A stretch of 64,000 nt of DNA, from IMG/VR virus record IMGVR_UViG_3300046051_000044, positions 1,353-65,352 of that record; one strand, 5' to 3'. How positions within the stretch are numbered: position 1 is the stretch's first letter; each line of letters begins with the position of its first letter. Below, one piece after another: positions 1 to 64,000 of the stretch. Source of the stretch: a virus. Both the position numbers and the translations under genes were made by a program. The notes below the pieces were generated by a model. That model searched no databases and was not told where the DNA came from. It worked only from the letters and a program-made list of their open reading frames with translations.

Positions 1-2
1 CT

Positions 3-635
3 AAGAATCGGTTCATAGCAACGTCAGTCGCGGCGCTTCTCGTCCTAGCAACCGTCGGAGCGCCCCTGTCCGCCGCTGATCACCGCGAGAGCGACGCGTC
101 CGGCGTGTTCGACGGCGTCACAGTCGAGGAGGACAAGAGCGCCGACAACAGCAGCGTAATGGATAGCGTCCGCCGGACCGTCAGCCGGCTCGCTGGCGCT
201 GCGTCCGGCGCGCTCTCGAGGATCACCGACCGCGGAACGGACCAGACCGCGAGCGAGGCCGCCGACAGCGCCCAGGCGGAGTTTAACACCCATAACGGCA
301 CGATCCAGCGCTACATCAACGAGCGGTCTGATGCGAGCACGGGCGCAAACGTCCTCGAGCTGACGTTCAAGATCGACGACGGAGAGGCGACCCGCTACGT
401 CGTCGCGGACGTCAACGGCTCAGACTACGAGAACGCGACGATGGTCTCCCAGACCTCGCGTGAAGTCGACGAAACCTGCACGCTCGAGGATCAGGCCGGC
501 GACAACGCGGCTGCGGAACTCGAGACGTTTGTCGCGGACTACGGGAGCGAGAAGAAGAACATGCCCGCCGGCTATCAGAGGCGCCTGGCCTCTCAGTACG
601 GCGGAGAAGTCGGCTGTAGTTTCGAGGTCCGATAA
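3..635 (+). CDS. Secreted/surface protein, 5'-partial
   Basis: Frame is open from position 3 (KNRFIATSVAALLVLATVGAPLSAAD, signal-peptide-like); the true start lies upstream of the window; acidic body. Confidence 0.7.
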   Translation, partial: KNRFIATSVAALLVLATVGAPLSAADHRESDASGVFDGVTVEEDKSADNSSVMDSVRRTVSRLAGAASGALSRITDRGTDQTASEAADSAQAEFNTHNGTIQRYINERSDASTGANVLELTFKIDDGEATRYVVADVNGSDYENATMVSQTSREVDETCTLEDQAGDNAAAELETFVADYGSEKKNMPAGYQRRLASQYGGEVGCSFEVR

Positions 636-892
636 TGCGCATCCCGACGCCTATCCCCGAGCATTGGGTCTCGGAGTTCAGTCGGCTCTGGCGCGGGACG
701 CTCGTCGACACGGTCTGGAAGATCTTCGTCGTCGGGGCGCTCGTCGGGCTGGTTTACTTCGCGATCCAGCTCGGCGTCAGCGGACTGGCCGCGATCTTCC
801 TCTTCCTACTCGTGTCGGCGCTGATCGTCGATGACATCCGGGAGACGCTCGCGGATGTCTGGAACCGCCGGTTCTGGTCCTACGAACGATGA
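635..892 (+). CDS. Small membrane protein (2 TM)
   Basis: 85 aa with two hydrophobic stretches; start overlaps the previous stop. Confidence 0.75.
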   Translation: MRIPTPIPEHWVSEFSRLWRGTLVDTVWKIFVVGALVGLVYFAIQLGVSGLAAIFLFLLVSALIVDDIRETLADVWNRRFWSYER

Positions 893-1791
893 CACGGATC
901 GCTTCCGCGGCGCTCGCGGCGCTCCTGGTGCTCTCGCTGGTCGCCGGTGTCCCCCTGGCCGCAGCAGACGAAGTCGTCGCCGTCGACGCCGATCACGCGC
1001 TGGCAGAGGAGTCGACGATCGAGGCCTACGCGGACAGCGGCGTCGCGACGGCGGACATCGAGGGGATGGACATGAGCGTCACAGTCGCCCAAGACAGCAA
1101 GCAGGCCGGCCTCGACGGGTTCCATGTCGACTCGACGAAGACCTACCTCCAGGTTCAGTATCGCGAGGAGCGCTCCCGGACGGTCCGGATCTACGTCCCT
1201 GACGACTACATCACTCCTCGGCCGAAGCGTGGCCTCCAGGCCGAGACCAGCCGCCAGACGGCGACGCTCTCCCCGGTCGAGGGGGGCAACTACACTGCGG
1301 TCGAGCTGACGCTCGACGAGCCGACGAACGCGACGTTCGCGATCTCGAAGACGTCGGGCGCTGTCTTCAGCGTCCGCTCGAGAACTCGGGGCTTCCTCGG
1401 CCGGACGTTCGGCGTCTCGCTGCCGAGCTTCGGTGGCGATAACTGGCAGCACGTCGATACCGCGGCGCTCGCGGGCGAGAACACGACAGCAGCAATCAAC
1501 CACGATAACCAGAACATGACTCTCCAGTACGACGCAGATCCAGCGGCAGGCTCCGAGAGCTGGCTCGCTGTCCCGGAGTGTGACGACGGGACCAGCGCCA
1601 GCGTCTGCCAGTTCGAGAAGGAAGGCATCGACAACCGAACTTACCTTCTGAGCACGGCCGAAGACCCGCCGGCGGTCCGGTATCAGGAGGGGGAAGACCC
1701 GATGGCGAACTCGCGGTCGGCCGTCGAGGACATCAAGCGCGTCCCGTCGCGGATCATGGACGACATCAGTAAGCTCTGGGGTGGCTCATGA
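889..1791 (+). CDS. Secreted protein with signal peptide
   Basis: MTRIASAALAALLVLSLVAGVPLAAA signal peptide; ATGA overlap; acidic, beta-rich body. Confidence 0.8.
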   Translation: MTRIASAALAALLVLSLVAGVPLAAADEVVAVDADHALAEESTIEAYADSGVATADIEGMDMSVTVAQDSKQAGLDGFHVDSTKTYLQVQYREERSRTVRIYVPDDYITPRPKRGLQAETSRQTATLSPVEGGNYTAVELTLDEPTNATFAISKTSGAVFSVRSRTRGFLGRTFGVSLPSFGGDNWQHVDTAALAGENTTAAINHDNQNMTLQYDADPAAGSESWLAVPECDDGTSASVCQFEKEGIDNRTYLLSTAEDPPAVRYQEGEDPMANSRSAVEDIKRVPSRIMDDISKLWGGS

Positions 1792-2003
1792 CGTATCTGA
1801 TCAACTACCCCACGACGCTGCGGGGCTTCCTCGCGCTGACGCTGGTTGTCCTGGCGATCCTCTTCTTCGTCTATACCAGTAGCACACTCGCGTTCCTGCT
1901 GGCGATGGCAGGGCTCGCGCTCGCTGCCTACGCGCTCTACATCGCCGCCTTCCGCATCGATCGCAGGCTCCGACACGGGGCGCAGTCGCGAGGTAATCGC
2001 TGA
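1788..2003 (+). CDS. Small membrane protein
   Basis: 71 aa, two TM segments, overlapping start/stop coupling. Confidence 0.75.
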   Translation: MTYLINYPTTLRGFLALTLVVLAILFFVYTSSTLAFLLAMAGLALAAYALYIAAFRIDRRLRHGAQSRGNR

Positions 2004-2272
2004 TGTGGACGGCGCTCCTCGTCGCGCTCCCGCTCTTAGTCGCGGCGATCGGCTACTGGCGGCATCCGACCGTGACGAAACGCTGGTTCGACCGCCTTGT
2101 CGCGTTCCGTCGCATCCTCTTCGTCGCGTTCGCGCTCCTCGTCGCGGTCGTCCTGATCGGGTCAGGCGTTCCGTCGCTGATGTTCCTCGGCGGCGTCGGG
2201 CTCGCCTACGGCGGTCTCTACGTGCTCTACAAGGAGCCACACAAGGAGGTGCAGCGATGGCTGGGCATCTAA
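2003..2272 (+). CDS. Small membrane protein (3 TM)
   Basis: 89 aa, hydrophobic, translationally coupled. Confidence 0.75.
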   Translation: MWTALLVALPLLVAAIGYWRHPTVTKRWFDRLVAFRRILFVAFALLVAVVLIGSGVPSLMFLGGVGLAYGGLYVLYKEPHKEVQRWLGI

Positions 2273-2766
2273 CGCGCGAACTGGAGGAGTTGGAGTCCTC
2301 AATCGTCAACTACCGGCAGGTAGTCAACGATCCGGAGGTCGCCGCTTGGGCGGATCAGAAGTTCGACGGGCTGGACGTGCAGTATCAGCGCCTCGTCGCG
2401 GACAACGGCTACCACAACCATCTGCTGCAGTACATCAGCGAGGCCCATGACTCGCTGACTGGCGATGGCGGCCGAGACGAGCCACTCTGTACGTGCGACC
2501 GGAACTGCGCGCTGAAGCGCGGGACGCTCCCGCCAGCGGTCCGGATGGCGGACTCGCTCGACGACGGCATCTCTGACTTCGAGCTGTCCCACCCCGGGAC
2601 CCCGAGCGTCCTGATCGACGCTCGCGAGGCGTGGTTCGACCGCGCCCGGGAGGTGCGCCGGGAGATGAAGGCCGTCCACATCGCGCTGAAGCGCGAGCGG
2701 CTGCCTGTCGACGCTCAAGCGAAGGACGAGGAGGAAGAGCACGACGCCGGACTGATCCAACCATGA
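2257..2766 (+). CDS. Hypothetical protein with CxCxxxC motif
   Basis: ATG at 2257 (MAGHLTRELEE...), acidic, contains LCTCDRNC. Confidence 0.7.
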   Translation: MAGHLTRELEELESSIVNYRQVVNDPEVAAWADQKFDGLDVQYQRLVADNGYHNHLLQYISEAHDSLTGDGGRDEPLCTCDRNCALKRGTLPPAVRMADSLDDGISDFELSHPGTPSVLIDAREAWFDRAREVRREMKAVHIALKRERLPVDAQAKDEEEEHDAGLIQP

Positions 2767-4892
2767 CAACGAACTCCCGACGCTACGGCGAACACGTCCG
2801 AGAGCAGACGCAGCAAAACCAGCGCTGGCGTCGCGATCGCGTGGTCCGGCAGGCCATCGAGCACGGTAACAAGGCGATGGCCGTCGACGATGACGCCGAA
2901 GCCGCCCGCGTGCTGGCGTACGTCATCCTGCGGGGGCTCCGGAGCAGAGACACCCGCACGCTGGCCGACTACCACGAGCTGCTGTCCGACGATCCGGAGC
3001 TTCCGTGGCACTGGCACGAGCTCAAGTCGTTTGAGGACTCCCCCGAGACGTTCATCGCTCCGCTCGAGGATGGCGCTCGCGGATCGTTCGAAGCCTCGCA
3101 GGCCGCCGAGACCGTCCGGCGGGCATTCGAGGCCGCCGAGTCGATCGCGGCGCATCACGGCATCGTCGAGGATCAACTGCGAAACTACGCGACGGCGACC
3201 GGCTACTCGCTGCAGACGGGCATCCTGCACAAGACCTACGAGTTCGAACACGACAGCGAGATCAGCCTTGTCAGCCGGCGCAGTGGGCTGACGAAGACGC
3301 TCTACAACGGGAAGACCGGTGAAGGGAAGTCAACCTCGCTCGACGGCGAAGTCGAGGATCGGTTCAACAGCGGCTTCAAAGTGATCGACGTCCTCGACAC
3401 GGACGAGCTGGAGTCCGGCGTCTACGACATCCCCCAGCAGCAGGACGTCCTGCGGGACGTCCGGGAGGAGATGGGGCTGCCCGCCGACTTCACCGAGTCT
3501 GACGAGCATGACCGGCCGAACATCGAGATCCTCGTCCCGCTCACCCCGGGGTTAGACGGCGAAGAACTGCCCTTCGACACCGAGTCCGAGCAGTTCACTG
3601 CCCGTCCCTTCACGATCCCCGCGTCGAAGCTCTCGAAGCGCTCGCTGCTCGGCTTCCTGAAGTCAGTCGTGACGAAGCAGCAGGAGGTCGCGATCGGGCT
3701 GGCCTACGAGGAGGTGCGCGACGAAAAGGACGACTGGACGCTGAAGGACCTCGCGCAGAAGGTCCGGCGGCAGAAAGGGCTCGCTGACAACTTCAAGCAT
3801 CGCGTCACGCGGCTGCTGAAGTCGCTGCAGGACAAGGGCTTCATCCGCACGCAGAGCTGCCCGCACGCGCTCGACTGGGAGCGCATCTTCCGCGACATCG
3901 ATACAATCACGGTGTTCTCGACGAGCCTGATGCGCGAGCGCGAAGACAAGCTCATGGTCATCAGCTACCTGTTCCGAGCGCTCTACCATGAGCGGGTCGG
4001 GCTCGGCGAACTCCCCGACTGTGTCGGCGTCGGGCGCGAGCTGCACGAGATCGTCGGCCATCAGAACACGCGCTCGGACGACGAGCGGGAGAAGGCGATC
4101 CAAGAAGGCATCAAAACTGAACTCGGCTACATCCTGCGGAAGAACCGCCACGAGAGCCTCGAGCTGATCATGGACACGCAGGACATCCTCGACCTCGACA
4201 AGTCGATCAGAAAGCGGTTCAATCGCGCCATCACCTTCAGAACGCAGGACGAGTCCCTCGAGGAGCTGTTCAAGCAGGTCGCTGGCAACAAGGGAGCCTA
4301 CTACAACTACGGCGACGTCGTCTCGAAGCACTGGGAGCGCGGTGTCGGGACGGTCCTCGGGAACACTGGGCCGAACGCCGTCGGGAACACGCCGTTCCTC
4401 TCGCCGGTGAAGTTCGCGCCGCCGTCTTGGCACAACTTCGACAACGACGAAGACGATACCGGCTGGGAGAGCCGCGTGAAGTACATCGAGCGCGAAGAAC
4501 TCCGAGCGCACAGCTGGGACACGTCGCTCCCCGACGAGCTGGCGATCGGGATCTCCGAGGACGAGGAGCCAGAGGAAGGCGGCGAGGGCGACGTCGACGA
4601 GCGAGAGCAGGCGATGAACACGTTCGCCGAGGAGTGCATCCTCGACGAGCCTGACGGCGCTGTGCCGGCCGAGGACGTCCGCGAGGCGTTCAAGCAGTTC
4701 GCGAAGGAGAACGACTGGCCGGTCATCGACTCGCCGCAGTCCTTCGGGATGTGGTTCTCCCGAGCCGTCGACTACAACAACGACCGTTTCGGGGGCGTCC
4801 AGCACTACGAGACGATCACCCTGACGCCGGTCGGGGAGAGTTATGCCTTCGAGGACAGCGGCACAGAGGCAGCGGCAGGCCTGTCCGACTGA
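2763..4892 (+). CDS. P-loop ATPase, HerA/FtsK/VirB4-like fold, with C-terminal winged-helix-like domain
   Basis: Walker A NGKTGEGKS; Walker-B-like VGVGRELHE; LIMDTQ motif; the C-terminal FAEECI...VREAFKQFAKEN...SFG segment resembles the D5/primase-helicase C-terminal wHTH. Confidence 0.75.
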   Translation: MTTNSRRYGEHVREQTQQNQRWRRDRVVRQAIEHGNKAMAVDDDAEAARVLAYVILRGLRSRDTRTLADYHELLSDDPELPWHWHELKSFEDSPETFIAPLEDGARGSFEASQAAETVRRAFEAAESIAAHHGIVEDQLRNYATATGYSLQTGILHKTYEFEHDSEISLVSRRSGLTKTLYNGKTGEGKSTSLDGEVEDRFNSGFKVIDVLDTDELESGVYDIPQQQDVLRDVREEMGLPADFTESDEHDRPNIEILVPLTPGLDGEELPFDTESEQFTARPFTIPASKLSKRSLLGFLKSVVTKQQEVAIGLAYEEVRDEKDDWTLKDLAQKVRRQKGLADNFKHRVTRLLKSLQDKGFIRTQSCPHALDWERIFRDIDTITVFSTSLMREREDKLMVISYLFRALYHERVGLGELPDCVGVGRELHEIVGHQNTRSDDEREKAIQEGIKTELGYILRKNRHESLELIMDTQDILDLDKSIRKRFNRAITFRTQDESLEELFKQVAGNKGAYYNYGDVVSKHWERGVGTVLGNTGPNAVGNTPFLSPVKFAPPSWHNFDNDEDDTGWESRVKYIEREELRAHSWDTSLPDELAIGISEDEEPEEGGEGDVDEREQAMNTFAEECILDEPDGAVPAEDVREAFKQFAKENDWPVIDSPQSFGMWFSRAVDYNNDRFGGVQHYETITLTPVGESYAFEDSGTEAAAGLSD

Positions 4893-5210
4893 TGGCTCTG
4901 GGAGACCTCTGAGAGAGACCCGCGACAGACCAAACCACAAGAGCGCGCGCGGACGAGAGACCAGAGACCAGGTGAAGGTACGGTAGGGCTCACTACCTTT
5001 CTACAGCGCGCGCATCATGCGCGAGCGCGGTCTGGAGTTCCCAACAATAACTGTTGTTAGCGAGCGCTGGTCGCTCGCCCGAGGACAGCAGCACTCAGAA
5101 TTTTCTGAACCATGAACAGCACAGTACAGCGGAGAGTAGACCGACCGCCGCCGGTCACTCTCTTTTTTCGATACGGTTTGTAGCGAGCCTACAACCAACC
5201 ACAGAGACTC

Positions 5211-5414
5211 ATGACTAAGCAAACGACAACGGTCGCTCGGCCGAACGCCAGCGGCCTGCAGTGTTACCTGCCAGTATCGTTCGTCGATGACTCAACGTTC
5301 CCGTTCGATCGGGGCGACGAGCTGCAAGCCATCGCGATCCCCGGAACCGGCGTCCTGCTGCTGCCGAACAAGCGGGACATTAGCCCGGAGGAGGTGTCCG
5401 TCCGTGGCGTTTGA
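5211..5414 (+). CDS. AbrB/SpoVT-like small DNA-binding protein
   Basis: 67 aa; QCYLPVSFVDD...FDRGDEL pattern typical of swapped-hairpin regulators. Confidence 0.5.
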   Translation: MTKQTTTVARPNASGLQCYLPVSFVDDSTFPFDRGDELQAIAIPGTGVLLLPNKRDISPEEVSVRGV

Positions 5415-6357
5415 ACGCCTGCGGGCGGCCGCAGGAGGGGCCGTCGATCCGTCGCGATACCACGGCGGCGAGGCCGGGGGAGACGTGGATGAGACGCTCT
5501 CACCCCAGGAGTGGCGCGACCAGACCAAGCGGACGCGGCGGCAGCGACTGGCCGCCCGGAAGCATCAGGCGATCTCCCTGGGCTTCATCGGCCTGATCGC
5601 GACGATGTACATCGTCGTCTTCACCGGGAAGTTCTTCCCGACGCTGAAGGGCAACGCCGTCCTGCTGATGACGGCGAAGTACGGGACGGTCATCCCGATC
5701 ACGGTCGTCCTCGCGACCCGCTGGCAGCGCAACAAGCTCCAGCGATACGACCGACTGGCGCTCCAGCTCCCTGATGGCGGGCGGTCGTACCTGGGACACT
5801 ACAGCGAGGACTCCCAGGGCAACGGCATCTTCCGGCCGATCAAGGGGCATAGTTGGTTCGGACTGAAGGCCGAGCCGCTGACGCTCGGCGATCTCGGTAA
5901 CGACTTCACGCGGACATGGGCGAAACGCGGCCGGGACGCCAGTGAGCCGGCGGCCATCCGGGTCGAGGACGGCCTGACCGTCACGACGAAAGACGCGACC
6001 GGCCGGGTCGTGCTCTCGCTGACCGACGGTCTCGAGATCGACGAGTATGGGCGCGAGAGCGACCTCTACTGCGCCCCGCCGCAAACCGTCGACGAGGAGC
6101 GGTTCAAGGAGCTACGGGCGACGCTCGAGGACTACGTCGGCCGCGTCGATCATCTCGAAGACCGGCTTGACGCGGTCAAAGAGCAGCGAGACGAGTATCG
6201 CGAGGAGGCCGGTAAGCGACGCGAGGAGATCAAGCAGGACATCGTCGAAACGCACGGCGAACTCGCGGAAGCGGGCTTCACGCCCAGCAGCCCCGAACGA
6301 CGGCAGCGACCGGATACGACCAGCCACAACTTCACCCCCGATCTCGATAATGACTAA
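5404..6357 (+). CDS. Membrane protein with C-terminal coiled coil
   Basis: GTG start at 5404; two N-terminal TM segments; heptad-rich C-terminus (LRATLEDYVGRVDHLEDRLDAVKEQRDEY). Confidence 0.75.
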   Translation: MAFERLRAAAGGAVDPSRYHGGEAGGDVDETLSPQEWRDQTKRTRRQRLAARKHQAISLGFIGLIATMYIVVFTGKFFPTLKGNAVLLMTAKYGTVIPITVVLATRWQRNKLQRYDRLALQLPDGGRSYLGHYSEDSQGNGIFRPIKGHSWFGLKAEPLTLGDLGNDFTRTWAKRGRDASEPAAIRVEDGLTVTTKDATGRVVLSLTDGLEIDEYGRESDLYCAPPQTVDEERFKELRATLEDYVGRVDHLEDRLDAVKEQRDEYREEAGKRREEIKQDIVETHGELAEAGFTPSSPERRQRPDTTSHNFTPDLDND

Positions 6358-7897
6358 CGCATACGCGCGCGTAGCAGCAGCGGCGCTCCTGATCCTGACG
6401 ACGATGGCCGGAGCAGGCGTCGCCAGCGCTGTCGCCCAGACACAGACCGCAGAGCGATCCGCAGACCTCGCGATCGAGCAGGACAGCTACGTCGAGAGCG
6501 GCGTCTCGATGAATCAGAGCGGCGATGTCCCGACCTATCGCGTCGAGGGACCCGTCCGGATAGTCCCGAGAAACTTCGCCTACCGGAACGTCACGGACTT
6601 CGGCGCTGACGGCGAGGCGACGCTCTCCTACGACCGGGAGATGGCGCAGTACGAGTTCTCTGCGTCGAAGGCAGGCACCTACGAGGTTTACTGGACGGTC
6701 GCCGAGCGCCGTGAAGTCGCGGTCAACGGGACGAACGAGACCGAGACGCAGCTCGTGAAGGTCCGCTACGTCGCCCGCATCAACATCGATACCGAGGCGA
6801 TGGCGCACATCCCCCAGTCGAAGATCGAGCAGCAGCGGGAAGACGCCGAGAACTGGCGCTCGGTCAACGCCTCGCTCGTCGACATCTTCGGCTCGGACGT
6901 CGATCAGCAGGGCAAGCTACAGGAGGCCGTCTGGTTCTGGAAAGCACAAAAGAACCCGCTTTCGGCGTTCTCCGGACAGTTCTCCGCGGTCATCGTCATG
7001 CTGACCATTACGATCGGCGGACTGCTGGTCGTGGCGACTGGCGGCATCGTCCACTACCTCAGCCGGCGGTCGGACATCCGCTACCGGAACAAACACGAGA
7101 GTCTGAAGGCTGACGAGGCAGATCTGACCGAGCGACTGCTCGAGTTGGACGACCAGGAGCGCAAGCGCGTCATCGCAAACTGGGACTGGCAGGAGATCTT
7201 CTCCGACGATGCGGTCGCGCGCGCGTGGCGCGACACGTTCGGCGAGGACGTCCTCGAGGGACTCGTGAAGTACGGGAGCCTCCGAGAACCGCGGAACCTC
7301 GTCCACGACCGCCTGCAGGCGATGGGGCAGAGCGGCTACGTCGCGGTTGTCGACGAGTCCGTCGCGACGGACGGCGGCGCGGGCGCTGCTGGCGAGGAGA
7401 TCGTCAGCGCGCACATCGAGTCCGAAGACGCTGTCGCGCCCGACGAGGAGACAATCGCGCTCGACGCGCCGGACGACAACCTGCTCGACGCGATCGACTG
7501 GGACGATCCGGTCATGCGCGGCTTCGATCTGGCCTCGGCGGACATCGATCCGGATGCGCTGGAGACAAACCCGCGAGCGCGGTCGCTCGAGGAGCTGCTG
7601 GAGGTCGTCGACGAGCAGCGCGAGGAGTTCGACGACCCCGCTGCCTTCGGAGAGTTCTATCTGGAGTTCGTCCAGTCCCTGCGCGAGCACGAGATCAGCG
7701 ACAAGCAGGGGCGGCCGGACACGCTGCGCTACACCTTCGAGACGCTGCTCCGACAGGCGCAGCTCCTCGAAGACCGGCACGACTTCGCGCTCTTCGAGTT
7801 TGACCGGCAGGCGATCTCGAAGGGGCTCGCAGAACACGACGCCGTCGGCAACGCGTCGGACTACGTCAAGGAGGTGAACGATGGTAAGCACAACTGA
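6350..7897 (+). CDS. Secreted/membrane-anchored protein
   Basis: ATG at 6350; signal peptide; central TM (AVIVMLTITIGGLLVVATGGIV); acidic. Confidence 0.8.
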   Translation: MTNAYARVAAAALLILTTMAGAGVASAVAQTQTAERSADLAIEQDSYVESGVSMNQSGDVPTYRVEGPVRIVPRNFAYRNVTDFGADGEATLSYDREMAQYEFSASKAGTYEVYWTVAERREVAVNGTNETETQLVKVRYVARINIDTEAMAHIPQSKIEQQREDAENWRSVNASLVDIFGSDVDQQGKLQEAVWFWKAQKNPLSAFSGQFSAVIVMLTITIGGLLVVATGGIVHYLSRRSDIRYRNKHESLKADEADLTERLLELDDQERKRVIANWDWQEIFSDDAVARAWRDTFGEDVLEGLVKYGSLREPRNLVHDRLQAMGQSGYVAVVDESVATDGGAGAAGEEIVSAHIESEDAVAPDEETIALDAPDDNLLDAIDWDDPVMRGFDLASADIDPDALETNPRARSLEELLEVVDEQREEFDDPAAFGEFYLEFVQSLREHEISDKQGRPDTLRYTFETLLRQAQLLEDRHDFALFEFDRQAISKGLAEHDAVGNASDYVKEVNDGKHN

Positions 7898-9731
7898 GGT
7901 CCTGCAGATCAGCCTCGACACGACCGGGACGACACCCTACGAGACGGGGCTCGCGATCGTCATCCTGCTCGTCGTGGGGGTTGTCCTCGCGATCGGGACC
8001 TACCGGATGCGCTTCGGCGGGCTCTCGGACGAGCAGGAGCGACACAAGCGAGCGCTCTCGGCCGACCTCGACCAACAGAGTCCGCAAACGCTCCGGGTCA
8101 GCGCCGAAGAGGGGCTCGCGGCCCGAAAGGAGGGTCTGCAGGCGCTGTTTGATCCGTCGAACCGGGGGGGAAAGCCCCCGACAGTCCGGTCCGCAGCGGG
8201 AGATGTCCGGCAGGCGCTCGAACTGGCCTGGGGCGACCGAACGGCGGGCATCCCGCGACTGACGATCCGGCTGCTTGAGGAAGCACTGCTCGTCCTTGTC
8301 CTCGGAGGACTGGCGATCGTTCCCAGCTCGACGATCAACTACTGGCTTCGGAGCGGCGACGAGTTCGACCCGAGCGAGGCGATCGGCGCCGCGACGCAGT
8401 CCGCTGAGTCGATGGCCGACCTCTTTTACTCTGGACTCGCCGCCTTCCCGGTGTCGGACACGCTCTTCGGGCTTGGCCTCGCGGCAGTGATCGAAGCCGG
8501 CACTGTCCTGTACAACAACTGGCTCGCGGTCGGCATCACGCTCGTCGCGTGCGCGCTCGGGCTGGCGTGGTTACATCGGAAGAGTCCGGACGACCTTGAG
8601 CACGACCTCTACTCCTCGCGGCTCCGGGCCGGAGTCAGCGGAGTGGCCCGCCTGACGGTCGTCTGGGCGGCAGGGGTTGTTCCGGCCTCGATCGGCCGGC
8701 TCGTCGGCTTCGAAACCGTCGGAGACGCCGTCGGGCTGGCCGCGGCGGGCATCGTCGTCCTGCTGTTCGCCCGCGGCGCTGTCCGGGGGGCGCGAGCGCG
8801 ACTGCGGCGAGCGGCGCGAACGAACGTCGGCGAGTGGAGCCGGGCCGGCATGACCTACCTCGTCCTCCGGCGAGTGGCGGCCGGCTTCGGGGCGGCCGCC
8901 GTCCCGATCATCCTGGCGTGGGGCAGCCTCCTGGTCTCGACCGGCAAGCTCGGCGAGATTGTATCGATGATCTCCGGCGGGACGCTGGAGGCCAAAGCGA
9001 CGATCGGCGCCGGCATCGTCATCGCGATGGCGCTGCTCGCCCTGCAGGTCCGGGATGCGTGGCCTGACATCCGGACGGCACTCGGCGAGGCGTTCGGCCT
9101 GAAGGCTGTTCGCGTGGCTATCTACCGGCGAGCGGCGCCGACTGGCGTCATCGTCTTCGGGTACTTCCTCGCGATCGGCTTCGGCCTGACCGTCCCACTG
9201 GCAATCCTCGCCGGGCTCGCCGGCGGGCTTCTCGCCCGCGGCCTCTACGTCCTCGCCCGACGAGCGAAGTATCGCGCTGAGATGATCGGCGGCGAGGAGA
9301 TCACAGCCTCCCGGTTTGTCGTCGAAGCGTTCGTCCTCGAGGATGACGACGGCGAGATGCACCCCTACGCCCGACTCAACGGGACACCGATGGCGCACAA
9401 CGACGTCGATACGCTCGTCGACGAGCTGGTCGCAGCGAGTCAGGCGGCGAAGGCCGACGGGGAGATCCCCCCGTCGGTCGAGCGCAAACACGCTGAGGAC
9501 CTGCTCGACTACGGGCTGACCTCAGTCGAGGAGACCGAGACGAAGCTTCAGCAGTGGGTCCATGACGAGATCGTCGGGAACCTCCGGAATAACGAGGGAG
9601 CGCTGCCCGTCGAGGATCTCGAGCAGCGCCTCGACGACTATCCGGACGACCTCTGGCAACAGCAGTTGCGCGCTCTCCGGCTGAAGCGGGGGCTTATCCA
9701 GCAGCGCGGCGACTACTACGTCCTGCAGTAG
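7881..9731 (+). CDS. Polytopic membrane protein
   Basis: 616 aa, about 10 hydrophobic segments, soluble C-terminal domain. Confidence 0.8.
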   Translation: MVSTTEVLQISLDTTGTTPYETGLAIVILLVVGVVLAIGTYRMRFGGLSDEQERHKRALSADLDQQSPQTLRVSAEEGLAARKEGLQALFDPSNRGGKPPTVRSAAGDVRQALELAWGDRTAGIPRLTIRLLEEALLVLVLGGLAIVPSSTINYWLRSGDEFDPSEAIGAATQSAESMADLFYSGLAAFPVSDTLFGLGLAAVIEAGTVLYNNWLAVGITLVACALGLAWLHRKSPDDLEHDLYSSRLRAGVSGVARLTVVWAAGVVPASIGRLVGFETVGDAVGLAAAGIVVLLFARGAVRGARARLRRAARTNVGEWSRAGMTYLVLRRVAAGFGAAAVPIILAWGSLLVSTGKLGEIVSMISGGTLEAKATIGAGIVIAMALLALQVRDAWPDIRTALGEAFGLKAVRVAIYRRAAPTGVIVFGYFLAIGFGLTVPLAILAGLAGGLLARGLYVLARRAKYRAEMIGGEEITASRFVVEAFVLEDDDGEMHPYARLNGTPMAHNDVDTLVDELVAASQAAKADGEIPPSVERKHAEDLLDYGLTSVEETETKLQQWVHDEIVGNLRNNEGALPVEDLEQRLDDYPDDLWQQQLRALRLKRGLIQQRGDYYVLQ

Positions 9732-9808
9732 CCTCCTTTTTCTCCTGTTTCCCGGTGGTACGCGGCTTCTCGCCGCCGGAAACGATAAACAGAAGTACGC
9801 TATATCTC

Positions 9809-9946
9809 TCAAAGACCGTAGACTTCGGACCGATCCAGCGCCCGGTTGATCGTCCGCCGGGAGGTATCGAGTTCCATCGCGGCCTTCCGCTTGCTGAGTT
9901 CTCCCTTCTGGATCATCTCGCTGAAGGATCGATCTCCGGGGCATCT
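9809..9946 (-). pseudogene. Remnant of a serine recombinase (resolvase) C-terminal HTH
   Basis: Translates ...EMIQKGELSKRKAAMELDTSRRTINRALDRSEVYGL*, recalled as the C-terminus of haloarchaeal resolvases; in-frame stop just upstream (9949-9947); no catalytic domain found. Confidence 0.55.
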
Positions 9947-10198
9947 TCATTCCAACCCCCGGCGATGGGCGGGGCGCAGGGGGTTCTCTATCAGGGCTCA
10001 TCTTGGTCTTGCAGTCAGTGTTTCGCTGAATCATGGTATTAGTTTACTTGGTATGGTATCTCTACTTAGCGTCGCTGGTGGGGCCGATCTCTTCGAGCGC
10101 GTCGTGTCGGTCAGTCATATTAGGACCACGCCCCCGGACCTTTGCGGCGGGTCTGTCGGTGCCCGCAGAGGTCACATGTCCGGCGCTCTATCGGTGGG

Positions 10199-18558: not shown

Positions 18559-20295
18559 TTAGCTCTGATCGTCGCCGCGCTGCTGCTGTACGGACGCGGC
18601 GACATCGGCGAGCGTGACGTCCGCAAGCGCGACGTCAGGGGGTGAGATCTCCGATCCATCGTCGCCCGAGCTGCCGTCGTCGCCGTCGTCGGCTTCATCG
18701 CTGCCGTCCGAGCCATCCGATCCATCCGGGGCGTCCGACCCGTCGCTCGGGTCGTCGTCCGCCCCACCGTACTCGGCGGGGTCGACTTCGTCGCCGTCGA
18801 CGAAGACGGTCGCGTCGCCGTTGAGTTCGAGCGCGGTGATCTCGCCGCTGAAGCGCCCCCCGTCGGTCCCCGACAAGACGACGCCATTCGCTTCGGCCGT
18901 CCCGAAGGTATCCTCCGAGTCGTTCGTCCCCTGCGCCGAATCGTGGGTCAACGACCCGTCGACGACGACGCGCCACGTCGCACGGCTGCCGGTCCCCTCG
19001 ATCTGGAACGTGTGCGGATAGGGGTTCGGTGCGGAGTCGGTGCTGTCGTCGCCGCTTGGAGTCTCGTCTGGCATGTCTGGATCGCTCTCGAAGGGCGTCG
19101 CTGCACGGGGGTCGTATTCGGTCGGTTGCTCGGCATCGCTCTCTTCGAGCCCGGTGACGGCCGTTCCATCCCCGGTATAGAGAGTCTCGCGTGCGATCTC
19201 GACGCAACAGTCCGTCAGCGTGCAGTGCTCGCGGCGATCGTGGTCGAAGACGTGCTCGACGCCGGCGGCCCCACTGATGTCGACGCTCGCCCAGTGGATG
19301 GCGCTGTCCTCGCCGTCGACCCACTCGTACTTGTCCGAGCCGTAGTCGGCGTTTTTGTGGATGAAGGGCCGGCCCTCATCGTGTTGGATGCGCGTGTCGC
19401 GGATCGTGACGTCGCCGCTCGTGAGATGTGTCCGGATCGACGTCGACGAGGTGTCCGTCGACCGGCAGATAAAGTCACAGTCCTCGATGACGGCGCCGGT
19501 CTGATTGTAATTGATTTGCGTCGCGACGAGACAGTCGTGGGCTGCGGTATACGTCCCCGAGTAGTGGTCGATCGCGTCGTGGTCCTGCACCGAGACGCAG
19601 TTCCGAACCGACGACTGCCCGCCGATCCGGAAGTTCGCCATCGCGTTATTTTTGTGATAGCAGCGGATGAAATGCGAGGCCGTACCGTGACCTTGCGTAT
19701 ACCACGGTACGTCGCCGGGTTCGAGTTCGATGTAATTGTCTCTGAAAAATAATTCTCCTTCGTGGTGGTAATCCACGATCCCCATTCCCTTCCCCACGAG
19801 ATGGGTCCCCATGTGAGCAGAGCCGATGCTTTCGACGCGCTCGACCCAGCCCGGCGCGTCGGCTTTGATCCGGACGTTGCATTTCCAGTCGTCGCCGGTC
19901 TCCTCGGCGGGCGTGAAGCCTGTCCAGCGGATGTCATGAACCCACAGTGGGCCTTTCGGCGCGAGATTGATCCCCGGGCCGCTGGTGTCTTCCCCCTCGC
20001 CGTAGTCGGCAACGAAGCCACCGACTTCGATGGGGCCGGGCGCGCCGAAGGCTTTGACGAGCCAGCGATGATTGCCGTCGGTTTCGACGACGCACTCGGC
20101 GCCACTGCCGAGGAGTCGATAGTGCGCGAGGTCGTTGTGCTGCTGATCGCTCGTCAGTCGATGTACCCCGGGCTGCAACTCGACGCGCGTATGACTCTCC
20201 AAGGGGATCGGCGCCCCTGGCTCGACGGTCACGGTATTCCGGATATCCCACTCGATCGTCTCGCGGGGGTCCGGGGCGGATACTGTGCTAGGCAT
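18559..20295 (-). CDS. Parallel beta-helix (pectin-lyase-like) protein with haloarchaeal surface-protein C-terminal domain; candidate depolymerase
   Basis: Beta-helix-like repeats (NNAMANFRIGGQSSVRNC, VIEDCDF, TIRDTRI); C-terminal TFQIEGTG...FSGEITALELNGDATVFVDGDEVDP domain and an Asp/Ser/Gly tail. Confidence 0.65.
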   Translation of the reverse strand: MPSTVSAPDPRETIEWDIRNTVTVEPGAPIPLESHTRVELQPGVHRLTSDQQHNDLAHYRLLGSGAECVVETDGNHRWLVKAFGAPGPIEVGGFVADYGEGEDTSGPGINLAPKGPLWVHDIRWTGFTPAEETGDDWKCNVRIKADAPGWVERVESIGSAHMGTHLVGKGMGIVDYHHEGELFFRDNYIELEPGDVPWYTQGHGTASHFIRCYHKNNAMANFRIGGQSSVRNCVSVQDHDAIDHYSGTYTAAHDCLVATQINYNQTGAVIEDCDFICRSTDTSSTSIRTHLTSGDVTIRDTRIQHDEGRPFIHKNADYGSDKYEWVDGEDSAIHWASVDISGAAGVEHVFDHDRREHCTLTDCCVEIARETLYTGDGTAVTGLEESDAEQPTEYDPRAATPFESDPDMPDETPSGDDSTDSAPNPYPHTFQIEGTGSRATWRVVVDGSLTHDSAQGTNDSEDTFGTAEANGVVLSGTDGGRFSGEITALELNGDATVFVDGDEVDPAEYGGADDDPSDGSDAPDGSDGSDGSDEADDGDDGSSGDDGSEISPPDVALADVTLADVAASVQQQRGDDQS

Positions 20296-20319
20296 ATGGC
20301 TGCTTGTGGGTTGGTTGCA

Positions 20320-21303
20320 TCACTCGCCGTGGCCGAGGCCACGGCCGTGGATTTCGATGATGCCGGTTGCGGCGCCGCCGCCGAAGATGTTGATGCGCGA
20401 GACCGCCGCCGAATCGACGGCGAAGCTCCCGCTCATCAGATAGTCGGGATCGTAGCCGACGCCGGGGTCACGCATCGAAATGTTGGGGTAGTGAAACCCG
20501 TTCGAGACGATCTCGCGGGGGCAAGAGATCACAAACTCCTGAACGCAAAAGCCCGCCCCGTCGGGATTGTTGGCGCCCGCGTCCGTCCCCATGAGTTTCC
20601 CCCATTCGGTCTGATCGGATGACGACCCCGACCCCGTGTTGTTGTTGGCGTCCCAACTGTCGTACTGATAGTTCGACGACGACGACCCGTTGACGCGGCA
20701 CCGGTTATAGTCCTCGGCGTCCGTATGCGACTCCTTGTAGGCGATGACGTAGTACTGCGCGTAGGTCTCGCCGAGCGCCCCTGTATCGAGCGTGAGCGGC
20801 GTCGTCGCGTCGGCGTCGTACGTGCTGGCGATGAGGACGCCCTGTCGCGGGGCGTGACCGAGCGGCCGGCGGTCGTCGACGTCCGTCACGCCGCTGCCGT
20901 CGTCGGCGACGTCGGCGATCGGGATCTTGGGGTCGGCGGCCGCAAACTCCGAGGCTGGCCCGAAGAGGAACGTGTCTGTCTGACTCTGGTCCTTACCGAG
21001 ATAGAGCGTCGTCGTCGTGCTAGTGCCGGCAAGCGTGTGCGTGTGCTCGGCGGCCGTGCTATCGTCCGATCCGAGCCAGGCGCCGCCGATAAAGCCCTCG
21101 AACGTGTCGATGCTGACGTCCAGCGATGTCGCCGACGTGGTGATCGCGGCGGCGTTCAGCGGTGCGCCAGCCAATCCTTCGTCGGAGGCGTTGATGTCCT
21201 CGTTTGCGGGGACGATCCAGTCGGCATCGGCCCACCGCGCGGTCGCCGAGAGGGACTCGTGCGTGACCTCGCGACTCGTTGACGGAGTTACAATGACTGT
21301 CAT
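20320..21303 (-). CDS. Tail fibre/baseplate protein (contains the protospacer of spacer 32)
   Basis: Position at the distal end of the tail operon; beta-rich. Confidence 0.6.
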   Translation of the reverse strand: MTVIVTPSTSREVTHESLSATARWADADWIVPANEDINASDEGLAGAPLNAAAITTSATSLDVSIDTFEGFIGGAWLGSDDSTAAEHTHTLAGTSTTTTLYLGKDQSQTDTFLFGPASEFAAADPKIPIADVADDGSGVTDVDDRRPLGHAPRQGVLIASTYDADATTPLTLDTGALGETYAQYYVIAYKESHTDAEDYNRCRVNGSSSSNYQYDSWDANNNTGSGSSSDQTEWGKLMGTDAGANNPDGAGFCVQEFVISCPREIVSNGFHYPNISMRDPGVGYDPDYLMSGSFAVDSAAVSRINIFGGGAATGIIEIHGRGLGHGE

Positions 21304-21848
21304 TAATTGTCGGAGTGGCTAACCGTGATATTTATCGACAACGCGAACGTTGAGTCCTTCGAATACGACTGGCTCAGCGCGGCGTGCTGATACATCTCGC
21401 CACCCTCGCTAAAAACGCCGATCTCGCTGAGGGTATTGCCGTTTTGCTCGTTCGAAGAAAGATATTCGTCGAAATTGGTGTCCTTACCCGACGACGAGAC
21501 GTCGGTGATGCGGAGGCGCTCGCCAACCTCGTTGTTCATCGCCGTGTCCGACGTCAAGAACGACGAGGTGTCGTCACCAAAGGCGATCTCGTTGGGAGGG
21601 TCGAGACGGTCGCCGTCGCCGGGCTCCAGCGTCAGGACCGTCGCGTAATACTCGTGGAGCGCGTCGCAGGTGACGTTCGCGACCCGCTCGACGGTCTCGG
21701 GCGCGGCGGCGTGCTCGCAGTAGCGCCGCCGGGTGTGCTTGGGCCAGTCGTCCCAGCCAGGATAGCGGTCCCGCAGCGCGTCGATGTCGTAGCGAGTGAT
21801 GCGGATGTTGGCATCACAGACGGTCGTGGGGGCAATGTCGACACTCAT
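21303..21848 (-). CDS. Tail-tip / fibre-attachment protein
   Basis: DTAMNNEV...NGNTLSEIGVFSEGG...SYSKDS pattern typical of baseplate/fibre N-terminal domains. Confidence 0.6.
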   Translation of the reverse strand: MSVDIAPTTVCDANIRITRYDIDALRDRYPGWDDWPKHTRRRYCEHAAAPETVERVANVTCDALHEYYATVLTLEPGDGDRLDPPNEIAFGDDTSSFLTSDTAMNNEVGERLRITDVSSSGKDTNFDEYLSSNEQNGNTLSEIGVFSEGGEMYQHAALSQSYSKDSTFALSINITVSHSDN

Positions 21849-22066
21849 GCAAATTCGGATTTGTTGAAATCATCGCCGGAATTGAACGACGCTACGGGGT
21901 CGGTGATCGTCGTCTCCGAGACACTATCCGAGGCACCGACTCCCTCATCGGGGACGTTCTCGACACGACGCTCGGGGGCATCGGGCGGCCGGCCCTGTTC
22001 GACGTCGGTGACGCGCTGCTCGAGTTGCTGGATGAGCCGGGCGACCCGGCGGGCTGAGTGAGTCAT
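21845..22066 (-). CDS. Small tail-associated protein
   Basis: 73 aa, coupled within the operon. Confidence 0.55.
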   Translation of the reverse strand: MTHSARRVARLIQQLEQRVTDVEQGRPPDAPERRVENVPDEGVGASDSVSETTITDPVASFNSGDDFNKSEFA

Positions 22067-22089
22067 CTTGATAGGTCGGGCTGAGCGCG

Positions 22090-23613
22090 TCAGGCGAACC
22101 GGGCGACCGACTTCAGTTCCACCTCAGTTTTGAGCGTCGCGCCGTCGTAGGCGTGGTCGATCCCGGTGGCGACGTAGTCGCCCTCGGCGCGGAGCCAGTC
22201 ATACTCAAGCGTGATGACGTCGGCGACGCTCAACGCGTGGGCGCGACGCGACGCGGCGCCGGCCGGCCCGTATTCTAGTTTGGGCTGTGATCGGCGGTCG
22301 AGTTCCGCGCGGGCGCGATTGCGGGCGGCATCGAACGACCGGAGATTGTCGTCGGCGATCGTCGTGTCATGCGCCCGGTAGGCGGTCTCCGACCGGGCGG
22401 CTGAGAGCGCGACGATGACGGGTTTGCTGAAGTGCACTTTATACGCGGGCTCACCCGTGCTGCTGTTCTGGCCGACCGTCTGGCCGTCGCTGCCGGTCGC
22501 GTCGACGATGAGATGCGGGCTGTCGTTGGGGCCGAGGATGTGCTCCCCGAGCTGGAAGGTGAGCCAGCCGTCATAGCCGTCCGGAACGGCCTGGGACTGG
22601 CTCGCCAGATCAGAGTCGGTATCGCCTGGCGCGACGGGGTTCCCCGCGCCATCGTCGCTTTGCAAGCGCACGCGAAGGTTGTCGTCGCTGCCGGCGTTCT
22701 TGATCGCATAGACTTCGACGCGGGGGTGTTCGGGCTTGCGCGAGGAGATGCGGGTCGTCAGGCGCGTCGTGTCGGTGACGGTCGTGCTCGTGTCGTGCGT
22801 GGTCTGCTCGTCGTCGACGTTCTGCGGGTCGACGCCCCCCTCGGCGCGCACCTCGTTGACGAGATCGCCCGCATCCGAGGCGTGTTCGAATCCGCCCGCG
22901 AAGTCCGCCCGGTCCGCGTCGGCCGTCCACTGCGGGGCAAGATCCGACAGCGACTGCATCGTCAGCGCCTCGTCGACGGCCCCTAGGATCCATGACTCGC
23001 CGGTCGCGTCGTGGGCGAGGCGGGCGAGATCGGCGACGGCCTTGTTCGCTCTCTTCTTGTCGATCGAGTAGTCGACCGTCGCCGCGATTGTCGGGAGCTG
23101 TGAGCGGTCGACATCGGGGACGGATTCCCGGAGGACGGTATCGAGATGGGCGTCGGCCGACCCCGCAATCGGCGCGTCGAGTGCGGCGTATTCGTTGACC
23201 GTTCGGGCTCGTAGCCTGTTGAACACGAACTGCTCGACGTCGAGCGTGAGTGTCGATACTGAGCGCGCCCCCGAGACCGTCCAGTCGGTGACGATCAGCG
23301 TGGGGTCGACCGTCCAGGTGCCAGTGCCGAGCCCGCCGGCGCCGAACGGTGCCTCGCCGAAGGCGAATGAGCGCCCGCCGCCGGCCCAGGCGACGCGGAA
23401 CTCGAGTTTGTCGCCGACATCGATGGCGGGCGCCCCACTCGTATAGGCCCCATCGGCGTTGTCGATGGTGATCGAGCCCTGGGCGACGTCGCGGCCCGCC
23501 CGCTCGGCGACGCTCGCCGAGATGATGTCCTCGCCAGGGACGCGACCGTCGGCGATGCGCGCCGTACTCCCCGGCGCCGTGACCAAGAGTTCGGCGTCGA
23601 TAGTGTGGAGCAT
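22090..23613 (-). CDS. Baseplate hub/tail-tip protein (contains the protospacer of spacer 36)
   Basis: 507 aa; C-terminal ARNRARAELDRRS...VADVITLEY...ATGIDH pattern of hub proteins. Confidence 0.65.
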   Translation of the reverse strand: MLHTIDAELLVTAPGSTARIADGRVPGEDIISASVAERAGRDVAQGSITIDNADGAYTSGAPAIDVGDKLEFRVAWAGGGRSFAFGEAPFGAGGLGTGTWTVDPTLIVTDWTVSGARSVSTLTLDVEQFVFNRLRARTVNEYAALDAPIAGSADAHLDTVLRESVPDVDRSQLPTIAATVDYSIDKKRANKAVADLARLAHDATGESWILGAVDEALTMQSLSDLAPQWTADADRADFAGGFEHASDAGDLVNEVRAEGGVDPQNVDDEQTTHDTSTTVTDTTRLTTRISSRKPEHPRVEVYAIKNAGSDDNLRVRLQSDDGAGNPVAPGDTDSDLASQSQAVPDGYDGWLTFQLGEHILGPNDSPHLIVDATGSDGQTVGQNSSTGEPAYKVHFSKPVIVALSAARSETAYRAHDTTIADDNLRSFDAARNRARAELDRRSQPKLEYGPAGAASRRAHALSVADVITLEYDWLRAEGDYVATGIDHAYDGATLKTEVELKSVARFA

Positions 23614-23916
23614 CTATCCTCGCTGGTAGGACTGGGCAACGTCGTCGGTCGTCACGGAGGCGGCGTCGGTGGCGTGTGATTGGGCCTGGCTCGTCGAGAG
23701 TTCGGAGACGTCGGATTGCGATGCGAGGTCGGCGAGTGCCGTCTCGGAGCCACGCACCCACGCCACCCACTGCGGCGAGACAGCACCCCGGAAGCCAGCG
23801 TAGCCGGCGATACCGCCAATCTCTTTGACGTAGTCCGGCCGGCGAACCGCGTCGGCGCCAGTCTGGTCGATGGTCTCAGGGATGCGATACCAGCCGGCCG
23901 TGAGTGCCGTGCTCAT
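23614..23916 (-). CDS. Small virion-associated protein
   Basis: Probable start 23916; operon position. Confidence 0.55.
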   Translation of the reverse strand: MSTALTAGWYRIPETIDQTGADAVRRPDYVKEIGGIAGYAGFRGAVSPQWVAWVRGSETALADLASQSDVSELSTSQAQSHATDAASVTTDDVAQSYQRG

Positions 23917-24569
23917 AGGAGATACCAGTCGTCGAAGTGGCAATCATCCGACGAAGTGGCGTTGTTCCGCCGGCGGAAGCCGATGCCTGTTGCGGTCGCG
24001 TGATCGGCGTCGTTGGCCGAGAGCGTCGTGATGGTCGACCCATCGGTCGTATCGACGTACTCGACGGTGATGTCGTTGTCCGCGCCGCCGAGCGTCCCGT
24101 CGTCCCACGTGACGGTCACTTCGATCCAGTCGCCCGTCGGCGGCGTGACGTTCGTAAACGCCAGTCCTTCGACGCCGTTGGCGTCCGTCGTCTTGTTGAT
24201 GACGGCCTGATCGTTATTTGAGTCGATGTAAGTGAAGTAGTTGGAGTTGCCGTCAGCCACGCCGAAATAAAAGTACGCCCGGATGTCGAGGTCGAGATGG
24301 AGGTACCCTCGGGCCCGATTGCCCTTGGCGAAGTAGTTGTCGAGGCCGCTCTGTGAGAGAATCCGGCCGTTCGTGTCGCCGCTGAGGATGTAACTCCCGT
24401 CTTGGGGGGTCGGCGATGTCGAGAAACTGTAGTCGGCCGTCTCACCCGTGTACTCACTCAGATCCTGGTCCTCGAAGGAGTCGATGACGGCTTTCGACGC
24501 AACCACTGTCTGGGCGACGCCCCCCGACGTGAGGACGGCGCCCGTCTGTGTCTGTCGAACGCCTGGCAT
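23913..24569 (-). CDS. Virion protein, lectin/LamG-like beta sandwich
   Basis: IDSFEDQDLSEY N-terminus; GDWIEVTVTWDDG...GIGF...FDDWYL beta-sandwich pattern. Confidence 0.55.
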   Translation of the reverse strand: MPGVRQTQTGAVLTSGGVAQTVVASKAVIDSFEDQDLSEYTGETADYSFSTSPTPQDGSYILSGDTNGRILSQSGLDNYFAKGNRARGYLHLDLDIRAYFYFGVADGNSNYFTYIDSNNDQAVINKTTDANGVEGLAFTNVTPPTGDWIEVTVTWDDGTLGGADNDITVEYVDTTDGSTITTLSANDADHATATGIGFRRRNNATSSDDCHFDDWYLL

Positions 24570-24575
24570 GGATGA

Positions 24576-25919
24576 TTAGTCGATGTAGCCGCGGACGACC
24601 GGCGTCGCGTCGATCGGGCCGCCGGTCGCATTGGCGACCCGCACGAGGACGGTGTTCCCCGCGCCGGCCGTGTACGTCGTCCGGTCGGTACTGCCGAGTG
24701 TCACGGACGCCAGCTCCGTCGCCGCGCCGGCGTCGTAGATATCCAGATCCGCCGACGTGGAGCCCCCGCCGCCTTTCTGGTGGAAGGCAAGCGCCTCAAC
24801 GGTGACCGCGCCCGTCCCCGGAACGATCCGCATGACCTCCTCGTCGGCGAGGCCGTCGGCCCACTCGGTGTGGCCGGGGCTGTAGTTGAGGCGTTCCTGC
24901 ACCTCGAGATTGTCCGCCCCGTCGTCGACGAGGCCAGCCCCCGCGAAATCCGTCGGCTCGACGGTGAGGTTATCTGACCCGTCGGTCTTGACGCCCGTGC
25001 CGAGATTGACCTGGAGGTTGTCGACGCCGTCATCGGAGAGGCCCGTCCCGGCGAAGTGTGCCGGCTCGACTTTGATATTGCCCGCGCCGTCGTCTTTGAC
25101 CCCATTGCCGAGGTCGACCTGGAGCGCGCCGTTGGCATCCGTCGAGAGAAACGTCCCGATGTTGACCTCGAAATTGTCCGCCCCGTCATCGGCGAGGGCC
25201 GTCCCCGCGAAGTCCGTCGGCTCGACCGTGAGCGTGTTGGAGCCGTCGTCTTTGAGCCCCGCGCCAGCAATGGCGGCCACGTCCAACCGGGTGTCCGCCG
25301 TCGTCCGCCAACCCGTAGCATCCGACTCAAGTGCAACCCCGCGCTCGGTGGTGATCGTCTTGTCTGCCGTCGACCCGTCGATGGTCGACTGGACGGTATT
25401 CCCGTTCGAATCCGTCGTATCGGTCTGTGAGAGTGTGACGGTATTCGTCGCGTCGACAACGACGACGCGGACGTCCTGCCCGCCGGTCGGCTCGGGGAGC
25501 GTGACGGTGACGGCCGCCCCACTCGCATCGACCCACACCGACTCCCCATTGCTGATGGCATAGGGCGAGTCGGTATCGTCGATCGCGGTCTGGAGGGCGA
25601 CGTCGCCGACCTTGTGCCACGCAGCGTCGTCGTTGTAGGACAGATAGACTTGCCCGCCATCGTCGCCGCCGTCGGTCACGACATAAAATCGGGGGGCGTC
25701 CGCCCCCGCCGCCGACCGGCCGCCGAGCGTCCCCGCGTCGACGAGCTTGCCGTCGAGGTACTTGTCGTCTAACGCCCATGTCTGCAATGCGTCCCCCCAG
25801 TTGACCGCCGACGGGTCGGCGATCGTTACGGCCTTTGTCTCGCCATCGGCTGGCTCATCCTGTCCATCTCCCGGCGTCGGGATCGAATGTCGTGCGGAAA
25901 ACCGTCCTGGGCTTGTCAT
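24576..25919 (-). CDS. Tail fibre with beta-spiral-like shaft repeats (contains the protospacer of spacer 23)
   Basis: Seven 16-19 aa repeats of G(A/T)G(L/V)xDDGxxNLxV. Confidence 0.75.
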   Translation of the reverse strand: MTSPGRFSARHSIPTPGDGQDEPADGETKAVTIADPSAVNWGDALQTWALDDKYLDGKLVDAGTLGGRSAAGADAPRFYVVTDGGDDGGQVYLSYNDDAAWHKVGDVALQTAIDDTDSPYAISNGESVWVDASGAAVTVTLPEPTGGQDVRVVVVDATNTVTLSQTDTTDSNGNTVQSTIDGSTADKTITTERGVALESDATGWRTTADTRLDVAAIAGAGLKDDGSNTLTVEPTDFAGTALADDGADNFEVNIGTFLSTDANGALQVDLGNGVKDDGAGNIKVEPAHFAGTGLSDDGVDNLQVNLGTGVKTDGSDNLTVEPTDFAGAGLVDDGADNLEVQERLNYSPGHTEWADGLADEEVMRIVPGTGAVTVEALAFHQKGGGGSTSADLDIYDAGAATELASVTLGSTDRTTYTAGAGNTVLVRVANATGGPIDATPVVRGYID

Positions 25920-25924
25920 CTGTC

Positions 25925-28900
25925 TTACAAGTGTGCGTTAAGCTCGTCGTAGATCGCTTCGGCCGTGTCGTCCGCGTCCTCGACGCCGTGGAATTCGTTG
26001 TTTTTCACGACGATCTGCGGGGTGGCCCCGCCGCCACCCGTGTCGGCGGTAACTTGCTCAAGCGCGCCGGAGAGTGCGCCCGCGAGGACGTCCTCGCCCT
26101 CGGCGTTCAGCGGGATGACGGCCTCGTCGTCGCCCGCCTCGCCGATGACGGCGGTCGTCGGTTCGGTGACGATGCCGCCGTGGGCGAAGCCCTTGGTCGC
26201 GCCACTCGGCCCGTCGACACCGTCGCCGTTGGCCGCGTCCCGACGGTTCCGGTCGGCCCGCGCCGCCGCTTGGGCCGCCGAGTCGGCCGCCGACTTCGCA
26301 CTCGACAGTGCGTCGGAGGCCTGACCCGCCGCGCTTTCGGCGGCGCCGATGATCGACGACGCGATGCTTTTGACGGTCGACAGCGCGCTCTCGAACGCCG
26401 AGACGACGTCGCCAAGGAACGATTCAGCCTCCGAGACGACATTGCTGCCGAACGTTGACCAGTCGTCCAAGAAGCCTGAGACAAACGACGACAGGGCCGA
26501 CCGGATGTCGGAGAACATCGTCCCGATGATCCCGCCGCTCCCGCCGCCGATGAGTTGCGACGCCAAGTTCGTGGCGGCGCTGATGACGGCGTCGATAAAG
26601 CTTGACTGGAAGAACGAGAGGAACGACGAGACCCACGACTCGGTGAAACTCCGAATCGCGCTAAACATCTCAGGGATGATCGACCCGCCGATGAGCGTCT
26701 GACGGAGGAATTCAAAGAATTCGATGAAGTTCTGTATGAACTCATTCCGTAGCCAGTCCAGAAAGCCACTGCCCCACTTCTGTGCGAAGTTGAGAATACC
26801 GTCGAACGTCCGTTTATAGAACTCGGCGACGGCCGTCCACGCCTCTTGCCAGTCACCCTGGATGACGTTAAGCGTGACGCGAATCGCCGTCGCAATCGCA
26901 TCCAGCGTCGTGTTCAGGAACGAGCCGATGGTATCAAAGGCGAATCTGACGATGGTGACGACTTCGTCGCCCCACGCCCGCCACAGTCCCGCGATGACCG
27001 TCAGCGCCGGGCCGATAATCGTCTTGATGACGTTCATCGTCGTCCGCAGGCGATCCGTCAGGACGTTGTAGGTCTCGACGACTTCGCGGAGAATCGCCGC
27101 GCCGTGCGTCTGCCACAGTTGGAGAATTGAGCCGAGAATCGGCTGGACGACGCTCGTTCGGAGTTCCGCAAGGACATTTCGAATGACTGTCAGGACTTGT
27201 GTGAAGATACGGCGGGCGTCCGCGACGAGGGGTTGGATCTGCGTAGTCCAGACCTGCCGGACGCGCGTGAGTTCCCGCTCGGTGACGGTCCGGATGTTGA
27301 GGATGTTGTTCGTCCAGACCGTATTCAGCGCCGTAATCGCGCCGGCGGCCGTCGTCGTTGGCGTCGTTAATCCTGCGATGGCGACGCCGACTTTTCCGAG
27401 CGTCTGGATCGTCGGCCGGCCCTGCGCGTCGAGATAGCCGAGTTTCTGCCCGAGCGTCTGGATCGGCTGGAGGAGTGGCCTGATTGCGCCGAGGACGGCC
27501 TGGCGGTGTTGCTGCCACAACTGCGCCATCTGGCCCAGTGCATCGCGGACGATGCCCTCGACTGTGCCGAGGGCATCGCGGAAGGGTTTCGGAAGTCGTT
27601 GCCGGAGCGTGCCGGGCACCTGGACGAACGCCGAGAGGCCTTGCTGGAGTGGTTGCTTGAGTGCCGCGAGCCCCTGCGAGACGGCTTGCCTCGCCCGGTC
27701 GAACATCAGCGAAAACATCCGGGCGAATGCCCCGATGTTGCCCTCAACGGCAGCGTTGAGCGCGGAGAGGCCGAGGGCGAGGACGTCCTTCATCGTCGCC
27801 ATCGCATCGCGGAGCGGTTGCGGGAGGCGCTTGGCCTGGGCTGCGACGGTGGTCTGGAGTCCGATGAGCCCCTGTTTGACGACGGGTTTGATCGCTGTGA
27901 GCCCGGTCGCGACGGCCTGCTTCGCCTGGCCGACCATCATCGTGAACTTCTGGGCGAACGCGTTGGCATTCCCCGCAATAAGTGCATTCAGTGCAGACAG
28001 CCCCTGCCCGAGTGCACCCTCTACCGCAGTCATGAATTGGGTGACAGAGGCGGTGACGCGCTGGCCGTGGGCCGCCCAGGCGGCTTCGAGTTGTCGGAGG
28101 GCTCCCCGAATCGCTTGGAAGGCCGACGTCATGCGCGCGATGAGTCGGTCGGTGACAAGGGCGATCACAGGTTCGAGCGCAGCTTCGACGCGAGCCTTGA
28201 ATCGGTCGAAGGCATCCCCCGCCGCCGCGACGGCCGGGCCGAAGACCTCGCGGAACGTGGTCGCCGTCGCCGCGGCCTGCTGGCGCGTGTAGAGAAGGAC
28301 GGCCTCCACCATCGTTCGGATCCCGGCGAAATTAGTCTTGAACGCCGCTGCCAGTCCGAGAACGGCACTCGTGAGAGCTGCCGCAGGCGCGAGGACAGCA
28401 CTCGTCGCGCCAGCCATCGCCGTCAGCGCCGGCGTGGCCGCAGAAATGGCCGGGTAGAGCCCAACGAACGCCGTTGCCAGCCCGCCGACGACGCCGACGA
28501 GGCCAGCGATGACGCCCGCCATGCCGTTGGTCGCAGAGTTGAGGTCAGCGAAGCGGTCGACCAGTCCACGGAGCGCGCGGATGGCGTCCGTCACATACGG
28601 CAAGAACACGTCGCCAGTCTGGATCGCAACCGCGAGAATCGACGATTTGAGTTGTTTGGCCTGCTTCTTGGCCGTATCCATCGCCGCCTCGAACTCGCGT
28701 TGGAGCGAGGCGTTCTCCTTGAAGGCCGTCTTGGAGGCATCCAGGTTCTGATTGAGCGTATCCATGTTCGTCGACAGGTTGGTCAACGCCTGTCGCGAGA
28801 ACGAAGTGAGCGTCGAGCGAAGCCCCTCGGCATTTACTCCCCCTTCCTTCATCGTCGTCGCCATCCGCTTGATGACCTCGACCGGGGAATTGTCCCGCAT

Positions 28901-29653
28901 CCGGCGGAACTCCTCGTTGGTCATCCCCAGCTCCGTGGCGAGTTCGTTTGCCTTCTTGGGATCCATCATCTCCTGGGCGATCCGGCGCAGCCCACGCCCG
29001 GCCTTGCTCGCCGACTGATAGGTCTCGTTCAGCGTCGCACTCAGAGCGGCGATCTCGGTCTGGGAGGCGCCGAGCGCATTCAGCGACGACGCCGAGTTCA
29101 TCATATTCGAGACGATCTCCGAACTCGACGTCGCGCTGATATTTGATAATTTATTGATGGATGAGCCCAGATTTTCCATCTTCGTGATGGGCGTATCGGT
29201 CAGCGTCGAGAGTTTCGCGAAGGACTCCCCGACTTGGTCGACGCTCATATCGGTCGCCTCAGACATCTTCACTGCCGTCCGAGTGAAGCTCTCAATGTTC
29301 TTCTCGGCGACGCCAAACCGCCCCGCCTCGGCGGCGAGGTTCGCAACCTCGTTCGCGGTCGCTGGGAGATCTTTTGAGAGTTGGATGATGTTTGACCGGA
29401 AGTCACTGGCGAAGGTCGAGGACGTGACCTTCTCCAATTCGACCATGTTAGACTCGAAGTCAGCGGCGGCTTTGGTCGCGCCCGCGAGCGCGCCGGCACT
29501 CAACGCTGCGAGTGCGCCGCCCGCCGCCCCGACGCCCGCCTTCAGTGAGTTTACCGACCGCTCGGCGGTCTGCATACTCTGGGCGAGCTGGCTGACGCCG
29601 TCGCTCTCGACTTTCGCTCGCAGGACGTATTCAGTCGTTCCGCCGAGTGGCAT
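25925..29653 (-). CDS. Tail tape measure protein (contains the protospacer of spacer 16)
   Basis: 1242 aa, Ala-rich and helical; N-terminal AADFESNMVELEKV core; C-terminal FAHGGIVTEPTTAVIGEAGDDEAVIPL. Confidence 0.92.
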   Translation of the reverse strand: MPLGGTTEYVLRAKVESDGVSQLAQSMQTAERSVNSLKAGVGAAGGALAALSAGALAGATKAAADFESNMVELEKVTSSTFASDFRSNIIQLSKDLPATANEVANLAAEAGRFGVAEKNIESFTRTAVKMSEATDMSVDQVGESFAKLSTLTDTPITKMENLGSSINKLSNISATSSSEIVSNMMNSASSLNALGASQTEIAALSATLNETYQSASKAGRGLRRIAQEMMDPKKANELATELGMTNEEFRRMRDNSPVEVIKRMATTMKEGGVNAEGLRSTLTSFSRQALTNLSTNMDTLNQNLDASKTAFKENASLQREFEAAMDTAKKQAKQLKSSILAVAIQTGDVFLPYVTDAIRALRGLVDRFADLNSATNGMAGVIAGLVGVVGGLATAFVGLYPAISAATPALTAMAGATSAVLAPAAALTSAVLGLAAAFKTNFAGIRTMVEAVLLYTRQQAAATATTFREVFGPAVAAAGDAFDRFKARVEAALEPVIALVTDRLIARMTSAFQAIRGALRQLEAAWAAHGQRVTASVTQFMTAVEGALGQGLSALNALIAGNANAFAQKFTMMVGQAKQAVATGLTAIKPVVKQGLIGLQTTVAAQAKRLPQPLRDAMATMKDVLALGLSALNAAVEGNIGAFARMFSLMFDRARQAVSQGLAALKQPLQQGLSAFVQVPGTLRQRLPKPFRDALGTVEGIVRDALGQMAQLWQQHRQAVLGAIRPLLQPIQTLGQKLGYLDAQGRPTIQTLGKVGVAIAGLTTPTTTAAGAITALNTVWTNNILNIRTVTERELTRVRQVWTTQIQPLVADARRIFTQVLTVIRNVLAELRTSVVQPILGSILQLWQTHGAAILREVVETYNVLTDRLRTTMNVIKTIIGPALTVIAGLWRAWGDEVVTIVRFAFDTIGSFLNTTLDAIATAIRVTLNVIQGDWQEAWTAVAEFYKRTFDGILNFAQKWGSGFLDWLRNEFIQNFIEFFEFLRQTLIGGSIIPEMFSAIRSFTESWVSSFLSFFQSSFIDAVISAATNLASQLIGGGSGGIIGTMFSDIRSALSSFVSGFLDDWSTFGSNVVSEAESFLGDVVSAFESALSTVKSIASSIIGAAESAAGQASDALSSAKSAADSAAQAAARADRNRRDAANGDGVDGPSGATKGFAHGGIVTEPTTAVIGEAGDDEAVIPLNAEGEDVLAGALSGALEQVTADTGGGGATPQIVVKNNEFHGVEDADDTAEAIYDELNAHL

Positions 29654-29701
29654 GGTGAATTGAGGAAAAACGTCTTGCTTGTGACTGCGTTACACGGGGC
29701 T

Positions 29702-29938
29702 ATGGCCGACTTCGTCTGTGCCGAGTGTCGCGAAGAAATCGACCGCGAAGCAACGACGTGCCCGCACTGCGGACACGAAGGCGCCGAGGTGAGCGCCGCC
29801 TACGGCGTCGCGCAGTTTCTCGTCGGGGGAGTACTGACCGCGACCATTATCGGGGCGATCATCGGTATCCCGCTGATGCGCCGTGGGATGCGCCGGGCGA
29901 AACGGGCGGGCGAGTCCTCGCCCGGAGTTGAGGTCTAG
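29702..29938 (+). CDS. Zinc-ribbon + transmembrane protein, antisense within the tail operon
   Basis: MADFVCAECREEIDREATTCPHCG, then a TM segment and basic tail. Confidence 0.7.
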   Translation: MADFVCAECREEIDREATTCPHCGHEGAEVSAAYGVAQFLVGGVLTATIIGAIIGIPLMRRGMRRAKRAGESSPGVEV

Positions 29939-30570
29939 CGCCACCCCATCTGGCTCGCGCGGTCGCCCTTGTTGCCCGGCGTGGGGCCGCTCTCGGTCGT
30001 CTCGCTCTCGCCGCGGGCCTCGTTGCGCCGGCGTTCGAGGCGCTGGGTTCCTTCGAGGATATCGTCAATCTCGCCGCGCGTAAGCCTGTAGTAGTCCGGG
30101 TAGCCGACGCCACAATCGAGGAGCTGGGCGACGAGATCCCGCTCGTCGTGGTCGTCCAGTGGGTCGGTGCCCCGTCCCGACTGATGCTGGGCGAACGGGC
30201 TGTCGTCGTGGTCGGCCGGGGCGCTGTCGTCAAACGTCGACTCGTCCCGTTCGTCCCGCTCAGGTGACTCGTCGAGAAGGTCGCTCGCGACGAAAATCGC
30301 ATATTCGAGCAGTCGCGGAATCCCCGGACGCATCCGGCGGACGTCCCCCGCCGTGACGTCGCCGAACCCCGCCACGAGCCCGCCAAAGCACTGTTCGAAG
30401 AGATCTGCCCGGACCCCCGGCGTCGCGGGCGCCTGTCGGTAATAGATAATATCGCCGTATTCGAGTGGGCGGCCATAGGCTTCGCCGAGATGGGGGATCC
30501 ACATCGGCCGCGGGATGACGTCCCCACGGGCGTCGTGGGCCGCCCGCCCCCCGACGTCGACGGCAATTAG
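29935..30570 (-). CDS. Tail assembly chaperone, frameshift-extended part (lambda gpT analogue)
   Basis: Open in the -1 frame from the slippery site to 29935; lies directly upstream of the tape measure gene. Confidence 0.75.
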   Translation of the reverse strand, partial: LIAVDVGGRAAHDARGDVIPRPMWIPHLGEAYGRPLEYGDIIYYRQAPATPGVRADLFEQCFGGLVAGFGDVTAGDVRRMRPGIPRLLEYAIFVASDLLDESPERDERDESTFDDSAPADHDDSPFAQHQSGRGTDPLDDHDERDLVAQLLDCGVGYPDYYRLTRGEIDDILEGTQRLERRRNEARGESETTESGPTPGNKGDRASQMGWR

Positions 30571-30923
30571 TTTCCCGCCGGCGTCGCGGTCGCCCCCGAC
30601 TGGTCGACGTCAAAGTCGACGTGGGGGGCAATCGCCCGGAGGAGTTTGTCGGTCATGCCCAGATGCATCCCACGGACGTCGTCGCCGTCGAGGCCGTCGA
30701 ACCCCGGCGAGACGTAGTGCTCGCGGATGATTTCCGCGAGTTGGCCGTTGCCGAACTCGGCCTCGCCGTCGGTCATCTCCTCGGCAATTTCCTCACTAGC
30801 GTAGTAGACGAGTGCCTCACCCATGCCGGGGATCTCGACTTTCTGTTCGTCGTCGGGGACCTGCGTGTCGTCGAGGTCCCAGTCCGCTTCGAAGTCGTCG
30901 GTGTCGTGGCTGTCGTCGGTCAT
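30567..30923 (-). CDS. Tail assembly chaperone (lambda gpG analogue)
   Basis: 118 aa, acidic, between tail tube and tape measure; ends in the slippery site. Confidence 0.8.
   Translation of the reverse strand: MTDDSHDTDDFEADWDLDDTQVPDDEQKVEIPGMGEALVYYASEEIAEEMTDGEAEFGNGQLAEIIREHYVSPGFDGLDGDDVRGMHLGMTDKLLRAIAPHVDFDVDQSGATATPAGN
30570..30576 (-). other. Programmed -1 ribosomal frameshift heptamer GGGAAAC
   Basis: X XXY YYZ (G GGA AAC TAA) at the end of the chaperone ORF; the -1 frame continues KLIAVDVGG...MWIP without a stop. Confidence 0.85.
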
Positions 30924-30992
30924 AGTATGGGAAAGAGGGCAGCAGGAGCGGAGGACGGAACGGAGCAGAGGGCGCCGTCAGCGGCGCTGGCG

Positions 30993-32330
30993 TTACGACG
31001 AGGCACTGATCGAGAGGGCCGGCGAGCTACCCGCGATGAACACGATCGACTGCTCCGCGAAGTTCTCGCCAGCCGTCCGTGAGCGGGGGCTCTCGGAGAC
31101 GCGCGAATCGTTGTACGTGAACGTCTCGGCGTCGTTGCTGTCGAAGCCAAAGACGAGGTCCTCCTCGGTGCCGCGCATGTTCTCAAGAAGGCTAGTATGC
31201 GAAGTCGTCTCCCCGTCGACGGTGAGCGTCGCCTCGGAGGTGCGCATCCCCGCGTGCATCCGCTGCTCGCGGGACTCCGAGAGCGGCGTCCGCGTGATGT
31301 CGTTCGAGATCGACAGCTCGGCGGACTGAACATCGCCGACGGCCTCGAACGGCGACCCGGCGGGGCGCTCGATCGAGAGGTTGCCGGGGTTGTAGAAGTC
31401 CGTGCCGATGGCGGCGGCGTGCGACCCGGCGCCCAGCAGCGGGATACCGGGGTCGCCGTACGTGTTGCCGTACGAATTGCGGCCGTACAGCACCGCCAGC
31501 AGTTCGCCGGGCGCGCCGGCGCCGTCGTCCTCGTAGATGAGGATGTCGCCGTCGTGGTCGGCGGTGTCGCCCGACCCGTCTTGGACCTCGATCGCGTCGA
31601 TCGACGCGAACGTCGTGGTGCCGGTGACGGTCGTCGTGGCGTCGGTCCCGTCGGTCGTGTAGGTGTGGGTCGTCGTCGCGCCGTCGTTCTCGACGACGAC
31701 GTCCAGGCCCGTGTCGCCGCTATCGGTCGACTGGACGTGCAGTTCCAGGGCACTCGTAGGCTGGTCGATCTGATACGATCGGAAGGACTCGACGGACAGC
31801 GAGTTTTCGAGTTCCCAGATCTCGTCCTCGGGGTTGGCTGTTCCCGTGACCTCGGAGACGAGAGAGCCCTTCGCCACGCTATAGACGCGGGCCTCGCGGC
31901 GAGTCGCGCCACTCGTGCCGTTATATCGATGTTCGACGGTCGACTCGGACTGGACGGTGACGCCGCTGCCGACGTCCCCCGAGCGCATTCGCTCGACGAT
32001 CGTCAGACTCCCCGGAAGGTTGTTCGCGGCGTCGCGTGTCAGCCCGTAGGCCGCGAGATCCTGTGGGTCGCCATTCGCGTCGTTAAACCACTGCTGCATG
32101 TGGTACGCGACCGTCAGTTCGGGGGCCTCCATGCCGTCCTCGACGTCGGGATCGGCCTCCCCGAGTTGGGCGTGTTCGACGGCCTGCGGGCCGAGACTAC
32201 CGGGCTCGAAGGCCGTGTATCTGTCCGAGGCGATCTGCCAGTCGGGGTCAGTCGGCGCGACGCCCTGACTGGGCTCAACGGCATACTCGATTCGCGTGGG
32301 GTTGAGGCCCCCTTCTGTGATAATCGGCAT
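30993..32330 (-). CDS. Major tail tube protein
   Basis: Position; N-terminal RIEYAVEPSQGVAPTDPDW; C-terminal ELSISNDI...TLTVDGE...FTYND pattern. Confidence 0.8.
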   Translation of the reverse strand: MPIITEGGLNPTRIEYAVEPSQGVAPTDPDWQIASDRYTAFEPGSLGPQAVEHAQLGEADPDVEDGMEAPELTVAYHMQQWFNDANGDPQDLAAYGLTRDAANNLPGSLTIVERMRSGDVGSGVTVQSESTVEHRYNGTSGATRREARVYSVAKGSLVSEVTGTANPEDEIWELENSLSVESFRSYQIDQPTSALELHVQSTDSGDTGLDVVVENDGATTTHTYTTDGTDATTTVTGTTTFASIDAIEVQDGSGDTADHDGDILIYEDDGAGAPGELLAVLYGRNSYGNTYGDPGIPLLGAGSHAAAIGTDFYNPGNLSIERPAGSPFEAVGDVQSAELSISNDITRTPLSESREQRMHAGMRTSEATLTVDGETTSHTSLLENMRGTEEDLVFGFDSNDAETFTYNDSRVSESPRSRTAGENFAEQSIVFIAGSSPALSISASS

Positions 32331-32390
32331 TGGATTGTGACTGTCTTGTGGGTAGCAACGTCAAGGACCGCGAGTGGTGAGCGGGCGATG

Positions 32391-32900
32391 CTACGGCGGC
32401 GTCCGGCGACGGCGGTAGCCAAGCTGGACGAGCGCGCTATAGCGCGGGGAGTCGGCGTCGCGGTTGACCCGGCCAAGCGGTTCGGCGATCGGCTCGACGT
32501 CCGTCAGCAAGAGCTCCCCCGTCGCCGAATCCGTGACGTGGTCGGCGGCGTGTATGATGCGATAGACCTCCCACCCGATCGTCTCGGCGAGTTTCGAGGC
32601 GTTCTCGGGGAGGTCGGCGCTGGTGCCGGAGTAGGCATGCACGTCCACCCGGCCGCGATGCCAGTTGGTGGTCCCGGAGCCGTCGCCGGCGATGTACTGA
32701 TCCATCGCCTGGCCGGCGACGGCCGCCAACGCCAACTGCGGGAAGTCCTTGCTCTCGTCGTAACTCCCAAGGTGGACGTCGAGATGCTTGGCGTCGCTTT
32801 CGGCCAGCGTCGGATCGTAGTCGGCCGTGTTGGCTGGATTCCAGTTGGCGATCAACTCGTCGCCGAGGGCGATCCGAGCGTTGTCTTCTTCGAGAGCCAT
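32391..32900 (-). CDS. Tail terminator/completion protein
   Basis: Position immediately before the tube gene; 169 aa. Confidence 0.6.
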   Translation of the reverse strand: MALEEDNARIALGDELIANWNPANTADYDPTLAESDAKHLDVHLGSYDESKDFPQLALAAVAGQAMDQYIAGDGSGTTNWHRGRVDVHAYSGTSADLPENASKLAETIGWEVYRIIHAADHVTDSATGELLLTDVEPIAEPLGRVNRDADSPRYSALVQLGYRRRRTPP

Positions 32901-32924
32901 GCAGTGCGATCAGGATAGGGCCGG

Positions 32925-33341
32925 TCAGGGCGTCGACAGGCGGTCGGCGTCGAGACGCCACAGCGGGCTGGCCGAGGGCTGGATGCCTTTCACTCGATAT
33001 CGGGTCCCCGTCACTCCGTCGACGATCTCGCTGGCCCGCTCGTCGTCGGCTTCGCCATCGACGAACGTCGCTTCGTCGGGGTCGACGACGAGGATCACGT
33101 CACGCCGGAGCGTCCGCCCCTCCTGGCCACTCTGCTCGATCGCCTGGCCTTCCGTCTCGACGCGGAGCGTGATGCTCGTCCCCGCGTCCTCGGTCCAGCC
33201 GTCGTCCCCGCCGCCGGTATCGTCGTGCCAGTCGCCGGCGCCGCTACTCGACTGCGTGTAGTTGTAGACCGTCCCTGCGTGGCCGGCCTGCTGGTGGAGC
33301 CGTTTCACCGGCGCCTGGAGCTTGTCGAACGGGTTAGACAT
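32925..33341 (-). CDS. Head closure (stopper) protein
   Basis: Position; beta-rich with a C-terminal TGTRYRVKGI motif. Confidence 0.6.
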   Translation of the reverse strand: MSNPFDKLQAPVKRLHQQAGHAGTVYNYTQSSSGAGDWHDDTGGGDDGWTEDAGTSITLRVETEGQAIEQSGQEGRTLRRDVILVVDPDEATFVDGEADDERASEIVDGVTGTRYRVKGIQPSASPLWRLDADRLSTP

Positions 33342-33344
33342 GAG

Positions 33345-33677
33345 TCAGAGTTTCTGCGCGCGGTAACTCGCCCTCAGATTGCCGGTTAGAACCGGTGTGC
33401 GGGCCTTAATCTCCCGCTCGAGTTGGAACGCCGTCAAGCGCAGAAACTCATCGATGTCGTCGGCGCCGGCGGCAAGCCGCGCCATCTGCGCCTCCGTGGC
33501 GTCGATGCCGGGGCGGACGTGGGGCTGGGCCGCCATTTTGTACGTCCCGAACTCAACCGGCGGAGCGTAGCGGACGTTCGTCCCGACGACCCACTTGTCG
33601 GTGGCGGTGAACATGTCGACCGTGTCGGCGATGGCGTCGGTGAACGCTGCGGCGCCGAGGAGAGACATTCCGGCCAT
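33345..33677 (-). CDS. HK97 gp10-like neck protein
   Basis: VVGTNVRYAPPVEFGTYKMAAQPHVRPG and RTPVLTGNLRAS motifs. Confidence 0.85.
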   Translation of the reverse strand: MAGMSLLGAAAFTDAIADTVDMFTATDKWVVGTNVRYAPPVEFGTYKMAAQPHVRPGIDATEAQMARLAAGADDIDEFLRLTAFQLEREIKARTPVLTGNLRASYRAQKL

Positions 33678-33682
33678 GATGG

Positions 33683-34054
33683 CTATCGTGTGATGGTGAA
33701 CGAATCGTCGGTCGACGCAATGCGGTCGTCCAGCCGGACCGCCTGCGCCCAGTACGGCGACGGCTCGCCATCGGGTCCCTCCGGGCCGTCGTAGGACACT
33801 TCGGCGTCGCCGTCGGCAACACTCTTGACGCGGTCGTCCGTGTTCGCTCCTGTCACTTTCGAGAACGCGAAGTGAGCGGCGACGAGGATTTCGAGGTTCG
33901 TCAGCAACCACTCATCGCCTTCGTTCGGGAGGCGTTTGTTGACGACCCGAGCGGCGCGTTCGAGCCACCGATCGCGGATCTCCGACGCTGCGAGCGAGCC
34001 ATCCAGTTCGGTGCTGACGTCGTTGGCCGTTGCGCGCGGCGTTGGCGCTGCCAT
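33683..34054 (-). CDS. Head-tail adaptor protein
   Basis: LEILVAAHF...SVADGDAEVSY...SPYWAQAVRLD pattern. Confidence 0.75.
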   Translation of the reverse strand: MAAPTPRATANDVSTELDGSLAASEIRDRWLERAARVVNKRLPNEGDEWLLTNLEILVAAHFAFSKVTGANTDDRVKSVADGDAEVSYDGPEGPDGEPSPYWAQAVRLDDRIASTDDSFTITR

Positions 34055-34060
34055 TGTGGA

Positions 34061-34369
34061 TCAGTCCTCCCCGTGATAGGGGCACTCGTCGGCCGGGCGC
34101 TCGCAGATCTCCCCGTCGGACATCTCCGCCCCACAGATGGCGTCCGGTGGCTGGCCGTCGTCCGAACTGGCCGTCGTGTCGGAGGAGGCCTCATCGTCAA
34201 CCGCCCCGTCGTATTCGAGATTCGGGTAGTACTCGGCGAGCCGGCGGGCCACGGCTTCGTCCGCGACGGTGAAGCCGCCGTCCGTGACGGTGACGGCGCC
34301 GTCAGGATGGCGGCCGAGCGTGAGCGGGCCGCTATCCATCCCGTCGACGCGCAGGCGATGGCGAGACAT
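34061..34369 (-). CDS. Small protein after MCP with C-terminal Cys/His motif
   Basis: CGAEMSDGEICERPADECPYH. Confidence 0.65.
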   Translation of the reverse strand: MSRHRLRVDGMDSGPLTLGRHPDGAVTVTDGGFTVADEAVARRLAEYYPNLEYDGAVDDEASSDTTASSDDGQPPDAICGAEMSDGEICERPADECPYHGED

Positions 34370-34380
34370 GGGCAGTCAGA

Positions 34381-35208
34381 TCAGCCCTGGACGCGGACCG
34401 CGGCCTCGTCGCGCTTGCTGGTCCATCCAAGTGCGGACTTGATCTTGAGTTTGATCGAGTCGGAGTCGAAGTCCGTCTCCTGGTCAGTGGCAATGCCCTG
34501 CCACTGACCTTCGAAGCCGAACTCGTCGGAGTCGACGACGATGCACTCGTTGGCGCCGACGTCGACGTTGGTCGTGAACATGAAGTCCAGGCCGGCGTAC
34601 GCCCCGAACTGGCCGTTCTCGACCGCCTCGTCGCCGAGATCCGTCCCGCGCTCGGCGAGATTGGTGACGATGTCCTCCTTGCCAGTCGGGCCGAACAGCG
34701 CCATGTCGGCCGTAAAGCCGTCCTCGCCGCGCGTCGACAGCTCGGTCACGCCGGCGTAGACGTCGCCGAACGTGAGGTTGCCGTCGTTGTTGCCGACGGC
34801 GCTGCCGGCCGGCGCGGCCCCGTCAAGGACGGAGAACGCGGCCCGGTCGAGTTTCTTCGCCATGTTCTTCGCGTGGCCGCCGTAGTGGTCGGCCACGAGG
34901 TCGAAGATGTTGTCGTTGACGTCCTCCTCGGGGATCTTCGAGCCCTTTTTGAAGATCTGGCGGGCGAGAACCGGGCGACCGTACTCTTCGCGGTCGTACG
35001 TCAGATCCGCGCCCGGTTCGACTTCCTCGGGTTCGCCCAGCTCTTCGGCGGGGACGGGGACTTCGTATGATTCGCCAGCGCCGTCGGGGACGCCCCCAGG
35101 CGGGGCGTTGAAGAAATCGCGGACGACGGTCTGGGCTTCGATGCGTTCGGTGGCCATCTCGGCGACCGACTGCGGGTCGACGATCTGGTTGACGTTCGGG
35201 AGCGGCAT
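34381..35208 (-). CDS. Major capsid protein (HK97 fold)
   Basis: 275 aa; position after scaffold/decoration genes; KKGSKIPEEDVND...AKNMAKKLDRAAF; ends WTSKRDEAAVRV. Confidence 0.88.
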   Translation of the reverse strand: MPLPNVNQIVDPQSVAEMATERIEAQTVVRDFFNAPPGGVPDGAGESYEVPVPAEELGEPEEVEPGADLTYDREEYGRPVLARQIFKKGSKIPEEDVNDNIFDLVADHYGGHAKNMAKKLDRAAFSVLDGAAPAGSAVGNNDGNLTFGDVYAGVTELSTRGEDGFTADMALFGPTGKEDIVTNLAERGTDLGDEAVENGQFGAYAGLDFMFTTNVDVGANECIVVDSDEFGFEGQWQGIATDQETDFDSDSIKLKIKSALGWTSKRDEAAVRVQG

Positions 35209-35282
35209 TGGATATGTGTGTCTCTCTAGTCGGGGATGTGGTCAGTGAGCGAACGAATAGGAGCGCGTGTGCGACGGCGAGA

Positions 35283-35639
35283 TTAGACGTCGACGTAGGC
35301 GCTCCCGGCGGGGATCGACGGGATATCGCCCGGCGCCGCGCCTTCGGCGTACTTGGTCATGATGCCCTTCGCGGACCCGCCGGCGGCGAGTTCGCCTTCG
35401 GTGGCCGACGATCCGACTTCCGTCCCGCCGGCAGTGCCGCCGGCGACGTTGGCGATGACAGGGCCCTGGTACGTGACCAGCACGCGATCGCCAGCCGCGA
35501 CGCCATCAGGGTAGTGGCCGACGATGCCGTAGACGGTCGGATCGTTCGTGCCATCGGCAGTCACGAGTTCGTCGTTGGCGTCCAGCGCGACGGCGTCACC
35601 CGACGAGAGGGCTTCGGCCGCCACGCGGGTTTCGGTCAT
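35283..35639 (-). CDS. Capsid decoration/cement protein
   Basis: AAEALSSGDAVALD...VAAGDRVLVTYQG pattern. Confidence 0.75.
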   Translation of the reverse strand: MTETRVAAEALSSGDAVALDANDELVTADGTNDPTVYGIVGHYPDGVAAGDRVLVTYQGPVIANVAGGTAGGTEVGSSATEGELAAGGSAKGIMTKYAEGAAPGDIPSIPAGSAYVDV

Positions 35640-35682
35640 CTGTGCGTCGCCTTTGTGAGATTGTCCGAGTTCGAGACTCATC

Positions 35683-37005
35683 TTAGGCCTCCGTCAGTGC
35701 CGCGAGTTCGTCCTCGATGCGCTCGGCTTCGATCTCGGCGAGACGGTTGTCCCGCCCTTCGAGTTCGGCCAGCCGCGCTTCGAGGTCCTGTTTCTCGTCC
35801 TGTTCAGCCGCCGAGAGTTCTGCCGTCTCGGTGCTCTCGGAGTCGGGGTCAGCGCCGGACTGGACCTGCGGCTCGGGGTCGGTCTCCGGAGCGGCCGCGT
35901 CGGCGACGTCCGCCTCGTCGATGTCCTGGAGCCAGGCGCGCATCGTGGGGAGGTCGAGATCCTCCTGGAGCGCCTCGGCGTCGCGCGGCGTGTACTCGGC
36001 CAGCGTGGCCGCGAAGGCTTCCTCGGCCTCGTCGACGGCTGCGGCCTGTTTCTCGTACTCGTCGCGTTCCTCGCGGACGTCCGCGAGTTCGGCTTCGAGG
36101 TCGTCGATACGGTCGGTTTTGTCCGCGAGCCGCGCCTTCAGCTCGGTCGGCTCATCGGGCGTCTGGTCCGGGTCGTCCGGATCGTCGGGGGACTCAGTCA
36201 TGGATGTGTCAGTAGTAGCAGTGTCGGCGGTCGTGTCGGCCGCCGTCGCGTCCGTAGCGGATTCCGCCGCCTCGTCAGCAGGCTGTTCGTCGTCGGGGTC
36301 AGTCTCGGATGCCGCGGCCTCGGACGTTGGCTCCTCGCCGCGATCATCCGCGCCACCATCGGCGGTGCTGTCGTCCGAGTCGGCGTCGGCGGAGGGGTGG
36401 TCGTCGGTGGTGGAGGGCGCGTCCGTCGCGTCATCGCCGCCGGTGTCAGCGGTGTCGGTCTCCTCGCTTTCGTCGGCATCGGCCCCGTCCAGCGCCGCCT
36501 CGATGGTGCCGGCAGACAGTTGGGCGGCGAAGGCCTGCTGTGGCGCCGGGCCGCTATCCGCCGAGCTTGACCGTGCGGCGCCGCGCTGGACGAGTGACAG
36601 GCCCGTAAACCGGTTGTTGGCAACCAGCATCGCACCGGACTCGGACGTGCCGCCCTGGCCGTGCTTGGACTCGATCGACGGTTCAATCCGGCCGTCCTCG
36701 ATCTGGGCGGCGATCTTCTCGTCGTCGATTTCGGCCTCGTAGAGGACCGCCTCGCTCGTTTCGTCGTACGTGGCTCGCGTGACGGTTCCGACGTCCTGCT
36801 CGGAATGCAGGAGCGTCACGGGCGTCTCCTCGAGCGTCGCCGCCGACTCGCGGAGGGTTGCGGCCGGCCACTCCTTGCGGCCGTTCAACCCGCGGGTGAT
36901 CTCGCCAGCACGGATGGCGACGCCGTGGATGGTATGCCCCGCCTCCGCCTCGTCGGCGGCCTCCAAGGCGGCGATGCGACTCGGGATGGTCGTGGTTTGT
37001 GTCAT
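35683..37005 (-). CDS. Prohead protease-scaffold fusion
   Basis: N-terminal protease-like domain (TLLHSEQDVGTV, EPSIES, FTGLSLV), acidic linker and C-terminal coiled coil. Confidence 0.8.
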   Translation of the reverse strand: MTQTTTIPSRIAALEAADEAEAGHTIHGVAIRAGEITRGLNGRKEWPAATLRESAATLEETPVTLLHSEQDVGTVTRATYDETSEAVLYEAEIDDEKIAAQIEDGRIEPSIESKHGQGGTSESGAMLVANNRFTGLSLVQRGAARSSSADSGPAPQQAFAAQLSAGTIEAALDGADADESEETDTADTGGDDATDAPSTTDDHPSADADSDDSTADGGADDRGEEPTSEAAASETDPDDEQPADEAAESATDATAADTTADTATTDTSMTESPDDPDDPDQTPDEPTELKARLADKTDRIDDLEAELADVREERDEYEKQAAAVDEAEEAFAATLAEYTPRDAEALQEDLDLPTMRAWLQDIDEADVADAAAPETDPEPQVQSGADPDSESTETAELSAAEQDEKQDLEARLAELEGRDNRLAEIEAERIEDELAALTEA

Positions 37006-37012
37006 CGTAGAA

Positions 37013-37849
37013 TCACGTCGGGAGTGTCAGTTGCTTCGGGCGGTCGACGACGGGGGCAAAGGTACATCGGCACCGGGCGTGCACCGGGACAAGACCTTTC
37101 GCCTCCTCGATCGGCATGACCGTCTCGTCGAGGCTTTCACAGATCGGGCAGGTGCGGTCGTCGTCGGTGGCGACGAACTCCGCCTCGCCGGCGACTTCGT
37201 CGACACCATACTCCTCGTAGCGGGCGAGCGTCGCGTCGGCGTGGCTGCGGATGATCTCCGTCCGGGCGATATCCGTGCTTCTCTTCTTCCCGATTTTGTC
37301 GACGCGGTCGGTGATGTTCCGAGCGATTGTCGTCGGGTTGTGGCCCTGTTGGAGGCCGTCCGTGAGTTCGCGGCTGGCCTGCTGGCCGACCGCACTCGTG
37401 ACGCCGTCCCACTCGGTGAGGTTGCGGGTGAACAGCGCCTGGAGTTGCTCTTGGTGCACCGGGCGGTTGAACGCCGCCTCAACCGACGCGCCGGCAGTGT
37501 CGACGCCCTGCGCGGCGAGTTTGGTATCGGCCTGTTCGAGACCGCGCTCGTAGGCCGCCCGAACGTACGTGTTCTCGCCGCGTGTGAACACCTCGACGCG
37601 GCCTTTCTCGGCTTGCTCTTCGAGCCAGTCGCGGAACTCCTCGACGCTTCGCCCGTCGCGGGCGAACGAGAGGTCATGCAGTGGGTCGGGCGCGCGAGCG
37701 GCCTCGGCGACCGACTGCCCCCGGAGCCCGAGTTTGTCTCGTGTGACGATGCCGCGGCGAATCTCGGCGTTGATCCGCGCCCAGATCCCGCGGAGTCGCT
37801 GGGTATACTCATCGCGGAGCGTGGTCGTCCGCGTCGGGTCGGTGCTCAT
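37013..37849 (-). CDS. MuF/SPP1 gp7-like minor head protein
   Basis: IARTEIIR, DDRTCPIC, PVHARCRC. Confidence 0.9.
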   Translation of the reverse strand: MSTDPTRTTTLRDEYTQRLRGIWARINAEIRRGIVTRDKLGLRGQSVAEAARAPDPLHDLSFARDGRSVEEFRDWLEEQAEKGRVEVFTRGENTYVRAAYERGLEQADTKLAAQGVDTAGASVEAAFNRPVHQEQLQALFTRNLTEWDGVTSAVGQQASRELTDGLQQGHNPTTIARNITDRVDKIGKKRSTDIARTEIIRSHADATLARYEEYGVDEVAGEAEFVATDDDRTCPICESLDETVMPIEEAKGLVPVHARCRCTFAPVVDRPKQLTLPT

Positions 37850-39732
37850 CTCCCGGGGGCGTCCCCGTCGCCGGCGTCGTCAGCAGTCCCGTCAGCGCCG
37901 TCACCGTCAGCGTCAGCATCGGCAGGCGGGCGGCGCTGGCGGTCCGTCGGGTCCATCGACGCGCGCTCGGCGTCGAGGTCCATCGGCTCGATATCGACGT
38001 CCGGCACGTCGGGGAGCTCGCCCGTCTCAAGATACGCTCGCCACTCGGCGGTGCCGTAGCCGGGGAGTTTGGTCCCGGCGCGCTGGATGACGGCGCCACG
38101 GTTGGCCCGGGTCTCCGCGAGGGCCGCCGCGGCAGCGGGGTCGTCGGGTGTCGCCGCGGCCGCAGCCGCCGCCTCGCCCTCGGCCGCACCGTCCTGGACG
38201 TCCTCGGGCATGACTTCGTCGGGATCCAGCCCAGGGACCATCCCGATGATCGCCTGCGGCGTCATGATGCGGCTGACCTGCCCGCCGGGCGCGCCCTGCT
38301 GGAGGCCTTTCATCAGATTGGCGAACTCCGCGCCGTCGAAGTGCTCCGACCGCAGTGGGGTGGTGTCGTCTGCCGGGCGGATCCGAAGGCGGACGTCCGG
38401 TACGTCGCTCGGGGCGCCGTAGAGGTCGGAGGACTCGGCGTCCGCTGGATGGGCGTGGCCGGTGAGGAACTCCGTGGCTTTCAGTTCGAGGAGTTGGCGG
38501 CACGTGGCTTCGAGGCGTCGGCGCGTCCGGGCGAGTTGGTCGTCGTAGTCCTCGCTTTGCTCGCTCGTCACGTCGCGGTTGATGTTCCCTTCGAAGCCGA
38601 CGCGATACAGCGGGACGAGCAGGCCGGCGACGACGTATTCAACTTGTTGCTGGATGAGGTCGACGATGTCCGGCACGTCGCCGCTGAGTTCCTGGATCTC
38701 GGGGTTCGTGTTCGTGACCGAGAGGCTATCCGGCGAGTTGGGATCCAGCCCCGCCAGCATCTGCTTGGCCTGCTCTTTGTCGTCGGTGTCGACGTTGGCG
38801 ACGATGTTGTTCCAGGCGGCGTTTTTGAGTCCCTGGTCGATGTCGTCGAGTTGCGTCCGCAGCGCCGTTGCCCGCGGGACGACGCTCGCCGACTCCGGGC
38901 GGCCGAAAATCGCGCCCGTGTCGGGGTCGTTGGCGAGCATCGTCACGTCATCCAGCGCGAACGGGATTTCCGAACGCTCCTTCGCACCGAAGATGTCGTC
39001 GTACTGGACGAACGCGGCCGTCTTGCCCGCGGCCGTCGTCGGGAGGTCCGAGCGGCCGGCGTCGCTCAACAGCCCGAGCGTGGGCGCGCGGCGGGGTTCG
39101 AGGCCAGGAGCGTCATCGTCGCTCCTGGCCGCGTCGCGCTGGAGTTGCTCTGCCGCGTCGTCCGGCCGGAGGAGGATGGCCTTCCCCTCGCGAGTGTACG
39201 CGGTTACGGTCTCGACTTTGAACGGCCGCAGGCCCAACAGGCGCTTTCGCTCGCGGGGATCGTCATAGACGTGTTCCGCCAGGCCCGTCCCGCGGCGGCC
39301 CAAGGCGTCGACGAGGAGGTGCTCGAGGAGGACGCGAAAATCCCGGTCGAAGCTATCGCCGGTGATGACCGACCGACCCAGCCAGTGCAGGAGGGCGTCC
39401 GACAGCGGCAGGCCGTGATAGCGTGCGTTGGGGTAGTCCTCCGGGACCGTTGGCTCGTCGTAGTTCTCGGGGTCGGCCTGCGGGTCCCGCGGCCGGACGA
39501 CGACGTCATAGCCGGGTTCGACGGCGTCCGAGACGTAGAGTCGCGTCGGGACGCGAATGAGTGGGTTGGCCTCGTATTCTTCGACCCACTCATCGATGTC
39601 CGCCGTGGCCGGCGTGTCCGTGCGTTGCTGCTGGCCGGAGTGGACGAACGGCTCGTCGCGCGCTTGGGGTGTCGCGCCGGCGTCGTCGCTATCGGCGGCG
39701 AGGCGTGCGCGGAGGGTATCGAACAGTCCCAT
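37846..39732 (-). CDS. Portal protein
   Basis: 628 aa, directly after terL and before MuF. Confidence 0.85.
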   Translation of the reverse strand: MGLFDTLRARLAADSDDAGATPQARDEPFVHSGQQQRTDTPATADIDEWVEEYEANPLIRVPTRLYVSDAVEPGYDVVVRPRDPQADPENYDEPTVPEDYPNARYHGLPLSDALLHWLGRSVITGDSFDRDFRVLLEHLLVDALGRRGTGLAEHVYDDPRERKRLLGLRPFKVETVTAYTREGKAILLRPDDAAEQLQRDAARSDDDAPGLEPRRAPTLGLLSDAGRSDLPTTAAGKTAAFVQYDDIFGAKERSEIPFALDDVTMLANDPDTGAIFGRPESASVVPRATALRTQLDDIDQGLKNAAWNNIVANVDTDDKEQAKQMLAGLDPNSPDSLSVTNTNPEIQELSGDVPDIVDLIQQQVEYVVAGLLVPLYRVGFEGNINRDVTSEQSEDYDDQLARTRRRLEATCRQLLELKATEFLTGHAHPADAESSDLYGAPSDVPDVRLRIRPADDTTPLRSEHFDGAEFANLMKGLQQGAPGGQVSRIMTPQAIIGMVPGLDPDEVMPEDVQDGAAEGEAAAAAAATPDDPAAAAALAETRANRGAVIQRAGTKLPGYGTAEWRAYLETGELPDVPDVDIEPMDLDAERASMDPTDRQRRPPADADADGDGADGTADDAGDGDAPGR

Positions 39733-39759
39733 TGGTCAGTAGCGTGAGACGTGAGGCGA

Positions 39760-41304
39760 TCAGAGTTCGAGTGCGAACGCGGTGTCCGGGTCGACGCTGT
39801 CGTCGGGGTCGGCATCCCGGACCCAGATGCTCATGAGTGCCGCGTCAAGGTGATCTGGGCTCCGGCCGAGGCGCTGTTTGACATCGTCCTTGGGTGTCGC
39901 CGAAAGGACCTTCGCGCCGTCGTCGTCCGTGCCACGCTTGCCGAGCTCCTTTTCCTCCCACGTGACGGTCCGGGCGGCGATCTTCGCCTGTTCGTAGAGG
40001 TTACTGTCCCGGATGACGCCGCCAGCAGCGAGATAGTCGGCGAAGAGAGCCAAACTCTCTCCCCACCGGCGGTCGTACGTCGTCTCGGCGGCCGCGACGG
40101 CGGAGTTCTTGAACCGGTCGACCGTACCGAAGCGATCGTCAAGGCCGTCCGCAAGCCCCGACCCCTCGCCGACGGCGTCGACGGCGATCGGTGGCGTCCG
40201 CCACTCGCGGATGATGCCCGCGAGATCCTGCTCTTGTTGAGTGTGGTCGGTGCCCTGGCGGGCGAAGTGAGTAACGAGGACATCGCCATGTGGCCCAGTA
40301 GCGACCGTGTCGTCACCGCTTCGGGCGACGTCAATTCCGAGAGCCTCAGGGAAATCACAGGGAGGCGTGACGTCGGGGTCGTACTGTGTTTCGACGAGGT
40401 CGGGCGACAGCGGGCGATGTGTACTCGCGCCGGCCGGCGGCATCACGCCGGCGCGGCGTCTGTACCACCGCTCGTCAAGATCGTCGCGACGCTCGTGGGC
40501 TGTCCGGGCCCGTTCACAGCCAGGCCAGTCCTCGCCGACGTAACTCTCCCAGTCCTGTTTGATCTTCCAGAGCGTCGCAAGGCCATCGATCGGCTCGCCG
40601 TCGACGGCGCTCGTCTCAACATGGACGTTATGGCTCTCGAACGATGAGAGCCGAATGACGTTCCACGTCGGGTCCTCGTAGAGGCCCCACAGCGAATTTG
40701 TCTCGTCACGCGGCGGGTTGGCAATCGCGACGATGCGGTCGCGGTTGTCGCTCACCAGCGAGTCCATCGCCTCGAAGGTCGCCTCTGTGACATCGTCCTT
40801 GTCAGCCTCTTCGATGATGCCGAGGATATACCCGCCGTGGACGCCTTCGAGTTCGCCGGCGTCTTTTGGCGACGCCGCCTCAAGATACTGGTGCGGCTCG
40901 CCGTCAATCTCGATGCGCGGCGGGGAGTGCTTATACGTCCCGGGGAGGCCCACCCCACCTAGGGCGTTGTCGTGGAGGCTCTCAACCGGTTTGCAAAACG
41001 TCCGCTTGAGTTTGGGGTAGGTCCCACTCGTCGCGAGGACGCTTGCCGGGTAGTGGGCAGCCAGCCAGACGTTCGCGATGGCCGCGAGGATATAGGACTT
41101 GCCGAGCCCGTTCGCAGTCTGGACGAGGAGTTTCTCATTTCGGACGACGGCCCGGCAGATCCGCCGCTGCGGCTTGGTGACCGTGATGCCTAGGTAGTCC
41201 TCAATAGCATCCTCAAGCCACTGCTCGTCCTGCCGGCGTGCGCGTTCGGCGTAGTGCTCGCCCAGTTCCCGAATGGACGAGATGCCGTCAGTGGTCGTGC
41301 TCAT
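39760..41304 (-). CDS. terL: Terminase large subunit
   Basis: Walker A TANGLGKS, Walker B IIEEAD, nuclease GIDVARSGDD and SPDHLDA; probable start 41304. Confidence 0.92.
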   Translation of the reverse strand: MSTTTDGISSIRELGEHYAERARRQDEQWLEDAIEDYLGITVTKPQRRICRAVVRNEKLLVQTANGLGKSYILAAIANVWLAAHYPASVLATSGTYPKLKRTFCKPVESLHDNALGGVGLPGTYKHSPPRIEIDGEPHQYLEAASPKDAGELEGVHGGYILGIIEEADKDDVTEATFEAMDSLVSDNRDRIVAIANPPRDETNSLWGLYEDPTWNVIRLSSFESHNVHVETSAVDGEPIDGLATLWKIKQDWESYVGEDWPGCERARTAHERRDDLDERWYRRRAGVMPPAGASTHRPLSPDLVETQYDPDVTPPCDFPEALGIDVARSGDDTVATGPHGDVLVTHFARQGTDHTQQEQDLAGIIREWRTPPIAVDAVGEGSGLADGLDDRFGTVDRFKNSAVAAAETTYDRRWGESLALFADYLAAGGVIRDSNLYEQAKIAARTVTWEEKELGKRGTDDDGAKVLSATPKDDVKQRLGRSPDHLDAALMSIWVRDADPDDSVDPDTAFALEL

Positions 41305-41704
41305 AGTCAAGGGCATCAAGAACTTGCCGAGTCCGCTCGGACGGGGTGTAGCCAGTGATGAACACGCGTGTGCGGGCACGCCCCCACGGAATGCGGTCGC
41401 CGTGTGCCGGCGTCGGGAGGGAGAGGTCAATGATCTCGCCGCCGTGGGACAGGAACCAGTGCGTTCCTTCGGACGTCTTGTCAACATCCGTCCACGACAG
41501 GCAGTTCACAGCCAGGTCGCTCTCCCGGCCGCCATCGGCATGCCAATACGCCTCCGCGGCGACGTAGCACGACCCAAACAGCGCATCGTCGGCCGTGGCG
41601 TAGCGCCCTTTCCGAATGTCGGGGTGGTCGCGGATGTACGCTCGGATCCGGCGGGCCGCGTCGTCAGGCTCTACGAAGACCGTCCAGTCGCCAGTCGTGC
41701 TCAT
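41288..41704 (-). CDS. Hypothetical protein between terS and terL
   Basis: 138 aa; GSCYVAAEAYWH...THWFL. Confidence 0.7.
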   Translation of the reverse strand: MSTTGDWTVFVEPDDAARRIRAYIRDHPDIRKGRYATADDALFGSCYVAAEAYWHADGGRESDLAVNCLSWTDVDKTSEGTHWFLSHGGEIIDLSLPTPAHGDRIPWGRARTRVFITGYTPSERTRQVLDALDYEHDH

Positions 41705-41713
41705 GCGAATGCG

Positions 41714-42346
41714 TTAGGATTGCGGGTCGTGGCCGTGGGCGGCCTTGAGGCCCGCCAGCAGTTCCTCGTGGATATTGACGTTCACGGTCGGTCCGTCGTC
41801 ATCGGCACCGAGGAGATCCATGTCCTTGAGCCACTGCCGACAGCGGGTTGAGATACGGTGCTCGGCTTTCGCAACCGCCGTCTCAACGTATTCGAAATAC
41901 TCCTCGCCCTGGGGCGATCGGCGCTCGCTCCGGTCGATCAACGGGTGGCCGGCGTCGAGTGAGGCCGGCTTTTCCGCCGCCCAGTCGTCGGCCTTGATGA
42001 CTGTCTTGTGGATGTCAACCGCACACCGGAACAGCATCAGCTCGTCGCCGGTCGTCGGCTCCTCGCTCTGGACGCGAGTGTACTTCTGGTAATATCCGTC
42101 GAAGATGTCGTCGATGAGGCGCTGCCCCGTCTCGTCGCGGCGCTGATAGTAGGTGTTGTGGTCCGCGTAGAGTTCGTGCGAGGCGCCGAAGTCATTGGCA
42201 GCGTGGCTCTCGCCGTCCGGGGACGTCCCACGGTGGTGCTTACATTTCCCGTCCGCGAAGTCCGTACCCCATCCAGCGGCGAGGCCACATTCGCCGTTGT
42301 TGCCACCGTAGTCCCCACACTCCTCCTGATAGTTGCGCCCCGCCAT
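41714..42346 (-). CDS. terS: Terminase small subunit
   Basis: N-terminal C...C...GWGT...CKHHRG motif, helical body, position upstream of terL. Confidence 0.75.
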   Translation of the reverse strand: MAGRNYQEECGDYGGNNGECGLAAGWGTDFADGKCKHHRGTSPDGESHAANDFGASHELYADHNTYYQRRDETGQRLIDDIFDGYYQKYTRVQSEEPTTGDELMLFRCAVDIHKTVIKADDWAAEKPASLDAGHPLIDRSERRSPQGEEYFEYVETAVAKAEHRISTRCRQWLKDMDLLGADDDGPTVNVNIHEELLAGLKAAHGHDPQS

Positions 42347-42395
42347 GAGGTGTTTCGAAATCGTGTGAACAGCGGCTGTCAGCCGCGCTTTTGTG

Positions 42396-42737
42396 TCAGT
42401 TCGTCACGACGAGTTGCGCCGCGACCGTCGCGTCGTTCGTGCCGTCGTTGTTGACGACCCGGAGCCGGACCGAGTGCAGCGCCTCCAAGTCGATGCCAGT
42501 CAGGCCCTGGTCGCCGGCCGACGCGTCGCCGTTGTAGGGCCCGGACCACTGCTTGAAGGCCATGTCCGGGGCGGTCCGCGCTTCGACGTGGACGTCGACG
42601 TCGGTCGACGCGCCGGATAACTCGTAGTCGAGCGTGCCGGACGTGGCCCGGTCGGCACCGCCGAGGGCGCCGATCGCCGCCTGTGTGCTCGTTGCACCGC
42701 CCGGTCCAACCGTCTCGTCGATCGTGAGTGTCGTCAT
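42396..42737 (-). CDS. Hypothetical beta-rich (virion?) protein
   Basis: 113 aa, coupled ORF. Confidence 0.6.
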   Translation of the reverse strand: MTTLTIDETVGPGGATSTQAAIGALGGADRATSGTLDYELSGASTDVDVHVEARTAPDMAFKQWSGPYNGDASAGDQGLTGIDLEALHSVRLRVVNNDGTNDATVAAQLVVTN

Positions 42738-42755
42738 TGGTGTAGTGAGTGGCAG

Positions 42756-44081
42756 TCAGTAGCCCTCGACGGTCGTCGCGACGTAGTCGACGGTCGGGTC
42801 GACGCTGTCGTCGTCGGTCGCGGCCACGACCCGGGCCGCGCCGATGGGGATGCGCTCCTCGATGTTGAGCTGTGTCACGATATCCTCGTTGACCGCCCCC
42901 GAATCGACGGGGCGCATCCCGCGGAAGGCCGCCGTCGCCGGCGAATAGGCGGTTGCCGAGCGGTCGAACTCCGTTTTCGTCTCCGTGCTGTGCGCGCGGA
43001 AGGTTGGCTCGAAGGACTCGTTGGTCAGCGCCGTCGCGGGGTCGAACTCGTCCCAGAGCGTGATCGTGATGTCGCCGCCATCAGGCGTCGCGGCGAACTT
43101 CCGCAGCGACAGTTCCATATCGTCGGCGCCGGGGGCGCGGCGGACGGCATACAGCGGGTCGCCCGGCGTCGTGATGGGGTCCGGCGGGCTCGGCGTGTCG
43201 GTCGTCACGGACACGGCGTCGGCCGCGGCATACGTATCCCGCTGTTCGAGGGCGCCCTGGCCGCCATACAGCGAGTATTGCATCCCGCCGAGCCGCGCTT
43301 CGAGCTGGCTTGCCGTCCCGTCGTTGCGCACCACCACCTGTACGGGGAGGTTAGCCGTCGACAGGCTCGGGACTCCCGGCTCGGCTTTGCGGGGGACGAA
43401 CTCGTGGGCGACGTGTAACTTGTCGGTGGCGGGGTCGACGACGCCGACCGCGAGCCGGCCCGCGTTATACCAGGTGAAGGGGAAGTTGTAGATCCAGCCG
43501 TCGGCGGGATTGAGTCGGATGTCAGACGGGTTGCGGTCGCGACCGCCGTCGAGGCGGTCCGTCGACCAGTCGGACTGGGCGACCGGCGAGTCACCGTAAT
43601 GCGTGCCGTCGGATTTCCAGATGGCCGCGAGCCCACTGGCATCGAGCCGAAGGCCAATGCCCGTGTCGACCTGGGCGGCCGCCTCGTCCCACCAGAACGC
43701 GCCGCAATAGATGGCGCCGTGGGTGAGCGCCGCCTGCCCGTCCGTGAGCGAGACGTTTGCGTCGGCGACGGCCACCCGCAGCCCGGGCTGGGCGACCGCC
43801 TGGGAGACGTATTGCCCGGCGAAGGCCGACCGGATGCGGGCGGCGTCCGACCCGGTTGCCGTCGTCGCGAGTGTGATCTCGCCCGGATCGGCGCTGACCA
43901 GCGCGCTGTCGAACAGCGCGCCGTTGCTCCACCAGCCATAGCGGGTGCGCGTCAGGCCCTGGGACGGGTCGATCGCAAACTGGGCCCCCTGGGCGGCGGT
44001 TTTGACGGCGTCGAACGGCGTCGTCTGGGCGTCGATCGGGGGCGCGTCCGGCGCCGGCTCGCGAAATGGTGGGCGTGGCAT
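42756..44081 (-). CDS. Beta-sandwich/lectin-like protein, possibly virion-associated
   Basis: 441 aa, beta-rich; contains FPFTWYNAG and NLPVQVVVRNDGT. Confidence 0.6.
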   Translation of the reverse strand: MPRPPFREPAPDAPPIDAQTTPFDAVKTAAQGAQFAIDPSQGLTRTRYGWWSNGALFDSALVSADPGEITLATTATGSDAARIRSAFAGQYVSQAVAQPGLRVAVADANVSLTDGQAALTHGAIYCGAFWWDEAAAQVDTGIGLRLDASGLAAIWKSDGTHYGDSPVAQSDWSTDRLDGGRDRNPSDIRLNPADGWIYNFPFTWYNAGRLAVGVVDPATDKLHVAHEFVPRKAEPGVPSLSTANLPVQVVVRNDGTASQLEARLGGMQYSLYGGQGALEQRDTYAAADAVSVTTDTPSPPDPITTPGDPLYAVRRAPGADDMELSLRKFAATPDGGDITITLWDEFDPATALTNESFEPTFRAHSTETKTEFDRSATAYSPATAAFRGMRPVDSGAVNEDIVTQLNIEERIPIGAARVVAATDDDSVDPTVDYVATTVEGY

Positions 44082-44087
44082 GCTAAA

Positions 44088-44282
44088 TCATCTGTGGGGC
44101 AGATCGGTCGTGGCGGTCGACGCGAGCCAGCGCCCCTCGCCGCAGTCCGGGGCCGGGTCGTAGACAAACGTCTGGGCGTCGTTTCGGAACGACGCCAGCA
44201 CGATCGCGTCCTCGCGGACGGGCAGGTTCGTCGCCGCCTCGCCCGGCGGCCCGCCATAGGGACCGGGTTCAGACATCGTCAA
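44088..44282 (-). CDS. Small hypothetical protein
   Basis: 64 aa, overlapping coupling. Confidence 0.5.
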   Translation of the reverse strand: MTMSEPGPYGGPPGEAATNLPVREDAIVLASFRNDAQTFVYDPAPDCGEGRWLASTATTDLPHR

Positions 44283-44658
44283 ATTCGTCGATTAATGCGG
44301 ACGTGAGCGACTCGCCGTCCGTTCGCCGGTGAACTATTGATACCCATCTGCCGTATTTACCCGCCTCTGTGAGCGTCGTGACATCGAGTGGCCAGTCCGA
44401 GCCGTCGTCGGCGTCGCGGAGCCACGCCGCGACGAACGCGGCGTGGTCCTGGCCGCGCTGATATTCCTCGGACTCCTGCGACACGCCGTAGGTCTCGGCC
44501 GTGTCGACGCCAAACAGCCGGAGGCGGGTCGTCTTGCGGGTGTTGAATCCTAGATCGAGGGCGACATCAAGCGTGTCGCCGTCGACGACGCCGCCCTCGG
44601 CGAGTCGGCCAGGGAAGTGCCACGACTCGCCGTCGAAGGTGTGCTCTGCGGGACTCAT
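44269..44658 (-). CDS. Thermonuclease (SNase-like)
   Basis: VVDGDTLDV, RLFGVDTAE, GKYGRW. Confidence 0.85.
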   Translation of the reverse strand: MSPAEHTFDGESWHFPGRLAEGGVVDGDTLDVALDLGFNTRKTTRLRLFGVDTAETYGVSQESEEYQRGQDHAAFVAAWLRDADDGSDWPLDVTTLTEAGKYGRWVSIVHRRTDGESLTSALIDEFDDV

Positions 44659-44672
44659 GAGTGAGTGGCGTC

Positions 44673-45044
44673 CTATAGCTGGATCTCTTGCACGTGCTGA
44701 ATCGCGTTCGCCAGCGCCGGGTCGGCCGTGTTCGAGATCGTATACGAAGACTCCGGCGGGACGAACACCGTCGCCGAGTAGTGCGCCTCGGCCGGCGGGG
44801 CCTCGGCTAAACCGCCCGCGTCGGTGTCGAAATGCAGCGAGGTGACGGTCGCGCCGTTAACGTCGACGGTGGCCTCGGCGGCCGTCCCGTCGGTCCGCAG
44901 GAGGACCGTCGCGATGACGAGCGTCGGGCGCTCGGCGTCGGGCGTGCGGGACGTCCCGAAGGAGACGGTGGCCGTGACGTCACTGTAGGTCTCTCCGACC
45001 TGGACGATACTGCTGACGAAGGGCTCGCGGGATGGTTCTCTCAT
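44673..45044 (-). CDS. Hypothetical beta-rich protein
   Basis: Probable start 45044. Confidence 0.55.
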   Translation of the reverse strand: MREPSREPFVSSIVQVGETYSDVTATVSFGTSRTPDAERPTLVIATVLLRTDGTAAEATVDVNGATVTSLHFDTDAGGLAEAPPAEAHYSATVFVPPESSYTISNTADPALANAIQHVQEIQL

Positions 45045-45478
45045 TCGTCTGAGAACAGTTGGGTGAGAAGTTTTCTGTGGGCGTGGCGTCGGTGTTTGCT
45101 CACTGTGGGCCCGGCAACCCCCAGCTCGTCGGCGAGGCCCTCCGAATCCGTGTCCCGATGCCACTCGTAATACCCCAGTCGAAGGGCCGCCGCGAGCGTG
45201 TCGTGCTGGCGGGGCGAGAGAACGGATCGGTCGACTGGGACGATGTCGGTGGCGTCGCGGCTCGGGCGTTTCTCGTCAAGTGTGACCGGGCCGCAGTACC
45301 ACGTGAGCGCCGTCAGAAACGCCTCGGCAGCCCCGTCCGGGACGGTCGTTTCGAGAGTGACCTGATGGTCCCCGACGGTAAGCTCGTAGCAGTCAAGATC
45401 GTAGTGCTCGCAGGCCGCGACGACGTCCGCGGCGTCGGCGTCAGGGAGCGTCGCGCGGAGCGTCGTCGTCGTGCTCAT
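45041..45478 (-). CDS. HTH-10 (bacterio-opsin activator-type) regulator
   Basis: LSPRQHDTLAAALRLGYYEW...LADELGVAGPTVSKHRRHAHRKLL. Confidence 0.85.
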   Translation of the reverse strand: MSTTTTLRATLPDADAADVVAACEHYDLDCYELTVGDHQVTLETTVPDGAAEAFLTALTWYCGPVTLDEKRPSRDATDIVPVDRSVLSPRQHDTLAAALRLGYYEWHRDTDSEGLADELGVAGPTVSKHRRHAHRKLLTQLFSDE

Positions 45479-45601
45479 TCAGAGTACCCCCGTCGCCAGA
45501 GCGTGTCGAGATCGTGGGCAGCGAGATGCTGCATCGCGTCGGCACGGGCGCCGTCAAGCGTCTGCCAGCCACAGAGCGCGCACGTCCAGAGTCGCGGCAC
45601 A

Positions 45602-46183
45602 TTACCCGAGCAACAAGTGGCCGTTGACGATGAGCCAGCGGACGAGTTCGTTCGAGCCCGGGATTGGGAACTGATCCGGGAAGTATCCCACACTCGCAAA
45701 AAACCCGAGCATATACCCCGGGACGACACCAGCAAGTGCGTAGTGTGGCTCAGACCGGATGTCCTCGACGATCTTGGGGTCGAGCGCCGTCTGGCCGCGT
45801 TCAGCAGCGAGGGCAATCCCGACGATGGCCGCCATGAGTTGCTTGTCGCCCGTGGCGCCGTAGTAAAACCCCGCCGCGAGGCCGATGCCCAGCGAGTGCG
45901 TTTCGGCGTGATAACTCAAAAAGCCCGAGCGGTCCGTCCCCCCCTCGCGCGGTGCGCCCGCTTGCCGGGCGAATCGAATGGCGCGCCTGGAGGCCGTCCG
46001 CGAGAGGACCGCCGAGAACAGCCGCGGGAGTAGGCGGGCCGTATCCGAGGCACGCTGGGTGCGGCCGACATGTTGCCAGCACGGCCCCGAGTCGACGGGG
46101 CGGCCGGCGCCGGCGGGGCGCGAGCACACGCCGTCGTCGTCGGTCAGGGCCGCGCCGCAGATATCGGCCGCGTCGTCAGTCAT
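45602..46183 (-). CDS. Membrane protein with N-terminal Cys/His motif
   Basis: CGAALTDDDGVCSRP...CWQH, then hydrophobic segments; probable start 46183. Confidence 0.65.
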   Translation of the reverse strand: MTDDAADICGAALTDDDGVCSRPAGAGRPVDSGPCWQHVGRTQRASDTARLLPRLFSAVLSRTASRRAIRFARQAGAPREGGTDRSGFLSYHAETHSLGIGLAAGFYYGATGDKQLMAAIVGIALAAERGQTALDPKIVEDIRSEPHYALAGVVPGYMLGFFASVGYFPDQFPIPGSNELVRWLIVNGHLLLG

Positions 46184-46312
46184 CGTCGCACTCCGAACAG
46201 TGAAAGTCGGCCCGTGGATCGGGGACGAGAACGCGGACGCGACAGCCATTGCAGTAGGCAATCCTCCAGCCCTCGTCGTCGGTGGGCTCCGAACGGGCGG
46301 GGTCTCGTGGCA

Positions 46313-46714
46313 TTACTCGGCCTCGGAGTCGTCACGGTCGGGGTCGGAGTCGGGCGGCAGGCGGATGCGGATGGAGTCGGCCTGCGCGAACAGCACGAAG
46401 CCCGTGACGGCGCCGTATGCGACGCCGACCAGAAGGACGCCAACGACCCAGATAGCGCCGTACAGCAAGACATTGAAGTAGAACCCGCCGGCTGCGAAGA
46501 AGAAAAACAGAATGGCGACATACGAATACGCTCCGAGCGTGAGATTGGCGTAGTTCTGCGGGGAAAACCAGCGCAGATAGACCATTGTCCCGAGCGAGAG
46601 CAGCCCGACAACGAACAGCATGAAAAACAGCAACTCCGAGACGGGCGCGTACGCGCTGTTGAACATCTGGGTTTGTAGCACTGAGGCAGGGGCGGACGCT
46701 GGCATTAGAGACAC
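46313..46714 (-). CDS. Membrane protein (3 TM), holin-like candidate
   Basis: Three TM segments and an acidic C-terminal tail. Confidence 0.55.
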   Translation of the reverse strand: MSLMPASAPASVLQTQMFNSAYAPVSELLFFMLFVVGLLSLGTMVYLRWFSPQNYANLTLGAYSYVAILFFFFAAGGFYFNVLLYGAIWVVGVLLVGVAYGAVTGFVLFAQADSIRIRLPPDSDPDRDDSEAE

Positions 46715-46718
46715 CTCG

Positions 46719-46925
46719 CTAGAGTTTTCCCGTCGCGAGGAGCCCCAGGATTCCCGAAATGAGGGCGCCCGCGATCGCGACGGTCGCGGAGTAGTCGGGG
46801 TCCTGATACCCTGCGATAATCATGAACGCGAGGAGCAAAAAGAGCCCCGCGGCGAACGCAACGCGAGTGCGCGTATCTGTTGGTGGATCGGAGCTGGCCG
46901 ACGGGTCGTCCGTGGGTGGGCTCAT
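46719..46925 (-). CDS. Small 2-TM membrane protein, holin-like candidate
   Basis: 68 aa, two TM segments. Confidence 0.55.
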   Translation of the reverse strand: MSPPTDDPSASSDPPTDTRTRVAFAAGLFLLLAFMIIAGYQDPDYSATVAIAGALISGILGLLATGKL

Positions 46926-46967
46926 TCATGGGTCTGCCGCGATTGGGTGTGCTGATCCGGGTCGAGA

Positions 46968-47007
46968 TTAACCAACATCCGGGGGGCGACGGCCCGATGT
47001 TGGTTAA
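46968..47007. promoter_or_regulatory. 12-bp inverted repeat TTAACCAACATC-N16-GATGTTGGTTAA
   Basis: Perfect arms at 46968-46979 and 46996-47007, just upstream of the late/morphogenesis gene run. Confidence 0.6.
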
Positions 47008-47198
47008 GACTCGGCGGGTGAGCTGAGGCGGCGCTCGACGCGGAAGCGAGCGCCGCGATGCTCGATCGTGAGTTGCTCGCGCACGCCATCGCGGGCGCTC
47101 GCGACCGTCTCGCGGGCGACGACGGTCCCCTGGACGTGGGCGCCCTGCGGGGTCGTAAACCAGGTCTGCTCGGTCGAACTCATGGGACTCGAAAATCG

Positions 47199-47762
47199 CT
47201 AGTCGTCTCGCTGGCGACAGAAGACGCGACGGGCGAATGCAACGCCACGGGCGTAGATCTCGTAATCCGCGCCGGCCAGACTGTCGCGTTCCTTCGCCTC
47301 GGCGACGATGTGCTTGAGTGCGGAGCGGTTGACCGGCACGCCCTGGGCGAGTAGACAGTCGACGAGCTGGTCACAGCGAGCGATCGCGGTGCGTTTCGAG
47401 AGCGTCAGCTCTGGGGCGCGGCCGCCGTTCGCGCCGCAGGCCCCACAGTAGGTCTGTGGGTGATAGGATCGCTTGTGACCGTAGGCGTCGTGTTCGTCGT
47501 AATCGTAGCCCAGCGTCCCGTCTCCCCGACGCGTCCGCGTCTCCGTCGGGGTGTTGGAGTTCGTGCCGAGATGGTCGTGGTCGATCGGCATCCGATCGAC
47601 GTCCCGAATGCGGGCAAAACAGGCCGAGCACCACTCACTCGAATAAAACACGAAGTGATCGAAAAGTTCCGACGGTGGAATGCGGTCGTCGCCGTCGTAG
47701 ATGGCGGAGCTCGTCGACGAGACCGTGGCGCTGGCCGTGGCTGACTGGGATGTTGTGGACAT
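47199..47762 (-). CDS. Zn-binding hypothetical protein
   Basis: CSAC...CGAC motifs; probable start 47762. Confidence 0.6.
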   Translation of the reverse strand: MSTTSQSATASATVSSTSSAIYDGDDRIPPSELFDHFVFYSSEWCSACFARIRDVDRMPIDHDHLGTNSNTPTETRTRRGDGTLGYDYDEHDAYGHKRSYHPQTYCGACGANGGRAPELTLSKRTAIARCDQLVDCLLAQGVPVNRSALKHIVAEAKERDSLAGADYEIYARGVAFARRVFCRQRDD

Positions 47763-47861
47763 ATGGGACTGAAAGGAGAGCAACCGCGCTTCGTGGACGA
47801 ATCCACGCGGCACTGTGACGGACGCTGGAAATCGCGTTGCCGTACCTACCGTCCTGGTCGC

Positions 47862-48110
47862 CTATAAGTCATCGTCGTGCGCCAATACTTGGCGCGCGTT
47901 CGGGTCGTCGGGAGCTGGCCGTGTCTCGACGACGGCCGCCGACTCCAGCCGGGAGACCGCCCACCGCACGGTCGACGGCGAGAGCCACTGCTGGAGGTCC
48001 GTCGTCGTGAGCGGGCCGTGCATCGCCACGAGAACGTAGACGAGAGTTGCACTCGGCGGGAGGTCCGCCACGGAGTCGGGACAGTCGAGTCGGGTGAGAT
48101 CGCCAGTCAT
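47862..48110 (-). CDS. Winged-helix DNA-binding protein
   Basis: LPPSATLVYVLV...GPLTTTDL...STVRWAVSRLE...DDPNARQ. Confidence 0.7.
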   Translation of the reverse strand: MTGDLTRLDCPDSVADLPPSATLVYVLVAMHGPLTTTDLQQWLSPSTVRWAVSRLESAAVVETRPAPDDPNARQVLAHDDDL

Positions 48111-48345
48111 CTAGTGTCGATTGCGGCGGATGACGGGAGCCGCCCAGCCCCGAGGGAGGCACGCCATCAAATTCTGATGACGGGGAGATTCACTCCGTCA
48201 CCTTCTGACGGCCGCCGATCGCGACGCTTCGGCGACGCTTCGGTCGACGCACCTCACGCTACCGCTACTACACTAATACTACTACACTTGCACTAGAGAC
48301 AACTCTAGTGGAGAGGTGGCGGCTTCCCGACCCCGTGTGAGGGCA

Positions 48346-48978
48346 TCAGCGACCCCCTCCAGCGCGGTTCTCCGTCATCAAATTCTGATGGAGGTCATTC
48401 ATCGTCAAATCGTCCGCGTCAAGTTCGAGGCGGCTCTGCCCTCCGCCGAGCGACCCGCTGGCGAACGTGATGCCATCAAACGGCTTGATATCACTCGATC
48501 CGTTCCCGAGATCGGCGTCGTGTCCGTCGGCGGCCCGCTTCATCGCATCGAGGACCGTGCCGTTGTGAAGTCCACCGCCCAGCGAGGACTCGGCTTCGTC
48601 CCGCGTCAGGCAGGCCTTCCCGTCGTTGTTCTTCCCCTTGTTCCAGAGGACTTGCCGGAGGTGCATTGCTCGCTCGTCGGGGGTGGCGCTGCTCCCGTCC
48701 TCGACGACGAACATCTCAAACTTCTCGTCGTGACTGGCGACGGTGTCTTCAACACTACTGAGTCGATCTGCGATCGGCTCCATCTCTTCGGGCGTCCACC
48801 CGCTGAATTCGTCCTCGTCCCCTGCAAGCGCGACGGCGAGTGTGTCGATCCGGCGATGGGCGGCCTCGGCGTGCGCCTTTGTTTCGTTGAGTTCCTTCCG
48901 CAGCTCCCGAACGGTCTGGATCAACTCGTCGCGAGTCATCGCGTCCGGATCCGACACGCGGTGCATGTCGGAGCTCAT
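48346..48978 (-). CDS. Coiled-coil / wHTH-like hypothetical protein
   Basis: N-terminal heptads; 210 aa. Confidence 0.65.
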   Translation of the reverse strand: MSSDMHRVSDPDAMTRDELIQTVRELRKELNETKAHAEAAHRRIDTLAVALAGDEDEFSGWTPEEMEPIADRLSSVEDTVASHDEKFEMFVVEDGSSATPDERAMHLRQVLWNKGKNNDGKACLTRDEAESSLGGGLHNGTVLDAMKRAADGHDADLGNGSSDIKPFDGITFASGSLGGGQSRLELDADDLTMNDLHQNLMTENRAGGGR

Positions 48979-49583
48979 GGGGCACACCTCACGTAGTCCG
49001 GCAGTGGTTGATACACGTCGCCTTGCCGGCGGAGTTTCTCGATTGCGTGCTCTGCTTTGCTCCGGTCCATGCCGAGGGCCTGCGCTCGGTTGAGAATGGA
49101 CTCGACCGGAGCTCCCTCATCGTGCTCCTGCTCTAGTTCGGAGATAAGGTCCGCAACGATTTCGACGCGGTCGTCGGCGTCGAGCGGCCCGTCGTAGATG
49201 TCTGGACTGAGCGACTCTGCCGCCTCTTGGTTGGCCTCTTCAGCGATGTCTTCGGGCGTGACGCCTGCGCCATAATCCTCGCGGATCTGCTTTGCTGACT
49301 GCCCGATCTCCTCCGAAACCTGCTGGCTTAGTTCGTTGAGTTCTTGCGAGATATTCTCAACAACGTACTGAATGGTCTCGTCGATCTCGGCAACCCCGAT
49401 GGTCTTGTAAAACTCATCATCGTAAAGCCGTTCCAGTTTCTCGTGGCACGTTGGGCAGACGTCGACGAGATTATGGCCGGCATCGCTCCCGTTGAACCGC
49501 CGCGGGACGATATGGTGGTTCTCGAGGATGTCGTCACTCTCATCGCAGAAGTAACAGTCCTCGCGGGGGTGGGGCCCACTCAT
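48975..49583 (-). CDS. HNH endonuclease fused to MCM-like C-terminal winged helix
   Basis: CYFC...HHIVPRRFNG...NLVDVCPTCH; C-terminal EGAPVESILNRAQALGMDRSKAEHAIEKLRRQGDVYQP. Confidence 0.75.
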   Translation of the reverse strand: MSGPHPREDCYFCDESDDILENHHIVPRRFNGSDAGHNLVDVCPTCHEKLERLYDDEFYKTIGVAEIDETIQYVVENISQELNELSQQVSEEIGQSAKQIREDYGAGVTPEDIAEEANQEAAESLSPDIYDGPLDADDRVEIVADLISELEQEHDEGAPVESILNRAQALGMDRSKAEHAIEKLRRQGDVYQPLPDYVRCAP

Positions 49584-49916
49584 CGCCCACCCACCCGTTT
49601 TCGGCAGCGAACGCACTCGTCGTCGACGATGCCGCCCCCACACGTCGGGCAGTAGTCGGCGGTGATGCCGCGGACGGGCGTCACGCCGACCACCCCCTTA
49701 TCGATGTGTAGGAGAAACAGTTATCTGCTGCACCCTCTAGTATCCAGTACGGGCTACTGCCCGCGCGGTTGCGTGCGTACATGGTCAGATCGCGCGACCC
49801 TCGGTGCGAGTGCGCAAACACTCGCGCCCTTTTCAGGACGAGACGAAGGCCGTTAGCGTATGCTATGGCGTCGCGTGCATATGAAGGTTCGCAAACGTCA
49901 GAGCGACGGAGTCTTT

Positions 49917-50500
49917 TCATGCTCGCTCACCCGTTCCAGTCCCCGCACAGCCCTGTCGGAGATGCTGGCCGAGATTCGTCGTCGTGTGCTGGCCACAGAC
50001 GGGACACTCGACGGGGTCGGCGCCGGCGTCGTCGCGGTCGTGCCCACAGCGGCCTTTGAGATGCTTGTTGATGATCCGCGTCGTCCACTCCGTCTCGTCG
50101 GCGAGCGCGCCCGCGAGCGCGCCTGCCGCCGCCCGCTCGCGCAGGCGCTCGCACTCGGCGGGCGAGATCCAGTCGTTGGGGGTGTCGAGGCTCACGCGGG
50201 CTCACCTCCATCCTCGGCGTCCGCCGCGGGGCAGTCGGCCACGAGGTGGGTCGGCAGGTTGTTGCCGATCGTGGTGCCACACAGCGGGCAGTCGCGTCCG
50301 ACGGCGCTGTCGGCATTCGGGGCGGCGCGGACGCTCTCGTCGGCATGCGCACACCGGCCATAGACGTGATCGCCGATGGTCCGCTGGGCCCACTCGACGT
50401 CGCGGGCGATCTCGCGGGGCGTCGCGCCCGCTGCGGCGCGCTCGCGCATCGACTCGCACTCGGCGGCCGAGACGACGGCTGCGCGCGTATCATTCGTCAT
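49917..50500 (-). CDS. Two tandem paralogous small Zn-finger/HTH proteins (49917-50195, 50192-50500)
   Basis: Both have S(P/A)AECExxRERAAAG...EW..R.I..H..GRCxH plus a C-terminal CPxCG...L..HL finger. Confidence 0.7.
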
Positions 50501-53500
50501 AGTCGGCCTCCATGTCTACTGAGCGATCGTCATCGACCACAACACGGTGCAATCTAATCAACTCATCAACGTCGAAAACCGTGCCGTCATCGCTATCCAT
50601 CCCAAGCGTTTCACGGATTTCTGCGCGGATCTCCGTGGTTGTGAGTCCAAGTTGACCGTGGAACGTCGCTTCGCAGATGTCACAGCGGTCAAAGAATCTC
50701 TCCGCTTCTTCGATCTCCGCAGTTTGCGCGGAGCCTCCGATGGACTTGCCCCAGCTATCTGACCTACAGACGGGGCCGTTCCCTCGCGAGATGTGATACA
50801 CATCGCTTTCAGGGAGTCTGACGGCGCATAGTTCAGTTCCGCTCGGCGACTGTTCGGCCGTCTCGTCACGAGCCTCGCCGTCTGTGCCTGTCTCAGTCAT
50901 GCAGTTATCCCCTCTGCGACGATATGTCTCCATCCGAGCGCCGTTACCGACGCCGGCGGGTCGATGACCATCGGTGGGGAGAAAAGCACCCGCCCGACAG
51001 TCTCGCCGCGGTCACTCATCGGCACGCACCTCGTTGAGTCGCTCCTCGTTCATCCAGCTCCCACACTCGGGACACGTCGTCGGCGCGTCCTCGCAGACGT
51101 GCTCGCACGCCTGACAGACGATATGCTTGGCGTCGGTGCGCTCGACGGTCGCGTCCGTGCAGTCGGTGTGCGGAGATGTGACGTGGCCGGCCGCGAAGCG
51201 TTGCGCGCGCTCGCGGGTCGCCACTTCAATGGCGTCGCCGCAGTCTTCGCAGTTTACGCGCCACATCACCGGTCACCCCCTGGCCCGGCGGCGAAGAGTT
51301 CGCCGCGCAGCCAGTTGTCCCAGATCGCCGAGACGCGATAGCAGGTGACGACTCGGAACTCCATGCGGACGAACACCATCGACCAGCCGTCGCCGTGATA
51401 GACGCGGACTTCGTCGGGCGGGCCACGCCCCGCGTCGAAGTGATCGTGAAAGCGCAGGCGGCCGACGCTGTGGGCGTCGGCCCAGGCGGTCTCGGGCGCG
51501 ACGGCCCCTGGCGGCGCGCGCTCGTCCCAGCGCCCCGCCTCGGCGGTGACATGCTGGGCGAGCGTGGTCTCGGCGTCAAGCCCGATGGCGGGCGCACGAG
51601 CCGTGCTCACTGGCGATCCCTCCGGGCGCTCCGAGCGCCCGTGCCGGCGAGATCCGCGCCACACTGGGGACAGCGATAGGGGCACTGCGAGACGTGCCCA
51701 CAACTGCACTCGCGACGGACGCGATTAGATGTGAAGACGTCCCAGGTCACGTCCCGTCACCCCCGCGGTCGGCGGCCTCGCGACGCACCCACGTTTCGGT
51801 GCAGGGATCGCACCACTCGTAATATCCGGGCGGATAGGCGCTCGGGGGCTTGCGATACCAGCCCTTCGCGGCCTGGCCACAGAGCGGCGCGTCCGTGTCG
51901 TCGTCGACGGGCAGATGGAACAGCCCGCGGCCATTGACCGACGTGTTGATAATCAATTCGTCCGCGACCTGCCGCATCGTCGCCGCGGCCACCTCGAAGC
52001 CCGCGAAGCGACACCGATGGCACTGCGGGATGCCGTCGTCGACGTCGTCGCGGGGCCGCTCGTCGAAGGAATCGCTGAGGAGATGCTGGCAGTCGTCGCG
52101 CGTGTGATAGACGATCGACTGGTTTCGCGAGACGAGGACGGTCTCGCAGTCGGCCTCGGCGGGCGGGATCTCGATCTCGCCGAGCGGGCTGGCGGCGCGG
52201 CTCATCGATTCGCCTCCGTGGTGACGCCCGCGGGGAGTGCGATCTCGTCGGGGTCGATCTCCCAGACGTATTTGCTGTTTTTCCCGCCCCAGCGTTCGAT
52301 GGCGACGCCATCGGCGTGCTCGTCGAGCGTGCGAATGATCGGGACGGCCACTTGCGTCGACCACGGCAGCGGCGCCGCGAATTCGCCCATCGTCGCGTAC
52401 CACCTCCCACCCGTTTCGTCGGCGCGTGCGCGAAGGCGGTCTGTGACGGCCTGATAGGCCGGATCGCACATGAGGTGGCCGCGCTCGGGCGCGTCGACGT
52501 GGTCGCAGGCGCCACGGAGATGCCGACGCACGCGGGTTTTGTGCGTGTGGAGGCGACTCGCGACCCGCTGGATCGAGTCGCCGCCGCTGCGCTGCTCGCG
52601 CACCCACGTGCAGACGGCGTCGTCGATAACGACGACGGGTGTGGGGCCGTTCGGGACACGCGTCCACTCGACATCGGCGTCGATATCGAGGCTGCGGGGT
52701 TCCTCGCGTGTCGTACTCATTCGCACTCACCCCCATCGCCAACTCCGCAGGCATAGCACCACCCGCCCGGCAGGACGCTATGTCGCTCCGCGCCACACCG
52801 CGAACACTGCGCTCGTCCACCCCCGATGGCGGACTCGGCCCATCTCATGGGCGACCCTCCGCCGGCGCGTCTTCGAGCGCCGGAACGTGACGATAGCTAC
52901 ACATATCACACAGTCGGCCGTCGGCGCGCGTGGCGGCCGCGAGTCGGACCGACTCGATGTTCTCGCTGTCGGCCTGCCGGAGCCGCCGGCAGTGATATCG
53001 CCGATGGTAGACGTTCGAGTTCGTCGACCACCAGACGTGCTCGGTCACGCGTCGTCACCCCTGTCATCCCACTTCGCTTCGTCGCGCTGCGAGTCACAGA
53101 CGATACACAGCCGGGCACCGTCTTCGCGCTCGCGCGTGGTCGGGCTTTCGCGCCCGCACCCTTCGCACTCACCGCTCATCGCCACCCTCCGGACCGATGC
53201 GGACGGTCACATGCCCGGCGTCGGGCTCGCACTCGACGACGCGATAGTCCTGCCCGTCAAGCAGGTCGCGCGCGAGTTGGACGGCCGCCTCGGACGAGAG
53301 TTTGACCCAGGCGACCGCCGTCGCGTCGGTGGTTGCCCGGTCGTCGGTAATCCCGACCGAGAGTAGGTAGGCGCCGAAGTCCTTGTACTGGGCCTGGACG
53401 ACCCCCGCGCCGTAGAGTTCGTGGTCGGTCACGCCGTGGGACAGCGTGCATTCGCCGCGGATCGCGGCGACTGAGTCCGCTGCCTGTTGCTCAGACATGA

Positions 53501-55415
53501 TCGTCACCCCCGTCCCGAAGTGCCGCTCCTCCGGCAGCGTAGAGCAGGAACCCAGCCACAAGCGCCCCGACGACGAGCGCACCGGGACCACCGATCAGTT
53601 CACGAACGAGGTGGCCGATCCCCCACACAAGCCCACCGATCATCAACAGCGCGCCCAGATCTCGTGTGAAGATATAGACGGACTCGTTGCTCATCGCTGT
53701 CCTCCGTGCTTGTAGATCCGGATCTGCCCCCCCGTCGATCAGGAGACAGGCGTTTCGCCCCTCGAACGTGCCCTCAACGTTGAGATCGTCGCCGACCGCA
53801 ACGGAGCGCCCAACGCCGTCGAGCTCGCCCCCGCAGTTGGGGCAATAGGAATCCGACGAGAGTTCCTGGAGATCACTCATCGTGTCACCTCGCCGTGCGC
53901 GGTCGCCTCGTGGGCACGCCGCGCGAGGATCGACACCGACGCCCAGTCGCAGCCGTCGCGCCGGCAGTGCCGGAGCGTGCAAGTCTTACTCATCGCGACC
54001 ACCCACGGCGTCGACGACCGGCTGGAGATCTGCGATCAGGAGGCCTTCCTGCTCGTCGTACTCCAGCGGACACCTGACGGCACTGTCGAGGTCGGCGTGA
54101 TCGACGCCGAACGCGCGGAGGGGCCCCATCATTGAGACCAATAGGCCGCTGCCCTGCCCCGGCGTGAGGCTGTGTGACCCCCGGCCCTCTCCGCCGGGGG
54201 CAATCCCGAGGCGGTTCCCCCCGATGTTAGTATGGAGCCTGACGCGGCCGGCATCCCCCAACCAGCGCCGCACGGCGTGGCCATTGAACCGGGCCTGTCC
54301 GTTCGCATAGACTGATAGCATGGGGGTCGTGTGTGACCGGGCGTCGAATCGCGAGACCTCGGAGTCACTGGCCATCGCGATCACCCTGGAGGCCGGTATC
54401 CGCGAACGAGCGCCCACACCACGAGCAGTGCTGCGCCGCCAGCGAGCCAATCTCGCGACAGTCGGGGCAGACGCGCTTGTACTCGCCCGACAGCCCGTCG
54501 GGATGTATCGGACTCATGACGCTCTCACCGCCATTAGGAACAAGATCGTTGAGCTGACCACCCACACCGCGCCGATCCAGAACCACCCGACTGCGAAGAG
54601 GATCGTCCCGGCGGCGAGTGCGACCTGCGACTGGATCCAGAACGTGCCGGCGGTCATCTCACTGTCGTCGTTCATCCCCACCCCTCCAGGTCGACGGTCG
54701 CGCCCTGGTCGATCGGCACGCCGTCAGTTTGCTCGCGCAGGCGGCGATGCAACTTGCGACGCTCGTCGGCGTCCAGCTCGTCGACGAGACTGACGATCGT
54801 ATCGACGGGGTCGTCGCCGTCGGGACTCTCGTCGGTGCGCTCGCTGTCGTCGTCGGCACGCTCGTCGGCCGCCTCGGGCGACCGCGTGACCTGCGCCCGG
54901 ACGCCCAGGAGGCCGAGCCAGCCGCTATAAAACATCGTCCCGGCGACGACCCCCGCGCCGGCCCACGCCCACCACGGGACGGCGCTCACCGCTGCCCACC
55001 TCCGAGGGGCGATAGAGTGCCGGGCGTGTCTGTCGAAGCGATACCTTTCTTGTCGGTGGGAGTGGTAGCGTGCATTGCTCTCTTAGTGGGAGCACGACGG
55101 CTGGCCTCGCTGACAAGGTCAGAGCTGGCAGCGAGGCCACCGACCGTCGCGCAGGAGTTACTCGAAGTCGATACGCGCGTAGCTGACTGTCTCGTCGCGC
55201 TTGGCGTCGAAGAGCTCCCAGTGCTCGGCGTCGACGTCGACGCCGTTCCTTGCCTGGCGCGAACAACTCCGACACCAGGCGTGGGAGTTCGTCGGCTCCC
55301 AGTCAGTGTGGCCGTTGGGACACCGCAGCCGGTACGGCTCGCGCTCACGGTCGACGGCGAGACGGGCGCGGGCGTCACCAGCGCCGCTCCCGTCCGCGCA
55401 CTGGGACGGTGGCAT
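50490..55415 (-). other. Run of small, mostly Cys/His-rich early-type viral ORFs
   Basis: Coupled ORFs: 50490-50900, 51012-51269, 51266-51709, 51747-52205, 52202-52720, 52845-53048, 53169-53498, 53491-53880, 53986-54375, 54365-54586, 54672-54989, 55158-55415. Confidence 0.65.
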
Positions 55416-55917
55416 GACTCAACGCCACGGAGAGACAGCCTATAACCGTTTTTCTGCCCCAGGGTGGAAGTGACTCGCACCCGTGGCGCCCGCTGAAGAG
55501 CCGCGATCCTCCACAGCGGCGTACTTCTACCGAAAACGCCTCGGTGAATGTGAAACCATTTCTGTCGTGGCGAGGGTGACTGTAGAAATCCGGGGTTAAC
55601 AGGGCTGTGCCTGCTGTATCCGGCCGCATATTTTTCAGGGTTGAGGTGCTGGGCTATCATAGGCGGGTCACTCTTCGTGAACCACGCCCCCTCGTGTGTC
55701 AGCACGAGGGTGATCCCCCGGCTCGGGGGGCACCTTTTACAGGGCGCCGGCAACGGGGGAGAGCGTGGTCCATGTGACTTGTTGTACCACACCCACTAAT
55801 ACTTTACCAAGGAGTACTTAGGATTGAATTAGGAAGGCTTGTGAAAAACAATGCACACCCTTGATAATTCACGGAAACAGAGGATATAACATGGGTGGAC
55901 CCCCACGCAGAGACGAT

Positions 55918-56184
55918 ATGCGCGATTCCGGGGGACGGTTGACACAACTTGACGAGCGGATCCTCGAATTGATCCGCGAACACGGCAATCTAACTCCGGG
56001 GGCACTCGCCAAATTCACCGGGAAGAACTCTGACTATATCTCCAGCCGCGCCTCGCGGCTTGTGAAACTCGAACTCCTCACCCGGATCCATCACGGGCTC
56101 TACGGCATCACCGAAATGGGGGAGGCATTCCTTGATGAAGAACTCAACCCGGGAGAACTGCCACCAGACTTGGACAAGAAGTGA
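55918..56184 (+). CDS. phiH1-repressor-like winged-helix regulator
   Basis: MRDSGGRLTQLDERILELIREHGNLTPGAL...YISSRASRLVKLELL...GLYGITEMGEAFLDEEL; divergent from the early run. Confidence 0.8.
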   Translation: MRDSGGRLTQLDERILELIREHGNLTPGALAKFTGKNSDYISSRASRLVKLELLTRIHHGLYGITEMGEAFLDEELNPGELPPDLDKK

Positions 56185-56329
56185 CCTCGCTGTCTGACCC
56201 CACCACCTTCTGAATTGTCGGCACTCTGAGTTACCCCCACGATCCGAATAGCGCCTAGACGAATGGGGGTAACGGGTAAGACGAATCGGTGGGAGCCAGT
56301 CTGCTGGAGAAACTGAATGAGGAGGGTGG

Positions 56330-57073
56330 TTACGCCGACTTGATTTCGAGTGACCACTCGCCGTCCGCGTTGATATTTACGTATCCGACGTTCTCGATTC
56401 GCTCGGAAGTCTGCCCCTCGAAATCGCCGGTCTCGTTGAACACGACCGTCCCAATGGCCATCCCGAGGTCGTCCAGCTCAAGCGGGACCGTCTGGACGAT
56501 GAAATTACTATCACCGCTGTGACTGCCGGTGAACTCCGTCACACCTTCAAATTCGATGGGGCCGATATACGTGGGCCCGTTGCCGCTCTCCTCGACAGGC
56601 AGGGAGGCTGGATCGACGTCCCGGGGCTGAGCGAGCGTGATCGACCAGTCGCCATCGGCGTCGACGTTCATGCGGTAGGTCCCGGGCTGGACACCGACGG
56701 CGGTCCCGCCAGAGACACTCCCGATCTGATTCACGAGCCCGGTATCGCGTGCATCTTCACCCTCGACGGCGAGGAGGTCGACGATGAAATTCGACTCGCC
56801 GGAGTGCTCGAAGTCGACGACTGTCGCGCCACCGACCAATTCGAAGTTGTCGGTCGTGTCGGTTCCCGATCCCGAGAAGTCCATCGCCTCGGTGCCTGCC
56901 GCCTGCGCCGTCTCGGTCGGCTGCTCCGTCTGCGTCTCAGTATCCCCGGCCTCGGTTGTTGCCGGTTGCTCGCCGCCATCGCCGCCATCGCTACTACTCT
57001 CTCCGTCCTCGCTGGCGCACCCAGCGAGACCGAGCGCCAGTGCCGTGGTCGAGAGATAGCTTCGCCGTCGCAT
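56330..57073 (-). CDS. Tat-exported lipoprotein with two repeated beta domains
   Basis: MRRRSYL...LAGC lipobox; internal duplication (FSGSG...HSGESNFIV / ESGNG...HSGDSNFIV, each ending ADG(D/E)WS). Confidence 0.85.
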   Translation of the reverse strand: MRRRSYLSTTALALGLAGCASEDGESSSDGGDGGEQPATTEAGDTETQTEQPTETAQAAGTEAMDFSGSGTDTTDNFELVGGATVVDFEHSGESNFIVDLLAVEGEDARDTGLVNQIGSVSGGTAVGVQPGTYRMNVDADGDWSITLAQPRDVDPASLPVEESGNGPTYIGPIEFEGVTEFTGSHSGDSNFIVQTVPLELDDLGMAIGTVVFNETGDFEGQTSERIENVGYVNINADGEWSLEIKSA

Positions 57074-57546
57074 ACGGAGTCTGTTGTAGCAAAATCAGCA
57101 TATATAGCCACCGGTAGCTACACTATCAGATTTAGCAATCCGTCGTTCCCCTACAGTTCGGATTTGGATTTTAGCGTCTATTTTCATCGCTCAGCGCCGA
57201 ACTCGGGGCCGGCGCCCCCGACGACACCGAGCGTAAGAGTGAAGTCCCCGCCCCTCGTAGGGGCGGTGACGATTGCCTGGCCGGCGTCGTCGAATTCCGT
57301 CTTGTCCGCGGCGCTCTGGGCGTGTTTGGCCACGCCCGTCATCGCGCCGTTCGATGCCACTCCTCCCAGAGCCATCATCAGGATGCCTCGTGTTCTCCGT
57401 AGACATCAGCGAGTTCATCGATGAAAGATGTGCCCTTGCATGAAGGTCAAGTCATATTCAAGGGCGACTTCGACGAAAACGACGGCGACTAACGTCAGCC
57501 GAGCGTCTGACGAAGAGTATTGCATCAGGCCGATGCAGGCCTGCAT

Positions 57547-57924
57547 ATGGGCCGCATCACGTTTACAGCAGAGTCTCAGCACGAGGACATCATCGAATCG
57601 GTCCAGTCCGAGGACGGTGTCGAGAGCACGTCCGAAGCCGTCCGGGAGTGCATCACCAGATATGCAGCCCTGCAACAGCGCGTTGCAGACCTGCAACAGG
57701 ACCTCGAAGCCGCCGAAGCCCGCCAGGACGACCTCCGCCGCCAGCTCCAGGCGGCGAACAGTCGCAACGAGGACCACCAAGAACTCGTCGAGTACGTCCA
57801 AGATGAGCGCCGGCTGCAACGCCAGCGCGAGGAACGCAAGCGGATGAAAGAGACAGCTGGCGTGCTCACCCGCGCGAAGTGGTGGGTGACGGGGCTGCCC
57901 GACCCCGAGTCGGACGACGAGTAG
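57547..57924 (+). CDS. Ribbon-helix-helix + coiled-coil protein
   Basis: RITFTAE...STSEAVRECI, followed by a long coiled coil. Confidence 0.7.
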   Translation: MGRITFTAESQHEDIIESVQSEDGVESTSEAVRECITRYAALQQRVADLQQDLEAAEARQDDLRRQLQAANSRNEDHQELVEYVQDERRLQRQREERKRMKETAGVLTRAKWWVTGLPDPESDDE

Positions 57925-57987
57925 CCGGACGTGAGCGGCTGCCTTGGGGAAAATTCCGTCTTGGCGTCGGTCCGAGTAGAGATCTCG

Positions 57988-59496
57988 CTAGTGGCGCAAT
58001 TCGCGCCTCAGTACTTCGAGTTCGTTACGGATGATCTGCCGGATGTCGTCTTCATCAAGCGTATCCAACTCGTGAGGCCTGTCGTCCTCAAGCTCTTCCC
58101 GGGTAACACGACGAATCGTGTCTTCGATCTCGGGCGACTCTCCCGCAATATATTTCTCCCACGTTAGACCGAGTTCCTTTCTCCGCTCATTGTGCTTCTC
58201 ATAGAATTCTCGGCCTACTTTGATGTTTGCTCGATCCCGGCTCATCGGGTAGTTGTATTGAGTGCCTCGAGACAGTCGGAGCAGACGTTCTCTAGTCGCC
58301 ACTCATCTTCGCTATCAGCGTCGACGTTGATTTGGCGGTAGTGAACTGGCTGGGCGTCTGCTTCATGTCCACACTCTGCAACAGCATTCGAGCCGGGGAC
58401 GTGCATCATCCCGTCGTTCCCCGTCACCCAGTGTTCGGCGTCTGCTGGCGGCTGCGGATGCATTTCAGATCGCCTCCAGACGGCCTTCGGGATACGTGTA
58501 AACGGTCGTGCTGTCGTGGTTGCGAAGGTTCTTCGCAAAGACTGCCCCGAAGTCCTGCCCTCGACTGGCCTTCATGGATGCATCTTTTTCCATCACACCG
58601 ACCGTCTGGCTGTCCAACTCGTCGGCGAACACGATCTTAATGACTCGATCGTCGTTCGGATACGAGCTGTTGCACTTGGCAACGGTCTTGTCAATGGCCT
58701 CGATGTAGTATTCGTCTGCTCGCTCGTCGGTAACGCCCACCACGTAGGCTTCGCCGTCATCGCTTCCTTGTTCGACATCGTAGACGCGCTGGCCATCAGC
58801 GAACGCGTCGCCTGAGGTGTTCTGCCTCATGTGTATCCCCATGTATCCCACCGGCTTATAATTTGGGATACATGGGGATATACGGGGAGGTATCGGTCGT
58901 CTATCTTTCAGCGCGGAGAGAACCTCGGCGTTTACCGCGGAGAAGATGTCCTCGATCAAACCTCGCCGGGACGACACGGAGGAGGCGACTAGATATCCGG
59001 GCCGTGTTGCACGAGCCACTCGGAATTCGAGAGTTGCTCGTGATACGAGTTGATGTGATACGTGACCTGCGATCGGTCACGGCCGTCCTCTCCAAACCCG
59101 AGTTCTGCTGCAATCTCGCTGTAAGAGTGGCCCTGCTCCCGGAGCGCGACCACGTTCGCACGCTGCTCAGGGACGCCGTGCTCGCGAAGCTGTGCTGCCC
59201 GCTCGCGCCAGTCTTCAGTTGCCGGCTCACTCATCAGTATCTCCCTCCTGGTGAAGCTCGTGGACTTCCGTGACGCCAGTCAGTTCGGCCTCGCAGCGCG
59301 CACACCGGGGCATCTCCCGCTTTGGGATGCCCCCAGTCACAGGGACGAGATCGCCGCAGTCGGGACAGCCAAGGATCGTCGTTGCCTGCGGGAGCAGCTC
59401 CCGGAGGGACTCGGCGGCTTCACCTCCGAATCCCATATCGACTGTCTCGCCGGTGATGAATTCGACGCGGAACGTGGTGGTATGGTCGTCGGTCAT
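57988..59496 (-). other. Cluster of small ORFs including an HTH protein (58989-59234)
   Basis: 57988-58245, 58242-58463, 58465-58830, 58989-59234 (GHSYSEIAAELG...SQVTYHI), 59227-59496. Confidence 0.6.
58834..58880. promoter_or_regulatory. 17-bp perfect inverted repeat flanking a TATA box
   Basis: TATCCCCATGTATCCCA (58834-50) - CCGGCTTATAATT - TGGGATACATGGGGATA (58864-80), 4 nt upstream of the ATG at 58830. Confidence 0.8.
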
Positions 59497-59498
59497 CG

Positions 59499-60914
59499 TT
59501 ACCCGTAGTAGGGATCGGCGGCCTCTTCGCTGATACGGATGTGGACTTCGTGGTAGTCCCAGGCGTCGCCGGGACGGTGGTGTAAAGTGCGGAGCTCTGA
59601 CTCGTAGCCCGTCGACTGACCGTCAAAGTCAGCCTCCTGCACTCGCTCGCGTGCCTCGCTGGGGACACTCTGGAGGATGCGCTGCCGGCCGACCGGAAGA
59701 CCAGACTCCCAACGCAGCTCTCGGAGTGACCGCTCGATGCGGTCGTCCTCGTCGTCTCGGTCGAAGATGTATCCGATTCCCGTTGCCCGGAGGTCACTGG
59801 CAATCCGCGACGCCGGCTTGTCCGAGACATGCACGCGGACCTCCGAGACGCCGGCAGCATCGCGCAGCACGTCGGTTACTGCCGCGGCGACGTGATAGGG
59901 GTTGTGAGCAGGCGCGTAGACCGTCCAGTCGCGGCTCCGTGCGTATCCCTCATTTTGGACCGCCGCCGAGAAATCTATCGGGATGCGGCCCCCCTCGCGC
60001 GTGACAACATCCGCTATCTCCGCCGTCAGCGGCGAGTCTGCATCGTCGCGCACGTAGACGCCGTCCCCGCGGGGGTCTTCGGGGTCGGCGTCGCGGTAGT
60101 CTCCGGTCGTCTCTGGCTGATAGGCTGGGAGCGGGTCGTCAGCGTCCCCGTCCTCGTAGAGATCGTCGTAGTCTCCCTGGTCAACAGCAAGGCGGCAGAG
60201 CCATTCAGTCCCGGTCGCCCCCCGCGCTCGCGTGGGAACCTGCGGCCGGATGCTAACGTACTGGATCGTGTCGCCGGTATATTCACTCCCGGTTTCCATC
60301 GTGACCCCGAGCAGTTGGTCATAGTGCGTTGACCGACCAGTGTGTGGCGTCCGAGCTTCATCGGCAGTCACGATTCGGCGCGTACCGTTGCGACTCGGTT
60401 CGTCGCCGGCGACGAGATCCCAATCCGTCTCATCGCCGCCGTCGGTCATAACGCCGCCATCGGCAACTGCAACTGACATGTCTTCTGCATCGGCACTGCC
60501 TTCAGTTTCGTTGTCGTCGTGGACACGCCCGTCGTGGACAGCAAGACCGTGTTCGCTGTCGAATTCGCCGCCGCATTCCTCGCACTCGTGGGTTTCGGGC
60601 TCGGGGTAGTAGCGTTCGGGGGTCTCCAGCGCGTCGTCGACGTTGTCCTGGTCAATCTCGACCAGCTCGCCCTCGTGGATGATCCAGTAGACGCGACCTT
60701 TTTCGTTGCCGGAGTGGCTGTAGTAGACACGCTCGATGATGTCGCCAGTCTCGACCGTGACGGTTTCCGTCCCCTGCCCGTAGGGGCTGACGAAATCCCG
60801 ATCAAGGTCGTACTGAGCGTCCGTGTCGGTGATTTCGGCAACCCACTGCTTGTTGCCTTTGTTGATCTCGATGGTCAGTTCGTCGCCGTCCAGAGTGACG
60901 TTGGGTGCAGCCAT
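59499..60914 (-). CDS. Multidomain hypothetical protein with C2H2 zinc finger
   Basis: CEECGGEFDSEHGLAVHDGRVH; acidic. Confidence 0.7.
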   Translation of the reverse strand: MAAPNVTLDGDELTIEINKGNKQWVAEITDTDAQYDLDRDFVSPYGQGTETVTVETGDIIERVYYSHSGNEKGRVYWIIHEGELVEIDQDNVDDALETPERYYPEPETHECEECGGEFDSEHGLAVHDGRVHDDNETEGSADAEDMSVAVADGGVMTDGGDETDWDLVAGDEPSRNGTRRIVTADEARTPHTGRSTHYDQLLGVTMETGSEYTGDTIQYVSIRPQVPTRARGATGTEWLCRLAVDQGDYDDLYEDGDADDPLPAYQPETTGDYRDADPEDPRGDGVYVRDDADSPLTAEIADVVTREGGRIPIDFSAAVQNEGYARSRDWTVYAPAHNPYHVAAAVTDVLRDAAGVSEVRVHVSDKPASRIASDLRATGIGYIFDRDDEDDRIERSLRELRWESGLPVGRQRILQSVPSEARERVQEADFDGQSTGYESELRTLHHRPGDAWDYHEVHIRISEEAADPYYG

Positions 60915-61167
60915 TGTGGTACTCCTCTGTTGCATTTGCTACTACAACACCCAACCACTTAACTCTTGTTGTATCTAGTGGTGCAACAGCAGAAGAGGGT
61001 TGGCACCGCGTAGGGGATCAGCGGCTGGCTGTGTGTCGCGTCGGTGCCTCCCATTTCCTTCGGCGTTTCCAACGGCGTCCAACGGGGGAAATCACAGGAC
61101 TGCGCGGCTTCCAACGGCCACGGAGAGCCGTTCCAACGGCGACGGGCGGCCGCGCCGTTGGAACCAG

Positions 61168-63999
61168 TCAGCGGGGGTGGTAGGTGGTCGGATCGGCGGC
61201 GTGGTCGCCGTCCTCTCTCCGGAGCGCGCCTTGGTCGACCAAGGCCGACAGCCAGTCCTGCATGGCTCGGCGCGACACGTCAAGCTTGGGATCGCCGCTG
61301 GCGGCCGCGAGATCCTGGGCTTCCTTGACGGACACGCCCGCGCCGGCGTCGGCCGCGCTGCGGAGGTGGTCGTAGAACCGCGCGGCCGTCGCCGGCACGT
61401 CAAGGTCGTCCGGCGCGGGAATCCCTCCGTCGTCCCCGGCCGGGTGGTCGCCGGCGTCCCGATCTCCGCCGCCGACCGCGTCGGCGGGGACCGTCATGTC
61501 GGTCCCGATCCGGAGCGACAGGTCGGCCAAGTCGTCGGCCCCCTCGGGAACCTCGAGGATCTCGGCGTGCGGATCGACGGCCCCCCCGTCAAGAGTGATC
61601 TCGGGGATGATCGGCTTCTTGACCGTCCTGTCCCCGCCCGACGGGTAGGAGTCGGCGTCGGTGAACACCGCTCCGGCGTCCTCGAAACGGGCGTGTTCGG
61701 TGCCACTCCCGTCGCGAAGGACGACGTCGCCCGTTTCCTCGTCTTTGATCCAGGCGTTCGACCGACCGCCGGGGCGCGTCATGGCCTCGCCGTCGACCCG
61801 CAAATCCCGCGGAGAGGTGTAGTAGCGCACCTCGCCATCGACGGGATGATCCGACCGGCAGAACGCCGGGTCCGCGCGAAGCGTGTCGGCGACGTTCGCC
61901 GCGTCGTCGGGGCGGGCGAGGACCACGGCCTGCCGGCCCTCGGTCGCCGCCTGGAGGACGTGCTGGGCGGTCATGCCGGCCTTGCTCCGCCCGGTCGAGT
62001 GCTCGGCTTCGAGCCGCGCGACGTCGCCGCCGGTCAGCTGCTCTACCAGGGCGGGCGCGTGCTGCTCCTCGGGGGGCGCGGGGCGGACGAGCGCGTCGGG
62101 GTCGTCGCCACTCGCGTCAAGGATTTCGACGTCGAGCCCGGCCCAGGCCAGCGGCGCGTAGGCGTCCCACAGCAGCAGGCCGTGGCCCGCGCCGCCGGCG
62201 CTTTGGTTCTCCCCGACGGTCGCGAGCGTCGCCCGCGGCGACGTTGCTCGGAGTTCCGGCCCTCCGTCGTGCTCTCGGATCTCGAGCAGGCCGTCGGGGA
62301 CGTGCTGCATGACCTGCCGCCACAGATCCCCGTCGGTCCCGAGGCGATCGGTGACGTCGTCGGGCGTCTCGTCCAGCGCGCTCACGCGGCGCACGACGGC
62401 GGGCCGGGCGTCGCCGAGGGGAACGAAGCCGTCCGGATTGCCAGTCCGACAGGCGGTATCGTAGATGCCTTGGACGGCCGCGCGTTCGACGGCGTCGGTG
62501 ATGTCGAGGCCGTCGCCCTGATCGCCCGCGGCGCCCGCGCCGTAGAAATGCGACTGGGCTTTCTGCTCCTCGGGGGACGACGGCCGTGTCCCATACCGTT
62601 TGACAGAGCGCTGTTTCAGCGCCTCGAGCTCGTCGTCGGTCATGCCGGGGTCGCCGGAGACGTCCGCGCGGGCCTCGGCGATCGGGGGGAAGGCGTCGAC
62701 CTTGTAGGAGTGGGTGAGCTCGTCGTCGGCGTCGCGGGTCCGCATGTAGAACTTGTACGGGCTCATATTGACGAGGTCCTCCCAGTCGACGCCCGGGGAG
62801 TGTTGCGCGGCGATCAGGCGCGCGTCGTCCTGCCCGCCGGGGTTGTAGGAGACGAACGTCTCGCATTGGTTTTCGATCGCTTTCTGCACCTGCTCGGGGA
62901 GCTGGTTCGACGGGTTCTGACAGGCGAGCGTCAGCGGGAAGTCGAACGCGCGCGCTTCCGACAGGATCCCGTGAATGTTCGACTCCTCGGTAACGATCGA
63001 GTCGAACTCGTCACAGACCACGTAAAAGGGAGGCGCGTCGTCGGCCGCCCGGACGGCGACCCACGCCCGGCGGATCAGCGCCGTCGCGAACAGCCGCTTT
63101 TCCGTCTCGCCCGACTGTGGCGCGTTCCGGACCACGAGGACCGTCCCGTCTTCGACGGCGTCTTGGATGGATACCGTCGACTCCCGGGCGCTAATCAGGT
63201 TCCGGATCGCGTCGTTCTGAAGCCATTGTTCCAGGCGTCCGGCCAGCGGCTCCAGCTCGCCCTCGTCCATCTCACTAATCTGCTCGGCGGTATCAGCGAT
63301 AAAGTGGATTCGCTCCTCGGTCATCCACTCGGCGAACCGATCCCGATTTTCCGGGGCCGTGCAACAGCAGGCGAGGTCGAGTAGCGTACAGGTCCGCCCG
63401 GAGCGGGCGAACCCGCGGATCAGCGTCCGGAGGACCCGATCCATCCGCGCGCCCCAATAGTTATCCTGGCCGCCGGCCTGTGCGGCCATCGCGACCAGGT
63501 CGTCCGCGAGCGCCTCGACGGCCGTGGAAAAGGCGCGAGAGCCCTGCTCGGCGTCGCCCGGCACCTCGAGGAAGTTAAACCGAACCTGCTGCTCGTAGTC
63601 GTCGGAGAGGTCGACAAAGACGAAGTCCTCCTCGTCGCGGTCTTCGGGCCACTCTCGAACGAACGCGTCGGCGTCCGTCCCCTTCGGGTCGAAGATCAGC
63701 GCGCCGTGGCCGCGCTGCATGATCTGTGAAACGAAGTTCGTGAGAAAGGTCGTCTTCCCGACGCCGGTCCCCCCGCCGACGAATTGGTGGGTCTTGAGGA
63801 TCGACGGCTCCACGCCAGCTTCGATCCCGTGGCGACTCCCGAAGCCATACCAGTAGGGGTCGCCGGGCGTCCCCTCGTCAAGCATGGCGACTTGCTGCAC
63901 GTCTCGGTCGGCGCCGGCGACCTCTGCCGCATCGAAGTCGAACCGCGGTGTGCCGGGCGGGATCCCCTCGCCCGGGCGGGAGAGCGACCACCGGAGCTT
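61168..63999 (-). CDS. VirD4/TrwB/TraD-like type IV coupling ATPase, 5'-partial
   Basis: Walker A GGTGVGKT; ALIFDPKG; Walker B VVCDEF; EARAFDFPLTLACQ; frame stays open to the window end. Confidence 0.85.
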   Translation of the reverse strand, partial: KLRWSLSRPGEGIPPGTPRFDFDAAEVAGADRDVQQVAMLDEGTPGDPYWYGFGSRHGIEAGVEPSILKTHQFVGGGTGVGKTTFLTNFVSQIMQRGHGALIFDPKGTDADAFVREWPEDRDEEDFVFVDLSDDYEQQVRFNFLEVPGDAEQGSRAFSTAVEALADDLVAMAAQAGGQDNYWGARMDRVLRTLIRGFARSGRTCTLLDLACCCTAPENRDRFAEWMTEERIHFIADTAEQISEMDEGELEPLAGRLEQWLQNDAIRNLISARESTVSIQDAVEDGTVLVVRNAPQSGETEKRLFATALIRRAWVAVRAADDAPPFYVVCDEFDSIVTEESNIHGILSEARAFDFPLTLACQNPSNQLPEQVQKAIENQCETFVSYNPGGQDDARLIAAQHSPGVDWEDLVNMSPYKFYMRTRDADDELTHSYKVDAFPPIAEARADVSGDPGMTDDELEALKQRSVKRYGTRPSSPEEQKAQSHFYGAGAAGDQGDGLDITDAVERAAVQGIYDTACRTGNPDGFVPLGDARPAVVRRVSALDETPDDVTDRLGTDGDLWRQVMQHVPDGLLEIREHDGGPELRATSPRATLATVGENQSAGGAGHGLLLWDAYAPLAWAGLDVEILDASGDDPDALVRPAPPEEQHAPALVEQLTGGDVARLEAEHSTGRSKAGMTAQHVLQAATEGRQAVVLARPDDAANVADTLRADPAFCRSDHPVDGEVRYYTSPRDLRVDGEAMTRPGGRSNAWIKDEETGDVVLRDGSGTEHARFEDAGAVFTDADSYPSGGDRTVKKPIIPEITLDGGAVDPHAEILEVPEGADDLADLSLRIGTDMTVPADAVGGGDRDAGDHPAGDDGGIPAPDDLDVPATAARFYDHLRSAADAGAGVSVKEAQDLAAASGDPKLDVSRRAMQDWLSALVDQGALRREDGDHAADPTTYHPR

Positions 64000-64000
64000 G

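Follow-up and report, generated by a model that had tools for sequence, protein, structure and literature searches.

Closest described systems

The Vertoviridae (ChaoS9, phiH1 and phiCh1) are temperate tailed viruses of haloarchaea that persist as circular plasmids; these myoviruses, 55-59 kb in size, encode ParA, RepH/Orc1 and tyrosine recombinases but no T4SS genes. In Haloferax volcanii, pHV1 (which encodes a 'transfer complex protein') and Halfvol4 carry a compact cluster of a small transmembrane protein, TrbL_3, a TraC-like protein and DUF8128+TrwB. Elements of this type have integrases and Orc1/Cdc6 and are devoid of capsid and tail genes. pR1SE and the apHPVs are plasmids that travel in vesicles they encode themselves (Luecking et al. 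2023, PMC10818511). The core of these pR1SE-like elements consists of clusters ORF6-9 and ORF17/21/23-25, including an S8 peptidase and a VirB4/HerA-like ATPase; defence systems often adjoin this core, and the family integrates into other replicons (PMC10818511). Virion-based and plasmid or conjugative lifestyles are also mixed in bacterial phage-plasmids, phage-ICE tandems and prophage-bearing conjugative megaplasmids.

The DNA analysed here (the window, 64,000 nt) is part of an 80.9-kb IMG/VR metagenome contig, and the mobile element comes from a salt-loving archaeon (haloarchaeon). Window positions are prefixed w (Table 1). The left part of the contig occupies w1-15145; the right part is a 64,280-bp unit starting at w15146 and running to the contig end. 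The best explanation is that the contig joins two mobile elements, whose junction the window would span. Element 1 would be a pR1SE-related block with a HerA-fold ATPase, TnpB and a CRISPR array, and element 2 a plasmid-like tailed virus (virus-plasmid). Taken as a whole, with all its parts, this explanation is given somewhat better than even chances.

Among named viruses, ChaoS9 has the closest TerL (47%) and shares MuF, portal and two tail-end proteins with the unit. Unlike the Vertoviridae, the unit has a tube-only tail by the genes found, none of their plasmid genes was recognised, and a VirB6/VirB4/VirD4 cluster is present. This cluster is the one found in pHV1 and Halfvol4, but here it is embedded in a virus-type genome; VirD4-like proteins of haloarchaeal T4SS plasmids and ICE-like islands are 35-59% identical to ours. 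Whereas phage-ICE tandems consist of accreted units, each with an integrase, one gene set holds both modules here, and the host is archaeal.

Table 1. Features of the window (w) and of the remainder of the contig
Feature	Position	Strand	Basis or remark
Module A, operon of signal-peptide and transmembrane proteins	w3-9731	+	truncated by contig start
HerA/FtsK/VirB4-fold ATPase of module A	w2763-4892	+	Walker A GKTGEGKS
TnpB / Cas12f-like RuvC nuclease	w10199-11398	-	PF07282, E 1.1e-23; PADLOC Cas12f models, E 7e-42
CRISPR array, 37-38 repeats	w12025-14511	+	repeat GTTTCAGACGAACCCTTGTGGGGTTGAAGG
ORF236a, methyltransferase-like	w14545-15255	-	weak MTase matches
Direct repeat, copy 1, 121 nt, exact	w15146-15266		long-range repeat search of contig
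C5 cytosine DNA methylase-like	w15277-16134	-	PF00145, E 1.1e-9; PADLOC MTase_II
PD-(D/E)XK / Cas4-like nuclease	w17660-18358	+	PF12705, E 4e-11; Cas4 models, E 6e-7
ORF578, last gene of tail block	w18559-20295	-	83% aa in G001
Distal tail genes (327, 181, 73, 507, 109, 218, 447 aa)	w20320-25919	-	downstream of tape measure gene
Tape measure protein, 1242 aa	w25925-29653	-	PF10145, E 4e-22
Two small genes between tube and tape measure, candidate tail assembly chaperones	w29935-30923	-	position alone
Major tail (tube) protein, 445 aa	w30993-32330	-	phrog_34360, E 5e-49
Head-tail connector genes	w32391-34369	-	include HK97 gp10-like, w33345-33911, PF04883, E 2e-5
Major capsid protein, HK97-type, 275 aa	w34381-35208	-	PF25209 Phage_capsid_4, 29 bits (cut-off 27)
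Coiled-coil protein, 440 aa, scaffold candidate	w35683-37005	-	position and weak coiled-coil match
Mu-F-like minor head protein	w37013-37849	-	PF04233, E 1.4e-14
Portal	w37846-39732	-	25% identity to ChaoS9 portal, E 3e-25
TerL (terminase large subunit)	w39760-41487	-	47% to ChaoS9 TerL, E 1e-137
Small-terminase candidate, 210 aa	w41714-42346	-	conserved directly upstream of TerL, 7 related viral contigs
ORF441, virus-type protein	w42756-44081	-	91.5% aa in G001; other edge of swapped cassette
Region D, ~30 small co-oriented genes	w44088-60935	-	G001 homologs 64-96% identical
VirD4/TrwB-like coupling ATPase, 1351 aa	w61168-65223, past window end	-	PF10412, E 1.4e-10
VirB4/TraC-like ATPase	contig 66512-70069, outside window		AAA_10 and TraG P-loop; upstream of VirD4-like gene
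TrbL/VirB6-like polytopic membrane protein	contig ~70070-71400		45%, E 4e-96, to PF19590-bearing protein
Small transmembrane protein of T4SS cluster	contig 71449-72144
ORF236b, 80%-identical copy of ORF236a	contig 80177-80887		right end of contig
Direct repeat, copy 2	contig 80778-80898, outside window		last 121 nt of contig; 64,280 nt from copy 1

The repeat-delimited unit and its gene content

The 121-mer is the sole long-range direct repeat in the contig, where no further direct repeat of at least 24 nt was found, and the contig terminus coincides exactly with the end of its second copy. The pair encloses the virion and T4SS genes, leaving the CRISPR array, TnpB and module A outside, and the contig-wide search found no repeat bracketing the virion genes alone. 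Identity between ORF236a and ORF236b climbs towards the repeat. In the assembly graph of run X1, the 121-mer is a stand-alone unitig of depth 25 that branches at both ends, with depths of 13.7-16.6 in the left part and 15-21 in the right. A pure cointegrate does not account cleanly for these depths, and two separate molecules do not either.

A first-pass annotation had treated the window as a possible virus-plasmid hybrid with conjugation/secretion-like genes on both sides of the virion module. The window includes a left block that lies outside the unit, and the cluster there appears to be of a pR1SE-related plasmid type. That annotation was right in reporting no integrase (PF00589 and PF00239 are absent from six-frame searches of the whole 80.9-kb contig) and no host housekeeping gene (none in any Pfam scan), but it missed an att-like repeat, the 121-mer, of which one copy lies inside the window and one outside. 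It had also proposed inspecting the flanking contig for circularity and rep genes. The contig has no terminal overlap, and six-frame searches gave no match to Cdc6/Orc1, CbiA/ParA-type or Prim-Pol proteins. The unit yielded no recognisable replication initiator, partition gene or relaxase, so topology is the sole ground for the term plasmid-like replicon.

The complete-looking head-tail module (w18559-42346) lies on the minus strand, as does every called gene from the small transmembrane gene of the T4SS cluster to ORF578, over ~53 kb. In Pfam, TerL has only a weak AAA_30 match; its 15 relatives in IMG/VR (44-77%) are carried by viral contigs. The 445-aa tube-like protein resembles long tail-tube proteins and falls with Phage_tube_2-bearing clusters of the atlas (TM 0.52/0.80). 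The 181-aa and 327-aa distal tail proteins match ChaoS9 gp31/gp32 and phrog_18500/18555. No family match was obtained for the two candidate chaperone genes or for ORF578, which may be a fibre or a receptor-binding protein. The packaging, head and tail set of the full siphovirus module announced earlier is present; its siphovirus type is plausible rather than proven, with no tail sheath match in Pfam or PHROGs and several tail genes without a family. Virus-type genes occur on both flanks of the cassette, namely ORF441, an endonuclease and phrog_38411, and ORF441 belongs to viral clusters of the atlas that include a 'virion structural protein family' (TM 0.79). Region D includes an endonuclease, an HTH_10 regulator, an HNH-MCM-WH protein and ORF478.

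The VirD4-like coupling gene reported at the right of the window was confirmed: it scores 40-41 bits against PF10412 (cut-off 20.5) and has the architecture DUF8128-TrwB/VirD4. The VirB4/TraC-like ATPase matches AAA_10 (30.5 bits, cut-off 27.5). Its homologs occur on 209 haloarchaeal plasmids, where the annotation reads transfer complex or conjugation protein; at related loci, PF26593 (TraC-like) is carried by the gene that occupies the equivalent position next to the VirD4-like gene. The direct HMM match of the TrbL/VirB6-like protein is sub-threshold (E 0.0026), and a 231-aa protein has a weak T4SS_pilin match below cut-off (E 0.002). A haloarchaeal apparatus of the MPF-FATA-like kind would also include a relaxase; Pfam scans of the tested ORFs recognised no relaxase family. 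Among IMG/VR contigs, the VirD4-like gene is found only in ours and in one other, G001; elsewhere, such a cluster typically belongs to plasmids and ICE-like islands of haloarchaea. We know of no haloarchaeon in which conjugation through such a cluster has been shown.

G001 is a 63.2-kb IMG/VR contig from another metagenome and is collinear with our unit (VirB4-like C-terminus 96% aa, VirD4-like 70%, shared-chassis proteins 64-96%). At the same location it carries a different head-tail cassette, with a Terminase_3/6N TerL and a portal, MuF and TMP at 25%, 31% and 26-30%, followed by ORF578 at 83% although the remaining tail differs. The swapped cassettes consist of structural genes only, and both versions keep a full, uninterrupted packaging, head and tail gene set, so that, judged from these two genomes, the cassette can evidently be exchanged as one block. 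The virion genes are bracketed by neither an integrase nor an att site, no repeat surrounds them alone, and G001 combines this chassis with another cassette; on this comparison the virion and secretion genes are evidently inherited together as one heritable unit. The two examples are close relatives, and co-inheritance could reflect one recent fusion. Of the two options previously offered, a provirus inside a conjugative plasmid or ICE and one element with two transfer modes, the evidence favours a single heritable unit, which comprises the virion genes and the right-hand VirD4/VirB4 genes; the left cluster and the CRISPR array lie outside it.

IMG/VR classes both contigs as linear and ~77-78% complete. 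In G001, ORF577 is followed by ~8.3 kb that includes a C5-MTase-like gene and then by a 179-nt match to contig positions 75129-75306, on the T4SS side. This order and spacing (~8.9 kb) are as expected if our unit closed through the second repeat copy, and the wrap-around support that G001 appears to provide is this one match. From the repeat and the G001 gene order we infer that the unit is circular. Element 2 would have a single, largely co-oriented genome with methylases, a siphovirus-type packaging-head-tail module, virus-like early genes and a haloarchaeal T4SS-like cluster. It may replicate as a ~64-kb circle and be packaged into tailed particles by its own terminase, and the putative VirB4/VirD4 machine might additionally be used for contact-dependent DNA transfer or uptake.

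The left block and its CRISPR array

The first-pass annotation had placed a conjugation/secretion-like cluster at the left. Its membrane proteins and HerA-fold ATPase are indeed present; the block is not of conjugation type and matches one found on pR1SE-like plasmids. Module A shows synteny (29-44% aa) with Natronorubrum daqingense CP019330 and Salinigranum rubrum CP026314, and Table S3 of PMC10818511 classes both plasmids as pR1SE-like but incomplete; in all, its closest relatives lie on three plasmids so classed (PMC10818511). These syntenic relatives carry S8 peptidases, and module A has no match to phage. Its ATPase has no Pfam match, and atlas features and structure point to DUF87/HerA families (TM by row up to 0.83). 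In pR1SE as in module A, a HerA/VirB4-fold ATPase ends a block of secreted and membrane proteins and defence cargo lies beside the core; the contig begins inside the block and holds its distal part only, so that the likeness is judged through the listed relatives. Module A has three large genes after the ATPase, whereas the pR1SE core stops at the ATPase. These similarities suggest that module A is the terminal part of a plasmid block that is related to pR1SE and of the plasmid-vesicle type.

The CRISPR repeat is presumably of I-B type. No cas operon accompanies the array: Pfam and PADLOC scans of the tested ORFs gave just the Cas4-like nuclease and TnpB. Spacers match tail genes of the unit at w28763-28798 (0 mismatches), w25372-25403 (1 mismatch), w22277-22310 (2 mismatches) and w20441-20476 (3 mismatches), each with a 5' TTC. 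The array most likely belongs to the neighbouring element and not to the virus unit, because it lies outside the repeat-delimited unit, its spacers target virus tail genes, and in run X1 its first repeat sits on the same 13-kb Logan contig as module A and TnpB. It would thus be cargo of element 1 aimed at the tail genes of element 2. Virus- and plasmid-borne arrays involved in inter-element conflict are likewise orphan arrays directed against another mobile element; in comparison, the present one is large (37 spacers, no mini-array), and its target, with a perfect match and PAM, is on the same contig.

Competing explanations

Since the record is a metagenome contig with one end inside a repeat, the adjacency of virion and VirD4/VirB4 genes might be a misassembly, but it recurs in an independent contig of a different sample, where the 19 kb in between are the same as well, which makes such an error extremely improbable. 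An ordinary provirus with att sites and an integrase, inserted in a plasmid, is also very improbable: tailed proviruses are common on haloarchaeal replicons and the 121-mer can be read as an att core, but neither the 80.9 kb nor G001 has a tyrosine or serine recombinase, the repeat takes in the T4SS cluster together with the virion part, and there is no second direct repeat of at least 24 nt. A plasmid- or ICE-like chassis that captured a prophage, now perhaps a defective or domesticated (GTA-like) remnant and no autonomous virus, deserves more weight, though we consider it unlikely. In haloarchaea, a T4SS cluster of this kind is a hallmark of plasmids and ICEs (Halfvol4, PMC12091111), no viral-type lysis, lysogeny or replication genes were recognised in the unit, and PHROGs gave no match in the right half of region D. 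Moreover, the closest TerL relatives are on contigs of 17-55 kb, and a 64-kb genome may exceed the capacity of the capsid. Against a remnant speak the exchange of one complete module for another, the virus-type genes on either side of the cassette and the lack of any integrase or att mark of former insertion.

The remaining possibility, a serious one held at somewhat less than even chances, is that the whole contig exists as a single molecule, either a cointegrate or one replicon, that has vesicle-plasmid-like, virion and T4SS modules for dissemination and a self-targeting CRISPR array. With a cognate I-B effector, a perfect spacer match and a functional-type PAM on one molecule would be autoimmune. 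Haloferax tolerates CRISPR self-targeting. The original assembler path crosses the repeat from ORF236a to the methylase, X1 depth is alike on both sides (16.6 and 15-21), and the gradient of identity between the ORF236 copies is that expected around a crossover; pR1SE-type plasmids have also been reported to integrate into other replicons (PMC10818511). On the other hand, the join runs through a repeat present in two copies, at which the independent X1 graph branches, and the entire left part, CRISPR array and module A included, is missing from G001. Under the preferred reading of two elements, their joining would be due either to homologous recombination within the shared methyltransferase gene, giving a cointegrate, or to an assembler join at the repeat.

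Virion genes and a T4SS-like cluster on one contig

The 80,898-bp IMG/VR "virus record" that contains the window (G000:C1:1353-65352) has a GC content of 65%, and comparison of its ends reveals no terminal overlap. Genes were called from GC3 bias, and the called genes were scanned against Pfam, PHROGs and PADLOC. All protein relatives of the contig are haloarchaeal, which makes the host a member of Halobacteria. A nucleotide search of GenBank phages and PLSDB with w30000-50000 (w, window coordinates) gave no match; of the words sampled from w10500-20400, 77% occur in run X1, a halite metagenome.

The head-tail module reported in the first-pass annotation was recovered as a complete-looking packaging, head and tail set on the minus strand. 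It comprises, beginning with a TerS candidate, a TerL (47% to Halobacterium virus ChaoS9), the head part (portal, Mu-F, coiled-coil scaffold candidate, capsid protein and gp10-like connector), a 445-aa tail-tube-like protein with long tail-tube proteins as its nearest clusters, two small chaperone candidates with a tape measure of 1242 aa, and eight distal tail genes, two of which are common to ChaoS9. Since the Pfam and PHROGs scans detected no sheath, a siphovirus particle is a reasonable, if unproven, reading of the gene content. A myovirus, suggested by the affinity of TerL to that of ChaoS9, was dropped after the tube-type match of the 445-aa protein. With PHROGs, the tail genes and those of region D (about 30 small genes) mostly had no match, or matched families without an assigned function. 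Among plasmids, TerL matched nothing but the remnant of a broken terminase, in a defence island of Halocatena.

ORF441, at one edge of the module, resembles viral "virion structural" clusters and its structural neighbours are viral. Homologues at 41-42% occur in Nanohaloarchaeota, including Ca. Nanosalina; one lies on a nanohaloarchaeal chromosome next to GatB and FtsZ, and the Logan contig of a second was uninformative. ORF578, at the opposite edge, is a candidate fibre. Part of this gene occurs in run X1 as two haplotypes with 19 differences, at depths of 10.3 and 6.1; strain variation is thus present in a candidate receptor-binding gene. A 551-aa protein near the T4SS-like cluster is a distant paralogue of the ORF578 family (23%) with a weak pectate-lyase-like match, possibly a second protein of the adhesin or fibre type.

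The VirD4-like gene noted earlier at the right end of the window also stands: it encodes a TrwB/VirD4-like protein of 1351 aa. Together with three genes just past the window edge, for a VirB4/TraC-like ATPase (1185 aa), a TrbL/VirB6-like protein and a small membrane protein, it forms a compact T4SS-like cluster. A search of IMG/VR with a profile of VirD4-like proteins retrieved only this contig and a second one, G001, described below; longer metagenome relatives of the gene lie on contigs of 88.9 kb and 39 kb. In region D, the block ORF478-ORF89-ORF81 recurs among metagenome contigs, on LMAX01000007.1, at 72-91% amino acid identity with no adjacent VirD4-like gene, and is a mobile sub-module. 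As a marker in genome contigs, ORF478 led to only one stray contig of 2.7 kb, and its single-sequence AlphaFold model (pLDDT 40) was too poor for use. ORF478 is unrelated to an NrS-1-type primase-polymerase that follows VirD4 in a relative.

Positions of the features discussed (w, window; contig, whole record)
Feature	Position	Strand	Description
Module A	w3-9731		left operon
HerA-type ATPase	w2763-4892		in module A
TnpB/Cas12f-like gene	w10199-11398	-	beside array
Array, leader side	w11400-12024
ORF236a	w14545-15255		methyltransferase-like
121-nt repeat, first copy	w15146-15266		second copy: last 121 nt of contig
ORF578	w18559-20295		candidate fibre
Two-haplotype segment	w19033-19223		part of ORF578
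Virion module	w18559-42346	-	packaging, head and tail
ORF441	w42756-44081	-	virus-type
Region D	w44088-60935		about 30 small genes
222-aa protein	w48975-49643	-	HNH and winged helix
ORF478-ORF89-ORF81	w58989-60935	-	block in region D
551-aa protein	contig 73080-74735 (L002 11081-12736)	+	ORF578-family paralogue
179-nt match to G001	contig 75129-75306		T4SS side
DUF6884 protein	contig 79669-80154 (L002 17670-18155)	-	downstream of ORF236b
ORF236b	contig 80177-80887		methyltransferase-like

A delimiting repeat, the left cluster and the CRISPR array

Self-comparison of the contig shows that its last 743 nt correspond to w14524-15266 at 80% identity. Identity is complete over the final 121 nt and stops exactly at the contig terminus. 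Both copies form the 5' end of a methyltransferase-like gene, ORF236a adjoining the CRISPR array and ORF236b lying at the contig end. No other long-range direct repeat occurs in the contig. The 64,280 bp between the copies contain a C5 methylase, a Cas4-like nuclease, the virion module, region D and the T4SS cluster; they do not include module A, TnpB or the CRISPR array. The earlier statement that there is no att repeat must therefore be withdrawn, a delimiting direct repeat (121 nt, exact) being present; that on integrases was confirmed, tyrosine and serine recombinases being absent across the whole contig. Likewise, no integrase was found in G001.

In the independent Logan graph of run X1 (k=31), the 121-mer is a separate unitig, which implies two ways into and two ways out of the repeat. 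Depths of 13.7-16.6 to the left, 25 in the repeat and 15-21 to the right do not discriminate between a true cointegrate and two molecules sharing the repeat. An exact-protein look-up on one side of the repeat led to a Logan contig whose end lies close to this repeat, some 80 nt into ORF236b; on the other side, it returned nothing.

The left end is an operon for secreted and membrane proteins that includes a Walker-A ATPase of the HerA/DUF87 type. The ATPase cluster described there by the first-pass annotation is thus present, but it is a different kind of module and not half of a conjugation system. Its ATPase has four plasmid relatives and no phage relatives, and synteny with Natronorubrum daqingense CP019330 and Salinigranum rubrum CP026314 covers the entire block, contig start through w9731. 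The plasmids syntenic with module A lack the right-hand T4SS genes and those with the T4SS cluster lack the module A block, which indicates that the two flanks are independent modules. The notion that they are two halves of one conjugation locus was dropped, since each occurs alone on different plasmids. CP019330, CP026314 and CP040639 have been classed as "incomplete" pR1SE-like elements (Luecking et al. 2023, PMC10818511). Elements of the pR1SE family (apHPVs) spread via self-encoded vesicles, have a VirB4/HerA/packaging-ATPase-like protein at the end of their core, often carry defence systems, CRISPR among them, beside this core, and integrate into other replicons (PMC10818511). Given the synteny and these traits, the left cluster is best read as a relative, rather than a proven member, of the pR1SE plasmid type, the contig starting inside the block.

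The 30-nt repeat of the CRISPR array, GTTTCAGACGAACCCTTGTGGGGTTGAAGG, is of the haloarchaeal I-B kind. Four spacers match genes of the virion module: spacer 16 the tape measure (no mismatch), spacer 23 a 447-aa tail gene (one mismatch), spacer 31 a 327-aa tail gene (three) and spacer 35 a 507-aa tail gene (two). TTC precedes each of the four protospacers. Searched against G001 and all other fetched loci, the spacers had no match beyond the contig itself. Directly beside the leader side of the array lies an intact TnpB/Cas12f-like gene without tnpA, and the first CRISPR repeat is joined to both TnpB and module A on one 13-kb Logan contig from X1. The array is therefore tied physically to these two; it falls outside the unit that the repeat delimits, and G001 has neither the CRISPR repeat nor module A. 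The simplest reading is that the array is directed against the virus and is carried by the vesicle-plasmid-like element or its replicon. The apparent self-targeting would then arise because two elements are joined at a shared methyltransferase gene, the join being either a real recombination product or an assembler product. What the IMG/VR record presents as a "self-targeting virus with CRISPR" is probably two elements joined at the repeat, a distinction that matters to those mining IMG/VR for virus-encoded CRISPR. The contig also shows a CRISPR array on one mobile element aimed at a neighbouring one. In X2 and X3, runs from other halite samples of the same study, the CRISPR repeat occurs at a depth of 160-190 with next to none of the remaining stretch; this repeat family is common in the halite community.

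Cassette exchange and the nature of the unit

A search with the VirB4-like protein retrieved G001 (IMG/VR contig 3300010222_000004, 63,202 bp), from another metagenome, which in reverse orientation is collinear with this contig. Amino acid identity is 96% for the C-terminus of the VirB4-like protein, 70% for the VirD4-like protein, 64-96% for the region D genes having homologues, 91.5% for ORF441 and 83% for ORF578. Within the cassette that these last two genes enclose, it is 25% for the portal, 31% for MuF and 26-30% for the tape measure. The 24-kb cassette of G001 carries a Terminase_3/6N TerL, portal, MuF, scaffold-like protein and tape measure of its own, and the region D of this contig carries two additional TnpB insertions. 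Past ORF578, G001 continues for about 8.3 kb, including a C5-methylase-like gene, to a 179-nt match with the T4SS side of our contig, the only trustworthy one in a tblastx comparison of the G001 tail that otherwise gave compositional noise. Our unit, closed through the second repeat copy, would give the same order at a similar distance (about 8.9 kb).

Two independent assemblies place the T4SS cluster, region D and the virion genes side by side, so this arrangement is no assembly artefact. They differ in a cassette of structural genes only, which lies between conserved virus-type genes. This is what module exchange within one virus genome leaves; a pair of proviruses, each inserted with an integrase and early genes of its own, would leave a different pattern. 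A structural-only swap inside conserved genes means that virion and secretion genes have diverged together as one unit, which we read as a plasmid-like tailed virus bearing a T4SS cluster. Of the alternatives posed at the outset, a provirus inside a conjugative plasmid or ICE and a single element with two transfer modes, the latter better accounts for the virion module and the right flank but excludes the CRISPR array. A conjugative-type plasmid whose head-tail module was captured or domesticated is a weaker rival. It is favoured by the lack of any recognised gene for replication or partition in the unit, by the absence of visible lysis or lysogeny genes, and by the size of the unit, which exceeds that of the contigs bearing the nearest TerL relatives. 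That this virus would have two working transfer modes is an inference. In its fullest form, which we consider possible though rather unlikely, the proposal is that a lineage of archaeal tailed viruses are also conjugative-type plasmids. Their genome of about 64 kb would exit in siphovirus particles or via its own VirB6/VirB4/VirD4 machine, would swap whole head-tail cassettes on a constant chassis, and would be in conflict with a vesicle-spread plasmid whose CRISPR array targets its tail genes. If so, three dissemination strategies are in direct contact, possibly on one cointegrate.

Relation to known elements

The element belongs among the virus-plasmid hybrids, a kind already known. The plasmid-prophage haloviruses ChaoS9, phiH1 and phiCh1 have TerL and a few other genes in common with our unit, but differ in being myoviruses that encode ParA, RepH/Orc1 and recombinases and lack a T4SS. 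Descriptions of bacterial elements include phage-plasmids, phage-ICE tandems and conjugative megaplasmids that bear prophages, the tandems being accretions of self-sufficient units. Conjugating plasmids and packaging viruses are usually seen as alternative modes of life, opposite in their costs and in their host ranges. An archaeal element with intact-looking machinery for both would be a concrete system in which to ask whether the two routes can coexist, how the choice between packaging and conjugation is regulated, and how capsid-size limits constrain a plasmid chassis. Conserved across samples, it also adds one more case to the scarce haloarchaeal record of T4SS-like systems. Many haloarchaeal plasmids carry the same T4SS cluster, as does a chromosomal island of Haloferax volcanii that also bears an integrase and Cdc6; this island fits what has been described as Halfvol4, an ICE-like element lacking capsid genes (PMC12091111).

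The slope of the cumulative GC skew shifts near w48600 and near position 20000 of G001, which are homologous places, with gene orientation unchanged; this could mark an origin, a terminus or a seam between DNAs of different history. The 222-aa protein of region D combines an HNH endonuclease domain (PF14279/PF01844) with the C-terminal winged helix of archaeal MCM (PF21120, E 3.9e-8), a segment with a 56%-identical counterpart on the Natronorubrum plasmid. Directly downstream of ORF236b, a DUF6884 protein (PF21818, E 1e-30; PADLOC candidate PDC-M57A, E 2e-19) is possibly cargo of the virus-plasmid unit with a role in defence or anti-defence.

Follow-up and report, generated by a model that had tools for sequence, protein, structure and literature searches.

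In P0001, a protein of 202 amino acids from a tailed virus of salt-loving archaea, an HNH nuclease domain is fused to the C-terminal winged helix (WH) of the replicative helicase MCM. The HNH-MCM-WH fusion is real and conserved, and it is unreported: a literature search found no paper on such fusions, nor on the archaeal MCM winged helix family (PF21120) outside MCM. We tentatively suggest that the protein is a replication-module nuclease that uses the MCM WH to dock, protein to protein, on the initiation machinery of the host, Orc1/Cdc6 being the likeliest partner.

Architecture and locus of the HNH-MCM-WH gene

The gene is located on the minus strand of the window, which is the whole 64,000-nucleotide stretch of DNA analysed here and forms part of an IMG/VR virus contig (G000) of 80.9 kb with an estimated completeness of 77%. 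The window also harbors a tailed-virus module (Table 1). The reading frame of the fusion gene extends from an ATG start codon at position 49583 to a TGA stop codon at 48975; an alternative GTG start codon at 49643 is unlikely, as it would prepend a basic, non-halophilic stretch to the protein. The start codon overlaps the TGA of a predicted zinc-ribbon micro-ORF (ATGA), a candidate coding sequence read from the letters alone, which is located in a stretch that is 100% identical in L002, the sole close relative found (~91% DNA identity). The stop codon of the fusion gene in turn overlaps the ATG of a downstream gene (ATGA), whose 210 amino acid product matches no Pfam or PHROG family at its cut-off, has no close relative in IMG/VR and is linked by Atlas structure rows to the winged helices of MarR, RepA_N and RepL with TM scores of only 0.30-0.32. 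A 207 amino acid protein with weak similarity to this product (z = 3.5) is encoded directly after the HNH-WH gene of another family member (L058). Outside the closest relatives, the family shows no conserved gene neighborhood. A promoter and terminator scan found nothing with a sigma-70 model, which is ill-suited to archaea.

Table 1. Features of the window discussed in the text, with positions counted from its first nucleotide
Feature	Position	Strand	Basis or remarks
HNH-MCM-WH gene P0001, 202 aa	48975..49583 (including stop codon)	-	ORF and translation; both domains above Pfam cut-offs
HNH (beta-beta-alpha-metal) nuclease domain, residues 10-60, CxxC...CxxC zinc site	49404..49556	-	Pfam HNH_5 and HNH
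Helical linker, residues 61-135 (helices 67-104, 110-124)	49179..49403	-	AF2 model and alignment
MCM-type C-terminal WH (winged helix), residues 136-202	48978..49178	-	PF21120, PHROG, profile matches, AF2, Foldseek
Zinc-ribbon micro-ORF, 34 aa, CPxC...CxxC, predicted	49580..49684	-	Read from sequence, translated
Downstream gene, 210 aa, winged HTH and likely N-terminal coiled coil (by eye)	48346..48978	-	ORF
Divergent patch relative to L002, inside HNH core	49345..49524	-	Two 90-nt segments at 66% and 87% identity; flanks 94-100%
TerS	41714-42346	-	Tailed-virus module
TerL	39760-41487	-	Tailed-virus module
Portal	37846-39732	-	Tailed-virus module
Mu-F-like protein	37013-37849	-	Tailed-virus module
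Tape measure protein	25925-29653	-	Tailed-virus module

Residues 10-60 of P0001 score above the Pfam cut-offs for both HNH_5 (PF14279; Bitscore: 31.9; cut-off: 27.5) and HNH (PF01844; Bitscore: 28.0; cut-off: 21.4), and a PDB sequence search with the N-terminus retrieved the HNH domain of IscB (e-value: 9.6e-7) and the McrA-type structure 6ghc. The HNH domains of IscB/Cas9 and the Geobacter Gme HNH nicking endonuclease (4H9D) represent the best sequence and fold matches for this region and have the beta-beta-alpha-metal fold and zinc-bound CxxC pairs in common with P0001, but these proteins are RNA-guided or stand-alone, whereas P0001 bears the WH of a replication protein. Residues C10, C13, H23, H24, N38, C43, C46 and H47 are invariant across the 18 full-length homologues that could be aligned and, judged by its catalytic and zinc residues, the HNH domain is predicted to be catalytically intact. 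No dedicated homing-type DNA-binding module (NUMOD, IENR1 or HTH type) was found in P0001 by Pfam, the MCM WH being its sole second domain. Pfam likewise found none of the MCM domains PF00493, PF17207 and PF17855, which sets it apart from the AAA+ MCM helicases. P0001 belongs to both the HNH and the MCM_WH_arc domain family, and is neither an MCM nor, by the position of its gene, a terminase-adjacent HNH protein.

Kinship and reuse of the winged helix

The sequence-only reading of this DNA had proposed an HNH nuclease fused to the C-terminal winged helix of MCM, and this is borne out by the two Pfam domains and by the MCM relatives of the WH. The latter matches PF21120 (MCM_WH_arc) along residues 138-199 (Bitscore: 34.1; cut-off: 26.1; profile positions 1-63 of 63), scoring as well as verified haloarchaeal MCMs do (20.8-36.2 bits), while PHROG 10371, annotated as 'DNA helicase', aligns with the P0001 C-terminus at positions 618-679 of 683. 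The motif given in that reading as typical of the MCM C-terminus is present in P0001 as GAPVESILNRAQALGMDRSKAEHAIEKLRRQGDVYQP. A phmmer search with residues 128-202 against 1.84 billion representative proteins returned 349 matches and, the orthologue of P0001 itself aside, the closest of these include full-length MCMs with 50-61% amino acid identity to the WH. Four of the MCM matches were checked against Pfam; all contain the OB, P-loop, lid and WH domains, and two of the four carry inteins. Since the P0001 WH shares only 35% amino acid identity with the one in the MCM encoded by Haloarcula tailed virus 3 (HATV-3), it is nearer to the intein-bearing MCMs, which are taken to be of the cellular type.

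When the C-terminus was searched against the PDB as a single sequence, the MCM WH structures 8x7t and 2m45 were recovered. A profile of the fusion family, built from the 18 homologues, gave as its best winged helices those of Methanothermobacter (Mth 2ma3; e-value: 2.6e-7), MCM 8x7t (e-value: 3.5e-6) and Sulfolobus (Sso 2m45; e-value: 9e-6), followed by the archaeal RPA32 WH as the next-best solved winged helix (e-value: 1.5e-3), which is a protein-protein interaction domain (PMC11686378). A generic wHTH without specific affinity to MCM, the outcome that would have spoken against the original proposal, is not what the Pfam, phmmer and PDB profile searches point to, all of which lead to the MCM WH. 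In the AF2 model, which was built on the alignment of the 18 homologues, pLDDT exceeds 90 for the WH (residues ~140-200) and is ~80 for the HNH domain. The modelled WH consists of helices at residues 136-153, 160-169 and 174-187 and a strand at residues 197-200, and as such is of the compact three-helix, truncated wingless type. Compared to the archaeal MCM WH (PF21120; 2M45 of S. solfataricus, 2MA3 of M. thermautotrophicus and residues 633-702 of Hfx. volcanii MCM), it belongs to the same sequence family and shares its consensus and the predicted order of helices and strands, but follows an HNH domain and a helical linker rather than an AAA+ helicase, in a virus record without a detected MCM domain. 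Foldseek with the whole two-domain model ranked 2ma3 first (E = 0.018) and the Geobacter HNH nickase second, both with weak E-values (0.018-0.03), and this ranking adds little to the sequence evidence.

The winged helices of MCMs, HNH fusions and other small proteins share the consensus GAP.E.VL.RA...GM.RSKAEHEIEKL...GEVYEP..DHLRT, and the column-entropy profiles of the mobile-element and HNH-fusion WHs correlate with that of the MCM WH (r = 0.73-0.78). The conserved columns include charged positions, which are probably on the surface. Such an MCM-type conservation pattern is as expected if the domain still performs its MCM role, although it could partly stem from recent or repeated capture rather than from a common partner.

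The fusion forms a family and the MCM WH is widely reused across haloarchaeal mobile elements, both of which the sequence-only reading had missed. By word-index and pattern searches, approximately thirty HNH+MCM-WH proteins were identified, which share 30-91% amino acid identity with P0001 and are 146-214 amino acids in length, with one of ~400 amino acids; the shortest members (146-158 amino acids) are without the helical linker. All of these fusions derive from hypersaline metagenomes or viral contigs, and none were found in cultured phage records or in one-per-species prokaryote genomes. As the word-index search returned no longer proteins bearing the WH region, an exhaustive HMMER search was used instead. 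When 163 WH-bearing proteins, namely the best 150 of the 349 matches and the homologues found earlier, were sorted by the similarity of their N-termini, they comprised long MCMs (44), MCM fragments (25), a family of ~170 amino acids with an N-terminal domain without assigned function (34 clusters), HNH proteins (21), proteins with other N-termini, including a zinc ribbon (~21), and ORFs consisting of the WH only (18). Two members of the ~170 amino acid family, whose WHs also follow the above consensus, adjoin integrase or ParA genes in integrated elements. One of them (P0026; SIS07837.1), labelled 'MCM C-terminal domain-containing protein' in UniRef, is encoded on a Natronorubrum daqingense contig that is apparently a 55-kb plasmid. 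P0026 thus shares the C-terminal WH (57% identity) and an occurrence on mobile DNA with P0001, but possesses an unrelated N-terminal domain of ~100 amino acids instead of the nuclease, and has integrase or ParA genes as neighbors. A seemingly whole-protein match on plasmid pNPA70 of Natrinema pallidum (H15) was found to be a truncated MCM (AAA, lid and WH) rather than an HNH fusion.

MCM modules and divergence of the fusion family

No MCM P-loop (PF00493), Cdc6_C, PCNA_N or PolB domain was found in the source record, nor were MCM, Cdc6_C, PCNA_N or PolB found in a second virus that carries an HNH-WH gene (G001), the 44.9 kb record of which has terminal repeats and is 100% complete. The same HNH module occurs in gp64 of HATV-3 (MZ334527, Pyrstoviridae), which shares 59% amino acid identity with the HNH domain of P0001, and in its relatives in L008 and L075, with the common signature CYFC...HHIVPRR...NLV..CP.CH.KLE.LYD.RFY. 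These proteins end in a Cys-rich tail and are encoded near a viral MCM, whereas P0001 ends in an MCM WH and has no MCM nearby. In HATV-3, L008 and L075 the gene order is HNH, a protein of 133-176 amino acids (with a coiled-coil signal in two of the three) and MCM, and the Cys-tailed HNH gene is located two or three genes upstream of the viral MCM. As this order is retained despite a mutual identity of only 31-34% among the three MCMs, the HNH lineage has long belonged to the MCM replication modules of haloviruses. The WH-fused HNH, by contrast, occurs where no MCM is encoded in the larger contexts at hand, which are few and comprise two virus records and 16 kb of a single 27-kb contig. Simple deletion (HNH...MCM to HNH-WH) was considered as the sole origin of the fusion and rejected, as the gene for a likely coiled-coil protein follows the WH here but is situated between HNH and MCM in the modules.

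In a phylogeny of the HNH domain, 18 WH-fused proteins form one group of which all members are WH-fused (SH-aLRT: 83), while eight others are scattered, indicating that the fusion has been retained through long divergence. The WH phylogeny (65 columns, 163 rows) is poorly resolved, with mobile-element WHs interleaved with those of MCMs, and fits a single or a repeated capture alike. Comparison of the gene with its 91%-identical relative in L002 gave a dN/dS of 0.21, a codon-level signature of purifying selection. The synonymous divergence between the two is unevenly distributed, with dS values of 1.43 for the HNH codons, 0.10 for the linker and 0.02 for the WH, and close relatives differ least in the WH (97%). 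The identity is lowest at 49435-49524 (66%), and the divergent patch (Table 1) looks like an HNH core swapped by recombination with another allele.

Possible role in replication initiation and alternatives

The docking role proposed here would involve a two-domain viral protein with a catalytically intact HNH nuclease, which probably nicks rather than cuts both strands, and a WH taken from a haloarchaeal MCM. A virus with its own MCM would encode a Cys-tailed HNH upstream of it, while in one without MCM the HNH itself would carry the MCM WH. The WH would most likely not bind DNA but dock on the partner of MCM's own WH, the most probable candidate being the Orc1/Cdc6 initiator of the host, and would thereby place the nuclease at initiator-bound DNA. 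The DNA could then be opened or nicked, allowing host enzymes to initiate replication of the virus, or host origins could be damaged or blocked.

We arrive at this interpretation because the closest relatives of the WH are true MCMs and then the protein-binding RPA32 WH, and because the archaeal MCM WH is truncated and wingless, with the DNA binding of MCM being independent of it (PMC4357721). Furthermore, the MCM WH contacts ORB-bound Orc1-1 during helicase recruitment in Sulfolobus (PMC12141716). The contact between archaeal MCM WH and Orc1 that the sequence-only reading had assumed is thus supported by the literature on Sulfolobus, while for haloarchaea a literature search found no data. 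The docking role is also argued for by the retention of the MCM-like consensus and entropy pattern, the persistence of the 18-member group and the ties of the HNH lineage to viral MCM modules, with both HNH-WH viruses being devoid of MCM, Cdc6_C, PCNA_N and PolB matches. Finally, single mimic components are believed to be the means by which small tailed viruses of archaea recruit the host replisome (bioRxiv 10.1101/2025.02.15.638363). P0001 would follow the same hook idea as the viruses that encode only PCNA, Orc1/Cdc6 or MCM, but it keeps only the 65 amino acid interaction domain of MCM, joined to a nuclease.

A complex of the WH was predicted with an Orc protein of Halobacterium salinarum (Swiss-Prot CDC67_HALSA), which is a stand-in from another host, and scored 0.42 compared to 0.00 for the best of three controls. 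Among the three runs, one had a score of 0.00, and they share at least 0% of their contacts; the pLDDT of the partner is at least 75, and an interface was not reported. Of 80 solved complexes, 58 reached the mark set for this score, as did 2 of 110 mismatched pairs; with scores of 0.60 or under, only seven of the 80 solved complexes and both passing mismatches did so. The predicted complex may thus lend weak support to docking, and its score may mirror a likeness to solved ORC-MCM assemblies. Several observations count against docking. The WH-Orc1 contact is documented in Sulfolobus only, and the window contains no excess of ORB-like boxes, with one match to the consensus TCCASTGGAAAC at up to two mismatches where 5.4 are expected by chance. 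In addition, the neighboring genes are variable and the gene order is unlike that of a collapsed module.

The docking role could be extended to the other WH-bearing proteins, although we consider this broader proposal doubtful. The MCM WH would represent a portable initiator-docking tag on varied effectors of haloarchaeal viruses, plasmids and integrated elements, plugging them into Orc1/Cdc6-bound origins. Such effectors would include HNH nucleases, the ~170 amino acid family and zinc ribbons, and the HNH-WH proteins would be origin-directed nickases that either enable viruses without their own replication genes to begin replicating with host enzymes or disable host origins. The presence of the MCM WH on at least 34 clusters of the ~170 amino acid family and on some twenty other small proteins suggests a general, undescribed route of mobile elements to the archaeal initiation machinery. 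The takeover of host replication by archaeal viruses without a polymerase, helicase or initiator is little understood, and the HNH-WH protein, which is short, easily expressed and has two separable domains, offers a concrete and testable entry point. Archaeal licensing is a simpler model of the eukaryotic ORC-MCM system, and should the WH be a specific binder of Orc1 (or MCM), it would provide a tool to probe or perturb archaeal origin licensing.

An alternative that we regard as unlikely is that P0001 is a selfish HNH nuclease of the free-standing homing type, or one engaged in inter-virus competition, whose WH would be an add-on from a neighboring MCM gene for DNA binding or stabilisation, without a link to Orc1 or MCM. 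Homing HNH genes are typically located beside conserved replication genes, and the HNH module is joined to several unrelated C-termini, including Cys-rich domains and a different WH-like domain, and occurs as three tandem genes in L059. A selfish gene would also be consistent with the neighbors that differ between loci, the recombination-like patch in the HNH core of viruses that are otherwise 94-100% identical, and the GC3 of 0.71, which is below that of most neighbors. However, the wingless nature and dispensability for DNA binding of the archaeal MCM WH argue against a DNA-binding add-on, and the MCM-type conservation pattern and consensus of the WH are retained. The synteny of HNH, coiled-coil and MCM genes across such divergent MCMs points to a stable module and not to sporadic insertion, the all-WH group has persisted, and no presence/absence polymorphism was seen, the gene being present in the sole close relative.

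It is rather improbable that the host MCM is the docking partner, with its AAA+ tier bound in trans by the WH and linker, and the helicase thereby inhibited, or the nuclease tethered to forks or to MCM being loaded. In MCM itself, the WH and linker damp the ATPase and helicase activities, probably by docking on the AAA+ tier, as modelled (PMC4357721). In many mobile-element WH proteins the WH is still preceded by the R-D-R-I-K-N-I-K motif of the MCM linker, and the carrier viruses are without their own MCM. In P0001, by contrast, this basic motif is largely lost (DDRVEIVAD), and the host MCM's own WH would compete in cis.

The terminases of tailed phages often have HNH cofactors, and a role for P0001 in packaging, aiding the terminase in concatemer cutting as HK97 gp74 does and with an incidental WH, might be considered, as the virus is tailed and encodes TerS, TerL and portal proteins downstream on the same strand. 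This is very unlikely, as the gene belongs to an early region of small zinc-finger and HTH genes, upstream of TerS by ~6.6 kb with at least nine genes in between, and its closest HNH relatives are found in MCM replication modules rather than beside terminases. P0001 thus resembles HK97 gp74 in being a small HNH protein of a tailed virus, but differs from it in being encoded apart from the terminase and portal genes and in carrying an additional MCM-derived domain. Least probable is a decaying remnant, formed by an accidental in-frame fusion after loss of the viral MCM and retaining a WH without selected function, for although HNH genes lie upstream of MCM in related viruses and the GTSK.QR.R motif of the MCM linker survives in some members of the HNH-WH family, the gene order is unlike that left by a simple deletion, the MCM-like consensus is conserved, the WH is intact in approximately thirty members that diverge down to 30% identity, and it is precisely the WH that has changed least between close relatives.

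Genes flanking the HNH-WH gene

The HNH-WH gene lies between two small ORFs on the same strand, each overlapping it through an ATGA, namely a zinc-ribbon micro-ORF upstream and a 210-aa gene directly downstream. The 300 bp situated 5′ of the HNH-WH gene are 100% identical to those of L002, a close relative that also carries this gene. Within the HNH core, a patch of ~180 nt (49345-49524) shares only 66-87% identity with L002, while both flanks share 94-100%. The substitutions in this patch are mainly synonymous (dS 1.43), and it looks like an allele replacement via recombination.

The 210-aa gene product is a winged-HTH protein, likely with a coiled coil, and its Atlas model weakly resembles the winged helices of MarR, RepA_N and RepL. 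In locus L058, the HNH-WH gene is directly followed by a 207-aa gene (L058:4143-4766), which shows weak similarity to the 210-aa gene (z = 3.5). A protein of 133-176 aa is encoded between the HNH and MCM genes of the three MCM-encoding viruses compared (HATV-3, L008 and L075), with a coiled-coil signal in two of these.

Related winged helices and MCM arrangements

A family of ~170-aa proteins found on haloarchaeal plasmids and integrated elements combines an N-terminal domain of no known type with an MCM-type WH as in the HNH-WH protein. P0026, from Natronorubrum daqingense (SIS07837.1), and P0031 are two of its 34 clusters. The reading frame of one member overlaps the final part of an integrase gene, and ParA is encoded downstream of another.

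A tandem array of three HNH genes, coding for proteins of 258, 129 and 200 aa, is present on one metagenomic contig (L059:134-2089). The C-terminal part of the third protein aligns with the WH in A2, the alignment of HNH-WH homologues, and is a putative WH only. In a further locus (L003:1-4169) the MCM gene appears to be split, with a probably intein-bearing ORF of >1141 aa followed by a 264 bp gap and a separate 159-aa ORF comprising the lid and WH. This WH is among the nearest to that of the window.

Repeats and conjugation-like genes

The pair of 18-mers and the 20-nt inverted repeat may represent operators or parts of an origin. Some of the proteins encoded in the record carry ATPase domains of the TrwB/TraG type and of the AAA_10/VirB4-like type, and this "virus" record therefore also contains conjugation-like genes. 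It may represent a plasmid-provirus composite.

Features of the window and members of the ~170-aa family (window positions unless a locus is named)
Feature	Position	Strand	Remarks
Zinc-ribbon micro-ORF, 34 aa	49580-49684	-	CPxC...CxxC; 3′ end overlaps HNH-WH start codon (ATGA)
210-aa gene	48346-48978	-	ATGA overlap with HNH-WH
Near-palindromic 18-mer CGYCATCAAATTCTGATG, two copies	48162-48179 and 48373-48390		Flank 3′ end of 210-aa gene
20-nt inverted repeat	58831-58883		95% complementary; 13-nt spacer; within lower-GC stretch
PD-(D/E)XK nuclease gene	17660-18358	+	End of tail module, opposite strand
Genes for proteins of 1351 aa and 1185 aa, both very large	61168-63900 and beyond (L005:521-8070)	-	TrwB/TraG-type and AAA_10/VirB4-like ATPase domains
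~170-aa family members	L060:8001-8510, L062:2561-3100
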